Shown here: positions 1-50,492 of the stretch, piece after piece | Position numbering within the stretch: the stretch's first letter is position 1 | Layout: each line of letters begins with the position of its first letter | DNA from: Candidatus Bathyarchaeia archaeon | GTDB taxonomy: Archaea; Thermoproteota; Bathyarchaeia; Bathyarchaeales; Bathycorpusculaceae | Assembly (NCBI GenBank): GCA_038883715.1 | Contig: JAVZLS010000010.1 | Location: 1-50,492, forward strand | DNA: 50,492 nucleotides | Direction: 5' to 3' | Notes under the pieces: generated by a model | Database searches by the model: none | What the model saw: only the letters and a program-made list of their open reading frames with translations | Told to the model about the DNA's origin: nothing | Made by a program: the position numbers and the translations under genes

Positions 1-2
1 GA

Positions 3-332
3 AAATGCCGAAAATGCGGAAAAATCCACCTGCCGCCGAGGCCATTATGCGACAAATGCCTATCAACAGAATTCGAATGGGCTGAAATGCCAAAAACTGG
101 CAAACTCCTAACATATACGATAATCCATGTGGCGCCAACCCAATTCCAAAACGTGGCGCCATACGCTGTAGGTATAATCCAACTAGAAAACGGAGTAAAA
201 ATCCCAGGAATGATAAGAAACGTGCCACTGGACAAAATAAAGGTTGGAATGCCCCTAAAAATGGAATTCGAAGAACCCCAACAGACCCAACAATGGCCCC
301 AATGGCCAAGATACCATTTTGAGCCGCTTTAA
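3..332 (+). CDS. DUF35-family Zn-ribbon/OB-fold protein (5' truncated by window edge)
   Basis: Frame is open from base 3: KCRKCGKIHLPPRPLCDKC (two CxxC) followed by the OB-fold part GKLLTYTIIH...PYAVGIIQLENG. Confidence 0.85.
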   Translation, partial: KCRKCGKIHLPPRPLCDKCLSTEFEWAEMPKTGKLLTYTIIHVAPTQFQNVAPYAVGIIQLENGVKIPGMIRNVPLDKIKVGMPLKMEFEEPQQTQQWPQWPRYHFEPL

Positions 333-336
333 CCGT

Positions 337-663
337 CTATGCCTTACGAACTAGGATTTTCTTCCCCTTTTCAATAGCTTCTTGGATGACGATGCTTTTG
401 TTTTTGAGTTTTTCAAATTCTTTTGGTGTGAATCCGAAGGCTTCGAGCATCACGTCGTGCTTCCAGCTCTTCTGCAATATTAGTATTCTTCTCTCGAAGG
501 GCATTCCCTCAAAATCCTTTGAAACCACTATTAGGTCTATGTCGCTGTCTTTTAGTCTCTCGCCGTAAACTGTTGAGCCGAAGAGGATGGCGAAGTCTAC
601 TTTAATTGGCAAACTTCTTAGGTAGCGTCTCACTTCCTTTTCGATATAAGTTTCTGAAAGCAA
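337..663 (-). CDS. Minimal nucleotidyltransferase (MNT), antitoxin of HEPN-MNT pair
   Basis: LFGSTVYGE...SDIDLIVVS motif; overlaps upstream HEPN gene. Confidence 0.85.
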   Translation of the reverse strand: MLSETYIEKEVRRYLRSLPIKVDFAILFGSTVYGERLKDSDIDLIVVSKDFEGMPFERRILILQKSWKHDVMLEAFGFTPKEFEKLKNKSIVIQEAIEKGKKILVRKA

Positions 664-1031
664 TCGAAAATCCTCCTAGTATTTGTTAGGCATTCTTTTG
701 CAAACTTCTCAGTTATTATTTCGCTGGGCAATCCCATTGCAATGTCTGGGTAACGCGTGATGAAGTAGTAGGGCGATATAAGCGAGAGAAAATCCTTAAG
801 CTCCTCGTCTATTGGAACGTGTTTCTCCAGCGGCTTGTAAAGGGTTGTAAGTTTATGAGTTTTAGCCGGTCTCTTTTTAAGAAGCTCAATTGACAAGCCC
901 TTAAACAATTTTTCTAAGGCCTGTTGGCAGTTAAAAACACAGTCTTCGTAGAAGCCTAGTTCTAAATATTTTCCAGCCTTTGTTAGGCATCTTTTTGCAT
1001 CCTCAATCCACCACGCGGATTCTTCCCTCAT
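630..1031 (-). CDS. HEPN domain protein (toxin of HEPN-MNT pair)
   Basis: F-CQQALEK-FKG, KTHKL and YFITRYPD motifs. Confidence 0.85.
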   Translation of the reverse strand: MREESAWWIEDAKRCLTKAGKYLELGFYEDCVFNCQQALEKLFKGLSIELLKKRPAKTHKLTTLYKPLEKHVPIDEELKDFLSLISPYYFITRYPDIAMGLPSEIITEKFAKECLTNTRRIFDCFQKLISKRK

Positions 1032-1091
1032 CAGCCTCTTTCTCCATAAATAATTCGCCGGGTTTTATTCTGAAATAGTCTCTGCTTTCTA

Positions 1092-1778
1092 TTAAACACT
1101 TTTGGAAGTGTTAATTTGCTCTATTAGGGTTGGTATGTCCGTTATTGTTGTTATTATGTAGTTGGCTCCAGCGTCTGCCAATTCTTTTGGCGCTGACATG
1201 CCTGTTGGCAAGGCTACGGCTATTACGCCAAGCTCTTTAGCACATTTCATGTCTGCTGGGCTGTCTCCCACGACTAAAGCCTCTTTCGGGTTTACTCCCA
1301 GCGCTTTTAATGTGGCTTCCAAGTGCTCTGTGTTGGGTTTAACATTTCTAACATCGTCTCGCGTGGTCACAGCATCGAAAAACTCGCCTATCTTGAATTT
1401 TTTAAGGATGTAGTCTACTGATTTTTGGCTGTTGACGGTGCATATGCCAACCCTTAAGCCCATATCTTTTAAGGCTTTTAGAATTTCCTTCACGCCAGGT
1501 TGGAGGCTTGTGGTTTTTGCGGCTTCCAACTCGTGTTTTTCGGCTATTGCCAAGGCTTTTCTGCGGACTTCTTCTATTTTGGCCGTTGTTTTTCCGTTGT
1601 TTTTCATGAAAATTTCCATCTTCTTCAGCATTTCAAATATGCTTTCATTTATGGATAGGACTGATGCTGGCATACCTTCCTTTATTAGGATGCTTCTAAC
1701 TTCGGCTCTCACCGCTCTGAAATCAATGTTGAATTTGACTATTGTTCCGTCTAGGTCGAAGACAACAGCCCTAATCAT
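1092..1778 (-). CDS. HAD-superfamily hydrolase (phosphoglycolate phosphatase-like)
   Basis: FDLDGT motif I, KP motif, VGDSPAD motif IV. Confidence 0.9.
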   Translation of the reverse strand: MIRAVVFDLDGTIVKFNIDFRAVRAEVRSILIKEGMPASVLSINESIFEMLKKMEIFMKNNGKTTAKIEEVRRKALAIAEKHELEAAKTTSLQPGVKEILKALKDMGLRVGICTVNSQKSVDYILKKFKIGEFFDAVTTRDDVRNVKPNTEHLEATLKALGVNPKEALVVGDSPADMKCAKELGVIAVALPTGMSAPKELADAGANYIITTITDIPTLIEQINTSKSV

Positions 1779-1912
1779 CGCTTTAGCCCTTTTGAATTTG
1801 TAGCCTAAAAGCTTCGCTGGAAATAAACTTTACCGAGAATTATTTAGGCAGATTTCAGCAAAACTTATCCTATATGCGCCCTATCTTTTCTCGGTGTGGC
1901 AGTTCCATGGGC

Positions 1913-2464
1913 ATGGAAGTTTTTGAGGCTGTTCAGAAGAGGCGCTCAATAAGAGCCTATGAGTCAACACCCGTTCCAATGGATAAGCTTATGCGGGTTT
2001 TAGAGGCTGGTAGGCTTGCGCCTTCAGCCGGTAACATTCAGCCCTGGCACTTCGTAGTTGTTACTGATGCTGAGAAACGGGAGAGGCTTGCCCAAGGCAT
2101 GTTTGCAAAGTTTCTCAAAGAGGCGCCTGTTGTCATTGTTGGTTGCGGCGACCAGAAGGCTTCTCCCAAATGGTTTATGGTGGATGTTGCCATAGCCATG
2201 CAAAACATGGTTTTAACAGCCACAAGCATGGGGCTTGGAACATGCTGGGTTGGAAGCTTCGATGAAAGCCAAGTGCGCGAATTACTGAAAATTCCGGAAA
2301 ACTACCGTGTTGTGGCACTATTAGCATTGGGCTATCCAAGAGAGAAATTTGACTTAACGGGCAAAGTGCTTCACCTAGTTAGGCGCCGTAAACCCCTAGA
2401 AAAAGTTGTAAGCTTTGAGGAGTTTGGAAGAAAGCTCCAACACGTCGGGTGCTCTGGAGAGTAA
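1913..2464 (+). CDS. Nitroreductase family protein
   Basis: KRRSIRAY, APSAGNIQPW and GLGTCWVG motifs; start placed at MEVFEAV. Confidence 0.9.
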   Translation: MEVFEAVQKRRSIRAYESTPVPMDKLMRVLEAGRLAPSAGNIQPWHFVVVTDAEKRERLAQGMFAKFLKEAPVVIVGCGDQKASPKWFMVDVAIAMQNMVLTATSMGLGTCWVGSFDESQVRELLKIPENYRVVALLALGYPREKFDLTGKVLHLVRRRKPLEKVVSFEEFGRKLQHVGCSGE

Positions 2465-2506
2465 ACTGAATAACCAACCTTCGCGAATATTCCTTTATGA
2501 TGGGTT

Positions 2507-2734
2507 ATGAGTCTTGAAGAATACGCCAAAGAGAAGCTTTGGCCTATACTTGTGGAGACTGTTCACGCCATGGTCATGTATCCTCATCATAAAGCTTACA
2601 CGAGGGATGTTCTGCTTCATGAAAAGCCGGATATTACGCCTACTGAGCTTGCATCTAGACTTGGCATCCCCCTAGGCGAAGCGTTGGTAATCCTATACGA
2701 GCTGAAAAATGAAAGGAAAGGTGTAAGGTCTTAA
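2507..2734 (+). CDS. Small hypothetical protein with possible C-terminal HTH
   Basis: 75 aa ORF; ITPTELASRLGIPLGEALVIL is HTH-like. Confidence 0.6.
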   Translation: MSLEEYAKEKLWPILVETVHAMVMYPHHKAYTRDVLLHEKPDITPTELASRLGIPLGEALVILYELKNERKGVRS

Positions 2735-3531
2735 GGTTCTGTTACCATTCTGACGGTTGCCAAAATTAGGATTGTGCCGAGTAGCACTTTTAGGATTTCC
2801 TTTTCCACAACTCCAGCGTAGGATGCGCCTATGAAGGCTCCTAGCACTGAGCCTATGCCCATGGCTATAGCTATTATTGTGGCGTTTCTGTTCATGTGCC
2901 CCATGTTATGATGCTTAAAAAAGCCAGAAGCCACAGTCGGTATAGAAACTAGGAGACTGGCTGTTCCAGCTGCAACTATGTCTAGGCTGAAAACATATAT
3001 GAGGGCTGGAATTCGGAATTCGCCGCCAGCAACCCCGAGGGTTCCGGAAACGATGCCTATCACCAAACCAATCAGAGCTGCTAATAGGACTTCTTCCAAA
3101 AAACCAAGAGCTATGGTGAACGTGAACGGGATTTGGATGAAGGGTTCAAGCCCAATTTTTAAGCCGACAATTATGAGGAAGGCTGCCAAAAGCCTCTTCA
3201 ACGGTTTTTCTGGAATCTTGTCCGTTAAAATTGCTCCAACGTAGGCTCCGATAATTGATGTTATAGACATGGTTAGGGCTATGTTGACGCTGTGTCCATT
3301 TAACAAGCCCAGCTGGAAACGCCTAAGAAACGAGACCACCACTGTCAGTAAGCCGACGAGTAGGTTTACGGCTATGGCCGTCACCACCGGAAGTTCAATA
3401 ACATAGAGCAGTATGGGTGTTCTGAACTCGCCTCCGCCTACGCCTATTAGTCCAGCCGCTGCGCCTAAAAGAATGCTAAATATAAAGGCTGCTGAAATTT
3501 TGCTTTTGGATAGTGGCGTTTCTTTGTTTAT
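2731..3531 (-). CDS. Sulfite exporter TauE/SafE (TSUP) family membrane protein
   Basis: Two internal repeats GLIGVGGGEFRTP and GTLGVAGGEFRIP. The first lies upstream of the track start (3387), so the gene is extended to an ATA at 3531 behind a GAGGAG. Confidence 0.8.
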   Translation of the reverse strand: MNKETPLSKSKISAAFIFSILLGAAAGLIGVGGGEFRTPILLYVIELPVVTAIAVNLLVGLLTVVVSFLRRFQLGLLNGHSVNIALTMSITSIIGAYVGAILTDKIPEKPLKRLLAAFLIIVGLKIGLEPFIQIPFTFTIALGFLEEVLLAALIGLVIGIVSGTLGVAGGEFRIPALIYVFSLDIVAAGTASLLVSIPTVASGFFKHHNMGHMNRNATIIAIAMGIGSVLGAFIGASYAGVVEKEILKVLLGTILILATVRMVTEP

Positions 3532-3610
3532 TGTGTTTCTCTCCTCGTTGTGTTTCAGTATTCATATCGAAATAAGCTTATAAACCTAACGTAGCAAATA
3601 CCAAAACAAA

Positions 3611-3949
3611 ATGCAAAACCAGAAAAAACACAAATTGTCCTTCAAAATATGGTTGGAACATCATGGAAAACCCCTCATAGGCAAGGGTGGCGCCCAAATC
3701 CTAGAACAAATAGAAAAGGAGCACTCCATATCAAAAGCCGCCAAAAAACTTGGCATGTCTTATCGTTACGTTTGGAGCTACATAAAAAGGGTTGAGAAAA
3801 CGCTTAGCAAGCCCATACTGGAAACTTATAGGGGAGGCAGAAAGGGCGGAGGCGGCGCAAAACTCACAAGTTTTGGTAAGGCTCTTTTAGAAGAGTATAG
3901 ACGTGTGGAAAACTTACTGGATAAGGTGCTTGCAGAAATTAGCCAATAA
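3611..3949 (+). CDS. ModE-family winged-helix transcription regulator
   Basis: SISKAAKKLGMSYRYVW...GGRKGGGAKLT motif. Confidence 0.85.
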   Translation: MQNQKKHKLSFKIWLEHHGKPLIGKGGAQILEQIEKEHSISKAAKKLGMSYRYVWSYIKRVEKTLSKPILETYRGGRKGGGGAKLTSFGKALLEEYRRVENLLDKVLAEISQ

Positions 3950-3964
3950 AAGCGCTTATGTGCA

Positions 3965-4516
3965 TTATTCTACTACATATCTGTAGGCTATGTGTTCGCC
4001 GGCTGTTGGGCTTTTACGGATTATTCGTAGTATGTCGCCTGGTTTTGCGCCTATGGCTTTTGCTGCTGGGTCTGAAGCCTTTATTTGTGGCAGCTGGTAC
4101 GGTTTTACCCTATATTGGGCTAGGACTTTTTCTCGTTCTTCTGGTGTTAGGATTTCGTGTTTTGGCACGAGCTTGTGCTCGAATATATCGAAGACCGGGA
4201 AGGTTTTTGGCAGAAGCTCTATGTGCTTTTTCTTTGCTGTTTGTTTTGCGGCGTTGGTGTAGCGGCCGCTTGCTATTAGGATTCCATGTTCCATTTCAGC
4301 TTCTTTCATGGCTTTTGCCATGCGGTTTATGGTTAGTATGCCAACGGTTTCGTCTGGAACACACCATATTAGGATTTTCTTTTTCTCCTCTTTTGGGGCT
4401 TCGACAACGTAGCTTGCTACTTCTTTGACTTTTTCCTTTTTGATGAGTTTGTAGCCCCTAAGCTTGATTAGAATTTTTGCCTTTCGTTCTTCTAGGGTTT
4501 CTTCCTCAACACTCAA
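3965..4516 (-). CDS. rpo5: DNA-directed RNA polymerase subunit Rpo5 (H) with N-terminal extension
   Basis: C-terminal [10 protein letters not shown]...LPQIKASDP...[18 protein letters not shown]; likely TTG start at 4516. Confidence 0.9.
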
Positions 4517-4651
4517 ACCGTTAAACCTCTCGTATCTGAACTGAGCATTCGAATCCTTAACGGGTTGAACCTTTAAACTTTGCGCTTCGCCAAAGCTTAA
4601 AACCAAGCCTTACATATTTAACTGTTCTAGGCTGGATGAGGGTGTCGGGAG

Positions 4652-6100
4652 ATGGCTGTTGATTTTGGAAAGTTAGCCCTTGAAGAAGCTGCAAAGAGGG
4701 GTGCATCCTACGCTGACATTAGAATCAGCGAAATCTTAAACGAAAACTTGACTGTGAAGAATGGTGAACCAGAAACAATTTCCTATTCGCAGATGCGCGG
4801 TTTCGGTGTAAGAGTAATCGTTGACGGCGCTTGGGGTTTTGCCGGCTCGGTGGACATAACCAATGATGAAGTTAGGCGTTGTGTTGAGAAGGCTGTTAGC
4901 ATAGCAAAAGCCAGTGCCATGCTTAAGAAGAGGGACGTAACCCTAGTGAAGGAGAAGGTTTACCGCGAGAAGTACGCCACAACTTTCAAGAAAGACCCGT
5001 TTAAAGTGCCATTGGAGGAAAAGCTGAAGGTTCTTGTTGAGGCTAGCCGCTTCTTGAAGGATTTTTCGCCTTTGGTGAATGTTTCCTACGCCCATTATAG
5101 GGGTTACCGCGAAAACAAGCTTTTCATGAGCAGCGAAGGCGCAGAAATAAACCAGCAGATTACATGGTGTGGCGGCGGAATATCAGCCATAGCCATCAAG
5201 GGCTCCGAAGTGCAGATAAGGTCTTATCCATCAGCTTTTAGGGGGGATTTCGCCACCTGCGGCTACGAGTTTTTCGAGTCTTTAGCCCTAATGGACCATG
5301 CAAAAACTGTTGGAGAGGAGCTTATCCAACTTTTTGAGGCTGAAATGTGTCCTTCTGGCGAGATGGACCTAATCTTGTGCGGTGACCAGTTGGCTTTGCA
5401 GATTCATGAGAGCTGTGGGCATCCCACAGAACTTGACCGTGTATTGGGAACAGAGGCGGACTATGCTGGAACTAGCTTCCTAACCCCTGAAAAGCTTGGA
5501 AAATTCCGCTATGGCTCTGAAAATGTGAATATTGTAGCTGACGCCACTGTGCCGCTGGGACTTGGAACCTTCGGCTTCGACGATGAAGGAACAAAGGCAA
5601 AAAAGGTTTACCTTGTAAGGAGGGGGATTTTTGTCGGCTATCAGAGTTCACGCGAGACAGCCGCCCAGCTTGGGCTTAAGGAGAGCAGCGGAGGCATGAG
5701 GGCTGACTCGCCCTTGGCTTTGCCCATAATCCGAATGACCAACATTAATTTGCTTCCGGGCGACTACAAGGCTAAAGAAATAGTTGAGGATACCAGCAAG
5801 GGTGTTTTGATGATGACGAACCGTTCATGGAGCATTGATGACAAGCGCATAAACTTCCAGTTCGGCACAGAGATAGGCTGGCTGATAAAAAATGGGAGCC
5901 GCGAGAAGATGGTTAAGAACCCAACTTATATGGGGGTGACGCCCCAGTTCTGGGGTTCCTGCGACGCCGTAAGCAGGGATGACTGGAAGATGTGGGGCAC
6001 TCCAAACTGTGGCAAAGGCGTGCCAGGACAGGTCATGTATGTTGGGCATGGATGTGGCACCGCCCGCTTCAGAAAGGTCCGTGTTGGATTAATAAGGTAA
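4652..6100 (+). CDS. tldD: TldD-family metalloprotease
   Basis: HESCGHPTE Zn motif, DDEG, RMTN and CGKG motifs. Confidence 0.9.
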   Translation: MAVDFGKLALEEAAKRGASYADIRISEILNENLTVKNGEPETISYSQMRGFGVRVIVDGAWGFAGSVDITNDEVRRCVEKAVSIAKASAMLKKRDVTLVKEKVYREKYATTFKKDPFKVPLEEKLKVLVEASRFLKDFSPLVNVSYAHYRGYRENKLFMSSEGAEINQQITWCGGGISAIAIKGSEVQIRSYPSAFRGDFATCGYEFFESLALMDHAKTVGEELIQLFEAEMCPSGEMDLILCGDQLALQIHESCGHPTELDRVLGTEADYAGTSFLTPEKLGKFRYGSENVNIVADATVPLGLGTFGFDDEGTKAKKVYLVRRGIFVGYQSSRETAAQLGLKESSGGMRADSPLALPIIRMTNINLLPGDYKAKEIVEDTSKGVLMMTNRSWSIDDKRINFQFGTEIGWLIKNGSREKMVKNPTYMGVTPQFWGSCDAVSRDDWKMWGTPNCGKGVPGQVMYVGHGCGTARFRKVRVGLIR

Positions 6101-6116
6101 GAGGAGAGGATGGAGA

Positions 6117-7490
6117 ATGGATGTTGAAAGGTTGAGGGAAATAGCTGAAAAAACTGTTGAGTATGCGTTAAAACAGAAGGTTAGCCAAGCCCAAGCTGTG
6201 GCGTTTATGATTGACAATGCCTTAACACGCTTTGCAAACTCGCAGATTCACCAGAACGTTGCCCAAAAAATGGGCGGTGTATCCATCAAGGTTGTTTTAG
6301 ATCAGCGGATAAGTACTGTTCAGGCTAATACGCTTGAGGAAAAGGGCATAAGGGAGGCTGTGGAGCAAGCCGTCAAAATTGCAAAGGCTTCATCGCCCAA
6401 CAAGGAGTTTAAGAGTCTTCCAGAACCAGAAGCTTGGAAACCATTGCGAGGAGCCTTTGACAAGGATACTGCCGAGTGCACGCCAAAATATAGGGCTGAA
6501 AGGGTTAGGGAAGCCATAAACACAGCCCACGCCAAATCGCCAAAAGTAGCTGCCGTTGCTGGATACCTATCAACTGGTTCGTTGGGCTATGCCGTTGCAA
6601 ACTCGCTGGGGGTTTCAGCATGGGCTCAGCTTTCATTGGCTTACATGAAGACTACGGTTATATCAAAAGATGGGGAATCCGAAGGCTTCGGCGCAGCCCA
6701 ACAATATTCCAGAAGGGTTAAAGACATCAAGCCTTCAGCTTTGGCTGAAGACGCCGCCGATAAGTCTGTTCGTAGCCTACACCCGGTGAAGGTTGAGCCC
6801 GGCGAGTATGAAGTTGTTTTGTCGCCCTTGGCTGTGTCCGTTCTTTTGGATTATATGGGCTATGTTGGCTTTTCAGCCAAAGCTTACCAGGATGGGCAGT
6901 CCTTCGTCAAATATGTGGCAAACCAGCAAGTCTTTGGTAATAAGCTGAACGTTGTTGACGACGCCAGAAACCCGAAAACACTGTATGCCGTGCCAGTTGA
7001 CGGCGAAGGAGTTCCCAAGAAACCCCTAGAACTCATAACCAACGGCGTAGTTTCAGAGAAAAGCATATGCTACAACTCTTTCACAGCGGGAAGAGAAGGA
7101 AAGAAAAGCACTGGGCATGCGCTTCCGCCATTAGGCGACTATTTCGGCGAGATGCCGCTGCCCTACAACATGATAATGAAGCCCGGAGACGCCACGTTGG
7201 AGGAGGCAATTGCGGAAACAAAGCACGGCATATTCGTCACAACCTTCCACTACGTCAACCCAGTCGAGCCAACGAAACTTGTATTGACTGGGCTGACTCG
7301 GGATGGAACCTTCCTAATAGAGAAGGGCGAGATAACAAAGCCCATTGTTAATTTGCGCTTCACAGACAGCATGCTTTCGGCTTTAAAGGAAATTCCAATG
7401 ATTGGAAAAGAGCTTGTAACCCTTGAAACCTCAACAGTGCCGATGGTTAAGCTGAAAAAACTGCGCTTCGTAGGCGTATCAGCCTACTAG
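6117..7490 (+). CDS. tldE: TldE/PmbA-family protein
   Basis: TRFANSQIHQN, DGEG, STGHA and LTGLTRDG motifs; no HExxxH; follows tldD. Confidence 0.85.
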   Translation: MDVERLREIAEKTVEYALKQKVSQAQAVAFMIDNALTRFANSQIHQNVAQKMGGVSIKVVLDQRISTVQANTLEEKGIREAVEQAVKIAKASSPNKEFKSLPEPEAWKPLRGAFDKDTAECTPKYRAERVREAINTAHAKSPKVAAVAGYLSTGSLGYAVANSLGVSAWAQLSLAYMKTTVISKDGESEGFGAAQQYSRRVKDIKPSALAEDAADKSVRSLHPVKVEPGEYEVVLSPLAVSVLLDYMGYVGFSAKAYQDGQSFVKYVANQQVFGNKLNVVDDARNPKTLYAVPVDGEGVPKKPLELITNGVVSEKSICYNSFTAGREGKKSTGHALPPLGDYFGEMPLPYNMIMKPGDATLEEAIAETKHGIFVTTFHYVNPVEPTKLVLTGLTRDGTFLIEKGEITKPIVNLRFTDSMLSALKEIPMIGKELVTLETSTVPMVKLKKLRFVGVSAY

Positions 7491-7507
7491 CCCGCTTCCT
7501 CATTTTT

Positions 7508-8185
7508 CTAAACGCGGAGAACAACATTCTCCACGTATTTTCTCAAGGTTTCGGCAAACCCAGCAATGACATCTGACGGGTATGGTTTTAGATTTTTGTA
7601 TTCTTCGCTTAGTGTGTCGCCGGGTATAAACTGTTGAAGCGCGTAGGCTTTTGCGCCTTTCGCGGTTTCGCCCATGCGGATTACGTCTGCTTCTTCCACA
7701 ATTTTTGGCACAACAGTGGTTCTGAACTCGTATTCTATTTTGCCGCTTCTCAATATTTCGATGGTTTTTAGGAGCGCCGCCGTGTCCTTTGCCCCTAGAA
7801 GGTGGTATTTTTCCGGCGATGTTTTAATGTCCAAAGCCACGTAATCCACGTAGGGGAGGCACTGCTCCAAAACTGTGGGGTTTAAGCCGTTAGTGTCAAG
7901 TTTTACTGCGAAGCCTCGTTCCTTCAGCTTTTTTAGGAAGCGGGGCAGCTCCTTATGGATGGTTGGCTCCCCACCGGTGACGACGACGGCGTCCACATAT
8001 TTTCTGCGTTCATCCAGTATTTGGAGGGCTGTCTCCTCATTTAGGAATGGGGGTTTTGGGTCGACAACTATTCGCCAGTTGTAACAGTAGGGACAGCGCA
8101 TGTTACAGCCAGGCGTAAAAAGCACAGAGGCTATTTTTTCGGGATAGTCTATTAGGCTTGTTTTTTGTATGCCGCTGAACTTCAT
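7508..8185 (-). CDS. nrdG: Anaerobic ribonucleotide reductase activating enzyme (radical SAM)
   Basis: GCNMRCPYCYN (CxxxCxxC), TGGEPT, KLDTNG; follows nrdD. Confidence 0.92.
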   Translation of the reverse strand: MKFSGIQKTSLIDYPEKIASVLFTPGCNMRCPYCYNWRIVVDPKPPFLNEETALQILDERRKYVDAVVVTGGEPTIHKELPRFLKKLKERGFAVKLDTNGLNPTVLEQCLPYVDYVALDIKTSPEKYHLLGAKDTAALLKTIEILRSGKIEYEFRTTVVPKIVEEADVIRMGETAKGAKAYALQQFIPGDTLSEEYKNLKPYPSDVIAGFAETLRKYVENVVLRV

Positions 8186-8192
8186 GGGCGGA

Positions 8193-10325
8193 TCACGCGC
8201 TGCCTGCTGACACTGTTGCTGGTGGCAAGACAGCGGCTTTCTCAAAGGTTTTTCTGATGGTGAATTCGGCTTGTTTGCCGTCGTTCCACTGGTCTACTGG
8301 GCGTAGGTAGCCAACAACTCTTGAGTAGACTTCGCAGTTAGCTCCGCATTTTGGACACTGCCTATGCTCGCCGCTCAAGTAGCCATGGGTTGGGCATATG
8401 CTGAAGGTGGGCGTTAATGTGAAGTAGGGTAGGCGGAAGTTCCAAGCCACTTTTCGAACCAGCTCGGCTGCAGCCTTCCATGAGTAGAGCCTCTCGCCAA
8501 GGTAGATGTGGAAGACTGTTCCGCCAGTGTAGAGCGTCTGAAGCCTATCCTGATGCTCCAAAGCCTCGAACAAGTCTGCCTCGTGGTCTACTGGAAGCTG
8601 GGAGGAATTCGTGTAGAAGGGTTCCGCGCCCTTATCCAAATACCTTTCATTAGCCGCCTTAATGTCCGGGTATTTGCGCTTGTCTATTCGTGCCAGCCTA
8701 TAGCTGGCGCCTTCTGCGGGCGTTGCCTCTAAATTGTAAATGTTGCCCGTCTCTTCCTGAAAGTCTGCGAGTTTCTCTCTCATGAAGTTCAGCACTTTTA
8801 CGGCGAACTCCAACCCGTCGGGCGTTGCGATGCCATAGCCAAACAGGTTCAGTATAGCCTCGTTCATGCCCACCAAGCCTATTGTTGAGAAGTGGTTCTT
8901 CCAGTACTTTCCAAAGGTTTCCTTAACGCCCCTAAGATAGCGTCTAGAATATGGGTACAAGCCCTTCTCTGTGAACTGTTCTAGGGCTTTACGCTTTATT
9001 TCCAGGCTGTCTTTGGCTAGCTCCATAAGCGCTTCTAGGCGTTCGAAGAATTCGTCCTCGTTTTTGGCTAGGTAGCCAATCCTTGGAAGGTTTAGGGTTA
9101 CAACTCCTATACTGCCGGTCAGCGGGTTAGCCCCGAAGAAGCCTCCGCCCCGCTTTCTTAGTTCGCGGTTGTCTATGCGTAGGCGGCAGCACATGCTTCG
9201 GACGTCTTCCGGCTTCATGTCGCTGTTAACAAAGTTTGAGAAGTATGGCGCCCCGTACTTGGCTGCAACCTCAAAAATTTTCTGGGAAACCGGCGAATCC
9301 CAGTCAAAATCCTTCGTTATACAGTAAGTTGGTATTGGAAACGTGAAGACTCTTCCTTTGGCGTCGCCTTCGCCGAGAACCTTTGCGAAGGCAATGTTGA
9401 ACATCTCCATCTCCTTTTCCATGTCGCCGTATGTGGCGTCCATGACCTTTCCGCCAATTACTACTGGCTCGTCCTTCATGAATTCTGGAACCTTCAAGTC
9501 CAATGTGACGTTTGTGAAGGGCGTCTGAAAGCCAACCCGTGTCGGCACGTTCATGTTGAAGAAGAACTCCTGAAACGACTGCTCCACCTCTTTCTGGCTA
9601 AGTCCGTCATAACGTATGAAGGGCGCCAAATAAGTGTCAAAGTTTGAGAAGGCTTGGGCTCCCGCAGCCTCGCCCTGCAATGTGTAGAAGAAGTTCACCA
9701 CTTGTCCAAGGGCTGTTCTGAAATGTTTAGCTGGGACGCTCTCAATTTTCCCAGGGACTCCGCCGAAGCCTGTTAAAAGTAGGTCTTTGATGTCCCAGCC
9801 CACACAGTAGGGTCCAAGAACGCCTAGGTCGTGGATGTGGAAGTCTCCTGAAAAGTGGGCGTCTGCAATTCTTGGCGGATAAATCCGCGTAATCCAGTAT
9901 TTGGCGATAACTGTGGATGATAGGTAGTTGTTTAAGCCCTGCAGCGAATAGCTCATGTTGGAGTTTTCCTTAACCCTCCAATCTTCCATGTCAAGGTATT
10001 GGTCCACAAGGTCTGCTTGGCTTAGGAGTCCAGCCAACTCCCTTATGTCCTGGTGCTGTTTACGATAGAGGATGTAGGCTTTGGCTGTTCTTGCATGTCC
10101 ATTCTCTATGAGAATTTTTTCCACAACATCTTGGATTTCCTCAACCGTTGGGACGCCGTCTTCCCCGAAGCGCCTTTTAAGCTCAGCCACAACCTGATCG
10201 CTTAGCCGTTTTGCTAGTTCACGGTCTTTCCCGCCTACGGCTTTGGCTGCCTTCCAAATGGCATTTGTTATCCGCTCCTGGTCGAAGGGTTCTAACCTAC
10301 CATCCCGCTTCCTAACAAACTTCAT
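8193..10325 (-). CDS. nrdD: Class III anaerobic ribonucleoside-triphosphate reductase with N-terminal ATP-cone
   Basis: VRKRDG ATP-cone, SMCCRL finger loop, CPTHG/CPKCG Zn site, YSRVVGYLRP glycyl-radical motif. Confidence 0.95.
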   Translation of the reverse strand: MKFVRKRDGRLEPFDQERITNAIWKAAKAVGGKDRELAKRLSDQVVAELKRRFGEDGVPTVEEIQDVVEKILIENGHARTAKAYILYRKQHQDIRELAGLLSQADLVDQYLDMEDWRVKENSNMSYSLQGLNNYLSSTVIAKYWITRIYPPRIADAHFSGDFHIHDLGVLGPYCVGWDIKDLLLTGFGGVPGKIESVPAKHFRTALGQVVNFFYTLQGEAAGAQAFSNFDTYLAPFIRYDGLSQKEVEQSFQEFFFNMNVPTRVGFQTPFTNVTLDLKVPEFMKDEPVVIGGKVMDATYGDMEKEMEMFNIAFAKVLGEGDAKGRVFTFPIPTYCITKDFDWDSPVSQKIFEVAAKYGAPYFSNFVNSDMKPEDVRSMCCRLRIDNRELRKRGGGFFGANPLTGSIGVVTLNLPRIGYLAKNEDEFFERLEALMELAKDSLEIKRKALEQFTEKGLYPYSRRYLRGVKETFGKYWKNHFSTIGLVGMNEAILNLFGYGIATPDGLEFAVKVLNFMREKLADFQEETGNIYNLEATPAEGASYRLARIDKRKYPDIKAANERYLDKGAEPFYTNSSQLPVDHEADLFEALEHQDRLQTLYTGGTVFHIYLGERLYSWKAAAELVRKVAWNFRLPYFTLTPTFSICPTHGYLSGEHRQCPKCGANCEVYSRVVGYLRPVDQWNDGKQAEFTIRKTFEKAAVLPPATVSAGSA

Positions 10326-10331
10326 TTCAGT

Positions 10332-10775
10332 TCACCTAACCTCTTGAAGCACGCGACGGAAGTCCTCCGGCTCCTCAAATCTGCGGTAAACAGACGCGAA
10401 ACGAACGTAAGCTACTCGGTCAAGGCTTTTCAAGTACCTCATCACCAAGTCGCCAATTTCTTGCGACGTGACTTCTTCCTTGCCCATAGCCATCAATTCC
10501 TGCCTAACCTTCTCGGCTAAGGCGTGGATTTGCTCCATTGAGACTGGTCTTTTTTCGCAAGCTTTTTGCAAGCCCCTAACGATTTTGTTTAGGTCGAAGC
10601 GTTCAAGTCTTCCGTCACGTTTCCGAACCATCAGCTCAATGGTTTCTATGTACTCGTATGTTGTGAAGCGCTTCCCACAGCTGACGCATTCTTTGCGCCT
10701 TCTTATGGTGTTGTCTGGCGAGTCCCTCGTCTCAAGGGTTTTTATGTTTTCCGAGCCGCAGTAGGGGCACTTCAT
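10332..10775 (-). CDS. nrdR: Transcriptional repressor NrdR
   Basis: MKCPYCG...IRRRKECVSCGKRFTTYE, ATP-cone, AYVRFASVYR; ATG at 10775. Confidence 0.93.
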   Translation of the reverse strand: MKCPYCGSENIKTLETRDSPDNTIRRRKECVSCGKRFTTYEYIETIELMVRKRDGRLERFDLNKIVRGLQKACEKRPVSMEQIHALAEKVRQELMAMGKEEVTSQEIGDLVMRYLKSLDRVAYVRFASVYRRFEEPEDFRRVLQEVR

Positions 10776-10796
10776 GGCTTCACTCTGCGTCGCGTG

Positions 10797-10812
10797 CTTC
10801 AATATATAGTGT
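10797..10812. promoter_or_regulatory. NrdR box 1
   Basis: CTTCAATATATAGTGT matches the acaCwAtATaTwGtgt consensus at 13/16. Confidence 0.8.
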
Positions 10813-10829
10813 TTGACTTTTATTTTCAA

Positions 10830-10845
10830 GCACTAAATGTAGTGT
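10830..10845. promoter_or_regulatory. NrdR box 2
   Basis: GCACTAAATGTAGTGT matches the consensus at 13/16; starts 33 bp from box 1. Confidence 0.8.
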
Positions 10846-10848
10846 GGC

Positions 10849-10856
10849 TTTTTAAA
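10849..10856 (-). promoter_or_regulatory. Putative TATA box of the nrdR-nrdD-nrdG operon
   Basis: Minus strand TTTAAAAA preceded by purine-rich AAAG, immediately upstream of NrdR box 2. Confidence 0.5.
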
Positions 10857-11121
10857 CTTTATGCAACAAAAATGTAAACACAAGCCAAAACCAAAGCCAC
10901 CAATAAACAAAATTCAGTGCTAATCAAAAAAGGATGGCGAGAATTTTCAAATATTTTAGAAGCGTTGGCAACCGAACAAAAACTATAACTTTAAAACACT
11001 CCATTTAAAGGCATTCCATCTTTAAAGGGGAGAAAACTTTCCCGTTAAAACGCGTAAAAGCTGAAAAATTTTAAATATGAAAGGCTTCATTGCCGAGCAT
11101 CGGTAATGTTTATTTCTAGCC

Positions 11122-12033
11122 TTGCTCTTGTCAAGAACTGTTATGGATTTGAAAATTGCGACTTTCACACGTGAAGACATTGCCAGCCTGGTTAAGCTGC
11201 TTAATGAGGAGTATTCCAGCTCCTACGAGTTTATCCCATACACCGTTGAGAAACTTCTGAAAGAAATTGAGGAACGAAACCTAATGGTTCTCGTTGCAAA
11301 AGGGGACAGCGAAATCTTGGGATGCATAGCCCTCCACGCGGGACATCACGGCGAACACATTGAGTGGATGGCGTCTTCAAAAGGCCCCCACCAGCAAGTT
11401 GTTGAAGAAACGCTTGTCAGCGAAGTGGAAAAGCGTATTAGTGGCTCCAACATTTCCGTGAGGGTTGACGCCGACAGCCCCAAAATGCGTTTTTGGATTG
11501 AACGAGGCTACAAAGCCGAAGATGGATTCTACCACATGGTTGCAAGATTGGACGGCGTAAAACCCTTGCCGCCAGTTCCAGAAGGCACAATTATCAGAAG
11601 CTTAAAACCAGACGAGGAGAAAGCCCTCATCGAAACTGTAAACACGGGGTATGGCTGGGAAAGGCTTAGGGAAGGCTTCATAGCCGAATGGAAAGCCGAG
11701 CACCCGCCTTTTGATGAAAGCTGGATTCACGTAGCTGAAATAGACGGCAAAATAGTTTCAGCAGTGGCTTCCAGACCGGACACGGAATACAACAAGCTCT
11801 TTAAAGCCAGAAGAGGCTACCTTGGACCAGCCGTGACACTGTCAGAATATAGAGGGCGGAATTTGGCTTCGGCTCTAACCCGCCGCGCCATGAACTTCCT
11901 CTACGAAAAGGGAATGGACTCCGTAGCGCTTCACACAAATGAGCAGAACAAGCCTTCGGTTACGCTTCTGAAAAATTTGGGCTTCGAGGTCAAGCACGTC
12001 TGGAAATTTATGCACAAAAATGTAGTTAAATGA
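11122..12033 (+). CDS. Tandem GNAT acetyltransferase
   Basis: AVTLSEYRGRNLASAL acetyl-CoA motif and LGF motif; degenerate N-terminal GNAT domain. Confidence 0.85.
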   Translation: MLLSRTVMDLKIATFTREDIASLVKLLNEEYSSSYEFIPYTVEKLLKEIEERNLMVLVAKGDSEILGCIALHAGHHGEHIEWMASSKGPHQQVVEETLVSEVEKRISGSNISVRVDADSPKMRFWIERGYKAEDGFYHMVARLDGVKPLPPVPEGTIIRSLKPDEEKALIETVNTGYGWERLREGFIAEWKAEHPPFDESWIHVAEIDGKIVSAVASRPDTEYNKLFKARRGYLGPAVTLSEYRGRNLASALTRRAMNFLYEKGMDSVALHTNEQNKPSVTLLKNLGFEVKHVWKFMHKNVVK

Positions 12034-12083
12034 ATACAATCCAGAAAGGGTAAGAATGAGAAATTTGGAAAATACCAGAAAAT

Positions 12084-12551
12084 TTACGGGCGCTTCTCGA
12101 CTGCCTTCTCAGCCTCCAACTCCTTCACTCTTGTTTCGATGAACTCCGCGACTTTTTCTTGGCTGTAGCGCTTCTCCTCCTCGTACTTTCGCAGCTGTTC
12201 CTTGATAGTTGCCAGAACCTTGTCCATGTCGAAGGGCTTCAGTATGTAGGCGTCTGCACCGCGGTTGACGGCTTCTATGGCGTTCTGCAGTGTCGGATAA
12301 CCCGTTATAATTATTTTTCTCATCCTCGGCACAGTGTCCTTCATCCTTGTTAGGAGCTCTATGCCCTCCATGTCCGGCAAGCGTATGTCTATTAGGGCTA
12401 GGTTGTAGACTTTTCGCTTGGTCTTCTCTATGGCTTTCTTGGCGTTTTCAGCCTCGTCAACAATGTAGCCCTCCTCCTCTAGAATGGTTGTTAGGACTTT
12501 CCTTATGTTTTCGTCGTCGTCAACAACGAGGATTCTTGCGTTTTCAACCAT
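12084..12551 (-). CDS. Response regulator (receiver domain + short helical tail)
   Basis: ILVVDDD, DIRLPDMEG, ITGY and YILKPF motifs. Confidence 0.93.
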   Translation of the reverse strand: MVENARILVVDDDENIRKVLTTILEEEGYIVDEAENAKKAIEKTKRKVYNLALIDIRLPDMEGIELLTRMKDTVPRMRKIIITGYPTLQNAIEAVNRGADAYILKPFDMDKVLATIKEQLRKYEEEKRYSQEKVAEFIETRVKELEAEKAVEKRP

Positions 12552-15500
12552 ATTTTTTCACCTCCTTCTTCTTTTATTTCGGGTTCTATGGGAAGGGTTA
12601 CCGTGAAGGTTGAACCCCTACCTAAGGCGCTTTCAACCTTTATTGTGCCCCCGTGGGCTTCAACAAAACGTTTACAAATGGACAAGCCGAAACCCATACC
12701 CTTAGCCTTAGTCGTAAACAGCGGAGTCCAAAGCTTCTTCATTGTTATCTCCGACATGCCAACCCCCGTGTCCGCGACAACAAACTCAACTTTCGCGCCT
12801 CTCTTCCTACACCCTATTGTTAGGGTTCCACCCTTAGGCATGGCGTCAATAGCATTCCTGATTAGGTTTATGAGAACACGCTTAACCTTCTCAAAGTCAG
12901 CCCTTATCTTTGGCGAACTGCGAACAACTTTCACTACATGAATGTTGCTTGGAATCTCAACAGAAGCCAGAGCCTCTTCCACTAACGCCTTTGGACTCGC
13001 CTCTGTTATGTCAAGCTTAATTTCCCTAGAATAGTCCAGGAGATCGTTTATTATCTTATTCGAATAGCCAATATTTTTCTCTATAAGGTTAAGCATCTCC
13101 ATAACCTTTCCATCTATGGTCTGGTTCAGCCTCCTCTTGAGGTAATATGTGGCGCCAGCAATGCTTGTCAACGGGTTGCGGAGGTCGTGTCCCACCATTC
13201 CAGCTAGTTCGCCTATGACAGCTAGCCTCTGGGCTTTAAGCAGCCTATCCTGTATTTCCCGCAGTTCCCTTGTTCGCTCCTCAACTTTCTGCTCAAGCTG
13301 GTCAGCATAAGCCTGAAGCTCCCTCCTAGCCTTTTCGAGGCTCTCCATAAGCTCAGCATTTTCAATGGTTATTGCTGCTTGGTGTAGGAAAAGCTCCAGT
13401 GGCATGAGGGACTCCCTCGTTGGCTTTTTTCCATCAACGGGGTCGTCCATGCTTAGAATGCCAACTATGCGGCCTTCAGGTGTGCGTAACGGTGCATAAA
13501 GCATGTCCTGCGGATGCCAGTCCACCATATTCTCCTCTGAAAGGCGACTCGGAACCGCTGTGGTTATGTGTTTTTCCGCTTCGTCCAGCGGGATTTCTGG
13601 CGGGATGCGGAAGAAGTGCTCCCTAATCCATGGGTCCCTCCAAGGTATGTAGAAGAACTCGCCAATCTTATACTTCTCAAACTTTGGACCTAGGCGCTCC
13701 TTCCAAACGTGTCCTGGGGCTTTCCTCTCCTTAAGAAGTTTAATCTCCTCCTTTGTTAAGCCTACTGTTATGACCTCTCTTCGTTCAAGGTTTTCATCTA
13801 CACGCCCAATAACCACTCTTCTCCAGCCGAAGCGTTGTATAGCCCTTGCTATTTCCTTAAGCCTTTTACGGGCATCCTTAATCGTCATTATTTTTGTGGA
13901 GCTCCGCATCAAGTTTTCAAGCTTTTCCGAGAGGTTTTCGAGGCTTTCTCTTCTCTCTATGTTGCTTAATGCTATTGCAACGTGGGAAGCCAATATTTCA
14001 AGAAGCCGCTTATCCTCCTCGTCGAAGGCTGCCAGCTTCTCGCTTTCAACATTTAACACGCCCAAAACACGGTTTCCAATTTTTATCGGCACTGCAAGCT
14101 CAGATAATATTCCCTTTACCCCGGCTTCAACGTAGGCTTTCTCCCCTCTAACATCTGGAACATAAACCGTCTTACCAGTTTTTGCCGCCATGACAGTTAT
14201 GCCCTTATCCCCATCCAGTGGAAGTGCAATTTTCGGCGTGAAGCTTAAGCCTCTCGTTTTAACTAGCCTAAGCTTTTTGCCGACAACGAGGAAGAAGTCA
14301 ACATTTTTGAATCCAAGGATCCTCTGCATTGCATCTAAAGTTTTTATGCACACTTCGTCCACATTTCTTGCTCTGTTCAAGCTGCGTCCATAGGCGTTTA
14401 GCGCTGAAAGTTTTTCCCTTCTCCTGAGGTTGCTTATCGCTATAGCCACATGTGAAGCCAATATTTCTAAGAGCTTCTTATCCTGCTCTTTGAAGGCTGC
14501 TGGCTTCCTGCTCTCAACGTTTAATACGCCTAAAACTTTCCTTCCCATCTTCATGGGTGTTGCGAGTTCTGATAGGATTTCTTCGCCGCCCCTAACGTAG
14601 GCTTTTTCCTTTCTTACGTCTGGGACAATTATTGATTTTCCAGTTTTAGCTGCCTTTACGGTTACGCCCTTATCTCCGTCAAGGGGCAGTTTAAGGAAGA
14701 AGACTTTGGAGTATCCTCTGTAGGCAACAAGTTTCAGAAAGTTTTCCTCTGCCGTGAGGATTGAGGCATACTCAAAACCGAGGGTTTTCTCCATAGCGTC
14801 TAAAGCAAGTCGATGAATCTCTTTGATGGATTTGGCATCATTAAGCCTTTTAGCATAAACGTTAAGCTCTGAGAGCCTCTTTTCAAAAAGTTTTCTCTCC
14901 TCTTCAAGCCTAATGCGTTCAGTTATGTCCAGAACTTGGGCTATGGTGCGTATCCGACCTTTGGCATCCCTTAACGTTACAGCTCTAACCTCGATTTCCC
15001 TTTCCGTGCCATCCTTCCTAACGATTTTCAGCCTATACTCCGTAAGAACCTTCTCCTCATTTTTATGCTGTCTTGTCTGTACACAGAGCTTTTTGTTCGT
15101 GAAATATGCCTTATACTCATTTGTTAGAAACTTTCTGAAATCCTGCCCAACTATCTCCTCTTTCGGATATCCAAGAATGTTGGAGAGCTCATCATTAGCG
15201 TAAGTAATTTTGTAGTTGCCATTTATTATTGCTATGCCGTCATGGGAGTTTTCAACGATTGAGCGGAAGAGCTCCTCCCTCTCCATTAGTTTCGCTTCAA
15301 TGAATTTGTGCTCTGTTATATCCCTGCTTACGCCAATTAAGCCGGCAATGTTCCCGTTTTTATCGTGGATTGGAACCTTAATTGTGTCGAAAAACCTCCT
15401 ATTTCCTTTCTCGTCAACTGTATGTTCCTCCACACGGACTACAACACCCTTGCTGAGCACTTCCTCGTCGCTTTTACGGCATTGAGCAGCCAAATCCGGA

Positions 15501-16423
15501 GGGAAGAGCTCCTCATCCCGCTTTCCAATAATCTCCTCCTTTTTTAAGCCTACCAGCTTTTCGAAGGCGCTGTTCACTATTAGGTTTCGCCTCTCAGCAT
15601 CCTTAAAATAAACAATGTCTGGAATTGCTTGAACCAAAGTGTGAAGGGTTGTTGTTATTCTTTGAAGGTTATCCTCGTAGGCTTTGCGGCTTGTCACGTC
15701 TCTGGCTATACCCAGCTCGCCAACAATCTTTCCATCCTCAATCAAAGGCACACTTATGAATTCGCCAACCAAATAGTCGCCTGACTTTGAGCGGACACGG
15801 AGCTCCACCATTTCAGGCTTGCCAGCGAGAGTTTTCTGGAAGGAATCCACAGCCTTTTCAAGGTCTTCTGGATGAATAAGCTCGGTAAATGGTTTTCCAA
15901 TCCAGTCCTCACATTTCCAGCCGGTAACCTTCTCAAAAGCTGGATTAAGCGAAATAATCCTCCCATCAGATGAGATGCTGTAAATTACGTCTGGGGCGGC
16001 CTCAACAAGGGTGCGGTACCGCTTTTCACTTTCAGCTAAAGCCCTCTCCATTTTCTTGTGCGCAGTTACGTCTATGGCTATTTCAAATCGGACATACTTG
16101 TTTCCAGGCCAGATTATGGCTTTGTCTATGCACTTGTACCATTGATTTCTTTTCTTGCAGTGGTGCTCCCATACATGGGTTTTTCCAAGGTTTTCTCCGA
16201 AAATGTATTTGTTGGTGCAGAACGTGCATGGGCTTTTGGCGCCGTGGATAACCTCATAACATTTTCTGCCTACAACTTCCCCGCCGAGAACCTCTTTAAA
16301 CTTGTCATTTGCAAAAAGTATCTCGTAGGTTTCGGGGTCTGCCACATAGACGAGGTCTTCTAAACCGTCAAATAATGAGTGAAGTTTTTCCAAAACATGG
16401 GCTACGTTTTCGTTCTTTTCCAT
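12503..16423 (-). CDS. Cytoplasmic multi-PAS/GAF sensor histidine kinase
   Basis: About four PAS/PAC repeats, two similar GAF repeats plus a third divergent one, H-box GHDLRNPL, N-box NLIRNAIDA, G boxes DTGVG and GMGFGL. Confidence 0.93.
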   Translation of the reverse strand: MEKNENVAHVLEKLHSLFDGLEDLVYVADPETYEILFANDKFKEVLGGEVVGRKCYEVIHGAKSPCTFCTNKYIFGENLGKTHVWEHHCKKRNQWYKCIDKAIIWPGNKYVRFEIAIDVTAHKKMERALAESEKRYRTLVEAAPDVIYSISSDGRIISLNPAFEKVTGWKCEDWIGKPFTELIHPEDLEKAVDSFQKTLAGKPEMVELRVRSKSGDYLVGEFISVPLIEDGKIVGELGIARDVTSRKAYEDNLQRITTTLHTLVQAIPDIVYFKDAERRNLIVNSAFEKLVGLKKEEIIGKRDEELFPPDLAAQCRKSDEEVLSKGVVVRVEEHTVDEKGNRRFFDTIKVPIHDKNGNIAGLIGVSRDITEHKFIEAKLMEREELFRSIVENSHDGIAIINGNYKITYANDELSNILGYPKEEIVGQDFRKFLTNEYKAYFTNKKLCVQTRQHKNEEKVLTEYRLKIVRKDGTEREIEVRAVTLRDAKGRIRTIAQVLDITERIRLEEERKLFEKRLSELNVYAKRLNDAKSIKEIHRLALDAMEKTLGFEYASILTAEENFLKLVAYRGYSKVFFLKLPLDGDKGVTVKAAKTGKSIIVPDVRKEKAYVRGGEEILSELATPMKMGRKVLGVLNVESRKPAAFKEQDKKLLEILASHVAIAISNLRRREKLSALNAYGRSLNRARNVDEVCIKTLDAMQRILGFKNVDFFLVVGKKLRLVKTRGLSFTPKIALPLDGDKGITVMAAKTGKTVYVPDVRGEKAYVEAGVKGILSELAVPIKIGNRVLGVLNVESEKLAAFDEEDKRLLEILASHVAIALSNIERRESLENLSEKLENLMRSSTKIMTIKDARKRLKEIARAIQRFGWRRVVIGRVDENLERREVITVGLTKEEIKLLKERKAPGHVWKERLGPKFEKYKIGEFFYIPWRDPWIREHFFRIPPEIPLDEAEKHITTAVPSRLSEENMVDWHPQDMLYAPLRTPEGRIVGILSMDDPVDGKKPTRESLMPLELFLHQAAITIENAELMESLEKARRELQAYADQLEQKVEERTRELREIQDRLLKAQRLAVIGELAGMVGHDLRNPLTSIAGATYYLKRRLNQTIDGKVMEMLNLIEKNIGYSNKIINDLLDYSREIKLDITEASPKALVEEALASVEIPSNIHVVKVVRSSPKIRADFEKVKRVLINLIRNAIDAMPKGGTLTIGCRKRGAKVEFVVADTGVGMSEITMKKLWTPLFTTKAKGMGFGLSICKRFVEAHGGTIKVESALGRGSTFTVTLPIEPEIKEEGGEKIWLKTQESSLLTTTKT

Positions 16424-16426
16424 GTT

Positions 16427-16750
16427 TTAGGCATCACCCGAGAAAATGCGCTTTTTTAGGCTTTCCACACTGTTTATTAGGTTTGGCTGGTTTTCTGGCT
16501 CCTCAAATTCCAGTTGAAACTTGTCGTAAAGCCTTTTCAGTATAAGCTTTTCCAGGTATGATGCTCCTGGTCCGAAGATTTTTTCTAGGGCTTTTTGGAA
16601 TTCTGTTAGGTTTTTTGGGATTTCTTCCAGTTTTATTTTGAAGGTGTTCTCCAGGTGGTATAGAATAGCTTGTTTTGGCGTGTCGCCAAGGGTTGATAGT
16701 CCCTCTTCGATGGCTTCTAGGAATGTTTTTTGGAAGTCTTTTGGGGGCAC
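16427..16750 (-). CDS. Small helical signalling-associated protein (DUF3227/NitrOD-like)
   Basis: LEAIEEGLSTLG...ILYHLE...FQKALEKIFGPGA; paralogous to the next gene. Confidence 0.6.
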   Translation of the reverse strand: MPPKDFQKTFLEAIEEGLSTLGDTPKQAILYHLENTFKIKLEEIPKNLTEFQKALEKIFGPGASYLEKLILKRLYDKFQLEFEEPENQPNLINSVESLKKRIFSGDA

Positions 16751-16848
16751 TTCTGTTCGCCTTAATCAGTATATTAAATCTTAAGATGCATTAAACCTTT
16801 TCGAAAAACAAAATTAAAATCCTTATGAATCCAAAATCAATAAAACAC

Positions 16849-17187
16849 CTAACGCCCAGCCTTAGCCTTACCCTTCTTAAAGCTCTCCCTAGCAGCCTCC
16901 ACATAATTCACAAAAACGAACTCTTTCCGCTCATCCCATTCAAGGGGCTTACCAATGCGATCATAAAGCCTCTTCATTATCAAAATTTCGAGAAACCGCG
17001 CGCCAATTCCAAAAATTTTTTCGAGGCCTTCTGCAAAATCCCTTATGCGGTTTGGGATCTCTTTTCTCGGTATTTTGAACTTTTCTTCAAGGTGATAATA
17101 AATTGATTGTTTTGCGGATTCGCCCAGCGAGGCTAAAGCCTCGTCAATAGCCTCCAGCAATATTTCCTCGAAGCTTTTTCCCGTCAA
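16849..17187 (-). CDS. Small helical signalling-associated protein (DUF3227/NitrOD-like)
   Basis: LEAIDEALASLG...IYYHLE...FAEGLEKIFGIGA. Confidence 0.6.
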   Translation of the reverse strand: MTGKSFEEILLEAIDEALASLGESAKQSIYYHLEEKFKIPRKEIPNRIRDFAEGLEKIFGIGARFLEILIMKRLYDRIGKPLEWDERKEFVFVNYVEAARESFKKGKAKAGR

Positions 17188-17315
17188 TTTTTGCTCCTCT
17201 TTTCCTCCCTAAATTGCCCATCCAGATTAGAGTAACGGTTTACCCTTTTTCTCGTTATAAAATTTGTGTGGCGCCTCAATTTTAAATTGCTGATTGGGCG
17301 GAATTCGAATCGGAT

Positions 17316-17495
17316 TTAGGGTTTTGGGGCTTGTTTGCGGACGCGCTCCTTCATTAGGCTTAACTCCTTTGCATAGTCCATCAAAGCTATCCTTAAGGTT
17401 TCGCTTTCACTTGTGCCAAGTCTCTTCGAAAGTTCCTCTAATATTTCCTTTTGCTCGGCGCTTAGGACGACTTTCACTATGCGTTTTCTAGGCAT
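17316..17495 (-). CDS. Ribbon-helix-helix (CopG-like) regulator
   Basis: IVKVVLSAEQKEILEELSKRLGTSESETLRIAL; ATG at 17495. Confidence 0.75.
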   Translation of the reverse strand: MPRKRIVKVVLSAEQKEILEELSKRLGTSESETLRIALMDYAKELSLMKERVRKQAPKP

Positions 17496-17587
17496 CACTT
17501 TTGCCTTCAGTGTATTCTGTATATTTAGTATATCAGAAACACTTAAAAGACTTACTCCACAAAATATCAAAGGGGAGAAGCAATAAA

Positions 17588-18019
17588 ATGAAAACGTTGC
17601 GCATATCAGACGACGTCCATCAGAAACTCACCGCTCTGCTCGGCGAGCTTATGGCTCAAACCAGCAAGATGCAAACATACCAAGACGCCATTGAGGCTAT
17701 GCTATACCAGTCGGTTATATTGCCGCCAGAACTCCTAGGCGAGGTTGAACGCTTCATCCAAACCCACAAGGGAAGGGGCTACACAACTAAGGAGGAGTTT
17801 ATCCGCCAGGCGGTGCGCTTCATGCTGAAGTGGGAATCCGGCGAATACGAGTATGTGGAAGTTCCAAGGGAAGACTATGAAAAGCTAAACAAAGCCTTAA
17901 AAGAGATGGACACGCCCTATGCCAATGCTGAAGACTTCATCTACAAGCAGATTCAAAAAGCCCTAGAACAGTACGAGGAATGGCTCAAAAACAAAGAAGG
18001 CGCGAGGAAACGACCATGA
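17588..18019 (+). CDS. Multi-RHH DNA-binding protein
   Basis: KTLRISDDVHQKL, SVILPPELLGEVE..GYTTKEEFIRQAVR and VEVPREDYEKL..YANAEDFI: up to three RHH-like units; ATG at 17588. Confidence 0.7.
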   Translation: MKTLRISDDVHQKLTALLGELMAQTSKMQTYQDAIEAMLYQSVILPPELLGEVERFIQTHKGRGYTTKEEFIRQAVRFMLKWESGEYEYVEVPREDYEKLNKALKEMDTPYANAEDFIYKQIQKALEQYEEWLKNKEGARKRP

Positions 18020-18261
18020 GCCGAGCAGTTCTAACCGCTATATTAGCCGAAATCGGCGTAATGCTAAACGAAACTGAAAAGGAAATGCTTTACCATGAAC
18101 TTTTAGCCTATTTTGGGCTTGTCGGCGCGTTAAACGAGTGTCAAGCCCTAGAAAACGCTTGGCAAGACCCCTACAACAAACGCGAAATAGGGGAATTCAT
18201 AAGGGCTTGGTTAAGGCGAAAACAAAGGCGAAGGGAGGAAATAATGACATGGGTGGTCTAG
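18016..18261 (+). CDS. Hypothetical protein
   Basis: ATGA overlap with the previous gene; 81 aa. Confidence 0.65.
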   Translation: MSRAVLTAILAEIGVMLNETEKEMLYHELLAYFGLVGALNECQALENAWQDPYNKREIGEFIRAWLRRKQRRREEIMTWVV

Positions 18262-18266
18262 GCGTA

Positions 18267-18593
18267 ATGGCTTTTGACGTTTCGCTTATCGCAAGCATCA
18301 TCATAATCCTAATGCTTGTGCTTTTCCTCCTAATCTTCGCCTTCATGGCACTGTCCTTCCTAAAATGGATGAAAGCCTCAGCCTACTACGTGCGGCCGCA
18401 AGCCATAAAAGTGGAGGATTATGCATGTCCAAAATGCGGCTCAAAAGAGCTAGAGCTTGTTGGAAGACGCACAATGAGGTGCAAGAAATGCGGAACAATA
18501 TTTACAATATGCACCCATGCTGCTGAGGAGTATTGGGTTTTCTGGCCCTTCTTCTGGTTCTTTCCCATAATATGGTGGAAAACAAAAGACTAG
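18267..18593 (+). CDS. Membrane-anchored Zn-ribbon protein
   Basis: N-terminal TM helix, CPKCG...CKKCG, aromatic C-terminus. Confidence 0.7.
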   Translation: MAFDVSLIASIIIILMLVLFLLIFAFMALSFLKWMKASAYYVRPQAIKVEDYACPKCGSKELELVGRRTMRCKKCGTIFTICTHAAEEYWVFWPFFWFFPIIWWKTKD

Positions 18594-18746
18594 CCTTTTC
18601 CCATTCTGAAAATTTTGCCATTAGGCCAACGGGTTGGGCCGTGTTTGGGCCAATAGATTTGCCCTTGTGTGGTACAATTCGGCTTTTCATTTTCTTCCGC
18701 GTATTCTTCTGCTGCTGAAAAGCGCGTTAAAGGGGCTGGTGTCTGG

Positions 18747-19949
18747 TTGCCTTGGGAAGTAACCGCCAACTACATTCGCAGTGGCCATCGCAATCCTGAC
18801 GAGTTTGAGCCTGAAAGCCTTCGCACTGTTGTGCTTTCTGATGTTGAGGGGATTAAAGCCATTGTTGGTAAGCCTAAGGGTGGCAAAGGCTCCACAGAAG
18901 TTGTTAGTTTTCTTTTTGATGTTTCTAAGGGCTGGACTTTGGAGAAGGCCAAAGAATGGTTTGAGAGGCATTCTAGGCGTAAAGAGCATTTCTTTGCTGT
19001 TTTGCCCTTCAAAGTGCTTGAAAAAATTGTTGATAAGCCGCTGCGTATCCGCGGTATAGCCTTAACTGCTGGCATGAGCCGAAACTTGAATGTTTACTTG
19101 CCAGAAGAGCTTGAAGCCTTTGCCAGTCGGCTTGTTTCCGCGCCTGTTTATGTGGAGCACGTGGCTGCCGCGAACGCTGTTGGAAAAGTGGTGGACGCCC
19201 ACTGGGATGGGCAGAACCTCTGGTATGAGGCTGAAATCTACGATGACGAAGTTGCCGAAAAAATTCGTAAGGGGCTGATCCGCCATGTGAGCATAGGCGC
19301 CGACTACGAGCGTCTGGATTTTGTTGATGGCAAAATCCCCAAAGGCTTGCACAACGCCGAACTAAGCCTTGTGGCTGTTCCAGGCGTTCCGGAGGCGAAC
19401 ATCCAAATCTTGGAGAGGCTTCAGGAGCAGGGCTTCAGTCCAATAGCTTCAGGCGAGTACATTCTCGGATTCTACCAAGACGTGGAGGCTTTTCTGCCAG
19501 AGCATTTCGCCACTGTTTGGCTTGACCGTGAGAATGGCGTTTTAGCCATCATGGGGCGTCCCAGAGCGGAGCCGGACACCAGCCTTGTTCAGAGCATATT
19601 TTTTGCCAAGGAGAAGATGTGGGATGAGCGGAAAATTAGGGACTGGCTTAGCTTGCATCCAGCCTACATGGCGCCTGTTCCAACGGCTAAAACTTTGAAG
19701 GAGAGTGAGGCTGGTGGTGACAGCGGCGGTAAAGCTGGCTCTGGGGCTGAGGGCTTGTTTGTTAAAAGCGCCAAGCCAATGATTCCCATCGAGGATGTTG
19801 CGAGGATGATAAGGAATGTTTTGCCAAGCCCGATGGTGGAGCGTAGCTGGGGACTTGGTCCCCAAAGAATGTGCCAAGAGCTCCGCGGCGTGCTCTATAA
19901 ACTAAGCAAGCTTGAAGGAGCTGTGAAACAGAATGTTTGTGGGCGTTGA
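18747..19949 (+). CDS. Prohead maturation protease (HK97-type) with flanking repeated domains
   Basis: IRGIAL..GMSRNLNVY, VYVEH (His), AVGKV, HVSIGA (Ser), ELSLVAVPGVPEANI; likely TTG start at 18747. Confidence 0.85.
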   Translation: MPWEVTANYIRSGHRNPDEFEPESLRTVVLSDVEGIKAIVGKPKGGKGSTEVVSFLFDVSKGWTLEKAKEWFERHSRRKEHFFAVLPFKVLEKIVDKPLRIRGIALTAGMSRNLNVYLPEELEAFASRLVSAPVYVEHVAAANAVGKVVDAHWDGQNLWYEAEIYDDEVAEKIRKGLIRHVSIGADYERLDFVDGKIPKGLHNAELSLVAVPGVPEANIQILERLQEQGFSPIASGEYILGFYQDVEAFLPEHFATVWLDRENGVLAIMGRPRAEPDTSLVQSIFFAKEKMWDERKIRDWLSLHPAYMAPVPTAKTLKESEAGGDSGGKAGSGAEGLFVKSAKPMIPIEDVARMIRNVLPSPMVERSWGLGPQRMCQELRGVLYKLSKLEGAVKQNVCGR

Positions 19950-20045
19950 TGAAACTTTCGCGGTTGCCTATGCATGTTTGGGAGTAAGCCAGGATGAACT
20001 GGCTGAAACCGTAAAAAGCCTTTATGTATGGAGGGAGGGTGGCTT

Positions 20046-20477
20046 ATGGCTGACAACACTGGTAAGCCTTGGATGGGTATCGGCGAAACAGACGACCCTA
20101 GGGCCGTTATTGAAACCTTTGAGGCTGCAGCAGCCATAACAAAGGGCGACCCAGTCTATTTAAGTGCTGATGACAAGGTTAGCCCAGCAGCTTCAGCGCA
20201 GGACTGTATTGGCATAGCCCTAAAGAGTGTGGCGGCAGGTGATCCTTGCCCAGTGCTGGTTCGTGGAAGAGTTAAGGTGAAGGTTGGCGGCGCTGTAACC
20301 CGTGGTAAAGCGGTTTACGGTGCTGATTCCAGTAGGCGGGTACTGCAGTTGACAGACCAAGCCGTGAACGAAGGTGGGACAGCAACCTACACCATATACT
20401 ATAACCGCAAGCTTGGGTGGGCTTTGGAGTCTGCCTCTGCGGCTGAAGATCTCATCTTCATCTACGTGGAAAAGTAG
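20046..20477 (+). CDS. Capsid cement/decoration protein (DUF2190-like)
   Basis: FEAAAAITKGDPV, IGIALKSVAAGD, GAVTRG..V and GWALESA motifs; lies directly before the MCP. Confidence 0.75.
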   Translation: MADNTGKPWMGIGETDDPRAVIETFEAAAAITKGDPVYLSADDKVSPAASAQDCIGIALKSVAAGDPCPVLVRGRVKVKVGGAVTRGKAVYGADSSRRVLQLTDQAVNEGGTATYTIYYNRKLGWALESASAAEDLIFIYVEK

Positions 20478-20489
20478 GAGGGACATGTT

Positions 20490-21443
20490 GTGAAACCGAG
20501 GCTTTTTGAGAGTTTAATGGAGACGGACAGCGAGTTCCGCCAGCTCATGGAGAATCTGAGCCGAAGGGCTTCGTCGCACCCTTTTTTGAGGCGTTACTGT
20601 GAGGTAGCCCTTAAAGAGAGGCTTTTCAGCGACACCGTTGGCGCCATTGGGCATATGCATGATACGCTGGTTGAGGCTGCCTACCCAGAAATGATTGGAA
20701 GAGAAATCGTAATGGTGCGTCCCACAACTGAAGCCATGGAAAGATTCCCGTTAGATGAGAAGGCTGTGGCTTATCGTTATGCTGAGGGCGCCTACACGAG
20801 GCTTAGTGGCAAGAAGGTCAGCACCGTGGACGTTTACACAAACATTGTGGCTGAGGCTTCTGAAGTTTGGACTAGGGAGTTTTTGGAAGACGCCACATGG
20901 AATGTTATGGAAACCATGACTGAGAAGGTTGGAAGAGCCCTAGGCGAGGCTGAAACCAACAAGATTCTATCTATGTATGGGGCTATTGCCAATGTGGATT
21001 TGGCTGGCGGCGCCCCAATAGACAATAATGGGCAAGCCCTAAACTGGTCTGGTGTTGTTAAGCTTCATAACGCTGTTAGGGGCGAAAACTGGCGTCCAAC
21101 AGTGCTAGCCCTAAACGAGGTTCAACTCCACCAACTGCTTAACGATGACAAGTTCATTCATGCGCAGTACCTGCCTTCCGAACATGTGGATTTGGAGCGG
21201 GGCGTTGTCGGCAGCGTTTTAGGCATGAAGGTTTTGGCGAGCACCCTAGTGCCTAACGGAGTGGCTTACGCTATAGACACCCGTGTGGCGGCGGTCATGC
21301 TGCTGCGCAGAGACATAACCGTAGAAGACTGGGAGGACCCAAAAACAGGCGAGTTCGGGGTTAGGGCGACAACCCGCTTTGGCTTAGGCGTGCTCCGCAG
21401 CAAGGCCGTGGCCAAAATGGTCAACATTAGCACTTCGCTGTAG
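20490..21443 (+). CDS. Major capsid protein, HK97 fold
   Basis: AYRYAEGA, TREFLEDA, GSVLGMKV and C-terminal RATTRFGLGVLRSKAVAK pattern; synteny. Confidence 0.88.
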   Translation: MKPRLFESLMETDSEFRQLMENLSRRASSHPFLRRYCEVALKERLFSDTVGAIGHMHDTLVEAAYPEMIGREIVMVRPTTEAMERFPLDEKAVAYRYAEGAYTRLSGKKVSTVDVYTNIVAEASEVWTREFLEDATWNVMETMTEKVGRALGEAETNKILSMYGAIANVDLAGGAPIDNNGQALNWSGVVKLHNAVRGENWRPTVLALNEVQLHQLLNDDKFIHAQYLPSEHVDLERGVVGSVLGMKVLASTLVPNGVAYAIDTRVAAVMLLRRDITVEDWEDPKTGEFGVRATTRFGLGVLRSKAVAKMVNISTSL

Positions 21444-21454
21444 CCAAACCGTCG

Positions 21455-21751
21455 TTGAAGAATCCTTGGAAAAGGGTGGCGGGTGCATCCTTTATGGAAA
21501 CTCTTGTTGTAAAATGCCAGAAATGCGGCAGAACCCACCATCTGCGAAGCAGACAAGACGCCGTAGTCTGCGACTGCTGGCGCATCTGCCCAATATGCGG
21601 AGAGGAGATGGCGCCCTACACGCCTGACACTGCGCCGAAAACCTATGGGTTGGACGGCTTAAGGGAAATGCAAATCCTGATGGTTTGCACCCGCCACCAC
21701 CCCAATTTTTATGGCACGCAAAAGCCAGTGGAGGTTAGGGCTGATGCGTAA
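21455..21751 (+). CDS. Zn-finger protein
   Basis: CQKC, CDC, CPICG and CTRH metal-ligand motifs. Confidence 0.7.
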   Translation: MKNPWKRVAGASFMETLVVKCQKCGRTHHLRSRQDAVVCDCWRICPICGEEMAPYTPDTAPKTYGLDGLREMQILMVCTRHHPNFYGTQKPVEVRADA

Positions 21752-21983
21752 GCTGGGCGATAGGCTCCACTTGGCGAAGATTGTACTTTCAGAGCTTAAA
21801 AAGCGTCCAATGGGCAGAACAGAGCTGGAGAAGAGGACTATCCGCCAGTTTGGAACCCACAGCGCCTTCGAGGGGATATTCCGATACCTTGTTCAAGGCG
21901 GCTACGTGGCGAAGAGCGAGAGGCGCCACCGTGCGCCATACATGATAACAGAGAAGGGTTTGAAGCTTCTGGAGGGTTTATAG
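21744..21983 (+). CDS. Winged-helix DNA-binding protein
   Basis: RTELEK...FRYLVQGGYV...YMITEKGLKLL; ATG at 21744. Confidence 0.75.
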   Translation: MRKLGDRLHLAKIVLSELKKRPMGRTELEKRTIRQFGTHSAFEGIFRYLVQGGYVAKSERRHRAPYMITEKGLKLLEGL

Positions 21984-21987
21984 GCTT

Positions 21988-23205
21988 ATGGGCGGCGTTT
22001 TAAGAAGGCTCATTGAAGCTTTCACTTTGAAGAAGCATAGTGGCTACGCTTCCGTAGAGCCTCAAATGGTCTATGAGACGCCGAGCATTCCGTTGGCTGA
22101 TGTTATGAGGCTTTATGAGCGGGACCCAGCATGCAAGGCAAGCGTAGATCTTTTGGCGGCTTCAGCCGTTGGAATGGGCTTTTACACAACGGTAAACGAG
22201 AACTATGCAAGGGCTGGGGAAGCCAAACGCCTCATAGACCAATTTAACGAAGAGGCTAATTTAGACATGCTCTTATGCGATATGGCAAGAGTTCTAATCG
22301 CCTGTGGAAACGATTTCTGGCTCAAAATAACACCTGAAAGGCTCACAAGCCTCCAGCGGTTGCCAGTGGACGCCGTAGAAAAAATCGAGTACAGCCTAAT
22401 CCAAGATGGCGGACTGAAAATCCCATACAAGGTTGAGGGCTACAAGCTCCGCTTGGCTTATGGCGGCGAAACCCTAAATCCAGAGGCGGTTATCCACTGG
22501 CGAATAAACTGTTTAGGCTCTTCCGGTTTTGGAACAGGTGTTTTACAGGTTCTATTGCATACGCTTGCCTTCTTTTCTGACCGGCGACCAGCCTACGCCT
22601 GGATGAAAGCAAAAATTGAACGCATAATGCCAAAAATCTTTGAGAAGTATGCCGGACCAGACGTTTTGGCTCTTCTGGAGAGGGCTGACGCCGGCACTAT
22701 CCAAAAGTTTGAAAAAGCCATTAAGAGCCGCCCAGAAGAGGGTGTCTGGCTATTCTATAGCGGGAGAGGCGACATAAAACCGCTCACAATAGACCCCAGA
22801 GCCAGATTTGAATATTACATCGACTACATTGTTAACCAGTTCTATCTTGGCTGTGAAACGCCACTGCCGAGGCTTTTCAGCACTCCGGGCTTCACAGAAG
22901 CCAGCGCCAAAGCCGCATTGGAGCTGCAGGATATGCTCATAAAACCCATTCAACGCTACATTAAGCGGCAAGTGGAGCACGCCATTTTCAAGCCCGTTCT
23001 TTTTCAGGCTGGACTGGACCCTGTTGAGGCTGGGGTTCGCCTAAACTGGGGTTCTCCTAAGACGCCCCAGATAAGCGTTGCAGACATGTTGAAAGCCGCC
23101 GAATTGGGGCTTATACGCCCAGAAGAGTTTCGCAAGAACGCCTTAAAGTGGGGTTGGGAGTTGTGGGAGCGCTCCGAAACCACTCCAGAAAGGCGGGAAG
23201 CCTAA
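21988..23205 (+). CDS. Portal protein
   Basis: 405 aa; LYERDP..KASVDLLA, LIACGNDF, VIHWRIN..GFGTG, IKPIQRYIKRQVE: portal-like pattern. Confidence 0.8.
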   Translation: MGGVLRRLIEAFTLKKHSGYASVEPQMVYETPSIPLADVMRLYERDPACKASVDLLAASAVGMGFYTTVNENYARAGEAKRLIDQFNEEANLDMLLCDMARVLIACGNDFWLKITPERLTSLQRLPVDAVEKIEYSLIQDGGLKIPYKVEGYKLRLAYGGETLNPEAVIHWRINCLGSSGFGTGVLQVLLHTLAFFSDRRPAYAWMKAKIERIMPKIFEKYAGPDVLALLERADAGTIQKFEKAIKSRPEEGVWLFYSGRGDIKPLTIDPRARFEYYIDYIVNQFYLGCETPLPRLFSTPGFTEASAKAALELQDMLIKPIQRYIKRQVEHAIFKPVLFQAGLDPVEAGVRLNWGSPKTPQISVADMLKAAELGLIRPEEFRKNALKWGWELWERSETTPERREA

Positions 23206-23316
23206 TGCTGTTTTTGCGGTTTTCTCCTTTCTCCCCTCGAAAATGGATGCGCTTCCCCATTTCTGGAGTGGCGGAACAGCCAATAAAAAGTATTAAGCAT
23301 TAGAGGAGGTGGATGG

Positions 23317-23556
23317 ATGAACCTTCTGCATGTTGGTTTAGGTGTGGGCGCCGCTTTAACCTATGCCTTCCTAGGATTTGCAGCCCAAGATAAGCCCTTC
23401 AACTGGCGAAAGTTCCTACGGACAGTGGCTATTGCGGCTTTCTCCTCGCTTGGCTTGGACTTGGCTGGAATGACCTTTGACGTTTACACAGCCCTTGTTG
23501 GACCAACAGCCATCACAGTTTGGCTTCAGAAGCTTGTGGACACTGCAAAACACTGA
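23317..23556 (+). CDS. Small membrane protein, holin-like
   Basis: 79 aa with 2-3 hydrophobic helices, FNWRKFLRT loop, GGAGGTG RBS. Confidence 0.55.
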   Translation: MNLLHVGLGVGAALTYAFLGFAAQDKPFNWRKFLRTVAIAAFSSLGLDLAGMTFDVYTALVGPTAITVWLQKLVDTAKH

Positions 23557-23578
23557 GAACATGGAGGAGTGCAGCGAA

Positions 23579-23812
23579 ATGAGCCAGGAAGTGCCCTATT
23601 GGCGTTATGAAGAGGCTTTCAAGGCTGTTCACAGCGCCTTATGCGGGCTTATGGCGCCGCCGAGCGGTAAAAGGGTTACTAGGTTGGCGTTTACTTGGAA
23701 CGCTGATGGCACTGTTAACACCATTAAGGCGTTTATGGGCGACGAGCTTCTTTTCTCCCTCACCTTTTCTTGGAATGATGATGGAACCCTGCGGGAGGTG
23801 GCTCGAACATAG
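23579..23812 (+). CDS. Hypothetical virion-associated protein with internal repeat
   Basis: LAFTWNADGTV and LTFSWNDDGTL repeat; GGAGG RBS. Confidence 0.65.
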   Translation: MSQEVPYWRYEEAFKAVHSALCGLMAPPSGKRVTRLAFTWNADGTVNTIKAFMGDELLFSLTFSWNDDGTLREVART

Positions 23813-23860
23813 GCGGCTTGCTGTCCGCTTATGCGAGAAACCCGGAACGGAGGATTGAAA

Positions 23861-24352
23861 ATGGAGAAAATTGAAGTAGGCGCATTAGTGAGGTATCGTG
23901 TGATTAAAAGGCGTGTCTGCGAGCAGAAACCCTACAGCATAGAAGAAAGCAGCCACAACTGCTTCCTCATCGAAGGCATGAATGAAATGTGGAACCTGAT
24001 ACTGGGCATTGGCGGAACAGCCTACAACAGCGCAAACGCGTACATCGGCGTGGGCGACAGCACAACCGCTGAAAGCGAAAACCAAACAGGGCTAACAGGC
24101 ACAAACAAGTATTATAAGGGCATGGCAAGCGGCTATCCGAAGGGTCCAAGCGAGGCTGGCGACAAAAAAGCCATTTTCAGAGCCATTTTCGCCAGCGGCG
24201 AGGCAGAATTCGCATGGAACGAGGTTACTGTGGCGAATGGCAACAGCGACGCCGCCAAAAACATGCTTCGCATAGTAGCGAGCAAGGGAACAAAGCCCTC
24301 CGGCGAAGAGTGGACAGCTGAAGTGGAAGTCCAATTCCAAAACCCGGCATAG
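23861..24352 (+). CDS. Putative minor virion structural (fibre-base) protein
   Basis: YIGVGDSTTAE...QTGL and AIFASGEAEFAWNE pattern resembling phage minor tail proteins. Confidence 0.6.
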   Translation: MEKIEVGALVRYRVIKRRVCEQKPYSIEESSHNCFLIEGMNEMWNLILGIGGTAYNSANAYIGVGDSTTAESENQTGLTGTNKYYKGMASGYPKGPSEAGDKKAIFRAIFASGEAEFAWNEVTVANGNSDAAKNMLRIVASKGTKPSGEEWTAEVEVQFQNPA

Positions 24353-24369
24353 TCTAAAGGTGAATAATT

Positions 24370-24729
24370 ATGGCAACTGTTTCAAAGGATGTGCTTTTGG
24401 ATAAGTTAAAGGCTGTCAAAAAAGGCGTAGACACCATCTTATTGAAGCAGTTAGAGGGTGGCTGTTACGTGGGCATAACAGCCAAAGACTTTGCAGAGAT
24501 GCTTAACTGGATTATGAAGGGCAAAGTTGTCGAGGAAACCGTTGTGGACTATGCGGAGGACGGCTCGCCTATCATAGAGCGGAGAGAACGAGACCCAACA
24601 CCAGAAGAGGTTAAACAGCGTTGGCGTGAAAGCGGTTACGTCGAAATTTTCGAGGATTGGCTTGCCAAAGGCAAAATTAACTCTAAAGATTTGAAAGTGT
24701 TGTTTGGAAGTGAAGCGCCATGGTTGTAG
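24370..24729 (+). CDS. Hypothetical protein
   Basis: 119 aa ORF in operon with AGGTGA RBS. Confidence 0.65.
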   Translation: MATVSKDVLLDKLKAVKKGVDTILLKQLEGGCYVGITAKDFAEMLNWIMKGKVVEETVVDYAEDGSPIIERRERDPTPEEVKQRWRESGYVEIFEDWLAKGKINSKDLKVLFGSEAPWL

Positions 24730-25007
24730 GTGATGTTAAAAGCGACCTGCAAAGCATCGCGGCAGGCAGTTTTTTGGCTATTCAGCCGCCTCAGGGCGAA
24801 GAATGGGTTGTCCACAACGTTTACCATGAAAGCGACGTTGAATTGCACTTTTATGACGGCACTAACAGCCTTGCCTTTGACACAGATGCAGGTGCAGGTG
24901 TCTACGCGAAATATGCTTTTCATTGCACTAACAGCCGATACATTCGAGTGAAAAACACGAACACTGCTGCTAAGCTTATAGGCTTTGACGGTGTGCAGAC
25001 CAAATGA
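24720..25007 (+). CDS. Small beta-rich putative virion protein
   Basis: 95 aa, alternating beta-strand pattern, overlaps both neighbours. Confidence 0.6.
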   Translation: MVVGDVKSDLQSIAAGSFLAIQPPQGEEWVVHNVYHESDVELHFYDGTNSLAFDTDAGAGVYAKYAFHCTNSRYIRVKNTNTAAKLIGFDGVQTK

Positions 25008-25750
25008 CAAGACTGACGCCTCAACTAACAAATCTTAAAATTTTTGATATAACATATCCGAAACAGGAAACGCTTTTAGACACGCCTGAAATTCTGCCAA
25101 CAAGTGAGCCTTCCACTCCGCAAATAGGATACACCGTTCAAGAAAGCGATTTGCCTGCCTTAAATTTTTACAAGAAGATTTGGGTTGCATTCGTTTTCGG
25201 CGCTGGGAAGTTTCCAACAGCAGGAACACTATATTGGCGGATGAAAAAGAACGGCTCCAGCGTCGCTACTAGTTCAGCTTCAGTTTCAACAAATTATTAT
25301 TACACTGTGAACGCGTTTTTCTATGACGTTAAAGTTGGCGACGTTTTAGAGCTTGCTTTATGGTCAAGCGTTTCAGACAGCAATTGGGATTATAAAGCCC
25401 TCAGTGTGCTTGTTACCCGCATAATACCGATAAAAATTCGTTTGCTTAAGCCGTGCACAGTTGTTCTTACCACACGCCCCGTGCTATCGTTAGGCAATCC
25501 TAGCGTTTACAGCACTGACAGCTTAAGGATACACCACGACGACTTTACGCTCGAGTCAATTACTGCTTCAAAAACATATAATTCATTGTATTTTAGTGAT
25601 ACTGCGATATATGGTCTATGCAGAATATATAATGGTGACATGAACTATCCTAACAGTGCCGTTGTGAGGACGTCTGCCAGTTACCGCCCCTATTATCATC
25701 GTAATTATGTTCCTTCGCAAATAAAACTGCGAGGCGTTCGAATTGACTGA
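25004..25750 (+). CDS. Putative beta-sandwich adhesin/receptor-binding protein
   Basis: S/T/Y-rich 248 aa, ATGA overlap, visibly AT-richer than its neighbours. Confidence 0.55.
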   Translation: MTRLTPQLTNLKIFDITYPKQETLLDTPEILPTSEPSTPQIGYTVQESDLPALNFYKKIWVAFVFGAGKFPTAGTLYWRMKKNGSSVATSSASVSTNYYYTVNAFFYDVKVGDVLELALWSSVSDSNWDYKALSVLVTRIIPIKIRLLKPCTVVLTTRPVLSLGNPSVYSTDSLRIHHDDFTLESITASKTYNSLYFSDTAIYGLCRIYNGDMNYPNSAVVRTSASYRPYYHRNYVPSQIKLRGVRID

Positions 25751-26285
25751 AATCAGCGAATACGGCGACATAATCATAAACGCTTATATGGACGAGTGGG
25801 GACGCAGGCAAATCGACAGCCTACTGGAAGATGGCGTCAAAATAGTGACTTTGGTCAGCGCGCCAATAATTAAAACATGGTTTAACTCGCTGGTGACGGT
25901 TCACAATTTTAGGCGTCCCCAGCGCGTCCTAAAGCTGGCACAGATTTTACGGACATTGCACATATGGACCGTTACAGTTCCAACGGCAATAATTAGGCAG
26001 TGGTTTGCAAGCCTCAGCTTGTTCCATGTCCTTCGTAGACCGGAAAGAAAAATGCTTTACATGCAAGCCTTAAAATCCACTCATGTCTTCGGCAAACCTT
26101 TAAGGGTTATAAGGATTCGAGTCTTTCTCAACCTAATTCACGCTTATAAGCGACCCCACCGTTTGATAAGAATTCTTCAACAATCTGGGCTGGTCCACAC
26201 ATATTATTTGTCTAAGCCGGGCGTGAAGAAAACGAAGCTTTTCCTAGTTATAGGCGAATTGGCTTTTCAACTGTCCGGAGATTAG
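25743..26285 (+). CDS. Basic protein with 19-aa His-anchored repeats
   Basis: His at residues 54, 73, 95, 114, 133, 152 with HxxRRPxR-like units. Confidence 0.65.
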   Translation: MTEISEYGDIIINAYMDEWGRRQIDSLLEDGVKIVTLVSAPIIKTWFNSLVTVHNFRRPQRVLKLAQILRTLHIWTVTVPTAIIRQWFASLSLFHVLRRPERKMLYMQALKSTHVFGKPLRVIRIRVFLNLIHAYKRPHRLIRILQQSGLVHTYYLSKPGVKKTKLFLVIGELAFQLSGD

Positions 26286-27295
26286 GTTGAAGCTTTAGCC
26301 ACCATTTTAAACTGATACCTTATGTTTTCGTCCATTATGTAAAATGTGTGCTCCTGACCCTCAGCCACATGCACTATCGGTTTCGCAAGAATCTCAGCAA
26401 TTTTTGCCAGTTCGCTTAAATCCTTAACCGTTATGGTTGTCTGCGGCAAAGTTTTCGGCGCCTCCAAAGCCTCAACAACTAAGTCCTTGAAGGGCGCTAT
26501 AATCTTCTCTAATGGCTTTTCAATTTTCGGCTTAGTTCTAATATAGAAGAGCGTTGAGAAGGCCAGTCCGGCAAAGGCTGTTGTAACTAAGATGTATGAG
26601 GCATAGCGTTGGCTGACAACTTCCTGATGGGTTATTGTTTCAGTCTCTGTCAGTGCGCCAGCCCTTGAATGATGCAGTGGCTCAATTACTGTTATTTCGC
26701 CTTTGTCGGTTCGTTGGAAGGAAACCGTTAGGGTCGGCGTAAACACTTGATATATCTTGCCAGCGGTGGTGTTGGCTCTAACCATAAAGGTTGGCCTAGC
26801 CTCCAAAGTGTATGTTGTAGTGCTAGCCCCTGTTTCCTTGTCGATCTCCTCCTTCAACTGGTCCAACAGCGTCTTATTCACTGTTGGAAGTGATATTTGG
26901 ATCTGCGTCTGACTGGTGGTGAACGGCCCTATTCTTTCTATTTCATAGGTCCATGCTGAAGCTTTGAGGCTTCGTGTCACCGTGTAGGTTATTTGAACAT
27001 CTGCCAGTGGCTGGTCTGTGTTGAATTCATATGTTAGGGTTATGTTTACGTGGCGAACAAGCCTCGTATAAAGCGTTTCATATTCCGGTCCTATAACACT
27101 TTCATTGTCATAAACCTTGTTTGGTGTTTTAACCAGAGCCAAATAGGTGTAGTCCGCCGTGCTTTCATATGTGCAAAGCGTTTCTGTTCTAGTCTCCTCC
27201 ATCGGAGTTTGGTGCACCACGTAAAATGTTATAAGCGCAATAACTGTTAGAACTATGAATATTGCGAGAAGAACTTTTACCTTTTGGATTTTCAA
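26282..27295 (-). CDS. DUF5305-like membrane-anchored surface protein
   Basis: N-terminal TM/signal, Thr-rich extracellular region, second TM, C-terminal VKDLSELAKIAEILAKPIVH motif. Confidence 0.65.
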   Translation of the reverse strand: MKIQKVKVLLAIFIVLTVIALITFYVVHQTPMEETRTETLCTYESTADYTYLALVKTPNKVYDNESVIGPEYETLYTRLVRHVNITLTYEFNTDQPLADVQITYTVTRSLKASAWTYEIERIGPFTTSQTQIQISLPTVNKTLLDQLKEEIDKETGASTTTYTLEARPTFMVRANTTAGKIYQVFTPTLTVSFQRTDKGEITVIEPLHHSRAGALTETETITHQEVVSQRYASYILVTTAFAGLAFSTLFYIRTKPKIEKPLEKIIAPFKDLVVEALEAPKTLPQTTITVKDLSELAKIAEILAKPIVHVAEGQEHTFYIMDENIRYQFKMVAKAST

Positions 27296-27535
27296 GTTTC
27301 AACCCTCTATTGCCTTATACTTTTTAGCATGTGTCTTCAAAAATGTTTTGTTCCCGCCACGGAAGGCTGGAATTCACCCGTTATTATCATCAGGGCATAA
27401 GCCTAAAACAAAAACATTTAAAAGAAATAACTAAAAATTATGGTTTAAATAAAAAATTGTTCAGAAAAAGACTTTAAAAACGTGAAAATTGCTTAAATTT
27501 CGCCTTTCCAAGATTCTGTTGAGGTTGATGCTCCC

Positions 27536-27889
27536 TTGGTAAGCGTCTCTGTGGCGGATGTTCGGGATGTTCTAAACCTAGACAGCGAGGACATTTCAGA
27601 CGACAAAATTGTTAAGATGATTAAGAGGGCTGAGGTGGCTTTAGAGCTTGAGCTTGGGAAAGAAATTGACTATGTAGACTGCACAGAACCCGAAAAGGAG
27701 GCTATAACGCTTCTCGCAGCCATATACGCCATCTGCTATTTGACGGGCGGCTCGGCTGTTGGCTTAAACTTCACCATAGGCGACAAAAGCATAAGCGTGC
27801 TGAGTAATGCTCCGCCGCTGAATGTTTTGCAGGGCGAGCTAGAACGGATTCTAGCCGTTTTGAAGCAGCCCTATGTTGGGAGGGCTTAA
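27536..27889 (+). CDS. Head-tail adaptor (gp6/gp15-like)
   Basis: 117 aa helical, SVADVRDVL...DDKIVKMIKRAE, first gene of the neck/tail module. Confidence 0.65.
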   Translation: MVSVSVADVRDVLNLDSEDISDDKIVKMIKRAEVALELELGKEIDYVDCTEPEKEAITLLAAIYAICYLTGGSAVGLNFTIGDKSISVLSNAPPLNVLQGELERILAVLKQPYVGRA

Positions 27890-27894
27890 GCCTT

Positions 27895-29280
27895 TTGGGA
27901 AAAGTTCCAGAAGCCTACTACGCTTTTGTCACGGATTATGCGCCTTACGTTTATGTGGTTCCGCCTAGCACTCCAGACCAGGAGTGGGGAAGAGCAGCCT
28001 TTGCCGCCGCCTTCGCCATAGACTTCCTTTACGAGGCTTATGGGGCGGAACAGTTCAGCGACTACGAAACAGCCATATACAACAAAATTGTCAGCCTTGC
28101 GGATTGGATTTTAACCCAGCAGTGCACAGAACAGCAGAAAAGGGCTTACGGCGGCTTCAAATCGGCTGAAAACAGCACTTATTATTATGCAGTAGACGCC
28201 TGTCGTGTTATTCCAGCGCTTCTTAAAGCCTACGAGTTAACTGGCAACAACAACTATTTGAATGCCGCAAAGCTCGCCGCCACCTTCCTCAAAACCATGC
28301 AGGAGCAGCAGCCTTATGGCGGTTTTGCAAGAGCCGTTGACATTAATGGAAATTGGCTTTTACAGTTGGATGTGGAGTGCCTTTACGGGCTTTTGGGCTT
28401 AAAAATGCTGGCTGAAAAGTACGATGTGGCAAACGCCAGCCTATACCAAAACATGATGCGAAAGGCTGCTGATTTTCTCCGAGAAGGCTTTGATGGTTTA
28501 TGGCTTTACTACGACCCTTCTGACGGCAAGTGGCATCGTGTTGGTTTGGCGGAAAACGAGGTTTACGACGACTGTTTCGCCTATGCGCTTTTAGGCTTGT
28601 ACGTTTATGAGGGCTGGAGCCCCTCATGCCAAAAAGTTTACAACTTCCTCAACTCGATAGGGACTTCCGCCAGGTATCCGGCCTATAATCCGGCTGTTTG
28701 TTGGGCTGGCTACATAGACGTTGTTTCGCGTTTCCCAGCATGCGACTATTATGATGGTGTTACCGCTGGCATCTTGTGGCAAGTCCGCAAACACCATGAC
28801 AAGCCAAGCCTCGCCTACAGCATGAAAATCATAGAAAAATACGCTGAAAATTTCATGTTTTGGGGCGTTAAGCATGCGGACTACAGCCCAGTGGAAGAAA
28901 AGTGGGCTATGGCTACGGTTTGCTGGCTCGCAAGGTTTTTCCTCAACTACGAAGAACCCTTAACACGTTTTATGCAAGTGCTTAGGGCTCATGGCAGACG
29001 GGTTACGCTTTATCCGCTTGTGGCTTCCGGCGAATCCGCTAATTATGGCGAAGGCGTGGAAATCCAAGCCTTTATCGCTCCAGCGCGGGTTGATGAGGTG
29101 TTTTTGGAGCCGGGCTACGTCATAAGCGACTACATTACGGTTTATACTTTCGTGCCGTTGCGTGTTCGGGATAAAATCCTGGTTGGCAGCATTGACTACG
29201 AGGTTTTAAGCGTTCAAGCCTTCGATTGGAGGGGCGAAACCGCCTATTTTAGGGCTAGTTGCAGGAGGCTAAATGCATGA
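27895..29280 (+). CDS. (alpha/alpha)-barrel domain fused to C-terminal head-closure-like domain
   Basis: ADWILTQQ..YGGF and ATFLKTMQ..YGGF repeats; last ~95 aa VTLY...LRVRDKILVGSIDYEVLSV resemble gp16-type stoppers. Confidence 0.6.
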   Translation: MGKVPEAYYAFVTDYAPYVYVVPPSTPDQEWGRAAFAAAFAIDFLYEAYGAEQFSDYETAIYNKIVSLADWILTQQCTEQQKRAYGGFKSAENSTYYYAVDACRVIPALLKAYELTGNNNYLNAAKLAATFLKTMQEQQPYGGFARAVDINGNWLLQLDVECLYGLLGLKMLAEKYDVANASLYQNMMRKAADFLREGFDGLWLYYDPSDGKWHRVGLAENEVYDDCFAYALLGLYVYEGWSPSCQKVYNFLNSIGTSARYPAYNPAVCWAGYIDVVSRFPACDYYDGVTAGILWQVRKHHDKPSLAYSMKIIEKYAENFMFWGVKHADYSPVEEKWAMATVCWLARFFLNYEEPLTRFMQVLRAHGRRVTLYPLVASGESANYGEGVEIQAFIAPARVDEVFLEPGYVISDYITVYTFVPLRVRDKILVGSIDYEVLSVQAFDWRGETAYFRASCRRLNA

Positions 29281-29717
29281 GCGAAATTGGAAGCCCTGTG
29301 GACGTTGTCATTCAGCTGTTGAGCGAGAACATGCAAGTGGTTAAAGAGGATGGAAGCCTTGCCAAAATTCAGGTTAGCCGCGAATGGCTAAGCCAAGAAG
29401 CTTTACAGCAGATTGATGGGCATGTGACCGTTGGCTTGGCGGAGTGCCTCGACACAAAACTTGAGCTAGGCGGCAAGCTCCGAAGACGCGTGTACGCCAT
29501 CCGCGTTAACGTTTGGAGCCGAGACCCGCTAGTCCGCCAGAAAATGGTTGAGGAGATTATGCGGGTTATCCGCCAAAACCGCATTAACCCGGGCGGCTCC
29601 TTGGCTTATTTAGATGTGGTTAGTTTTCGGGATGTTGACCATGTGGATGTTAAACCAGTCATTTACAGAACCGAGTTCGTCTTGAGGTCATGGGTATTCG
29701 AGAATTTGGGAGTGTGA
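29277..29717 (+). CDS. Putative tail terminator protein
   Basis: Position before the tube gene; IRVNVWSRD motif; ATGA overlap. Confidence 0.6.
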   Translation: MSEIGSPVDVVIQLLSENMQVVKEDGSLAKIQVSREWLSQEALQQIDGHVTVGLAECLDTKLELGGKLRRRVYAIRVNVWSRDPLVRQKMVEEIMRVIRQNRINPGGSLAYLDVVSFRDVDHVDVKPVIYRTEFVLRSWVFENLGV

Positions 29718-29723
29718 TGAGAA

Positions 29724-30593
29724 GTGGTTGACACATATGGGGCGCATGAGTGCCGCGTCTACTATGTGCAAGAATCCAATTATGGGCAGACACCATCCAA
29801 CCCTTCTATGCTTGGAGTAAACGCCGAAAACATTGAGCCTTCTTTAAATCCAAGCCTCATTCAAGTGCGAGGCATAGGCAACAGAGACTTGGCGGCTCTA
29901 AAACGGGGACTGCTAAAACCAGCATTAAAGATTAGCCACATAATACCCAGCGACGCGCCTATAAGCTTTGTTCAGCATGTGCAAACCCTCAACAGCCTAA
30001 GCATACAAATCCTCTACTACAAGGGATTATTCGCTTCAGCTACAGACATTATCAGCCTCCTCTACAAGGGCATGCGAATAGACAAGCTAACTGTTGAATG
30101 CGGCATAAACGAGGTTGCTAAGGCAACCGTTGAGCTTATTGGGCAGGACGTTGCTGTTGGGACTGGCAAAATCACAGGCGCCACATACGCAGACTATGCC
30201 GGAGCAGTTCCATGCCATCAATGCTTTGTTCAGCGAGGCACGGCAGACGGTTCAGGGTTAGCGGAGGTTGAGCGAGTCACTGACTGGAAATTCACCATAG
30301 AAAACAATCTTAAACCAGTGCCGGTCATTCGCACAACAAGCGGACACCTGCTAAAATACTTGCCAGCCCGCCACCGCGAATTAAGCGGCGAGCTAACCTT
30401 CGAGTTTGAGGACAAAGGCGAGTTCGAAGACGTTGTAAACGACGGCGAGTTCAGCTTAAAATTTGGGCTTGGCGGCTCCAACTACGCCTTATTCAAGTAC
30501 TGCAAATGGGAAAACGTGGCAACACCAACACGCATAGAAGACCTCGTCAGCCTAAAAGCCCGCTTCATAGCAAGGGATGTGGTGATAGCCTAA
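29724..30593 (+). CDS. Tail tube (major tail) protein
   Basis: YVQESNYGQTP N-terminus, GMRIDKLTV, FTIENNL and RELSGELTFEF motifs; no sheath gene nearby. Confidence 0.8.
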   Translation: MVDTYGAHECRVYYVQESNYGQTPSNPSMLGVNAENIEPSLNPSLIQVRGIGNRDLAALKRGLLKPALKISHIIPSDAPISFVQHVQTLNSLSIQILYYKGLFASATDIISLLYKGMRIDKLTVECGINEVAKATVELIGQDVAVGTGKITGATYADYAGAVPCHQCFVQRGTADGSGLAEVERVTDWKFTIENNLKPVPVIRTTSGHLLKYLPARHRELSGELTFEFEDKGEFEDVVNDGEFSLKFGLGGSNYALFKYCKWENVATPTRIEDLVSLKARFIARDVVIA

Positions 30594-30970
30594 TGCGAAC
30601 AGAAACCGTTGTGATAGGCGAAGAGTACGGCAAGGAGTATGCTGGCAAATACGTTTTCCAAGAATTGACATGGGCGAGGCGGAGCCGCATAATCCAAAAA
30701 TACACAAAATACCACCCATTAACAGGGCAAGTCATCAGCAGCGATTATATCGCTATCCAAGCAGAAACAATAATGGCTTCGCTTAAAGAGCAGCCACCCC
30801 ACAAACCCATCAGCCTTGAAAAACTCCTCAGCGAAGACCCTGAAAAGGGCGTTCCAATAGCTCTCGGCGAGTTATTCAGCCAAATTGTCAACAGGCTTAA
30901 CAGCGTCAGCTTTGAGGAAACAGCTTTTTTATCCGCTGCATCAGACGCCAAAAACCAAACCAAGCCTTAA
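30593..30970 (+). CDS. Tail assembly chaperone (short, gpG-like form)
   Basis: TAATG overlap with the tube gene; slippery T TTT TTA near the 3' end. Confidence 0.75.
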   Translation: MRTETVVIGEEYGKEYAGKYVFQELTWARRSRIIQKYTKYHPLTGQVISSDYIAIQAETIMASLKEQPPHKPISLEKLLSEDPEKGVPIALGELFSQIVNRLNSVSFEETAFLSAASDAKNQTKP

Positions 30971-31134
30971 CGGAGTTTCGCTTATGCAAGGAGTTCGGCT
31001 GGACGCCACGCCAGCTCGCCCAACAACCAGCAAAAACCATCCAACAATTTATCATAATCCTAAACGAGTTGGACCGCCAAGCGGAAGAGGAAAAAGTCCG
31101 AATGGAGCGTGAAGCAAAATGGCGGTTGAAGTAA
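30925..31134 (+). CDS. -1 frameshift extension of the tail assembly chaperone (gpGT-like)
   Basis: -1 frame reads FFIRCIRRQKPNQALTEFRLCKEFGWTPRQLAQQPAKTIQQFIIILNELDRQAEEEKVRMEREAKWRLK*; absent from the ORF track. Confidence 0.8.
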   Translation, partial: FFIRCIRRQKPNQALTEFRLCKEFGWTPRQLAQQPAKTIQQFIIILNELDRQAEEEKVRMEREAKWRLK

Positions 31135-31484
31135 ACATTGAAATAGACGGCGAAGGGGTTTTGCAAGCCCTTCAACGCCTAGACGGGGCTATGCTGCGAC
31201 AGGTCCAAGAGCGACTTGAGCGTTGGGCTATGGAGGTCCGTGAATATGCCAGAAGCCTCGCTCCGGTTCGAACGGGCTATTTGAGAAGCACCATTTACGC
31301 GACTGTTAAAGATTGGGTTACAGAAATTGGAGCCACAGCTTCTTACGCCATGTTTATGGAGTTTGGCACCCGCCACATGAAAGCCCGCCCATATCTTTAC
31401 CCAGCCATTCAAGAACGTCTTCCAAGACTTGAAGCAGTTATAGTTGAGGCTTTGGAGCACGCTGCCTCGGAGGCTGGATTATGA
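31119..31484 (+). CDS. HK97 gp10-like tail completion protein
   Basis: APVRTGYLRSTI...YAMFMEFGTRHMKARPYLYPA signature. Confidence 0.88.
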   Translation: MAVEVNIEIDGEGVLQALQRLDGAMLRQVQERLERWAMEVREYARSLAPVRTGYLRSTIYATVKDWVTEIGATASYAMFMEFGTRHMKARPYLYPAIQERLPRLEAVIVEALEHAASEAGL

Positions 31485-32023
31485 GTTTCCGTGAAATAGC
31501 CATAACCATCCGCGCCATAAACCGCGCAAGCCACGAGTTTGCCAGAATCCAATCAGACGCCGAAACCTTGAGCGTGCGGATTAAAAGCCTCGGCGCCACA
31601 ATGGCTGGTTTAGGAGCCGCCGGCTCAGCAGTTGTCCATGTCGCCCACTCCTTCGGCTTACTGAACAGCGAGCAAACAAGAGCCTTAGCCAGCCTCACAT
31701 ACCTTGTCACCACCATGGGCGTGTTTATGCGCACCAGTTGGGGTGTAGCCGTAGCCCAGAAGGTTTACGCCGCAGCCTGCTGGATTGCCAACGCTGCCCA
31801 GCAAGCCCTAAACATAAGCTTCGCCACCTTCCTAGCTTTAACGGGTGTTGGAATAGTCGCCATCCTAGGGGCTGCTGCTGCCATATCCTATTTCGCCAGC
31901 CAAATGCGAAACGCCACAGAAAGCGTCCGCGAATACAACGAGGCGGCTAGTGAACTCAGCTTTGCTGGCAGAAGCATTCGTAGGGCTGGTGAAATGGAAC
32001 TTTATAGGCGAGGCGTAGAATAG
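31481..32023 (+). CDS. Very short tape measure protein
   Basis: N-terminal IAITIRAINRAS, Ala/Gly-rich helical and hydrophobic, AAQQALN..F..LTGVG pattern; position after TAC. Confidence 0.7.
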   Translation: MSFREIAITIRAINRASHEFARIQSDAETLSVRIKSLGATMAGLGAAGSAVVHVAHSFGLLNSEQTRALASLTYLVTTMGVFMRTSWGVAVAQKVYAAACWIANAAQQALNISFATFLALTGVGIVAILGAAAAISYFASQMRNATESVREYNEAASELSFAGRSIRRAGEMELYRRGVE

Positions 32024-32024
32024 C

Positions 32025-33641
32025 ATGAGCGTTAGCATTCCACGGATGCAGGCGGTTTTAGGCAGCTACACAATCGCTGAAAGCGACATTATAGAATGTA
32101 GAGTTCATTTAGGCTGCACAAAAGAAGTCAGCAGCTTCGAGCTTCTGCTTCAAAATTGGGATGGAAAATACAGCCCAAACGGCAGTTACCCGTTAAGCGT
32201 TGGATTACAAGGCTCCATTTCTATTGGAAGAGGCTCTAATGTTCCACAAGTTATTTCATGCCGTGTTGAACGTTTGGAATATATAAACACTCATGCTGAG
32301 CATTATTTGAAAGTTGGTGGACGCTGCCTCGGCGAACGTCTTTTCCGCAGAGTTTTCACTGGCACTTTTGAAGACATGAAAGGCGAGGATATAGTCAAAT
32401 ATTTGCTGGATAACCTTGTTGGTTTGAGCCACACGCGGGACAGCACAGAGCTTGTAGAGGCTACAACCACAACTTATGTTAAGCTGAATTATGAAAACAC
32501 ACCAGTCTTTGACATAATCCGTTATATTGCCGATTCAGCCGACTATTATGGCGTTATAGGCTACGATTTCCGCGTGGCTCCAGACGGAAAATTCGAGTTT
32601 TTCAGGCGGAACAGCAAAACTTCGCCTGTAAGCCTTTCCGAAATTATTGAAGAGTATGAATACCGCAAGGACATTAGCCGCATAAGAAACAGAATCCACG
32701 TTTACGGAGCAGCCGAAAGAAAACTGCCTTCAGACGCTAATGAAGATGGCTGGACGGAGTCCACCAGCGGCTGGCAATCCAACGGCGGAATAAGCACCTA
32801 CTCAGACCATGTGACGCAGGATGGGCAAAAGAAGTATTCAGACGCTTACTGTGTTTACGCTTATGGCGGAGGCACTCAACTCTACTTGTACCGCAGCTTA
32901 AACAATCTGAAGTTTGGTGGTCCAGAAGGCTTCAAACAGATTAACACTTGGATTAGGTGGGGGAATTATCCAACTTACGGATTAGCAAACGCTTACTGCC
33001 GCCTATGGCAAAGCAGCAACAACCACTTTGACATGGACATTAAGCCTATGCTTCCGCCGGCAAACACTTGGGGCAAACTTGTTTTACGGACAGACCAGCC
33101 TTCATGGACCAAGGTTGGCAACGCTGACTGGCGTAACCCCTTCACGGGCATAGACTTCATCATTTATTTCAACGAGACATGTGAGGACATTTGGCTTTAT
33201 CTTGACCACTTGTACCTGTCGGACAGCCGCTACTACGCCATGCAAGAAGACGCCGGCAGCCAATCATCCTACGGCTTAAGGGAGCTAACAGAAACTGATG
33301 AAGAGTTGAAAAGCGACAATGAATGCCTTTTAAGGGCTAAAGCCCTATTAGATTACTATAAAAATCCAACCGAACATTTAACCGTTAAAACCACAGTGTT
33401 AGACTATGGCGTTACGCCAATTCTTGCAGGGGACAGAGTTTATATGGAACTACCAAACGAGGGTGTGGGCGGCTATTTCCGCGTTGAAAGCGTGGAATAC
33501 TATGTTGACGCCAAAACGCAGACGCTTGAGGTTACACTGGAGCTTGGAAGGGAAACGCCAATGCTGGCGGATTACCTGTATGTGCTTCGCAGCAGGACAG
33601 ACCATTTGAGCCGTTATAAGGCGGGTGCGAGGGTTGTCTAG
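32025..33641 (+). CDS. Tail tip/baseplate hub protein with inserted putative carbohydrate-binding domain
   Basis: YDFRVAPDGKFEFF, IRNRIHVYG, SQSSYGLRE and ILAGDRV hub-like motifs; Trp/Gly/Asn-rich insert. Confidence 0.7.
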   Translation: MSVSIPRMQAVLGSYTIAESDIIECRVHLGCTKEVSSFELLLQNWDGKYSPNGSYPLSVGLQGSISIGRGSNVPQVISCRVERLEYINTHAEHYLKVGGRCLGERLFRRVFTGTFEDMKGEDIVKYLLDNLVGLSHTRDSTELVEATTTTYVKLNYENTPVFDIIRYIADSADYYGVIGYDFRVAPDGKFEFFRRNSKTSPVSLSEIIEEYEYRKDISRIRNRIHVYGAAERKLPSDANEDGWTESTSGWQSNGGISTYSDHVTQDGQKKYSDAYCVYAYGGGTQLYLYRSLNNLKFGGPEGFKQINTWIRWGNYPTYGLANAYCRLWQSSNNHFDMDIKPMLPPANTWGKLVLRTDQPSWTKVGNADWRNPFTGIDFIIYFNETCEDIWLYLDHLYLSDSRYYAMQEDAGSQSSYGLRELTETDEELKSDNECLLRAKALLDYYKNPTEHLTVKTTVLDYGVTPILAGDRVYMELPNEGVGGYFRVESVEYYVDAKTQTLEVTLELGRETPMLADYLYVLRSRTDHLSRYKAGARVV

Positions 33642-33828
33642 GGATTCTAGGCGGACAGTCGTGGAAGTTCGGGAGGACTTGCATCGGGAGGTTCGGAAGT
33701 TGGCATTGTTGAATGATTTGAGGATTTATCAGCTTGTAAACGCCATAATCGAGGATTACTTGAGGGACGGTGAGCGGGTGAAAGCCCTAATAAAGAGGCT
33801 TAGGCTTCAGTTTCCGCCTCCACCTTGA
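33634..33828 (+). CDS. Small RHH regulator
   Basis: TVVEVREDLHREVRKLALLNDLRIYQLVNAIIEDYL. Confidence 0.65.
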   Translation: MSRDSRRTVVEVREDLHREVRKLALLNDLRIYQLVNAIIEDYLRDGERVKALIKRLRLQFPPPP

Positions 33829-34714
33829 CGGCTTCCAGTAGGCTTTTTATTTCGGCTTTTTCCACCTCGCCCAGGGGTAGGGTTGGCATGCGCGGGTAGC
33901 CTCCAGGCAATCCCAGCATCCGCATTGCTTCTTTTATGGCTGAGAGCTGGTTGAAGCGTCTGACTAGAACTTCGTTTATGTGGGTTATTGTCCTTTGAAG
34001 TTTTGCCGCTTTTCCGATATTGCCTTGCTTGTAGGCTTTGTATAGGTTTGCACAAAGCTTAGGGTAGGTGTTGGCTACGGCTATTACGGCGCCTTTTCCG
34101 CCTAGCATTAGTGTTGGCAGCACAACGTCGGCTGTTCCAGCCAAAACAGCCATTTTTTCGCCTACTAGGCGTATTGTCTCCGTTATTGTGGCTATGTTTC
34201 CGCCGCTGTCCTTCACGCCCACCACGTTCGAATATTCTTTGGCGAGTTCTGCTATTACGGCTGGTTCTAGGGCGTAGCCTGTAAACTTTGGAACGCTGTA
34301 TAGGATTATTGGCAGGTCTACGGCCTCTAAAACAGCTTTGTAGTGGGCTGTTAGTTCTCGGTTTGAAAGCCTAAAATAGTAGGGTGTAACCACTACGGCG
34401 GCGTCAACGCCCAAGTCCTTGGCGTCTCTTGTTAGGCGTATGGTTTCCCATGTGCTGGGCGCCCCAGTGCCAGCAACAACCGTCACGCTGTTTTTAGCCT
34501 CTTCTAGGACTGTGGCGACTATCTTTTGGCGTTCCTCCCTCGCCAGGTAGGGGGCTTCGCCATTACTGCCACAAGGCATAAGGCCATCTATGTCATTTTC
34601 AATCCAGAACTGCACGCATGTGCGTAGTGCTTCAAAGTCTATTTCGCCTTTTTCCGTGAAAGGCGTAATGCATGGGACAAATATGCCTTCAAACTTTCTG
34701 GGTTTCATTTTCAT
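33800..34714 (-). CDS. dapA: Dihydrodipicolinate synthase / N-acetylneuraminate lyase family (DapA-like)
   Basis: ITPF, GSNGE, VTPYY, ILYSVP and VGVKDS (Schiff-base Lys) motifs; exact substrate uncertain. Confidence 0.85.
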   Translation of the reverse strand: MKMKPRKFEGIFVPCITPFTEKGEIDFEALRTCVQFWIENDIDGLMPCGSNGEAPYLAREERQKIVATVLEEAKNSVTVVAGTGAPSTWETIRLTRDAKDLGVDAAVVVTPYYFRLSNRELTAHYKAVLEAVDLPIILYSVPKFTGYALEPAVIAELAKEYSNVVGVKDSGGNIATITETIRLVGEKMAVLAGTADVVLPTLMLGGKGAVIAVANTYPKLCANLYKAYKQGNIGKAAKLQRTITHINEVLVRRFNQLSAIKEAMRMLGLPGGYPRMPTLPLGEVEKAEIKSLLEAVKVEAETEA

Positions 34715-34785
34715 CCAGCCGGTCTATGTTTGTGAAAGCTATTTATTGTTTCATGCTTTATTAAGGGTTGAGGAGTTGAGGCTTC

Positions 34786-34980
34786 TTGAAAAGTCTGGAG
34801 GGGCTTCCTTCGGAAGTGAAGTTTTTGATGGCTGTGGATATGACTGATTTCGCCCTGCAAGTTTGTGCCGCCGGCATTAAGGCTGAGAATCCGGACATCG
34901 GCGAGGCTGAGCTTTTGGAGAAGCTTCGGGAAAGGCTTGAATGGTGCAGGCGTGAACGCCAGCGGCGGCGTGGTGTATAG
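34786..34980 (+). CDS. Small protein, probable partner of the downstream nucleotidyltransferase
   Basis: 64 aa, AGIKAENPD..E.EL pattern, 2 bp upstream of the NTase. Confidence 0.55.
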   Translation: MKSLEGLPSEVKFLMAVDMTDFALQVCAAGIKAENPDIGEAELLEKLRERLEWCRRERQRRRGV

Positions 34981-34982
34981 GT

Positions 34983-35528
34983 TTGACTTTTTTCCATGAT
35001 TTTGTTGGGCGTGTTGTCAACTCTTTGGAGAAAGTTGGGATACATTATGCTTTTACTGGTGCTTTGGCTGCCAGCTTTTACGGAGTTCCCAGAACAACAG
35101 TGGACGTTGACGTAATTGTTTTTCTGCAGGGCGAATCGGATAAGGTTAAGCTTGTTTCGGCTCTTAGGGATGCGGGATTAGACGCCGACACGCAAAAGAT
35201 TGAAAAAGCCTTAAGGTCCGGATATAGGATAGCCTCCTTTAAGGATGGGCGGACGCCTTACACCCTCGACGTAATCCTTTCAGAAAGGAAATTTAAGAGA
35301 AGGTCTGGGAGGTTGGACGAGTTTAAGGCACACTTCCAAACGCCTGAAGATCTTGTTTTGGCTAAGCTTCGCATGATTAGGGCAACCATGCCAAGGGAAA
35401 GAGCCCAAAAAGACATAGAAGACATAAAAGCCATACTAAAATTCACAAAAGTGGACATAGAAGCGGTTAGAAAACAAGCCAAAAAAGAAGACACTCTCCA
35501 AATTCTTGAAGACTTAGTGATTAAGTGA
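34983..35528 (+). CDS. Nucleotidyltransferase (DUF6036/AbiEii-like), putative TA component
   Basis: TGALAASFYGVPRTTVDVD, PEDLVLAKL and KDIEDI motifs. Confidence 0.8.
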   Translation: MTFFHDFVGRVVNSLEKVGIHYAFTGALAASFYGVPRTTVDVDVIVFLQGESDKVKLVSALRDAGLDADTQKIEKALRSGYRIASFKDGRTPYTLDVILSERKFKRRSGRLDEFKAHFQTPEDLVLAKLRMIRATMPRERAQKDIEDIKAILKFTKVDIEAVRKQAKKEDTLQILEDLVIK

Positions 35529-35849
35529 AGTGCAAAGTAATCCTCTGTTTTGTTGGGCATAAAAAGAAGGTTTACGAAGACCTGACAAAAATGTTTTAGG
35601 CTTTATTTCGGTTATGACCTTTTAACACATGGTTCGTTGGTTAAAAATTTGTATTTTGTATTTTTGTTTTTTAACGAAATATAATGTTTTATCCTCTTTC
35701 AACTTATTATGCTTTAAAATCGTCGAAAATTCAGAAATCGCCAATTTTTAACAATATTATCTATTCACAATTTACATATTTTTTCTTTGTGATTTTATTC
35801 GAGAAACGTTTATAAGCTACAATACACTGTTTGATTCTGCTGTGGGAAA

Positions 35850-36257
35850 GTGATGGAAGAACTGCGCAGAAAATTCATAGTTGAAGAAAAGCTTGATGAG
35901 AAAATGATAACCGAATACATAGAACGCTCCCTTAGATTTGGTAAAGTATCAATTGATGGAGGCGTTATTATCGAAAAAGAAGGAATGGCAACAAAAGATC
36001 AGATTGGTTTAGCTGTAGTCATGAGACTTTTGGCAAATCGCTTGGAAAAGGGAATTTCTGCAGAGGTGAACACCAAGGAACTTTCTCAGAACTTGGGTAT
36101 TCCTGAAGATCAAGTAGCAGCAAGGCTTGCGGATTTAAGGGATGAGGGGGTTGTTATAAGGGTTGATAAGGGTGTTTACAGGGCAAACCCAACCCGAGTC
36201 GGAAGGTTTCTTGATTATTTAGAAGACAAATACTTGAAGGAGAGTGAGAAGAAATGA
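35850..36257 (+). CDS. Winged-helix protein
   Basis: TKELSQNLGIPEDQVAARLADLRDEGVVIRVDKGVY. Confidence 0.75.
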   Translation: MMEELRRKFIVEEKLDEKMITEYIERSLRFGKVSIDGGVIIEKEGMATKDQIGLAVVMRLLANRLEKGISAEVNTKELSQNLGIPEDQVAARLADLRDEGVVIRVDKGVYRANPTRVGRFLDYLEDKYLKESEKK

Positions 36258-36700
36258 CTGAAACAAGCTACAGGTTCAAGTATAAAAAGGGTGATTTTGA
36301 GATTGAAATTCAAGGCGACAAGGAATGGGTTGAGAAGAAATTCAAAGAAGTTATGGGAGAAAAAATCATTGAACCTGCGACTTTAATTGCAAAAGTAAAA
36401 GCGCTCCCTGATTCCTTGGTTGAATTCCTTAAAATTAAGGGTGACCCAAAAGAGCATATCGACAGAATAATTGTTTTTTCGTACTGGCTTTTTTACAAAG
36501 AGAATCTTAAATCTTACAATGTTGATGATATTGAGCGATGTTACGACGAGACTAGAATAGCAAAGCCTACCAACATTCATGCCTTTATGAACGATCTGCA
36601 AGCGAAAGGATACTTAAAACCCGCAGGAGAGAAGGACGGCAAAAAAGCGTGGGTAGTTACTAGAACTGGAGAAGAGTATGTCGAAAAAATGGGAGGATGA
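36254..36700 (+). CDS. Hypothetical protein with C-terminal winged helix
   Basis: EIEIQGDKEWV N-domain; KGYL...WVVTRTGEEYVE wing; ATGA overlap. Confidence 0.7.
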   Translation: MTETSYRFKYKKGDFEIEIQGDKEWVEKKFKEVMGEKIIEPATLIAKVKALPDSLVEFLKIKGDPKEHIDRIIVFSYWLFYKENLKSYNVDDIERCYDETRIAKPTNIHAFMNDLQAKGYLKPAGEKDGKKAWVVTRTGEEYVEKMGG

Positions 36701-36704
36701 AAAT

Positions 36705-37490
36705 ATGGCATTAACGCTTGAAGATTTTGCTAAAAAATTAGTTGATTTAGGGATTGATAAAGAGGTAATTAATCGCCTAATTGAATATTACAAAGAAGTC
36801 AAGAAGGCACACCTTTCTAATAAATGCAAAGATGTTATTCGATATGCAGGACAATTTTCTGAGGTTATTCTTGCGCTGATTGAAAATAAAGTTTCTGAAA
36901 AGAGTGTTAACGTGGATAAGGTTGAATTTGAAAAACTATACAAGAAAATTTTGAACTATCCAAAATCAAATGCTAAGGATGAAATATTAACTCTGGCAAT
37001 GCCAAGAGTTGCCCGGTCTGTTTACACTTTACGTAATAAAAAAGATGTTGTTCATGTTAAAACAGTGGACCCTGATTTTATTGATTCTGTGTACTGTGTA
37101 ACAGCTTGCGACTGGATGTTATCTGAACTTGCCTTTTTATTGTTGAAAGCTGATGAAAGAGAAGTTTACGGACTAATAAACTCTGTTCTTAAGAAAAAGG
37201 TTCCATTAATAGAAGAATTCGAAGATGGAACCATCGTTGTTCTTAAGGAAGGTCTATCATGGGCTGACGAAATTTTACTGGCTTTATATCACTACTATCC
37301 ACAAAGATTGAGAAGACAAGAATTAGAAAAAATCTTAAAGACATCATCAAACATCATATATACTTATCTCCAGCGTCTCGAAAACAAGAGACTAATTCAT
37401 AGGACAGACGAAGGCAGTAAATTGACACAGCTTGGAATAAAATACGTTGAAGAAAATCTACTAATAAAACAAGAAAACTCTGAGGTATAA
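36705..37490 (+). CDS. Putative HEPN-like domain + C-terminal winged helix
   Basis: YTLRNKKDVVH (Rx6H), C-terminal LTQLGIKYVE; GGAGG RBS before ATG 36705. Confidence 0.65.
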   Translation: MALTLEDFAKKLVDLGIDKEVINRLIEYYKEVKKAHLSNKCKDVIRYAGQFSEVILALIENKVSEKSVNVDKVEFEKLYKKILNYPKSNAKDEILTLAMPRVARSVYTLRNKKDVVHVKTVDPDFIDSVYCVTACDWMLSELAFLLLKADEREVYGLINSVLKKKVPLIEEFEDGTIVVLKEGLSWADEILLALYHYYPQRLRRQELEKILKTSSNIIYTYLQRLENKRLIHRTDEGSKLTQLGIKYVEENLLIKQENSEV

Positions 37491-37603
37491 CAGCGCATTA
37501 TCTATGATAAACTATAGCTCTTCTGAGCTGGTGAATTTGTAAATTTCTGAATTTTGGGCTTCTTTATATTCGGTTTTTTCTCGTTTTTGTTTGATGATGG
37601 TGT

Positions 37604-37996
37604 ATGAGGGAGGTTGTTAGGCGGGTTAGGGAGTTAAGTCTTGGTGATTTGGTTCGTGTTGAGTGGTTTGACGCTAGTATAGGCAAAAGCCTCAGCGGTG
37701 GTTTGAACGGCATAGACGTTCCTGTTGTCAGCTGGGGCATATTTCTAGGCGTTTTGGGTTCTAAGAACCGGCATATTATTTTGGCTCAGAACTGTTTTCG
37801 TTATGCTGATGGCTTCTACGACATTGATTATACGGCTGTGCCACTGGCTTGGACAAGCAACACCAATGTAATCGCCAAAGCCCATGTCCAACCCGAAGAA
37901 GCCAAACAGCTCCTAAACAGCTTCTTGGTGGGCGGAAAACGCGCCTCAATAAAGGGCAAGAAGTACCACCAACAGAGGGTTGAAAACCATGCCTGA
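37604..37996 (+). CDS. Hypothetical virus-type protein
   Basis: GDLVRVEWFDAS...SWGIF small beta-barrel pattern; first gene of the terminase operon. Confidence 0.7.
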   Translation: MREVVRRVRELSLGDLVRVEWFDASIGKSLSGGLNGIDVPVVSWGIFLGVLGSKNRHIILAQNCFRYADGFYDIDYTAVPLAWTSNTNVIAKAHVQPEEAKQLLNSFLVGGKRASIKGKKYHQQRVENHA

Positions 37997-38219
37997 CTGG
38001 ATTAAAAAGGCTTTAACAAGAAGAACCCGCAAAGGCGAAATCCCACCAGACCAAAGGCTTCTCATAGGCGTAAAATTCGCCATAGCCATGACAATATGCC
38101 TATCCGCCCTAGAAGTCGCCCATCTGGCTTTTCTTGGCAGATGGAACAGCGAAATCTTCGCCGCCATAACAGGCTTGACGGGCACTGTAAGCGGCATCCT
38201 CATAGCACAAAAAACCTAG
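37989..38219 (+). CDS. Small two-TM membrane protein (holin-like candidate)
   Basis: Basic N-terminus followed by two hydrophobic helices. Confidence 0.6.
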   Translation: MPDWIKKALTRRTRKGEIPPDQRLLIGVKFAIAMTICLSALEVAHLAFLGRWNSEIFAAITGLTGTVSGILIAQKT

Positions 38220-38235
38220 AGGGGGTATCCAATTT

Positions 38236-38604
38236 ATGCCTAAAAAAGCACGTAAATTGATGATAACCCGCCGAATAGCCGAACTCCGCCAAGAATTCCA
38301 GATAAACACGCAGCAACTGCGAACAAAAACCATCCAGAACCTCCAAGAGCTTTTCAACATTGCCATGTCCCTAGCGAAAGGCGAAGTAAAAACCCAAACA
38401 GCCAATGGAAAAACCGAGAAAATAACCCTAAAACAAAGGCAAATGTGGGCACGCATAGCCACATACATCGCCCAAACTATAAACAGCATCTCCAACACCT
38501 TCGACGAGCGCAAAATTGACGAAGACTTGGCTAAACTGGAGGAACTAATAAATGAAGCAGCGGCAAAAACAAAAACTCCGCCAACTGGAACAGGCGCTTG
38601 CTGA
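38236..38604 (+). CDS. Putative terminase small subunit
   Basis: 122 aa, helical and basic, directly upstream of and overlapping TerL; positional call only. Confidence 0.5.
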   Translation: MPKKARKLMITRRIAELRQEFQINTQQLRTKTIQNLQELFNIAMSLAKGEVKTQTANGKTEKITLKQRQMWARIATYIAQTINSISNTFDERKIDEDLAKLEELINEAAAKTKTPPTGTGAC

Positions 38605-39916
38605 AGCCCTAACGCCGCCCATACCAGCAGACCCAATAGAATTCTGCACCCAAATCCTAGGCTTCCAACCAACCCAGTACCAAACAGACCTAATCCGCCA
38701 GTTCCAAACCAGCCAATTCACAGCCGCCAGATGGTGCCGCCAAAGCGGAAAAACCCAAACAGTATCCGCCCTGCTGCTACACTACGCACTAACAAACCCA
38801 AACACGCAGATAGGCATAGTTGGACCAAGCTGGCGCCAAACAAAACACGTTATTAGACGGATAAACGCGCTCCTAAAAAGGCTCCCAAAAGGCTTATACG
38901 AAAAACCCCAGCAAACGGCGGTACGCCTAAAAAACGGAAGCATAATAGAGGCTTATCCGAACAATCCGGAAACAATACGCGGACCAACACTAAACGTGGT
39001 CTACGCAGACGAATTCAATTTTATACCAAACGACAAAGAACTCTACGACGCCATACTCTTTACATTAAGCGCCACCAACGGAAAATTCATATGCACATCA
39101 ACGCCATGGCACACAGACAGCATTTTTTGGCGGATTTGGCATGACCCAGCCTACAGCGATTATGCGAAAAGCCACGTCACCCACCAACAAGCCACAGAAC
39201 CCAACGGACCATTAAAACGCGAAATCCTACAAAAGATTAGGCGCCAGCTGGAAAACGACCAGTGGCGATGGCAACGCGAAATGCAAGCAGAATGGGCAGA
39301 AGACCAAAACACATGGCTAACCCAAACCCTAATAGTAGCCTGTATAGACCCAACCCTAGAATACTCAGCCTACAACAAACCCGCCCAAGGACGGTTCTAC
39401 GCAGGACTAGACCTAGGAAAACACCAAGACCCCAGCGTATTGGCAGTACTAAACCAAGAACAAGACAACACCCTAAGGCTAGTACACATGCATAGATTCC
39501 CACTAAAAACGCCATACGCCACAGTAATAGGCTATACAAAAACCCTATGCGAAAAATGGCAAACCACCCAAAAACTCCTAGTGGACATGACAGGAGTAGG
39601 CGAATACATAGTAGAAGACATGAAAAACACAGGCATGAACACCCAAATAGAGGGCATAAAATTCACCCAAGAAACAAAAGAGCAACTTGCCAACAACCTA
39701 AAACAACTCATGACTGAAAAGCGCCTAAAAATTCCCTACGACCCAGAACTAATAGCAGAACTAAACACAGAACGCTACCAACTAACAAAAGAAGGCAAAA
39801 TACGCCTAACCCACCCAGAAGGCACCCACGACGACCGCTTCTGGAGCCTAGCACTAGCAGCATACGCCCCAAAAACCCAACCGCCAACACCCGCCCTATG
39901 GATAGTGCCAAAATGA
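38552..39916 (+). CDS. terL: Terminase large subunit
   Basis: PTQYQ, Walker A RQSGKT, Walker B VVYADE, STP coupling motif, nuclease GLDLG..D and HDDRFWSLALA. Confidence 0.93.
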   Translation: MKQRQKQKLRQLEQALAEALTPPIPADPIEFCTQILGFQPTQYQTDLIRQFQTSQFTAARWCRQSGKTQTVSALLLHYALTNPNTQIGIVGPSWRQTKHVIRRINALLKRLPKGLYEKPQQTAVRLKNGSIIEAYPNNPETIRGPTLNVVYADEFNFIPNDKELYDAILFTLSATNGKFICTSTPWHTDSIFWRIWHDPAYSDYAKSHVTHQQATEPNGPLKREILQKIRRQLENDQWRWQREMQAEWAEDQNTWLTQTLIVACIDPTLEYSAYNKPAQGRFYAGLDLGKHQDPSVLAVLNQEQDNTLRLVHMHRFPLKTPYATVIGYTKTLCEKWQTTQKLLVDMTGVGEYIVEDMKNTGMNTQIEGIKFTQETKEQLANNLKQLMTEKRLKIPYDPELIAELNTERYQLTKEGKIRLTHPEGTHDDRFWSLALAAYAPKTQPPTPALWIVPK

Positions 39917-41379
39917 AACGCCAAAGCGAAACCTTCCAAATCCAAAAAATAAAACGCCGATACGACCAAAAAACAGGCAAATTCATAATAAACATAGCCT
40001 ACAAAACAGCCCCACCAAAACCAACAAAACGCGTCCAAGCCATAGCAGAAGCCTTCGGACTAGGCATAGACCAAACAACAAAATTCACCATATACGAAAA
40101 CCTAGAACTAAAAATAGGAGTGGGCGACATAGTCTACATAACAGGCGAAAGCGGCTCAGGAAAAAGCATCCTTTTAAAGGCCCTAGAAAAAGACATCCGA
40201 AAACACACGCCCTACACATGCATAAATATCAAGCAAATAAAAACCCCACCCAAAAAGCCCATAATAGAAACAGTGGGCAAAACCTTCCAACAAGCCCTAG
40301 AACTCCTAAGCCTAGTAGGCCTAAACGACGCCTTCCTATTCCTCCGCACCTATCGGCAACTCAGCGAAGGACAAAAATACCGATACAAAATCGCCAAACT
40401 AATAGAAAGCCAAGCCCAATTCTGGATACTAGACGAGTTCGCAGCAACCCTAGACCGCGACACAGCAAAAATAGTGGCATACAACCTCCAAAAAACAGCA
40501 AGACGCATGGGAAAAACAGTTATAGCCGCCACAACCCACACAGACCTCCACGAAGACCTAAACCCATCAGTCCACATCCACAAAAAATTCGGCAAAGAAA
40601 TAACAGTCCACCACCAACCAAACACACCAGCAAAAGAATGCAGCCTAACCCGAGAAATACACATAGAACAAGGCACAAAAGCCGACTACAAGGCTTTAAG
40701 CCAATTCCACTACCGCTCAAGCCACCTGCCACCGCCAAGAAAAATCTTCGCCATGAAACGCGAAGAAGAAACATGCGGAGTAATCGTCTACAGCCACCCG
40801 CCGCCAACAATGTTCGGCAGAAGCCAAGTCTGGAAAGGAAACCACCAACAACTCCAAGAACAAGTCAGCACAATAACCCGAGTAATAATACACCCAAAAT
40901 ACCGCGCAATAGGCTTAGGCACAAAACTCGTCAAAGAAACCCTACAATTAGCTGGAACACCCTACGTGGAAACACTGGCAGTTATGGCAAAATACAACCC
41001 CTTCTTTGAAAGGGCTGGAATGCAAAAAATAGCCGAAAGCAAACCCAACCCCCATCTGCAAAAAGCCACAGAAAAGCTGGAAGCCCTAGGATTCAAGCCC
41101 TACATGCTCCAAAACCAAAAATACAACATGGAAAAGATAAGCGAAATCGGCAGAAGCGAGATCATAAAAATCCTAACCGAACTTTCAGAGAAAGGCGTCA
41201 TCCCAAGAAAAAGAATCATATCAGCAAGCAAAACCTACCCAAGCCACACGGAATTCAAAGAAAAAATAGAAAAGCTAAACAGTGAAGGGCTGGCAAAAGT
41301 GCTGAAAAGGCTAAGCTTCCTAATGCAAACAAAAGTTTACCTTTTCTGGGCTAAAGACTGGCTTAACGCCGGGAAGTAG
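39913..41379 (+). CDS. ABC-type ATPase fused to GNAT acetyltransferase
   Basis: GESGSGKS, LSEGQK, WILDEF, TTH; then FHYRS and RVIIHPKYRAIGLGTKLV; ATGA-coupled to terL. Confidence 0.85.
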   Translation: MKRQSETFQIQKIKRRYDQKTGKFIINIAYKTAPPKPTKRVQAIAEAFGLGIDQTTKFTIYENLELKIGVGDIVYITGESGSGKSILLKALEKDIRKHTPYTCINIKQIKTPPKKPIIETVGKTFQQALELLSLVGLNDAFLFLRTYRQLSEGQKYRYKIAKLIESQAQFWILDEFAATLDRDTAKIVAYNLQKTARRMGKTVIAATTHTDLHEDLNPSVHIHKKFGKEITVHHQPNTPAKECSLTREIHIEQGTKADYKALSQFHYRSSHLPPPRKIFAMKREEETCGVIVYSHPPPTMFGRSQVWKGNHQQLQEQVSTITRVIIHPKYRAIGLGTKLVKETLQLAGTPYVETLAVMAKYNPFFERAGMQKIAESKPNPHLQKATEKLEALGFKPYMLQNQKYNMEKISEIGRSEIIKILTELSEKGVIPRKRIISASKTYPSHTEFKEKIEKLNSEGLAKVLKRLSFLMQTKVYLFWAKDWLNAGK

Positions 41380-42211
41380 CCCAATTTTGATGTATAACCT
41401 TCTCCACATACAACTTAGATATCAAATCAGCGTTAATCCCCGTATCCTCCTCAATTTTCCGGAAAACCTCACGCCCCAAAGCCTGCAAAGCCCGCAGCCG
41501 CCTCTTAAAATCCACCAGTGAAAGCTCGCCGGTCCTTAAAGCCTCCTTAATTAGCCTCCCGTAATTTTTCGGCAGCCACTTTAGGCTATATGAGTAGAAA
41601 AGCCTCCATTTGGGCGCGGGCAAAAACTCCCTGTTTAAAGCGAATATTAACCTAATCAGCAACTCAACCCCATAGTTTAGGCAGTAATGGGCGCTTTTTA
41701 AATCACCCCTTTTAATCCAAACCTCCGCCAAGGTGCCAGCGCCCTTCCTAACTGGACAGCAGTACCATTTCAAGTATTCAGCACAAACAACAATACGCTT
41801 TTTCCAAAAGTTTTCAGAAACCTTTAGCTTCTCATCTAAAACTTTTCTTACTTCCCTGTTTGGGTCGAAGACTACTTCGGCTTTTGAAAATTCCCATCTA
41901 TCCGCATCATCCCAGCCATACGCCCTAAAATCCTCAATAAAATGAATTTCAAAGTCTATTTCAACGCGGTGGCAACGTTCCATATTCCGCCAAAGCCTAA
42001 CTAGCTTCCTCTTCAAGTTTTCATTCCTATTTTTAAGGAGCACTACAACGTCCAAGTCTGAAAACTTGTCAACAAACCCTCTAACCAAACCACCTAGAAA
42101 AAGGATGCCAGCCACGCCTTCATGGGCTGCTATTTGAGAGGCAAAATCAGCCGCAACTTTTCTGAACTTTTTTATACGGTTTTTCCCTTTAAGCCTTAAA
42201 GCCATTTCCAA
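41363..42211 (-). CDS. Nucleotidyltransferase domain protein with helical C-domain (DUF4037-like)
   Basis: LGGLVRGFVDKFSDLDVVV and FALNREFLPAPKW motifs. Confidence 0.75.
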   Translation of the reverse strand: MEMALRLKGKNRIKKFRKVAADFASQIAAHEGVAGILFLGGLVRGFVDKFSDLDVVVLLKNRNENLKRKLVRLWRNMERCHRVEIDFEIHFIEDFRAYGWDDADRWEFSKAEVVFDPNREVRKVLDEKLKVSENFWKKRIVVCAEYLKWYCCPVRKGAGTLAEVWIKRGDLKSAHYCLNYGVELLIRLIFALNREFLPAPKWRLFYSYSLKWLPKNYGRLIKEALRTGELSLVDFKRRLRALQALGREVFRKIEEDTGINADLISKLYVEKVIHQNWATSRR

Positions 42212-42311
42212 ACCATCTAACTGTTTAGTTTCTATTTGAATTTTTAATTCATAAAGCCTTTTTGAAACTCAACCGTTTTTTAGCCTTGAAAGGCGACATG
42301 GTGCGTTATAA

Positions 42312-42557
42312 TTGAAGGCGGAGTCAGCAATAGTTGTAGCAGTTGCAATCTGCCTCTTCCTAACTTTCTACTTTTCATATTTATCCCTACAAGCCTTTGA
42401 CGACACCTTAAAAAAGCAGTTTATCTTACTCGCCTTAGCGTCCCTCCTAGCTGGAGCAGTAATATTCGGCTGTCTAACAATTTACCTTGGAATAAAAAAG
42501 ATCTTCATTAAAACCGAGCTAAGCGGAATTCAAGAACTGCAAGAAAGCGAAGACTAA
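42312..42557 (+). CDS. Small two-TM membrane protein
   Basis: Two hydrophobic helices in 81 aa. Confidence 0.55.
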   Translation: MKAESAIVVAVAICLFLTFYFSYLSLQAFDDTLKKQFILLALASLLAGAVIFGCLTIYLGIKKIFIKTELSGIQELQESED

Positions 42558-42618
42558 TAGTCAATTCTAATGCCAAATTTTTTATTCTAAATCCTATGAT
42601 TATGCTGATTGGTGGAAA

Positions 42619-43996
42619 TTGTGGCTGTTGAAGTTTTTGAAGGAAAGCCTCAAAAAACACGTGGAAGGTTATGTGGAACTGCGATACCATAAAAGACAAG
42701 CCTTCAACATTTCCGTTAAGGATGGAAAAATCGACGTGTTGAACAGCGGAGCTGTGGAGGGTGTATGTGCAAGGGTTCTTATAGATGGAAGCTGGGGTTT
42801 CGCCTCTTCAACAACGCTTGAGAAGGAGAAAATTGCTAAAATGTTAAAGGATGCTTCTTCCCTTGCTAGGTCTTCAAAGCCAAAAAAGAAACGCGCCGTG
42901 AAACTTGCGAGCCTAAAACCATACGTGGACAAGTATGAAACTCCAATGAAGAAAGACCCCGAAAAAGCGGACAGAGAAGAGCTTGTAAGCCTAGTCATAG
43001 ACGTGGACAAAGCCGTTAGGGACTTCTCCAAAACAATAGTTTCCGACACTGTAACCTTCAACATTGTTGACGACAACCTAGCCTTCCTAAACTCTGAGGG
43101 CTCCGAAATTCACCAGCGGATAGTGCGGTGCTTTGGAAGCGTAATGGTTGTCGCCAAAGAAAAAGGGAAACATCGCCTCTGCCTACGAAAGCATTGGTGA
43201 ACAATCTGGATTAGAGGTTTTGGAGAAAACGCCGTTAATGAATGCTGGCTTAACAGCTGCTGAGAGAGCGAGTAAACTTGTTTCAGCAAAAGTGGCGCCC
43301 GCGGGATATCATCAAGTAATTCTCGAAAACCGCATTGTTGGATTATTAGCCCACGAGGCTGTTGGACACTGTGCAGAGGCAGATCTCGTTTTCGGCGGAA
43401 GCTTCCTAGCCAACAAGATAGGCGAAAAGGTTGCCTCTGAAAAGGTAACTCTGGTTGATGATGGAGTATATCCAAACGGTTTTGGAACAATGAAGTATGA
43501 TGATGAGGGTGTGCCAACGCAGAAAACGGTCATAATAGAGAAAGGCGTCTGCAAAAGTTTTCTGCACTCCCGTGAAACAGCCCAACATTTCGGGGTCAGC
43601 CCAACCGGAAACGCCCGTGCATGGACCTTTGAATACGACCCAATCATAAGGATGAGGAACACCTACATCGAAAAAGGCGATTACACATTAGAGGAGCTTG
43701 CAGAAGACATAGAAGAGGGCTTCTTCCTAAAGGGCGGGCTTTCGGGGCAAGCTGACTTCAATGGAGAATTCATGTTCGGCACACAAGAAGCCATAAGAAT
43801 AAAAAACGGCGAATTCGCCGAATCCCTTCGAGGCGTGACGATAAGCGGAAACGCCTTCGAAGTTCTAAAAAATGTGGACGCTATAGGAAAAGACTTCATA
43901 ATGCGTGTAGGCTTATGCGGTAAAGAACAGATAAACTACGTTGGCATGGGCGGGGCAAGCCTAAGAACAAAAGTTTTGATAGGGGGAGCCAAATGA
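42619..43996 (+). pseudogene. tldD: TldD-family protease split by a frameshift at ~43160-43171 (pseudogene or sequence error)
   Basis: N-half (GSWGFAS) is in ORF 42619-43200, C-half (HEAVGH, DDEG, RMRNT, CGK) is in ORF 43148-43996; one extra base in AAAAAGGGAAAC. Confidence 0.8.
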
Positions 43997-45342
43997 GCCT
44001 TCTAGATTTTGCAGAATTAGCCGTTAAAGTATGCCAGAAACTCGGAGCAGACGAGGCTGAAGCCTTCGTACAAAATCAGCAAATAGTAGAAGTTGTCCTT
44101 GAAAGGGCTGAAATCCAAAATGAACGCTTCAAAACCCAAAGCGGCATAGGCATACGCATAATAAAAGACAAGAAACTTGGCTTCGCCTTCGCATCAAAAC
44201 TCTCAAAAGAAAGCATAGAGGAAACCTGCAAGGCCGCCATAAGCCTAGCAAAGTTTTCGGTGCCAAACCCTGAATGGGTTTCCCTTCCAACAAAAGAGAG
44301 GCTCCCAAAAACTCCAAAGGGCATATTCGACCCAGAAATCGCCAACATTAGCGCAGACAAAATGCTAAGTCTCGTCATCAACGCCTATGATGCAGCGAAA
44401 GGCTACGACAAACGCGTGGACATCGACGATGGAAAGTTCTCTGCAATCCTAAACGAAATAACAGTCGCCAATTCCCACGGAGTTGAAGTTCAAGAAAAAA
44501 CAACCCGTATTGAGGGATATTTAGTCTGCGTGGCAAAGGAACGCGGCGAAACATCAAGCATGGCATATGAATATGATGCCTCCACAATGCTGGAGGAATT
44601 TTCACCAGAAAAAATTGGAAGAACAGCCGCAGAAAAAGCCCTATCCTCCCTCCATCCAAAGACAATTAAATCCTTCACCGGAAAAGTCATCTTTGACTCA
44701 GATCCAGCCTCCTTCATACTATTTTACCCGGTTATCAGCAGTGTGAACGCCGACAACGTGCAAAGGGGAAGAAGCCTATGGGCTGGAAAAGTCGGCGAAA
44801 AAGTGGCGGCGCCAAAACTTACGGTTTTTGATGATGGTTTAATGCCAAAGGGAATAGGCTCCCTAAACTTCGATTTTGAAGGCGTTCCAAGACAAAAAAC
44901 GCCAATAATAACGCGTGGCAAGCTTGAAGGCTTCATACACAACTCCTACACAGCAAATAAGGAAGGAAGAAAATCAACCGGAAACGCCTATAGAGAAAGT
45001 TACACTATGCTTCCAACAGTGGCGCCTTCAAACCTCGTGGTCAAAGCCGGAAAAAGAAAGCTTGAAGATCTCATAGCCGAAGTTGACAAGGGCATAATTG
45101 TCCGACGCTTTAGCGGCAACGTCCGACCGGACAGCGGAGAATTCTCAGGAATAGCCAAACAAGCAAGCTACATAGAAAAAGGACAAATCAAACATGCACT
45201 AGGAGAGACTATGATTTCGGGCAACGCCTTCCAAGCACTACAAGACATAATCGAAATGGGATGCGAAATTCGCCCAACAGAAATACGCGCCTATACGCCG
45301 CCAATACTCGTGGACAACATCCACATAATCTCAAAACAATAA
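43993..45342 (+). CDS. tldE: TldE/PmbA-family protein
   Basis: GADEAEAF, FDFEG, STGNA and SGEFS motifs. Confidence 0.88.
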   Translation: MSLLDFAELAVKVCQKLGADEAEAFVQNQQIVEVVLERAEIQNERFKTQSGIGIRIIKDKKLGFAFASKLSKESIEETCKAAISLAKFSVPNPEWVSLPTKERLPKTPKGIFDPEIANISADKMLSLVINAYDAAKGYDKRVDIDDGKFSAILNEITVANSHGVEVQEKTTRIEGYLVCVAKERGETSSMAYEYDASTMLEEFSPEKIGRTAAEKALSSLHPKTIKSFTGKVIFDSDPASFILFYPVISSVNADNVQRGRSLWAGKVGEKVAAPKLTVFDDGLMPKGIGSLNFDFEGVPRQKTPIITRGKLEGFIHNSYTANKEGRKSTGNAYRESYTMLPTVAPSNLVVKAGKRKLEDLIAEVDKGIIVRRFSGNVRPDSGEFSGIAKQASYIEKGQIKHALGETMISGNAFQALQDIIEMGCEIRPTEIRAYTPPILVDNIHIISKQ

Positions 45343-45355
45343 CTGCCCTAAAGCC

Positions 45356-45826
45356 ATGTCCCAGATAAAAATCTTCAATTTCACCGAAGAGCAAATACAA
45401 GAACTCAGAACTTTAAAGAAACTTTGTGATACAGAGTTAGGCTGGGAACCTCCACAAGAGTATTTAGATGAGTGGGCTAAGGCGGTTTTAGGAATAAGCC
45501 ACCACGACAAAAATCTCGTTAAAACTGCATGTATTAACGGTAAAATTATTGGCTATTGTGTTGCTGTTAAAAAATTGCATAATTACGAAGGGGTAGTAAT
45601 GGATATCACGTGGAAAACAGCGTACATATGGGACCTTTATGTCGCTAAGGAATACAGAAATATAGGCGTGGGAACAGCCCTTCTCGAAAATACAATAGCC
45701 TATTTAAAGTCTATAGGGGTTGAAAAGGTTGGCCTCCTTGTCAACTATTGGAACGAAAACGCCAAGAAACTTTTTGAAAAACTTGGTTTTAAGCTTTGGA
45801 GCTATTTCATGGTGAAAAGACTCTAA
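45356..45826 (+). CDS. GNAT acetyltransferase
   Basis: LYVAKEYRNIGVGTALL and NENAKKLFEKLGF motifs. Confidence 0.88.
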   Translation: MSQIKIFNFTEEQIQELRTLKKLCDTELGWEPPQEYLDEWAKAVLGISHHDKNLVKTACINGKIIGYCVAVKKLHNYEGVVMDITWKTAYIWDLYVAKEYRNIGVGTALLENTIAYLKSIGVEKVGLLVNYWNENAKKLFEKLGFKLWSYFMVKRL

Positions 45827-46500
45827 AATGACAGGAGCCAAGGCGCAAAAGCCTTTGCCAAAACAAGTATTAGGAACGAGGAAAGGGGCACAGTAACATT
45901 ATCATCTATCGGATTTGACTCAAAATGCTCAATGAAGGAGGCCACAGCTCCCGCTATAATTCCAGCCCCGCCTAAAACTGCGCCTACCGGTATGGAGAAG
46001 GAAGCCATAGCCAAGTTTCCCCACCAAGACTTTGTCCTCCTCTTATAAAGAATGTTCCTAACAATTCCAGTTATGGCGTCCCCAACAGACATAAAAATAA
46101 CTGGTAAAACTCCAAACCAGAAGCTTTCCCCACCAGAAACAAGCCAGCCGAGGGTTATCACAACACCCCACATAATACAGAAGGAAACCTCGTAAGCGTT
46201 CTCCTCAGTCTGGAACCAGTACATAAGCTTGCCGCGCCTATGCGGCACATAGAGAAAAACAGCCAGAAGCATCGCCATGGCGAATGGAAAAATGGGCGTC
46301 TTAAAAATAAAAGGCACAAGAAAAGCCACAACTCCACCGGTCAAGATATGAATAATCTTCCGGTTATAATAGACTGCAACATAATGCCCCACACCCCGCC
46401 TAGTCAAAAAGCTGTAAAGCCTCCTAGTTAGAACTTCAGCTACAAAAATAACCCAAACAAAAAGCACAACGGTAGCAACCACTTCCTCAACAGACGTCAT
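45823..46500 (-). CDS. Dolichol/phytol kinase-like (CTP-dependent) membrane protein
   Basis: RKIIHILTGG, GDAITG, KSWWG and DDNVTVP motifs; ATG at 46500. Confidence 0.8.
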   Translation of the reverse strand: MTSVEEVVATVVLFVWVIFVAEVLTRRLYSFLTRRGVGHYVAVYYNRKIIHILTGGVVAFLVPFIFKTPIFPFAMAMLLAVFLYVPHRRGKLMYWFQTEENAYEVSFCIMWGVVITLGWLVSGGESFWFGVLPVIFMSVGDAITGIVRNILYKRRTKSWWGNLAMASFSIPVGAVLGGAGIIAGAVASFIEHFESNPIDDNVTVPLSSFLILVLAKAFAPWLLSF

Positions 46501-46554
46501 ACAAAAACAGTTTCTCATAGGCAGTATAAAAAATTGATGCCAAAACGCTGAAAA

Positions 46555-46629
46555 TGGGCCGGGCCGGATTTGAACCGGCGACCTTTCGGTTATCAGCCGA
46601 ACGCTCCAACCAAGCTGAGCTACCGGCCC
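46555..46629 (-). tRNA. tRNA-Ile(GAU)
   Basis: GGGCCGGTAGCTCAGCTTGGTTGGAGCGTTCGGCTGATAACCGAAAGGTCGCCGGTTCAAATCCGGCCCGGCCCA cloverleaf, no intron. Confidence 0.95.
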
Positions 46630-46722
46630 ACCCACAACACTAAACAGTAATAACAAACCAACATTTTTAAGGTTTTCAGAACCCTTTTAACCCATTTAAA
46701 ACATTATCTTCACAGGGAAAAG

Positions 46723-46801
46723 GGGCCCGTGGCCAAGAACGGATTAAGGCGCCGGCCTTCGGAGCCGGAGAACGTGGGTTCAAATCCCACCGGGCCCGCC
46801 A
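46723..46801 (+). tRNA. tRNA-Arg(UCG), CCA encoded
   Basis: GGGCCCG acceptor, CCGGC-CTTCGGA-GCCGG anticodon arm, GGTTCAAATCC T arm. Confidence 0.93.
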
Positions 46802-46825
46802 CCTTTTGGATTCAGAATAAAGGTG

Positions 46826-47371
46826 TTAACCTGTCAAATTTTCTCGTTTGTGAACTATTTTTCTGGCAGCTTCAAGGATTTCCAAAGCTTGTTCTTTCTT
46901 TAGTTTATATCTTTTTTCGCCTAACTCTTTTATGGCTGATTCTATGTCGGAAACTTCAATGTAACCCATGCTTAGGCTTTCCAATAAGATAGTCCAAGTG
47001 TTCCATGCTTTAAGCCCAAACATCCTTGCAAGATTTGAAAGAGCCTTCTCATCAACCAAGACTTGGGCTTTTCTATCCCTTGCAAACAATAGCGTCTCCG
47101 CATCTGCCAGCGATATGTTTTCATCCATAGCCAGCCTTTTGGAAGCCTTAGCTAAACGTTTTGGGACTTCTTCAACCTTAATCCATCCTTCTTCTATGGC
47201 TTTTCCAATTATCCTGGCATCGGAGTGACCGAGTTTGATGCCTTCGTCAACGGCTTCCCGCTTCACATTTGGAGTTATTATTACTTGGTTGAAAAGCTTC
47301 TTGAGAAGGTATAGCTTGTTTATTTGGGCTAAATGAATGAGCGGACCAGCGTCAGAAATCACGGCTGACAA
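46826..47371 (-). CDS. PIN-domain protein (DUF3368-like VapC)
   Basis: VISDAGPLIHL, ADAETL and VLVDE motifs. Confidence 0.85.
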   Translation of the reverse strand: MSAVISDAGPLIHLAQINKLYLLKKLFNQVIITPNVKREAVDEGIKLGHSDARIIGKAIEEGWIKVEEVPKRLAKASKRLAMDENISLADAETLLFARDRKAQVLVDEKALSNLARMFGLKAWNTWTILLESLSMGYIEVSDIESAIKELGEKRYKLKKEQALEILEAARKIVHKRENLTG

Positions 47372-47376
47372 AGGGG

Positions 47377-47679
47377 TTAATCTCCATACTTCGCCTTCAA
47401 ATATTCACGAATACCCTCAGAATCCCAGTTTACTGGAACGCCTTCCCGCTCCAAAATTTCAAGAAACTCCCGCAATGAAACTCCCAAAATTTCAGCCGCC
47501 CGCCCGGCCGTCACCTTGCCCTTCCGATAAAGGTCAACAACTCTTCTGCGCAATCCATCCTCAATAAACTCCTTGATAAGCGTTGAACGGTCAACATCCT
47601 CAATAACTCTCAAGGCTTCAACCCTTTCCAAATCACGCTTTGACAAGCGAACAGTAACCACGGCGCTTTTCTCCGTCAC
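47377..47679 (-). CDS. UPF0175-family antitoxin
   Basis: RHH N-terminus and LYRKGKVTAGRAAEILGVSLREF. Confidence 0.85.
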   Translation of the reverse strand: MTEKSAVVTVRLSKRDLERVEALRVIEDVDRSTLIKEFIEDGLRRRVVDLYRKGKVTAGRAAEILGVSLREFLEILEREGVPVNWDSEGIREYLKAKYGD

Positions 47680-47916
47680 ACGTTATCCCAGAATATAGAG
47701 AATACAATGTAATACATAAGGCTTATGCGTAAACCACCCAAAATTGAGAAAGACACAATGAAACCCTAAGATTTGATGGTTTGCTTCCAAAGAACTCATT
47801 TGCGGTATTATCAAGAATATAATTTTAGTTTTCAAATGTTTCATAAAATTGAAATAATATATAAGCACCTCAATCAAATGAAATTCTATTAAAAAGTGAG
47901 TGAAGGAATATCGGCT

Positions 47917-48138
47917 TTAGGCTGGGCTTTCTAATATTAGCTTTAGTTTTTCAGCTATGTCTTTTGATATTGGGAGTATGGCGTTTTGGGATGCCTTCCA
48001 TATTTCTATGCCAACAAGGTTTCCGTCCTTGTCAAGGTCTATGTAAGCATCTTCGCTTAACATTCTCGTATCTACTATTTTGGCTTCTTTGAATTTTATG
48101 TAGAGTATATCCGACTCTCTATCGTATTCAACTTTCAC
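47917..48138 (-). CDS. DUF2283-family antitoxin
   Basis: YDRESDILYI...DLDKDGNLVGIEI. Confidence 0.88.
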   Translation of the reverse strand: MKVEYDRESDILYIKFKEAKIVDTRMLSEDAYIDLDKDGNLVGIEIWKASQNAILPISKDIAEKLKLILESPA

Positions 48139-48404
48139 CTAACTTTCACCCATGTTTTGCCCAGTTTTCTACCAATTATGCTTTGAGCATCTGATGTTAT
48201 AAATGTTGTTACAACTTTGATCTCACTGTCTTCTTTAGAGTACGCCACCAATAGATGCTTCTTATTCAGTTTCTTAAAGACTATTGTTGTTCCAGTGCTT
48301 AGATCATAATAGGTTTGGGAAGGTTGCAATATCGCCTCCAAAATCATCGTTTCCGTTATACCCCTTTCAGCAACCCTCGACTTTGCATGTTTTGTAAATT
48401 TCAT
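48135..48404 (-). CDS. DUF4258-family (RelE/BrnT-like) toxin
   Basis: FTKHAKSRVAERGI...IKVVTTF. Confidence 0.85.
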   Translation of the reverse strand: MKFTKHAKSRVAERGITETMILEAILQPSQTYYDLSTGTTIVFKKLNKKHLLVAYSKEDSEIKVVTTFITSDAQSIIGRKLGKTWVKVR

Positions 48405-48583
48405 GCAACTACAACCTTTCTATTGGTTTGAAATTCTGCCTGGTTAGTTTATTATTGTTGTGGTTGCATTTGCCTTCCCTTTTAGAGACGGCCCTTTTGT
48501 AAATGTAAATTTTGAAATCTCTTTGTCTTCTACAACCGTCAGAACTCATGCACATGCCTGCGAATTTAGGACTTGTACCCTTT

Positions 48584-48610
48584 TGGGTTTAAATCCCACC
48601 GGGCCCGCCA
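48584..48610 (+). repeat. attR-like copy of the tRNA-Arg 3' end
   Basis: TGGGTTTAAATCCCACCGGGCCCGCCA vs 46775-46801 TGGGTTCAAATCCCACCGGGCCCGCCA (26/27). Confidence 0.9.
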
Positions 48611-48694
48611 AAATAAGGGCTCCAGAAGCGATGTAAGCCGAATTGGCTTAAAATTATTATATGTGATGTTTGAAATTTTGTTTTTGTGGTTTGT

Positions 48695-49105
48695 ATGGAG
48701 AAGTTTAAGTTTCCAAGCGAGGAGTGGATTAAAGCCTACAGAGAAGAGCTTAATAAGAACGAGGCTTATGCTGAGGCTGCCAAAGACTGGGAGGGCGACT
48801 TCCTCTTCATTGTGACTCCCGACGAGGGCTTGGATAAGGAGATGGTTTTTTATGTGGATCTTTGGCATGGGAAGTGTCGGGACGCTTACATGGTGCCCAG
48901 CAGAGAGGCTAAGACTGCCGAGTTTGTTTATGAGGGGCCGTATTCCAATTGGAAGAAGTTGATAATGGGGCAGTTGGACCCAATTCAGAGTTTGCTTATG
49001 CGGAAGTTTAAGTTGAAGGGTAACATGGCCAAAATTATGCGTTATACCAAGGCGGCTTCTGAGCTTGTAAAAACTGCTAGCAAGGTTCCAACAGAGTTTA
49101 TTTAG
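48695..49105 (+). CDS. SCP2 sterol/lipid-binding domain protein
   Basis: FPSEEWI, GQLDPIQSLLMRKFKLKGNM motifs. Confidence 0.85.
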   Translation: MEKFKFPSEEWIKAYREELNKNEAYAEAAKDWEGDFLFIVTPDEGLDKEMVFYVDLWHGKCRDAYMVPSREAKTAEFVYEGPYSNWKKLIMGQLDPIQSLLMRKFKLKGNMAKIMRYTKAASELVKTASKVPTEFI

Positions 49106-49118
49106 AGGTCTAACATTC

Positions 49119-50285
49119 ATGTGGGAGTTTGCATCCCCAAAGTCCATAGTTTTTGGAGAAGGCGCGCTAGAATTTTTGAGGGAGATTGAAGGCAAAAAAG
49201 CGCTAATAGTCACGGACAAGGTGATTCGCGGATTAGGTTTCGCCGAAAAGGCCGTGGGCTACCTTAAAGAGGCAGGATTGGGCGTAGAAATTTTTGATGA
49301 TGTTGAGGCTGAGCCTTCTAAAGAGACTGTGGTTAAATGTGCAAAGTGTGCTAGCCTTTTTGAGCCCGATTGGATTGTTGGATTGGGTGGTGGAAGCTGT
49401 ATTGACGCGGCTAAGGCTTCATGGGCGCTTTATGAGAGGCCAGACATCCAAGTTGACGAGATAAGTCCGTTGCTGAAGCTTGGTTTGAGAAAGAAAGCGA
49501 GGCTTATAGCGATACCAACTACAAGCGGGACGGGTTCTGAGGCTACATGGGCGATAGTTATTACTGATGCTAGGGAGAGGAGGAAGATGGAGCTTGCCTC
49601 GAAGGAGCTGGTTGCCGAAATAGTGATTCTTGATCCTCAGCTTCCTATGACTATGCCTAAGAGGCTTGTGGCTGATACCGGTGTTGATGCGCTTGTGAAC
49701 GCGTTGGAGGCTTACCTCTCCCAGTGGCGAAACCATTTTTCAGATGCTCTGGCCATAAATGCCATACAAGCAGTTTTCAAGTATCTTCCAAGGTCTTACA
49801 GCAACAGCCAAGACAGGGAGGCGAAAGAGAATATGCATTATGCGGCCACTATGGCTGGTCTTGCCTTCAGCAACTCTCAAATATGTGTGGCTCATGCTAT
49901 GGGTCACGCTTTAGGCGCTTTATTCAAAATCCCCCACGGCAAGAGTGTGGCGGCAGTGCTAACCTTTGCGGTTGAGTATATGGCCAAGGAAGCGATGGAA
50001 AGGTTCAGCGCCCTTGCTGAAGCTGCTGGAATTAAGGCGGAAACGGACAAGGAAGCCTTTGAAAAGTTTATCCAAGCCTTAAAGCGGCTTTTAAGAGATA
50101 TTGACGAGCCAGCTTCCATAAAAGAGTTGGGAATTAGCTGGGAAAACTTCCAAAGCGAACTTGATAACCTCGTGGAAAGGGCTATTGGGTCAACTGGCAC
50201 TATAGCAAGCCCAAGAGTTCCAACAGCAGAGGATTATAGGAAGCTTTTTGTGTATGCGTTTGAAGGTAAGGCTGTAGATTTCTAA
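49119..50285 (+). CDS. Iron-containing alcohol dehydrogenase
   Basis: GLGGGSCID, IPTTSGTGSE and HAMGH...PHG motifs. Confidence 0.92.
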   Translation: MWEFASPKSIVFGEGALEFLREIEGKKALIVTDKVIRGLGFAEKAVGYLKEAGLGVEIFDDVEAEPSKETVVKCAKCASLFEPDWIVGLGGGSCIDAAKASWALYERPDIQVDEISPLLKLGLRKKARLIAIPTTSGTGSEATWAIVITDARERRKMELASKELVAEIVILDPQLPMTMPKRLVADTGVDALVNALEAYLSQWRNHFSDALAINAIQAVFKYLPRSYSNSQDREAKENMHYAATMAGLAFSNSQICVAHAMGHALGALFKIPHGKSVAAVLTFAVEYMAKEAMERFSALAEAAGIKAETDKEAFEKFIQALKRLLRDIDEPASIKELGISWENFQSELDNLVERAIGSTGTIASPRVPTAEDYRKLFVYAFEGKAVDF

Positions 50286-50346
50286 TTTAATGCCCATCAT
50301 CCCCTTTTCTATGTCTGATGTGAAAAATGGGGAGGCTTTGTAATGG

Positions 50347-50492
50347 CTAGAGTTGCACGATTTTGGCTGCTTCTTTGACTGCTTCCCTCTCCTCTTCCGG
50401 TAGTTCACAACCTTCAAGCCATATTGACGCAAGAACAGCGAAGTCTGGGGGTATAACCTCTCTATCGATTCTGACGTCTAGGACAGCTGGTT
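50347..50492 (-). CDS. C-terminus of a probable thiamine-pyrophosphate-dependent enzyme (partial)
   Basis: Minus strand reads PAVLDVRIDREVIPPDFAVLASIWLEGCELPEEEREAVKEAAKIVQL*. Confidence 0.55.
   Translation of the reverse strand, partial: PAVLDVRIDREVIPPDFAVLASIWLEGCELPEEEREAVKEAAKIVQL

What the first reader, a model, noticed from the sequence alone, without database searches (positions are those of the whole stretch)
17316..41379. Candidate domesticated head-tail particle system (GTA-like) in an archaeon
Seen: an apparently intact particle-building set (protease, cement protein, HK97 MCP, portal, adaptor, closure, terminator, tube, frameshifted TAC, gp10-like, TMP, hub, TerS/TerL). I found no integrase, primase, helicase or polymerase and no flanking att repeat. 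The set falls into three blocks (head 17.6-26.3 kb, tail 27.5-33.8 kb, packaging 37.6-41.4 kb), separated by cellular-type genes (DUF5305-like, dapA-like) and TA/defence-like genes. Established: structural genes kept without replication or integration genes, plus a short tail, is the profile of gene transfer agents such as RcGTA; the characterised archaeal example is VTA of Methanococcus voltae. Inference: this is a host-maintained particle system rather than an autonomous provirus.
Basis: partly seen in the sequence, partly recalled or inferred. Interest (0 to 1): 0.92.

Follow-up and report, generated by a model that had tools for sequence, protein, structure and literature searches.

The report
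Inherited virus-particle genes in Bathyarchaeia
A set of virus head, tail and DNA-packaging genes without any integration or replication genes sits at one fixed chromosomal place in a whole family of hot-spring archaea, is kept in working order by selection in some lineages and is rotting in others, which makes it a serious but unproven candidate for an archaeal gene transfer agent.

Summary
Window 17.3-41.4 kb carries cement protein, HK97 capsid, portal, tube, Neck1/gp10-like, hub and TerL by Pfam/PHROGs. It also has a conserved -1 frameshift in the tail chaperone. No integrase, replication gene or att repeat was found. "TerL to 41379" is wrong: 39898-41379 is an ABC-ATPase/GNAT fusion.

Comparative work supports most of the interpretation. 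The set lies beside the same RR/HK/small-protein flank in all 14 genomes of the genus and in at least 10 of 20 other family genomes examined. All 19 locus-fixed copies form one clade that excludes 11 virus-type copies. One of those appears to be the published 33-kb provirus BATPV1, which carries an integrase and a helicase. dN/dS is 0.03-0.15, like host genes. In three Bathy6 species the packaging genes lie about 20 kb from the head-tail genes, across cellular genes, and are still under selection.

Against it: of 20 judgeable loci, 7 are intact, 5 damaged and 8 remnants. Particles and packaged DNA were not observed. Verdict: a domesticated, GTA-like particle system is the best reading (about 0.55). 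It is a new variant of a known kind.

The parts
17316..17570 (-). RHH (CopG-type) regulator; left end of the element; kept even in most remnants
   Evidence: PF01402 1.5e-5. Adjacent to the protease in virus-type copies too. Retained in remnants G011, G010 and G001.
17501..18593 (+). Three small genes (172, 93 and 151 aa; the last is a Zn-ribbon membrane protein). The 172-aa gene is of viral origin.
   Evidence: Homologues of p172 occur in virus-type copies L051, L081 and L064. dN/dS 0.05-0.08 against G004/G006.
18669..19949 (+). Candidate prohead protease, possibly with a scaffold part. The true start is probably near codon 27.
   Evidence: No Pfam hit. Atlas score 0.92 with 178 shared features to Peptidase_S78 clusters. 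Stops in relatives lie only at query positions 25 or lower. The profile found nothing in PDB.
20028..20477 (+). Capsid cement/decoration protein
   Evidence: PF09956 1.1e-12, PF22758 7e-9.
20490..21443 (+). HK97-fold major capsid protein
   Evidence: PF05065 5.7e-7; phrog_267 1.9e-13; dN/dS 0.03-0.04.
21455..21983 (+). Two small conserved genes (98-aa Zn ribbon, 90 aa) between the capsid and portal genes
   Evidence: Conserved in most resident and virus-type copies.
21988..23205 (+). Portal protein
   Evidence: PF04860 4.4e-5, below cut-off. Position and conservation fit. dN/dS 0.05.
23317..26285 (+). Small membrane protein, a phrog_23653 protein (23831-24352) and four fast-evolving genes (24370-26285). 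These may be fibre or host-recognition genes.
   Evidence: phrog_23653 6.4e-39. Identity 51-92%, dS 0.8 to saturated; the region is missing or replaced in G013. The function is inferred only.
26282..27295 (-). DUF5305 membrane protein, inserted between the head and tail blocks
   Evidence: PF17231 5.9e-12. Absent from the compact virus-type copy and from G006.
27536..27889 (+). Candidate head-tail adaptor
   Evidence: Phage_connect_1 E=0.031, below cut-off. Nearest Atlas clusters are viral.
27895..29717 (+). A 461-aa protein with an alpha/alpha-toroid-like domain, and a 152-aa protein. By position these are connector or tail-terminator genes.
   Evidence: PF06662 9.5e-7, PF07470 0.004. Conserved in virus-type copies at 52-70%. 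Roles unverified.
29724..30593 (+). Tail tube protein
   Evidence: PF18906 3.5e-15; phrog_290 4e-16.
30590..31134 (+). Tail assembly chaperone G and G-T, with a programmed -1 frameshift at T_TTT_TTA (30925-30931)
   Evidence: The heptamer and -1 extension are conserved in 21 of 24 distinct relatives.
31119..31484 (+). HK97 gp10-like / Neck1 tail completion protein
   Evidence: PF04883 4.7e-7; phrog_5 6e-21.
31481..32023 (+). Candidate tape measure protein (180 aa, hydrophobic), which would imply a short tail
   Evidence: Position and composition only. Full-length homologue in the compact virus-type copy, 59%.
32025..33641 (+). Hub/distal tail (YQBQ-like) protein
   Evidence: PF24032 1.1e-12; phrog_400 3.2e-14. 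dS 1.5-1.7 with dN/dS 0.12-0.14.
33625..34714 (.). Small RHH-like gene (33625-33828, +) and a DHDPS-family gene (33800-34714, -), inserted after the hub gene
   Evidence: PF00701 4e-81. Both are absent from the compact virus-type copy. A paralogue with 37% identity lies on C7.
34983..37490 (+). Island specific to this genome: AbiEii-type nucleotidyltransferase, an AbiEi-like wHTH protein and two unknown genes. GC is 0.37.
   Evidence: PF08843 2.1e-5, PF13338 1.6e-5. No match in the five syntenic loci first compared (G013, G004, G008, G006, G021). AbiEii-type genes at 55-58% identity do occupy this slot in G011, G012 and G064. GC.
37604..37996 (+). Conserved 130-aa protein that always precedes the terminase genes. 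The model shows a small beta-barrel plus a helix.
   Evidence: dN/dS 0.03-0.08. Model pLDDT 79. No PDB fold match at E<=0.001.
38236..38604 (+). Candidate TerS (by position only), with divergent alleles
   Evidence: No family hit. 60% identity to genus relatives, whereas TerL is 96-98% identical.
38552..39916 (+). Large terminase
   Evidence: PF03237 7e-16, PF17289 8e-10; phrog_2 3e-42; dN/dS 0.08-0.10. Stretches resembling Walker A and B, read by eye in the translation, rest on recalled motif definitions.
39898..41379 (+). ABC-type ATPase fused to a GNAT acetyltransferase. It is a conserved member of the packaging block in viruses and in resident copies.
   Evidence: PF00005 1.8e-13, PF00583 4e-6. 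The PDB profile hits only ABC ATPases. 50-67% identity in virus-type copies.
41363..42211 (-). Nucleotidyltransferase (NTP_transf_2/DUF4037) at the right border
   Evidence: PF01909 9.9e-6. Present in G004, G006 and G003; fragmented in G011.

Best explanation
This is a domesticated derivative of a BATPV1-like tailed virus of Bathyarchaeia. The virus integrated once, beside a response-regulator/histidine-kinase locus, in an ancestor of this archaeal family. It then lost its integrase and its helicase/methylase module and has since been inherited with the chromosome.

In lineages such as the window's, the host keeps a full set of genes for a DNA-filled head with a short tail. That set comprises protease, cement, capsid, portal, connector, tube, frameshifted chaperone, tape measure, hub and a packaging block of four genes: the 130-aa protein, the candidate TerS, TerL and the ABC-GNAT fusion.

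The most likely use is a gene-transfer-agent-like particle that packages cellular DNA. Shown here: the gene content, the lack of mobility genes, the fixed locus, a largely host-like phylogeny, purifying selection and the split layout. Inferred: that particles are made, that they hold host DNA and that they deliver it.
For: 1. Content. See the observation check.

2. No mobility genes. The two integrase hits of the assembly are both on C7. 0 of 10 non-structural proteins of the compact provirus match the window. No att-like repeat was found.

3. Fixed locus. All 14 genomes of the genus hold the set or its remnants next to small107/small112/RHH. So do 10 of 20 other family genomes examined, plus G061-G065.

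4. One origin. In a cement+MCP+portal tree of 62 rows, all 19 locus-fixed rows fall in one clade of 26 (SH-aLRT 98). All 11 virus-type rows fall outside it.

5. Order of branching. The head genes, the flank genes (RR, small112, NrdR, NrdD, HK) and RpoB give broadly the same order.

6. Selection against G004 and G006. dN/dS is 0.03-0.04 for MCP, 0.05 for portal, 0.08-0.10 for TerL, 0.08-0.11 for tube and 0.12-0.14 for hub. Host genes give 0.07-0.09 (HK) and 0.03-0.05 (NrdD), at dS of 0.2-0.7.

7. Split layout in three Bathy6 species. The intact packaging block lies 20-23 kb from the head-tail block, on the other side of the host flank. Cellular-looking ORFs lie between, judged by eye from their first residues. 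The whole span is about 40 kb. All particle genes there have dN/dS of 0.03-0.17 at dS of 0.4-1.6.

8. The frameshift signal and TerL, portal and capsid are all retained, which points to DNA-filled tailed particles rather than a tail-only bacteriocin.
Against: 1. Of 20 loci that can be judged, only 7 are intact (G000, G004, G006, G064, G061-63).
- Five are damaged. G013 has a TerL/ABC-GNAT deletion and a gp10-like frameshift. G034 has a protease frameshift, a hub stop and a TerL stop. G021 has lost most tail genes. G035:C102 and G065 keep the head genes only.
- Eight are remnants (G001, G002, G007, G010, G011, G012, G015, G016).
The system is therefore dispensable in many lineages.

2. The head-gene data reject one host/flank split, {G031, G034, G035, Bathy6} (p-AU 5e-5). 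Some exchange between lineages or a wrong host tree remains possible.

3. RpoB is a single marker. In several genomes it lies only 40-50 kb from the locus.

4. The capsid protein and the candidate tape measure are as long as in the 33-kb virus. The window's cluster is about 24 kb and could fit into such a head, so the GTA criterion of a head too small for its own genes is not met in the window.

5. No lysis gene, no regulator link and no particle, RNA or packaged-DNA evidence were obtained.
Confidence: 0.55

Rival explanations
1. It is a cryptic provirus remnant with no use to the host. It became stuck after losing its integrase and is slowly eroding. The intact copies are simply the lineages that erosion has not yet reached.
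For: 13 of 20 judgeable loci are damaged or reduced to remnants, each with different deletion ends. Even the window's nearest relative, G013 (RpoB 99%), has lost half of TerL and has a frameshifted gp10-like gene. Toxin-antitoxin-type genes (AbiE, RHH) in the locus could delay its loss.
Against: Neutral decay predicts dN/dS near 1 and broken frames at dS of 0.5-1.6. Observed values are 0.03-0.17 for about 20 genes in two separate groups of species. The programmed frameshift signal is conserved. Intact sets persist in three deep branches of the resident clade.
Confidence: 0.2
2. It is still a selfish, transmissible virus of an unusual kind. It has no integrase of its own and either uses one in trans or re-enters by homologous recombination at the same locus. 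Selection would then act on the virus, not for the host.
For: The cluster in the window (about 24 kb) would fit a head built for about 33 kb (PMC11705971 gives 33,358 bp for BATPV1). One node of the head-gene tree conflicts with the flank and RpoB trees (p-AU 5e-5). dS of MCP, TerL and protease (0.12-0.38) is lower than that of HK (0.67-0.72) against G004/G006. The candidate TerS alleles are swapped. The own genome has a BATPV1-like integrase (50% identity) on C7.
Against: No att repeat and no integrase were found at any resident locus examined. Every resident copy sits at the same place, and the resident copies form one clade apart from the virus-type copies. Lineage-specific cellular and defence genes are inserted inside the element. 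In Bathy6 the two halves are 20 kb apart across cellular genes and still under selection. No replication gene was found.
Confidence: 0.15
3. It is domesticated, but for a use other than gene transfer, for example a killer particle or a stress-induced lysis or DNA-release device.
For: Host-level selection is shown but the cargo is not. Defence-type genes (AbiE) sit inside the locus. PMC5797428 (passage read) raises both GTA-like and killer-particle readings for similar immobile elements in Thaumarchaeota.
Against: TerL, portal, capsid and the packaging block are under purifying selection as strong as or stronger than that on tube, hub and the 461-aa protein. A tail-only killer device does not need them (established knowledge of tailocins, recalled).
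Confidence: 0.1

Closest known systems
BATPV1 (Bathyarchaeia tailed provirus 1, JAAKEZ010000002_pro, 33,358 bp; PMC11705971, passages read)
   Same: Same gene families. Apart from the genes inserted in the window, the order is the same: protease, cement, MCP, portal, adaptor, 461-aa protein, tube, chaperone, gp10-like, tape measure, hub, 130-aa protein, TerL, ABC-GNAT. Identity to the window in the compact copy L048-L050 is MCP 70%, portal 62% and TerL 48%. The MCP of that copy is letter for letter that of L114, a locus on the contig named for BATPV1. The paper's coordinates were not seen, so equating the copy with BATPV1 is inferred.
   Different: The compact copy is 15 kb of structural genes followed by a methylase, a UvrD-type helicase-nuclease, a PIN protein and a tyrosine integrase. 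It lies away from the RR/HK locus. The window lacks all of these genes, is fixed at one locus and is interrupted by DUF5305, DHDPS and an AbiE island.
RcGTA-type gene transfer agents of Alphaproteobacteria (PMC5721377, PMC6821227 and PMC10883770: abstracts seen; details recalled)
   Same: A head-tail gene cluster of viral origin without integration or replication genes. It is inherited vertically, under purifying selection, has incomplete clusters in many relatives, and has genes at more than one locus (here in Bathy6).
   Different: This is an independent origin in another domain of life. Neither a small head nor random packaging is shown. The packaging block holds an ABC-ATPase/GNAT fusion and a 130-aa protein with no known GTA counterpart. 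Decay is frequent even within one genus.
VTA of Methanococcus voltae (named in PMC5797428 and in the abstracts; details recalled)
   Same: An archaeal, tailed, virus-like particle linked to gene transfer.
   Different: VTA is defined by a transfer phenotype and by particles, whereas this element is defined only by genes. No sequence comparison with VTA was made here.
Immobile head-tail provirus-derived elements of Thaumarchaeota (Ca. Nitrosocaldus cavascurensis, Nitrososphaera viennensis; PMC5797428, passage read)
   Same: Intact-looking morphogenesis genes with no integrase, att site or replication genes. Its authors speculate about GTA-like or killer-particle domestication.
   Different: As far as the passage read shows, those are single-genome observations. 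Here the element is traced across a family, with remnants, trees and dN/dS. Homology to those elements was not tested.

Membership tests
Gene transfer agent (functional class) | Head-tail structural and packaging genes of viral origin are encoded in the host chromosome | tested here: met
   Pfam and PHROGs hits. The window is the whole contig C10, with cellular genes on both sides.
Gene transfer agent (functional class) | No genes for own replication, integration or excision; no att sites | tested here: met
   PF00589 is found only on C7. 0 of 10 non-structural proteins of the compact virus-type copy match the window. No flanking repeat was found. This is negative evidence from sequence searches.
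Gene transfer agent (functional class) | Vertical inheritance with the host | tested here: met
   Same locus in 14 of 14 genus genomes and in several other genera. The resident copies form one clade. The trees are broadly alike, with one rejected split. The host tree rests on one marker plus linked flank genes.
Gene transfer agent (functional class) | Purifying selection on the particle genes while they are resident | tested here: met
   dN/dS is 0.03-0.18 in the genus and 0.03-0.17 among three Bathy6 species with the split layout. These are NG86 pairwise estimates only.
Gene transfer agent (functional class) | The head holds less DNA than the genes needed to make the particle | tested here: inconclusive
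   MCP and the candidate tape measure have the same length as in the 33-kb virus. The window cluster spans about 24 kb and the Bathy6 loci about 40 kb. Head size is unknown.
Gene transfer agent (functional class) | Particles package random host DNA and deliver it to recipients | not testable with these tools
   No listed run is on record as RNA and none as a virus fraction; two carry a metatranscriptomic label that the tool marks as probably DNA. All runs laid were assembled contigs.
Gene transfer agent (functional class) | Production is under host regulatory control | not testable with these tools
   Only adjacency to a response regulator/histidine kinase pair and an RHH gene is seen. No functional link is shown.
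BATPV1-like tailed viruses of Bathyarchaeia (autonomous temperate Caudoviricetes) | Homologous morphogenesis and packaging module | tested here: met
   Collinear, at 43-70% identity. The trees place the window among relatives of these viruses.
BATPV1-like tailed viruses of Bathyarchaeia (autonomous temperate Caudoviricetes) | Tyrosine integrase and a helicase/methylase module within one contiguous element of about 33 kb | tested here: not met
   The window is therefore a derivative of such a virus, not a member.
RcGTA family (by homology) | Orthology to the RcGTA head-tail cluster genes | not tested
   No RcGTA sequence was compared. The shared Pfam families (HK97 capsid, portal, terminase) are general to tailed viruses.

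The most novel reading that the evidence does not exclude
This may be the first archaeal gene-transfer-agent-type system whose genes are known. It would be a virus captured once at the base of a Bathyarchaeia family. Selection has kept it as a one- or two-locus particle factory in several genera, including cultivable-scale Bathy6 lineages, and other lineages have shed it repeatedly. Its packaging operon carries an unexplained ABC-ATPase/acetyltransferase. It also shows a mitochondrion-like strand skew that may mark antisense control or local single-strandedness.
Probability: 0.4. Interest if true: 0.88.

Novelty: new variant of a known kind. Interest (0 to 1): 0.74.

Why it matters
Gene transfer agents are well studied in bacteria. 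In archaea, as far as I recall, the only characterised case (VTA of Methanococcus voltae) is known by its phenotype and not by its genes.

Bathyarchaeia are abundant sediment and hot-spring archaea with few tools and few known viruses. If this reading holds, there is a gene set to look for in metagenomes, particle fractions and enrichments. It would offer a route to explain gene flow in this class.

It would also be a natural series for studying how a virus is domesticated and how selection is later relaxed: intact, split, head-only and remnant states all occur at one locus.

My full-text searches found no paper that describes it. 'Gene transfer agent' + archaea + Bathyarchaeia gave one unrelated paper. 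The Bathyarchaeia virus and provirus papers describe autonomous viruses and one defective provirus on another contig. Their supplementary tables could not be opened, so I cannot exclude that one of them lists this locus.

Tried and rejected
1. Sequencing runs. 17 rows hold part of the stretch. All are labelled hot springs metagenome, and no RNA holder is listed. Two carry a metatranscriptomic label that the tool marks as probably DNA.

2. Laying four runs on 16001-36000. Only short assembled contigs were available. The listed joints have sides of 21-80 letters, mostly under 30. No excision, empty-site or circular junction could be read, and depth is not usable. I draw no conclusion from this.

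3. Protease. The profile found no PDB match at E<=1. The AlphaFold model had pLDDT 53 and was not used for a fold search.

4. The 130-aa protein. The profile search found nothing meaningful. The fold search gave no hit at E<=0.001 and the best TM-score was 0.45.

5. An early idea that the genus had swapped in a foreign packaging module was withdrawn. It rested on TerL being only 37-39% identical in G034/G021 but 58% in some IMG/VR contigs. Resident copies in G064 (69%) and Bathy6 (66-68%) are closer still. G034 and G021 sit on a long branch with deviant composition.

6. The clade tests for {G034,G035}, {G031,G034,G035} and {G021,G019,G031,G034,G035} were badly posed. The Bathy6 rows, which belong with G035 in the flank tree, were left outside, and the host positions of G064 and G065 are unknown. 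I rely only on the re-posed tests.

7. In one search one row (L063) was labelled 'locus-fixed' by similarity and shared insertions, not by a visible flank. 8 of 70 loci were dropped because a gene was cut by a locus end.

8. G003 gave the same dN/dS as G006 to three digits, and the RpoB of G006 equals that of G009. These genomes are not independent.

9. small112 belongs to a multi-copy family. 'Nothing next to small112' in 9 family genomes may reflect a wrong paralogue, a short view or true absence. G024, G026 and G036 were not examined.

10. No CRISPR array was found in the own assembly with a simple k-mer scan, so no spacer test was possible.

11. A+C-rich blocks elsewhere in the genome turned out to be surface-protein genes or the opposite strand of membrane-protein genes. 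Amino-acid make-up can therefore cause such blocks. The four-fold-site skew in TerL/ABC-GNAT cannot be explained that way.

Supplementary files of papers are closed, so the BATPV1 coordinates and host tables were not seen.

Full report
WHAT IS THERE

The window is a whole 50,492-bp contig (C10) of a 1.33-Mb, 41-contig assembly that is 90% complete. Relatives found by capsid similarity are titled Candidatus Bathyarchaeia or Bathyarchaeota MAGs. Public runs that hold the stretch are labelled hot springs metagenome.

The host genes on the left are TldD/PmbA, NrdG/NrdD/NrdR, a GNAT, a response regulator, a 1306-aa histidine kinase and two paralogous small genes (16427-17187). The host genes on the right are a second TldD/PmbA pair, a GNAT, a membrane protein and tRNA-Ile/tRNA-Arg.

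Between them, Pfam and PHROGs confirm these genes:
- an RHH regulator;
- a cement protein;
- an HK97 capsid protein;
- a portal (below Pfam's cut-off);
- a tail tube;
- a Neck1/gp10-like protein;
- a YQBQ-like hub protein;
- a large terminase.

The 'protease' has no Pfam hit. It resembles Peptidase_S78 clusters in the protein Atlas (0.92, 178 shared features), which is a lead and not a proof. The 'adaptor' has only a sub-threshold Phage_connect_1 hit. 'Closure', 'terminator', 'TMP' and 'TerS' rest on position.

The tail chaperone frameshift is real but lies in the -1 frame. The heptamer T_TTT_TTA is at 30925-30931 and the -1 frame is open to 31134. The heptamer and the extension are conserved in 21 of 24 distinct relatives, resident and viral alike.

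WHAT IS MISSING

- The only two tyrosine-recombinase hits of the assembly lie on contig C7.
- The related compact provirus carries, after its ABC-GNAT gene, a DNA methylase, a 914-aa UvrD-type helicase with a PD-(D/E)XK nuclease, a PIN protein and a 422-aa integrase. None of 10 proteins from that module has a match in the window.
- No direct repeat links the two borders.
- All particle genes are single-copy in the assembly.

WHERE ELSE IT OCCURS

The capsid gene is found in 26 of 61 related genomes, including the window's own, and in 6 of 13 genomes of the same genus (one of these hits is weak). That looks patchy, but the loci tell a different story.

In G013, G004, G008, G006 and, from another genus, G021, the element lies between the same host genes. 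Its nucleotide identity is like that of the flanks: for G004, 88% in the flanks and head and 79.5% in the tail.

The 'capsid-negative' genus members hold remnants at the same place:
- G011 keeps RHH joined to the small RHH gene, then DHDPS, AbiEii and fragments of ABC-GNAT.
- G010 keeps the first genes, the start of the protease and the last 55 codons of TerL.
- G001 keeps 20 codons of RHH.
- G012, G002 and G007 keep DHDPS beside the small genes.

G003, G005 and G009 hold the element, cut by contig ends. So 14 of 14 genus genomes have the element or its wreck at this locus. On an RpoB tree the remnant genomes are interleaved with intact ones, which implies at least four separate deletions.

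Outside the genus the same junction (small genes, RHH, protease, cement, capsid, portal) is seen in G025, G031, G021, G019, G034, G035 (contig C102), G022 (C88) and G028. Remnants occur in G016 and G015. This is 10 of 20 other family genomes examined. The junction is also present in G061-G065, reached through named loci that include three Bathy6 genomes.

VIRUS-TYPE RELATIVES

Other copies are compact and lie elsewhere. The best seen is L048-L050: protease to ABC-GNAT in 15 kb, without DUF5305, DHDPS or the small RHH gene, followed by the helicase-integrase module.

Its capsid sequence is identical to that of a locus on the contig for which PMC11705971 reports the 33,358-bp temperate provirus BATPV1. 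I read passages of that paper, not its supplements or figures.

IMG/VR holds 33 further loci with capsids 66-97% identical. Some of these include the host flank and are thus the resident element.

ONE ORIGIN, MOSTLY VERTICAL DESCENT

In a cement+capsid+portal tree (62 rows; 8 of 70 dropped), the 19 locus-fixed rows fall in one clade of 26 rows (SH-aLRT 98). The other 7 rows of that clade have no visible flank. The 11 virus-type rows all lie outside.

A 20-row careful tree with the protease added gives the same picture. Its order of branching matches that of the flank genes and, unrooted, of RpoB. That order runs from Bathy6/G035 to G034, then G019 and G031, then G021, G025 and the genus.

There is one conflict. 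The head genes place G031 with G021 and the genus, and they reject the flank/RpoB split {G031, G034, G035, Bathy6} (p-AU 5e-5). The split {genus, G025, G021} is not rejected (p = 0.52). Within the genus, G004+G008 is recovered and G000+G013 is not rejected (p = 0.06).

The host tree is weak evidence. It uses one protein, and that gene lies within 50 kb of the locus in several genomes.

SELECTION

Against G004 and G006 (dS 0.2-0.7 for most genes), dN/dS is as follows (NG86 pairwise):

| Gene | dN/dS |
|---|---|
| capsid | 0.03-0.04 |
| portal | 0.05 |
| cement | 0.05-0.10 |
| TerL | 0.08-0.10 |
| tube | 0.08-0.11 |
| tape measure candidate | 0.11-0.12 |
| hub | 0.12-0.14 |
| 461-aa protein | 0.13-0.14 |
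| 130-aa protein | 0.05-0.08 |
| ABC-GNAT | 0.18 |
| HK (host) | 0.07-0.09 |
| NrdD (host) | 0.03-0.05 |
| neighbouring GNAT (host) | 0.13 |

Hub, the phrog_23653 protein and the four genes at 24.4-26.3 kb have dS of about 0.8 to saturated. The TerS candidate is only 60% identical to the other genus alleles although TerL next to it is 96-98% identical. These parts look exchanged or fast-evolving.

THE SPLIT LAYOUT

In three Bathy6 species the head-tail block lies beside the response regulator and the small genes, as elsewhere. The intact packaging block (130-aa protein, TerS candidate, TerL at 66-68%, ABC-GNAT) lies 20-23 kb away, on the other side of that flank.

The ORFs in between look cellular. 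I judged them by eye, from their first residues, to include an alcohol-dehydrogenase-like protein, a nitroreductase and a cytidylyltransferase-like protein. Only the nitroreductase also matched a window protein. The two blocks span about 40 kb.

Among the three species, every particle gene has dN/dS of 0.03-0.17 at dS of 0.4-1.6. A provirus cut in two by 20 kb of cellular genes cannot leave as a unit. Selection on both halves is therefore hard to explain other than at the level of the host.

DECAY

Among loci that can be judged:
- Seven are intact: G000, G004, G006, G064 and G061-63.
- Five are damaged:
  - G013: a deletion of about 1 kb joins TerL codon 258 to ABC-GNAT codon 137, and the gp10-like gene is frameshifted.
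  - G034: protease frameshift, hub stop at codon 392, TerL stop at codon 418, no ABC-GNAT.
  - G021: most tail genes are gone.
  - G035:C102 and G065: head genes only.
- Eight are remnants.

The stops that tblastn flagged in the protease, chaperone and a few others lie before the likely true starts.

READING

The data fit one capture of a BATPV1-like virus in a family ancestor, followed by loss of its mobility module and vertical descent. Long-term selection has kept a complete DNA-packaging tailed particle in some lineages, and the element has been lost repeatedly where that selection lapsed.

This is the evolutionary profile described for bacterial GTAs (abstracts of PMC5721377, PMC6821227 and PMC10883770 seen; details recalled). 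It is also the profile raised as a speculation for immobile head-tail elements in Thaumarchaeota (PMC5797428, passage read).

What is not shown is the defining behaviour: particles, random host DNA in them, and transfer. Nor is there any sign that the head has shrunk. I therefore put a domesticated, GTA-like system at about 0.55, a useless remnant in slow decay at 0.2, an unconventional but still selfish virus at 0.15, and domestication for another use at 0.1.

AN UNEXPLAINED EXTRA

The packaging block and the oppositely oriented nucleotidyltransferase gene (38.2-42.2 kb) have a strong strand skew.

Base shares at four-fold degenerate sites:

| Gene | A | C | G | T |
|---|---|---|---|---|
| TerL | .50 | .35 | .12 | .03 |
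| ABC-GNAT | .46 | .39 | .10 | .06 |
| NTase (read on its own, minus, strand) | .15 | .17 | .25 | .42 |
| capsid | .15 | .30 | .24 | .31 |

The plus strand is therefore A+C-rich whichever way the gene runs, which points to mutation and not to codon choice. This is the longest block of its kind in the assembly.

Whole-gene base shares of TerL in other copies:

| TerL copy | A | C | G | T |
|---|---|---|---|---|
| G021 (resident) | .44 | .34 | .09 | .13 |
| G034 (resident) | .39 | .36 | .12 | .14 |
| Bathy6 (resident) | milder skew | | | |
| G064 (resident) | no skew | | | |
| compact virus-type copy L049 | .21 | .22 | .32 | .25 |

The pattern is that expected if the minus strand had suffered C-to-T and A-to-G changes while single-stranded, as in vertebrate mitochondrial DNA (recalled). 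Persistent antisense transcription from the nucleotidyltransferase side, or local one-way replication, are ideas only.

Noticed in passing
window 37951-41550, weaker to 42211: Extreme strand skew. The plus strand is A+C-rich whatever the gene direction. T is 3-6% at four-fold sites of TerL and ABC-GNAT, and the NTase gene on the minus strand mirrors this. It is the longest such block in the 1.33-Mb assembly. The same skew occurs in TerL of resident copies G004/G006, G034 and G021 (G only 9%). It is milder in Bathy6 and absent in G064 and in the viral TerLs. The pattern resembles mitochondrial-type deamination asymmetry. The cause is unknown.
   Followed up: partly
window 39898-41379, and relatives L049, L058, L078, L192, L196: An ABC-type ATPase fused to a GNAT acetyltransferase always follows TerL, both in virus-type copies and in resident copies. 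Identity is 50-89% and dN/dS 0.08-0.20. It has no known role in packaging.
   Followed up: partly
window 38236-38604; G061 versus G062/G063: The candidate small terminase has sharply divergent alleles beside a nearly identical TerL. It is 60% identical within the genus where TerL is 96-98%. In Bathy6, dN is 0.57-0.61 between G061 and G062/G063 but 0.009 between G062 and G063. This looks like allele replacement of the presumed DNA-recognition subunit.
   Followed up: partly
window 27895-29280: A 461-aa protein with a C5-epimerase_C/GH88-like (alpha/alpha toroid) domain sits between the adaptor and the tube genes. It is conserved in virus-type copies at 52-70%. It may be a glycan-acting enzyme carried in the virion.
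   Followed up: no
window 42619-43996: The second TldD gene is split into two overlapping frames (193 and 282 aa). G004, G006 and G013 have one open frame of 457-461 aa there. This is either a frameshift or an assembly error in the window.
   Followed up: partly
window 33625-33828 and 34983-35528; G064 (L192): In G064 the small RHH gene and the AbiEii-type nucleotidyltransferase are direct neighbours, so they are probably a toxin-antitoxin pair. In the window's genus the DHDPS gene lies between them. The slot between them and the 130-aa gene holds different cargo in each genome: the AbiE island in the window, and a virus-like methylase in G013 and G004.
   Followed up: partly
window 16427-17187 and many places in relatives: The two small genes that mark the left junction (107 and 112 aa, 46% alike, no Pfam hit) belong to a family with 1-9 matches per genome across the order. 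Their function is unknown.
   Followed up: no
own genome C7:58762-59940, C7:29020-29892 and a fragment on C1:34579-34892: There are tyrosine integrases 50% and 38% identical to that of the compact virus-type copy (BATPV1-type), about 30 kb apart on C7, plus a fragment on C1. This suggests another integrated element in the same genome. No capsid gene lies there.
   Followed up: no
G003 versus G006 (L034, L023-25); RpoB of G006 versus G009: Sequences of different species representatives are identical or give identical dN/dS to three digits. These MAGs are not independent samples.
   Followed up: no
L058, L060, L062, L066, L068, L078 (IMG/VR): This is a second virus-type gene order. The portal is followed directly by the 130-aa gene, the TerS candidate, TerL and ABC-GNAT, with no tail genes between them.
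   Followed up: no

Follow-up and report, generated by a model that had tools for sequence, protein, structure and literature searches.

A fused neck gene in Bathyarchaeia proviruses joins an (alpha/alpha)6 barrel to a head-closure domain

Why should a gene that stands in the place of a small head-closure protein encode 461 amino acids? This question is raised by a siphovirus-like tailed provirus of Bathyarchaeia from a hot spring, found in contig JAVZLS010000010.1 (assembly GCA_038883715.1), of which positions 1 to 50,492 are referred to here as the window. The envelope of Bathyarchaeia, abundant archaea of sediments and hot springs, is poorly known. To our knowledge, no Bathyarchaeia virus has been cultivated, and we know of no isolate of the group to which this element belongs. 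The gene in question is a genuine two-domain gene, neither a chance reading frame nor a gene-calling artefact. Its fold, its neighbours, its spread and its possible role are considered below.

The fused gene and its two folds

The gene (Table 1) begins with a TTG codon about 10 nt downstream of a GGGAGGG run and lies just behind the stop codon of the preceding gene (27887-27889). Its own stop codon shares an ATGA overlap with the start of the next neck gene, p152, which has a GGAGG upstream. The AF2 model of the full-length protein (pLDDT 95.8, pTM 0.93) consists of twelve helices in residues 6-351, followed by one helix and beta strands in residues 358-458, with a linker of about 6 residues packed between the two domains. 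The first-pass annotation had described a helical N-terminal part with Q..YGGF repeats. Both repeats were located, at residues 73-88 (LTQQCTEQQKRAYGGF) and 135-144 (MQEQQPYGGF); they are kept across 27 aligned homologues, and about 355 residues are helical in the model.

Table 1. Positions of the fused neck gene, its two domains and the surrounding provirus genes in the window
Feature	Position	Strand	Basis
426 aa ORF	18669-19949		weak head-maturation-protease match, phrog_976 E 0.0037
HK97-fold major capsid protein, 317 aa	20490..21443	+	Pfam Phage_capsid 29.7 bits; phrog_267
Portal protein, 405 aa	21988..23205	+	Pfam Phage_portal 23.3 bits, below cut-off; synteny
Adaptor, gp6/YqbG-like head-tail connector, 117 aa	27536..27889	+	directly upstream of fused gene; Phage_connect_1 15.1 bits, below cut-off
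Fused neck gene, 461 aa, (alpha/alpha)6 barrel and head-closure/stopper domain	27895..29280	+	ORF list, AF2, homologues
N-terminal domain, residues 1-355, six-hairpin (alpha/alpha)6 barrel	27895..28959	+	VIA-align, Foldseek, Pfam C5-epim_C
C-terminal domain, residues 356-461, head-closure/stopper beta-barrel	28960..29277	+	AF2, VIA-align, Foldseek, phrog_939
Next neck gene (p152), 146 aa from ATG 29277 (listed as 152 aa ORF from 29259)	29277..29717	+	candidate tail terminator
Tail tube protein, 289 aa	29724..30593	+	Pfam Phage_tube_2 56.8 bits; phrog_290
HK97 gp10-like tail completion / Neck1 protein, 121 aa	31119..31484	+	Pfam HK97-gp10_like 31.1 bits; phrog_5 E 6e-21
Terminase large subunit, 454 aa, displaced from structural module	38552..39916	+	Pfam Terminase_6N 59 bits, Terminase_6C 39.3 bits

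The N-terminal part had also been likened to a glycoside-hydrolase-type toroid, and structural comparison agrees: its twelve helices form a toroid of six hairpins, which both Foldseek and VIA-align assign to the (alpha/alpha)6 fold of glycoside-hydrolase/epimerase type. Every one of the 50 chains listed by VIA-align is of this type (Z 28.3-21.1, over model residues 1-353/361), including 3ren_B (Z 28.3, rmsd 3.4 Å over 303 residues) and the cellobiose 2-epimerase 5zig_A (Z 28.0). Foldseek returned 259 matches at E<=1e-3, the best at about 1e-7; terpene cyclases appear among the structural matches at lower ranks only. The AGE-type 2-epimerases and isomerases (cellobiose 2-epimerase, YihS) stand near the top with Z 28.0-26.5 at only 6-12% identity, and neighbours from several families are tied at Z 25-28. 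The fold of residues 1-353 is shared, at Z 28-23, with AGE-type cellobiose/glucose 2-epimerases, the GH8-like CPF_2247, GH76 alpha-1,6-mannanases, the unsaturated glucuronyl hydrolases GH88/GH105 and the D-glucuronyl C5-epimerase C-terminal domain (PF06662), but the barrel is 6-14% identical to these enzymes and no family stands out.

Pfam C5-epim_C (PF06662) matches residues 95-233 of the fused protein with 28.9 bits, above its cut-off of 23.3. The match covers no more than positions 24-168 of the 188-position profile, and 23 of 45 scanned family members are matched at E<=0.01. Against the PDB, a barrel profile finds GH76 (E 1.4e-5), cellobiose 2-epimerase (0.013) and GlcA C5-epimerase (0.018) through a generic hairpin motif; the GH76 match is a 34-residue motif that fits three target repeats. 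A single-sequence phmmer search of the PDB with the fused protein returned only a lipase (E 0.42), and NCBIfam gave no match for the fused protein, its relatives or its neighbours. In AGE-type epimerases the catalytic residues are histidines, and in GlcA C5-epimerase they are tyrosines and a glutamate. The title of entry 6shm names the catalytic Asp-Asp pair of GH76. In the barrel, Y224-D225-D226 is invariant and, by HMM register, belongs to a hairpin other than that of the GH76 pair. The barrel could be assigned to none of the enzyme families characterised so far.

The conserved acidic and aromatic residues of the barrel include D101, E161, W213, R215, D225/D226, E239, Y285-Y286-D287 and W323. 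H214 and W270 are likewise invariant. In the model the conserved residues occupy the N-terminal ends of alternate helices, which would place them in the barrel pocket. Chains of complement C3 also occur in the Foldseek list of the barrel, at E of about 1e-6, and the fused protein has C77-T-E-Q. A thioester reading (complement C3 / alpha-2-macroglobulin TED) was rejected, the motif C-x-[ED]-Q being present in only 4 of 27 homologues.

The C-terminal domain was expected from the first pass to resemble the SPP1 stopper, and it indeed folds as a head-closure beta-barrel. About 106 residues are beta-rich in the AF2 model, and residues 356-461 have the beta-barrel core and the length of about 100-130 residues that characterise the stopper topology. 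Modelled alone, the domain reaches a pLDDT of 93.1. VIA-align superposes it on the Pam3 neck protein 8hdr_A with Z 12.6 (rmsd 3.3 Å, 97 residues); nearly all of the 19 chains with Z>=8 are phage neck proteins, and the best 17 matches are all neck proteins of phages or prophages or their homologues. Foldseek matches include SPP1 gp16 (7z4w, 2kca), the T1 stopper and neck proteins of RcGTA and lambda. Across SPP1 gp16, 8hdr_A, the XM1 head completion protein, the RcGTA stopper and lambda gpFII, the likeness in fold extends from Z 12.6 to 6.1. The domain also carries a conserved loop, E405-P-G407-Y408...D412-Y413.

In sequence, the domain matches phrog_939 at E 3.4e-4, and its profile has weak PDB matches to 8hdr_A (E 0.29) and 9c39_E (E 0.73); Pfam Phage_HCP (PF05521) has no match in the 461 aa protein. 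Stand-alone homologues of about 100-113 aa provide a further connection to known stoppers, together with the gene position after the adaptor. Nine of the 12 scanned match phrog_939 (best E 1.3e-8), four of the 12 match phrog_161, 'head closure Hc1', and one, P0240, reaches 23.6 bits with PF05521, under the cut-off of 25. A word-based search for shorter homologues of residues 352-461 found only 4 proteins, which are fragment-like. Putative stand-alone forms are P0189, P0222, P0175 and P0241; the 7 nearest metagenome relatives of P0189 are all fused. What distinguishes the fused protein from known stoppers is the 355 aa N-terminal (alpha/alpha)6 barrel.

Gene neighbourhood, spread and conservation

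In the window, the fused gene lies after the adaptor and before the candidate tail terminator and the tube gene, which confirms the earlier assignment to the stopper slot. In a related provirus, L018, the same place between the adaptor and the p152 homologue is occupied by an unfused stopper of about 112 aa. The neighbourhood is stable: among 80 IMG/VR loci, the gene directly upstream is the adaptor in 68 and the gene directly downstream is p152 in 78. Both flank the fusion in 68 loci; ten more are cut short by the end of their contig, and the other 2 deviate. The order adaptor, fusion, p152, tube also occurs in 5 of 8 genome loci. The p152 protein has no Pfam, PHROG or PDB match. The portal is syntenic and 44-70% identical in related proviruses, and in relatives terL directly follows the YqbQ-like gene.

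The first-pass annotation had left open whether the fusion is unique to this assembly; it is widespread. At least 935 homologous protein clusters are found at E<=1e-3, with lengths of about 447-473 aa among those listed, and the fused gene is present in 140 IMG/VR contigs. It occurs in 12 of 201 sampled Bathyarchaeia genomes, several of which hold more than one copy; in the window's own family, 7 of 27 genomes carry it, with up to 4-5 matches in one genome. A tblastn search found no match at E<=1e-3 among 50,697 GenBank phage records. No RNA run is listed among those that carry the sequence, and contigs from four runs cover the element in a fragmented, strain-mixed way and yield no robust joint.

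Members of this family seem to have been catalogued previously. Duan et al. (2024, ISME Commun) reported Caudoviricetes contigs of Bathyarchaeia (Baizomonadales), cluster VC_253_0 (PMC10848311), and the supplementary table contains genes of about 470 aa adjoining tail-tube genes and YqbG-like genes, the latter being orthologues of the adaptor described here. The table gives one top HHpred match per gene: 3WKG cellobiose 2-epimerase for DTQN01000003_13 and DTQN01000004_30, and the XM1 head completion protein 7KJK for DSXG01000094_7. Judged from these entries, they seem to belong to the gene family described here and to share its genomic context. The main text of that paper uses none of the words 'cellobiose', 'barrel' and 'glycan' and hence does not describe the two-domain architecture. 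Where the top match alone is reported, members of the family can easily be mislabelled as metabolic 'epimerases'.

The barrel is the more conserved of the two domains. Mean pairwise identity is 74.3% in the barrel and 61.0% in the stopper domain, the barrel being more conserved in 305 of 351 pairs; invariant columns number 100 of 355 against 13 of 106, and in 29 of 36 pairs the barrel has the lower dN. With dN/dS of about 0.07-0.11 where dS is unsaturated, the codon comparisons demonstrate purifying selection on the fused gene.

Barrels also occur without a stopper. The closest relatives by sequence are uncharacterised secreted proteins, and a hydrophobic, signal-like N-terminus is present in 11 of 11 barrel-only homologues inspected, P0143 being a possible exception. 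In one Bathyarchaeia genome (L019), a membrane-anchored copy that consists of the barrel alone, 55-59% identical, is encoded amid genes for surface proteins. Matches from the ESM Atlas all score <0.9 and serve as leads only. The barrel-only proteins retain D101, W213, R215, D226, E239, Y285, Y286, D287 and W323. Since these polar and aromatic residues are common to viral barrels and to proteins that are no part of a virion, they point to a ligand site that is independent of context.

Possible roles of the barrel at the neck

We consider it probable, by analogy with solved necks, that the protein forms a hexameric DNA-gating ring and that six barrels which bind or cleave glycans are displayed on it as a collar around the neck. 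The C-terminal beta-barrel of about 106 aa would dock under the adaptor ring once the DNA has been packaged and would assemble as a hexamer. The resulting ring would shut the portal channel and present the surface on which the tail docks. The 355 aa N-terminal domains would then sit outside the neck, forming a collar of six six-hairpin barrels. Because the linker has only about 6 residues, the barrel would be held on the outside of the neck and, by rough geometry, six barrels of about 50 Å would have to pack tightly around the ring. Solved necks contain 12 adaptors and 6 stoppers (PMC12886913, PMC9701221), with which a six-copy ring of displayed domains agrees. A complex prediction with 2 adaptor copies and the full-length protein scored 0.00 and counts neither for nor against this arrangement.

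The barrel itself most likely binds, and may well cleave or modify, a glycan of the host envelope or the surrounding matrix. Such engagement would help the virus to adsorb reversibly, to pass through a polysaccharide layer or to free itself from debris. A stronger version of this proposal, which we regard as tentative, makes the barrel an active enzyme (a polysaccharide hydrolase, lyase or epimerase) of an uncharacterised six-hairpin family, held six-fold in the DNA-gating ring, as a module that has moved repeatedly between viruses and the membrane-anchored surface proteins of their hosts. If true, this would be the first virion whose stopper is also a depolymerase. A speculative extension would couple glycan engagement at the neck mechanically to the opening of the gate.

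A purely structural collar, in which the barrel neither catalyses nor binds glycans and serves to reinforce or shield the head-tail joint, is the strongest alternative, although we think it unlikely. The very short linker and the confident packing between the domains suggest a rigid unit, and no catalytic motif of a named family could be verified in the barrel. [quoted passage not shown] Reinforcement could be useful at hot-spring temperatures, and the runs that carry the sequence are labelled as hot-spring metagenomes. However, the conserved polar and aromatic residues are shared with secreted or membrane-anchored proteins that have no virion to reinforce, and the barrel exceeds the structural stopper domain in conservation. 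Moreover, the related provirus with the unfused stopper lives without the barrel, which is therefore not needed for neck integrity.

An intracellular or transient role is rather improbable. The barrel might modify precursor glycans, chaperone the attachment of neck or tail during assembly, or be cleaved off at maturation; its presence in particles is a prediction, proteolytic maturation is common in tailed-virus heads, and the 426 aa ORF weakly matches a head-maturation protease family. Against this, the stoichiometric covalent fusion is kept in 72 of 72 complete loci, the linker is packed between the domains rather than long and exposed, and the proteins related to the barrel are extracellular. 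The junction also lacks a conserved internal start: among 94 loci, only 8 have a start codon at position 356 and only 2 have one at position 360. The production of a free stopper from an internal start in the same gene was rejected on this ground.

It is still less probable that the cluster is a domesticated or defective, GTA- or PBSX-like element in which the fused protein serves the host. The window offers several observations in this direction. Cellular genes flank the structural module, extra genes lie between portal and adaptor, and the terminase is 5 kb away behind cellular-type genes of the DHDPS family and AbiE-like genes. No integrase was seen in the window, the sole tape-measure candidate there has 180 aa, and the fused gene is highly conserved. 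Given the extra genes and the distant terminase, the copy in the window may be a decaying provirus. Domestication would nevertheless concern this copy only. For the family it can be set aside because the distribution is patchy and multi-copy and because the long contigs among the 140 from IMG/VR have a compact capsid-to-terminase module; orthologous contigs have also been catalogued as viral (PMC10848311).

Finally, there is next to no chance that adjacent enzyme and stopper genes were merged into one ORF by an assembly error, a reading favoured by nothing beyond the unusual size for the slot and rejected on the grounds that the same unbroken frame (459-473 aa) is present in 72 of 80 independent viral contigs, the other 8 being cut only by contig ends and none having an internal stop, that it is equally unbroken in 9 genome loci, and that AF2 packs both domains together confidently.

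If the proposed display of a glycan-active collar is true, the ligand of this conserved, virion-borne domain would show what the virus contacts at the surface of the cell. The barrel, which derives from a thermophile, can be produced and screened with no need to grow the host. For enzyme discovery, it represents an unassigned six-hairpin family that is also found in secreted proteins of many uncultured lineages.

Comparison with other elaborated necks

The proposed architecture departs from that of SPP1 in one respect. In SPP1 gp16, the extreme N-terminus inserts into a crease of the adaptor; the same contact is impossible in the fused protein, so the stopper domain with its 40 kDa N-terminal fusion must use another one. 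The stopper fold is also contained in the phiKZ neck protein 9xps_B (437 aa, known by its entry title), with Z 6.5.

The neck passage structures (NPS) of lactococcal 936/P335 siphophages are formed by a separate, dispensable protein on the neck that is not known to be fused to the DNA-gating stopper, and their modules are beta-rich carbohydrate-binding modules, not (alpha/alpha)6 barrels. In these phages, the modules make the NPS an accessory adhesion device that recognises glycans at the head-tail junction (PMC6669499), which is the likeness to the collar proposed here.

A precedent is the stopper gp97 of Staphylococcus phage 812 (8q01/8qgr), whose core superposes on the stopper domain with Z 10.2. 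This stopper forms a hexameric ring and carries an external beta-sandwich domain, and its termini touch outer decoration proteins (PMC12886913). The first-pass annotation did not know the present architecture from characterised virions. Stoppers with an extra domain outside the neck are already known, as in phage 812; what kind of domain has been added, and how large it is, appear to be new. In phage 812, the addition is a small beta-sandwich for which no enzymatic function has been proposed, and separate neck decoration proteins are present as well. Known elaborations of the neck comprise whiskers and decoration proteins, neck passage structures and the phage 812 beta-sandwich; here a six-hairpin barrel the size of an enzyme would be carried on the gating subunit itself.

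Architecture of the fused protein and the head-closure slot

The fused gene lies exactly where the first-pass annotation had placed it and encodes a barrel (residues 1-355) followed by a stopper-like C-terminal domain (residues 356-461). A GGGAGGG run stands about 10 nt upstream of its TTG start codon, which follows the stop codon of the preceding gene by five bases. Its own stop codon and the start codon of the following gene overlap in ATGA (29277-29280), and GGAGG is present ahead of this start; virion genes that are translated together typically show such an overlap together with GGAGG. No second copy of the gene was found in the window's own genome.

The proposal that an enzyme-like toroid is fused to an SPP1 gp16-type head-closure domain proved right for both parts. 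In the AF2 model of the full-length protein (45 sequences, pLDDT 95.8, pTM 0.93), twelve helices (residues 6-351) precede a helix and a beta-barrel (residues 358-458). In a comparison with about 48,000 PDB representatives, residues 1-353 match (alpha/alpha)6 barrels, with the best scores for the GH8-like CPF_2247 (3ren_B, Z 28.3) and cellobiose 2-epimerase (5zig_A, Z 28.0), followed by YihS, glucose 2-epimerase, GH76 and GH88 (Z 25-27). Among the matches listed for the barrel, 50 of 50 are of the (alpha/alpha)6 type, squalene cyclases ranking towards the end, and Foldseek is in agreement. The predicted Q..YGGF repeats occur at residues 73-88 and 135-144 and are conserved in 27 aligned homologues. 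The fold of residues 356-461, modelled separately (pLDDT 93.1), matches phage neck proteins, namely those of Pam3 (Z 12.6) and Pa193 (11.3), the XM1 head completion protein (10.8), the stoppers of phage 812 (10.2) and RcGTA (8.9), and the NMR structure of SPP1 gp16 (6.1); further Foldseek matches are the SPP1 connector, the T1 stopper, Bxb1 and lambda. At the sequence level, this domain is weakly recognisable as phrog_939 (E 3.4e-4), and a Pfam search with it gave no match. The two-domain architecture can be regarded as practically certain.

An exhaustive representative search returned 139 matches of four kinds: full-length fused proteins, barrel-only proteins, fragments, and proteins of about 100-113 aa. 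The latter align end to end with the C-terminal domain and match phrog_939; their matches to "head closure Hc1" and Pfam Phage_HCP are weaker. A stopper of about 112 aa lies between the adaptor and p152 (the neck gene 3' of the fusion) in a related provirus (genome G077, locus L018), which shares the adaptor, p152, tube, chaperone-like, gp10-like and tape-measure-like genes with the window provirus. Since an unfused stopper stands at the same place, the fusion occupies the slot of a head-closure protein, as had been supposed, and the barrel is an addition. In a tree of the C-terminal domain, five clear stand-alone forms, including that of L018, split from all 23 fused ones (branch support 97/94), and four other putative stand-alone sequences are placed among the fused forms; the topology test does not reject monophyly of all the fused forms (p-AU 0.119).

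The provirus module and its distribution

The fused gene belongs to a tailed-virus structural module flanked by cellular genes (PAS/GAF histidine kinase, NrdD, PmbA/TldD), and the element is therefore a provirus.

Features of the provirus and its surroundings in the window
Feature	Position	Strand	Place or remark
Cement/decoration protein and HK97-fold capsid protein			before portal
Portal			after capsid protein
Block of small unknown genes			between portal and adaptor
Extra segment, about 4.3 kb	23205-27536		between portal and adaptor
DUF5305 membrane protein	26282-27295	minus	in extra segment
Adaptor, gp6/YqbG-like, 117 aa			directly before fused gene
Fused gene, 461 aa	27895..29280	+	between adaptor and p152
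p152, 146-152 aa, no family	29259-29717		after fused gene
Tail tube protein			after p152
p154, 154 aa			after tail tube
HK97 gp10-like tail-completion protein			after p154
Candidate tape measure, membrane-like/hydrophobic, 180 aa	31481-32023		weak phrog_4211 match
YqbQ-like tail-tip protein, 538 aa			after tape-measure candidate
Segment between module and terminase	33800-38552		
Large terminase	38552-39916		5 kb beyond structural module
Stretch of unusual composition	38-42 kb		
PmbA/TldD-type gene, first ORF	42619-43200		split gene, 42619-43996
PmbA/TldD-type gene, second ORF	43148-43996		overlaps first ORF

No sheath gene was seen. The 180 aa protein is the sole candidate for a tape measure, and the tail would be very short if it has that role. 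The extra segment carries p79, a phrog_23653 protein and several unknowns besides the DUF5305 gene; the adaptor of most related contigs is immediately preceded by the portal or by a small p79 gene. In relatives, the terminase gene comes immediately after the YqbQ-like gene, unlike in the window, where a minus-strand DHDPS-family gene, an AbiEii/AbiEi-like pair and unknown ORFs intervene. The stretch of unusual composition shows an AT skew of 0.35-0.45 and a GC skew of about -0.25. Jointly, the two PmbA/TldD ORFs span the three domains found intact in the paralogue next to them, and this suggests a frameshift or sequencing error.

Far from being limited to one assembly, the fusion is conserved in a widespread and still uncultivated group of tailed viruses of Bathyarchaeia. 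With a cut-off of E<=1e-3, a word-indexed search gave 935 clusters; those listed, 120 in number, have lengths of 447-473 aa and identities of 63-100%, and the source names given among them are all Bathyarchaeia, Bathyarchaeota or Bathycorpusculaceae. For the class as a whole, 12 of 201 sampled genomes have a match, and for the family to which the window belongs the figure is 7 of 27; some genomes have several copies. This is the distribution of a provirus and not of a vertically inherited gene. In IMG/VR, 140 contigs carry a relative; 72 of the 80 loci examined have an intact frame of 459-473 aa, the other eight run off a contig end, and no frame is interrupted. The adaptor and p152 flank the fusion in 68 of these 80, and the canonical order is protease/scaffold-like, cement, capsid, portal, adaptor, fusion, p152, tube, p154, gp10-like, tmp180, YqbQ-like and terminase. 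GenBank phage records gave no match to the fused protein. Among 50 BFVD rows listed, only two cover the barrel; the others are neck proteins of about 100-280 aa (mostly 100-155 aa) matching the C-terminal domain.

The barrel is the more conserved part, with a mean pairwise identity of 74.3% versus 61.0% for the stopper and 100 of 355 invariant columns versus 13 of 106. Moreover, dN is lower in the barrel in 29 of 36 pairs, and dN/dS is about 0.1 where dS is measurable.

Some fused variants (P0123, L101-L106) bear insertions in barrel loops, of about 140 aa after residue 76 and about 70 aa at residues 22-28; P0123 has 614 aa, and about 10 of the 15 members read from its cluster have 614-615 aa. 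The window's p152 is short, and in many relatives (L013, L016, L017, L102, L103, L105-L107) its two conserved halves lie about 500 nt apart, implying a domain insertion of roughly 170 aa. In this virus group, neck proteins seem to acquire additional domains readily.

Residues and relatives of the barrel

Invariant acidic residues (D101, E161, D225/D226, D287) are located at the N-termini of alternate helices, and invariant aromatic-rich motifs (YGGF twice, WHR, CWAGY, FWG) in the barrel loops. Such a pattern would fit the substrate face of six-hairpin enzymes, as judged from residue positions in the model.

Barrel-only relatives have signal-like or membrane-anchor N-terminal segments and retain D101, W213, R215, D226, E239, Y285, Y286, D287 and W323; some form part of very large surface proteins that also contain DUF2341 and LamG domains. 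One membrane-anchored example of 415 aa (Bathyarchaeia genome G103, L019:9319-10566), 55-59% identical to the viral barrel, is encoded amid cellular surface-protein genes (InlB B-repeat, CarboxypepD_reg, LamG), with no viral genes within 9 kb. The ORF just 5' of it (7983-9119) also ends in a Q..GGF-type motif. In a quick barrel tree with distant secreted homologues as the outgroup, this protein, like two similar ones, falls within the viral clade, which suggests that the barrel has been exchanged between viruses and hosts, in one direction or the other. A further protein, P0128 (645 aa), combines a barrel lacking a signal-like start with a C-terminal region of about 230 aa of GSVG(I/L)LG-type repeats, and may represent another virion or fibre context.

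The barrel belongs to the six-hairpin superfamily and is placed in no family within it. Pfam C5-epim_C scores above cut-off for the window protein over part of the model only, and matches 23 of 45 relatives. Searched against the PDB, the family profile finds GH76 mannanases (E 1.4e-5) via a generic hairpin motif, and next cellobiose 2-epimerase, GlcA C5-epimerase and LanC-like proteins (E about 0.01-0.02); the ESM Atlas gives sub-threshold leads to uncharacterised bacterial clusters. These matches therefore confine the assignment to superfamily level. A thioester reading was discarded, as the motif in the window's copy is not conserved in homologues.

A proposed neck and its known counterparts

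In solved necks of long-tailed phages, portal and adaptor are each present in 12 copies, and stopper and terminator each in 6 (PMC12886913; PMC9701221). By homology, the C-terminal domain would form a hexameric gate beneath the adaptor. Its best conserved stretch, E405-P-G-Y...D412-Y413, falls in a loop region between strands and may correspond, by chain position, to the gating loop of SPP1. The linker between barrel and stopper has about six residues and the domains pack together in the AF2 model, so six barrels would form a collar around the outside of the stopper ring; display of the barrel on the neck is considered likely. The N-terminus of SPP1 gp16 inserts into the adaptor, and the adaptor contact of the fused protein must therefore differ. 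The barrel would bind, and probably process, a glycan of the host envelope or matrix when the virus adsorbs or is released. This role appears the most likely because of the extracellular kin, the conserved polar face and a related virus living without the barrel; glycan binding or catalysis is judged slightly more likely than not.

Bathyarchaeia viruses were described by Duan et al. (preprint PMC10541130; published PMC10848311). The supplementary spreadsheet of PMC10848311 includes genes of about 470 aa in Baizomonadales Caudoviricetes contigs (cluster VC_253_0), adjoining YqbG-like and tail-tube genes, some of them listed with cellobiose 2-epimerase (3WKG) as top hit and another as "7KJK head completion protein, phage XM1"; the words "cellobiose", "barrel" and "glycan" are absent from the main text. 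The accessible portion of Xu et al. (PMC11705971), on Bathyarchaeia proviruses and auxiliary metabolic genes, does not mention the fused gene, and full-text searches of open-access papers found no description of a barrel-stopper fusion. A stopper with an external domain is already known: in phage 812, the stopper has a beta-sandwich domain on its outside and contacts outer decoration proteins through its termini (PMC12886913). What appears new is the enzyme size and six-hairpin type of the added domain, which would extend a known kind of neck elaboration.
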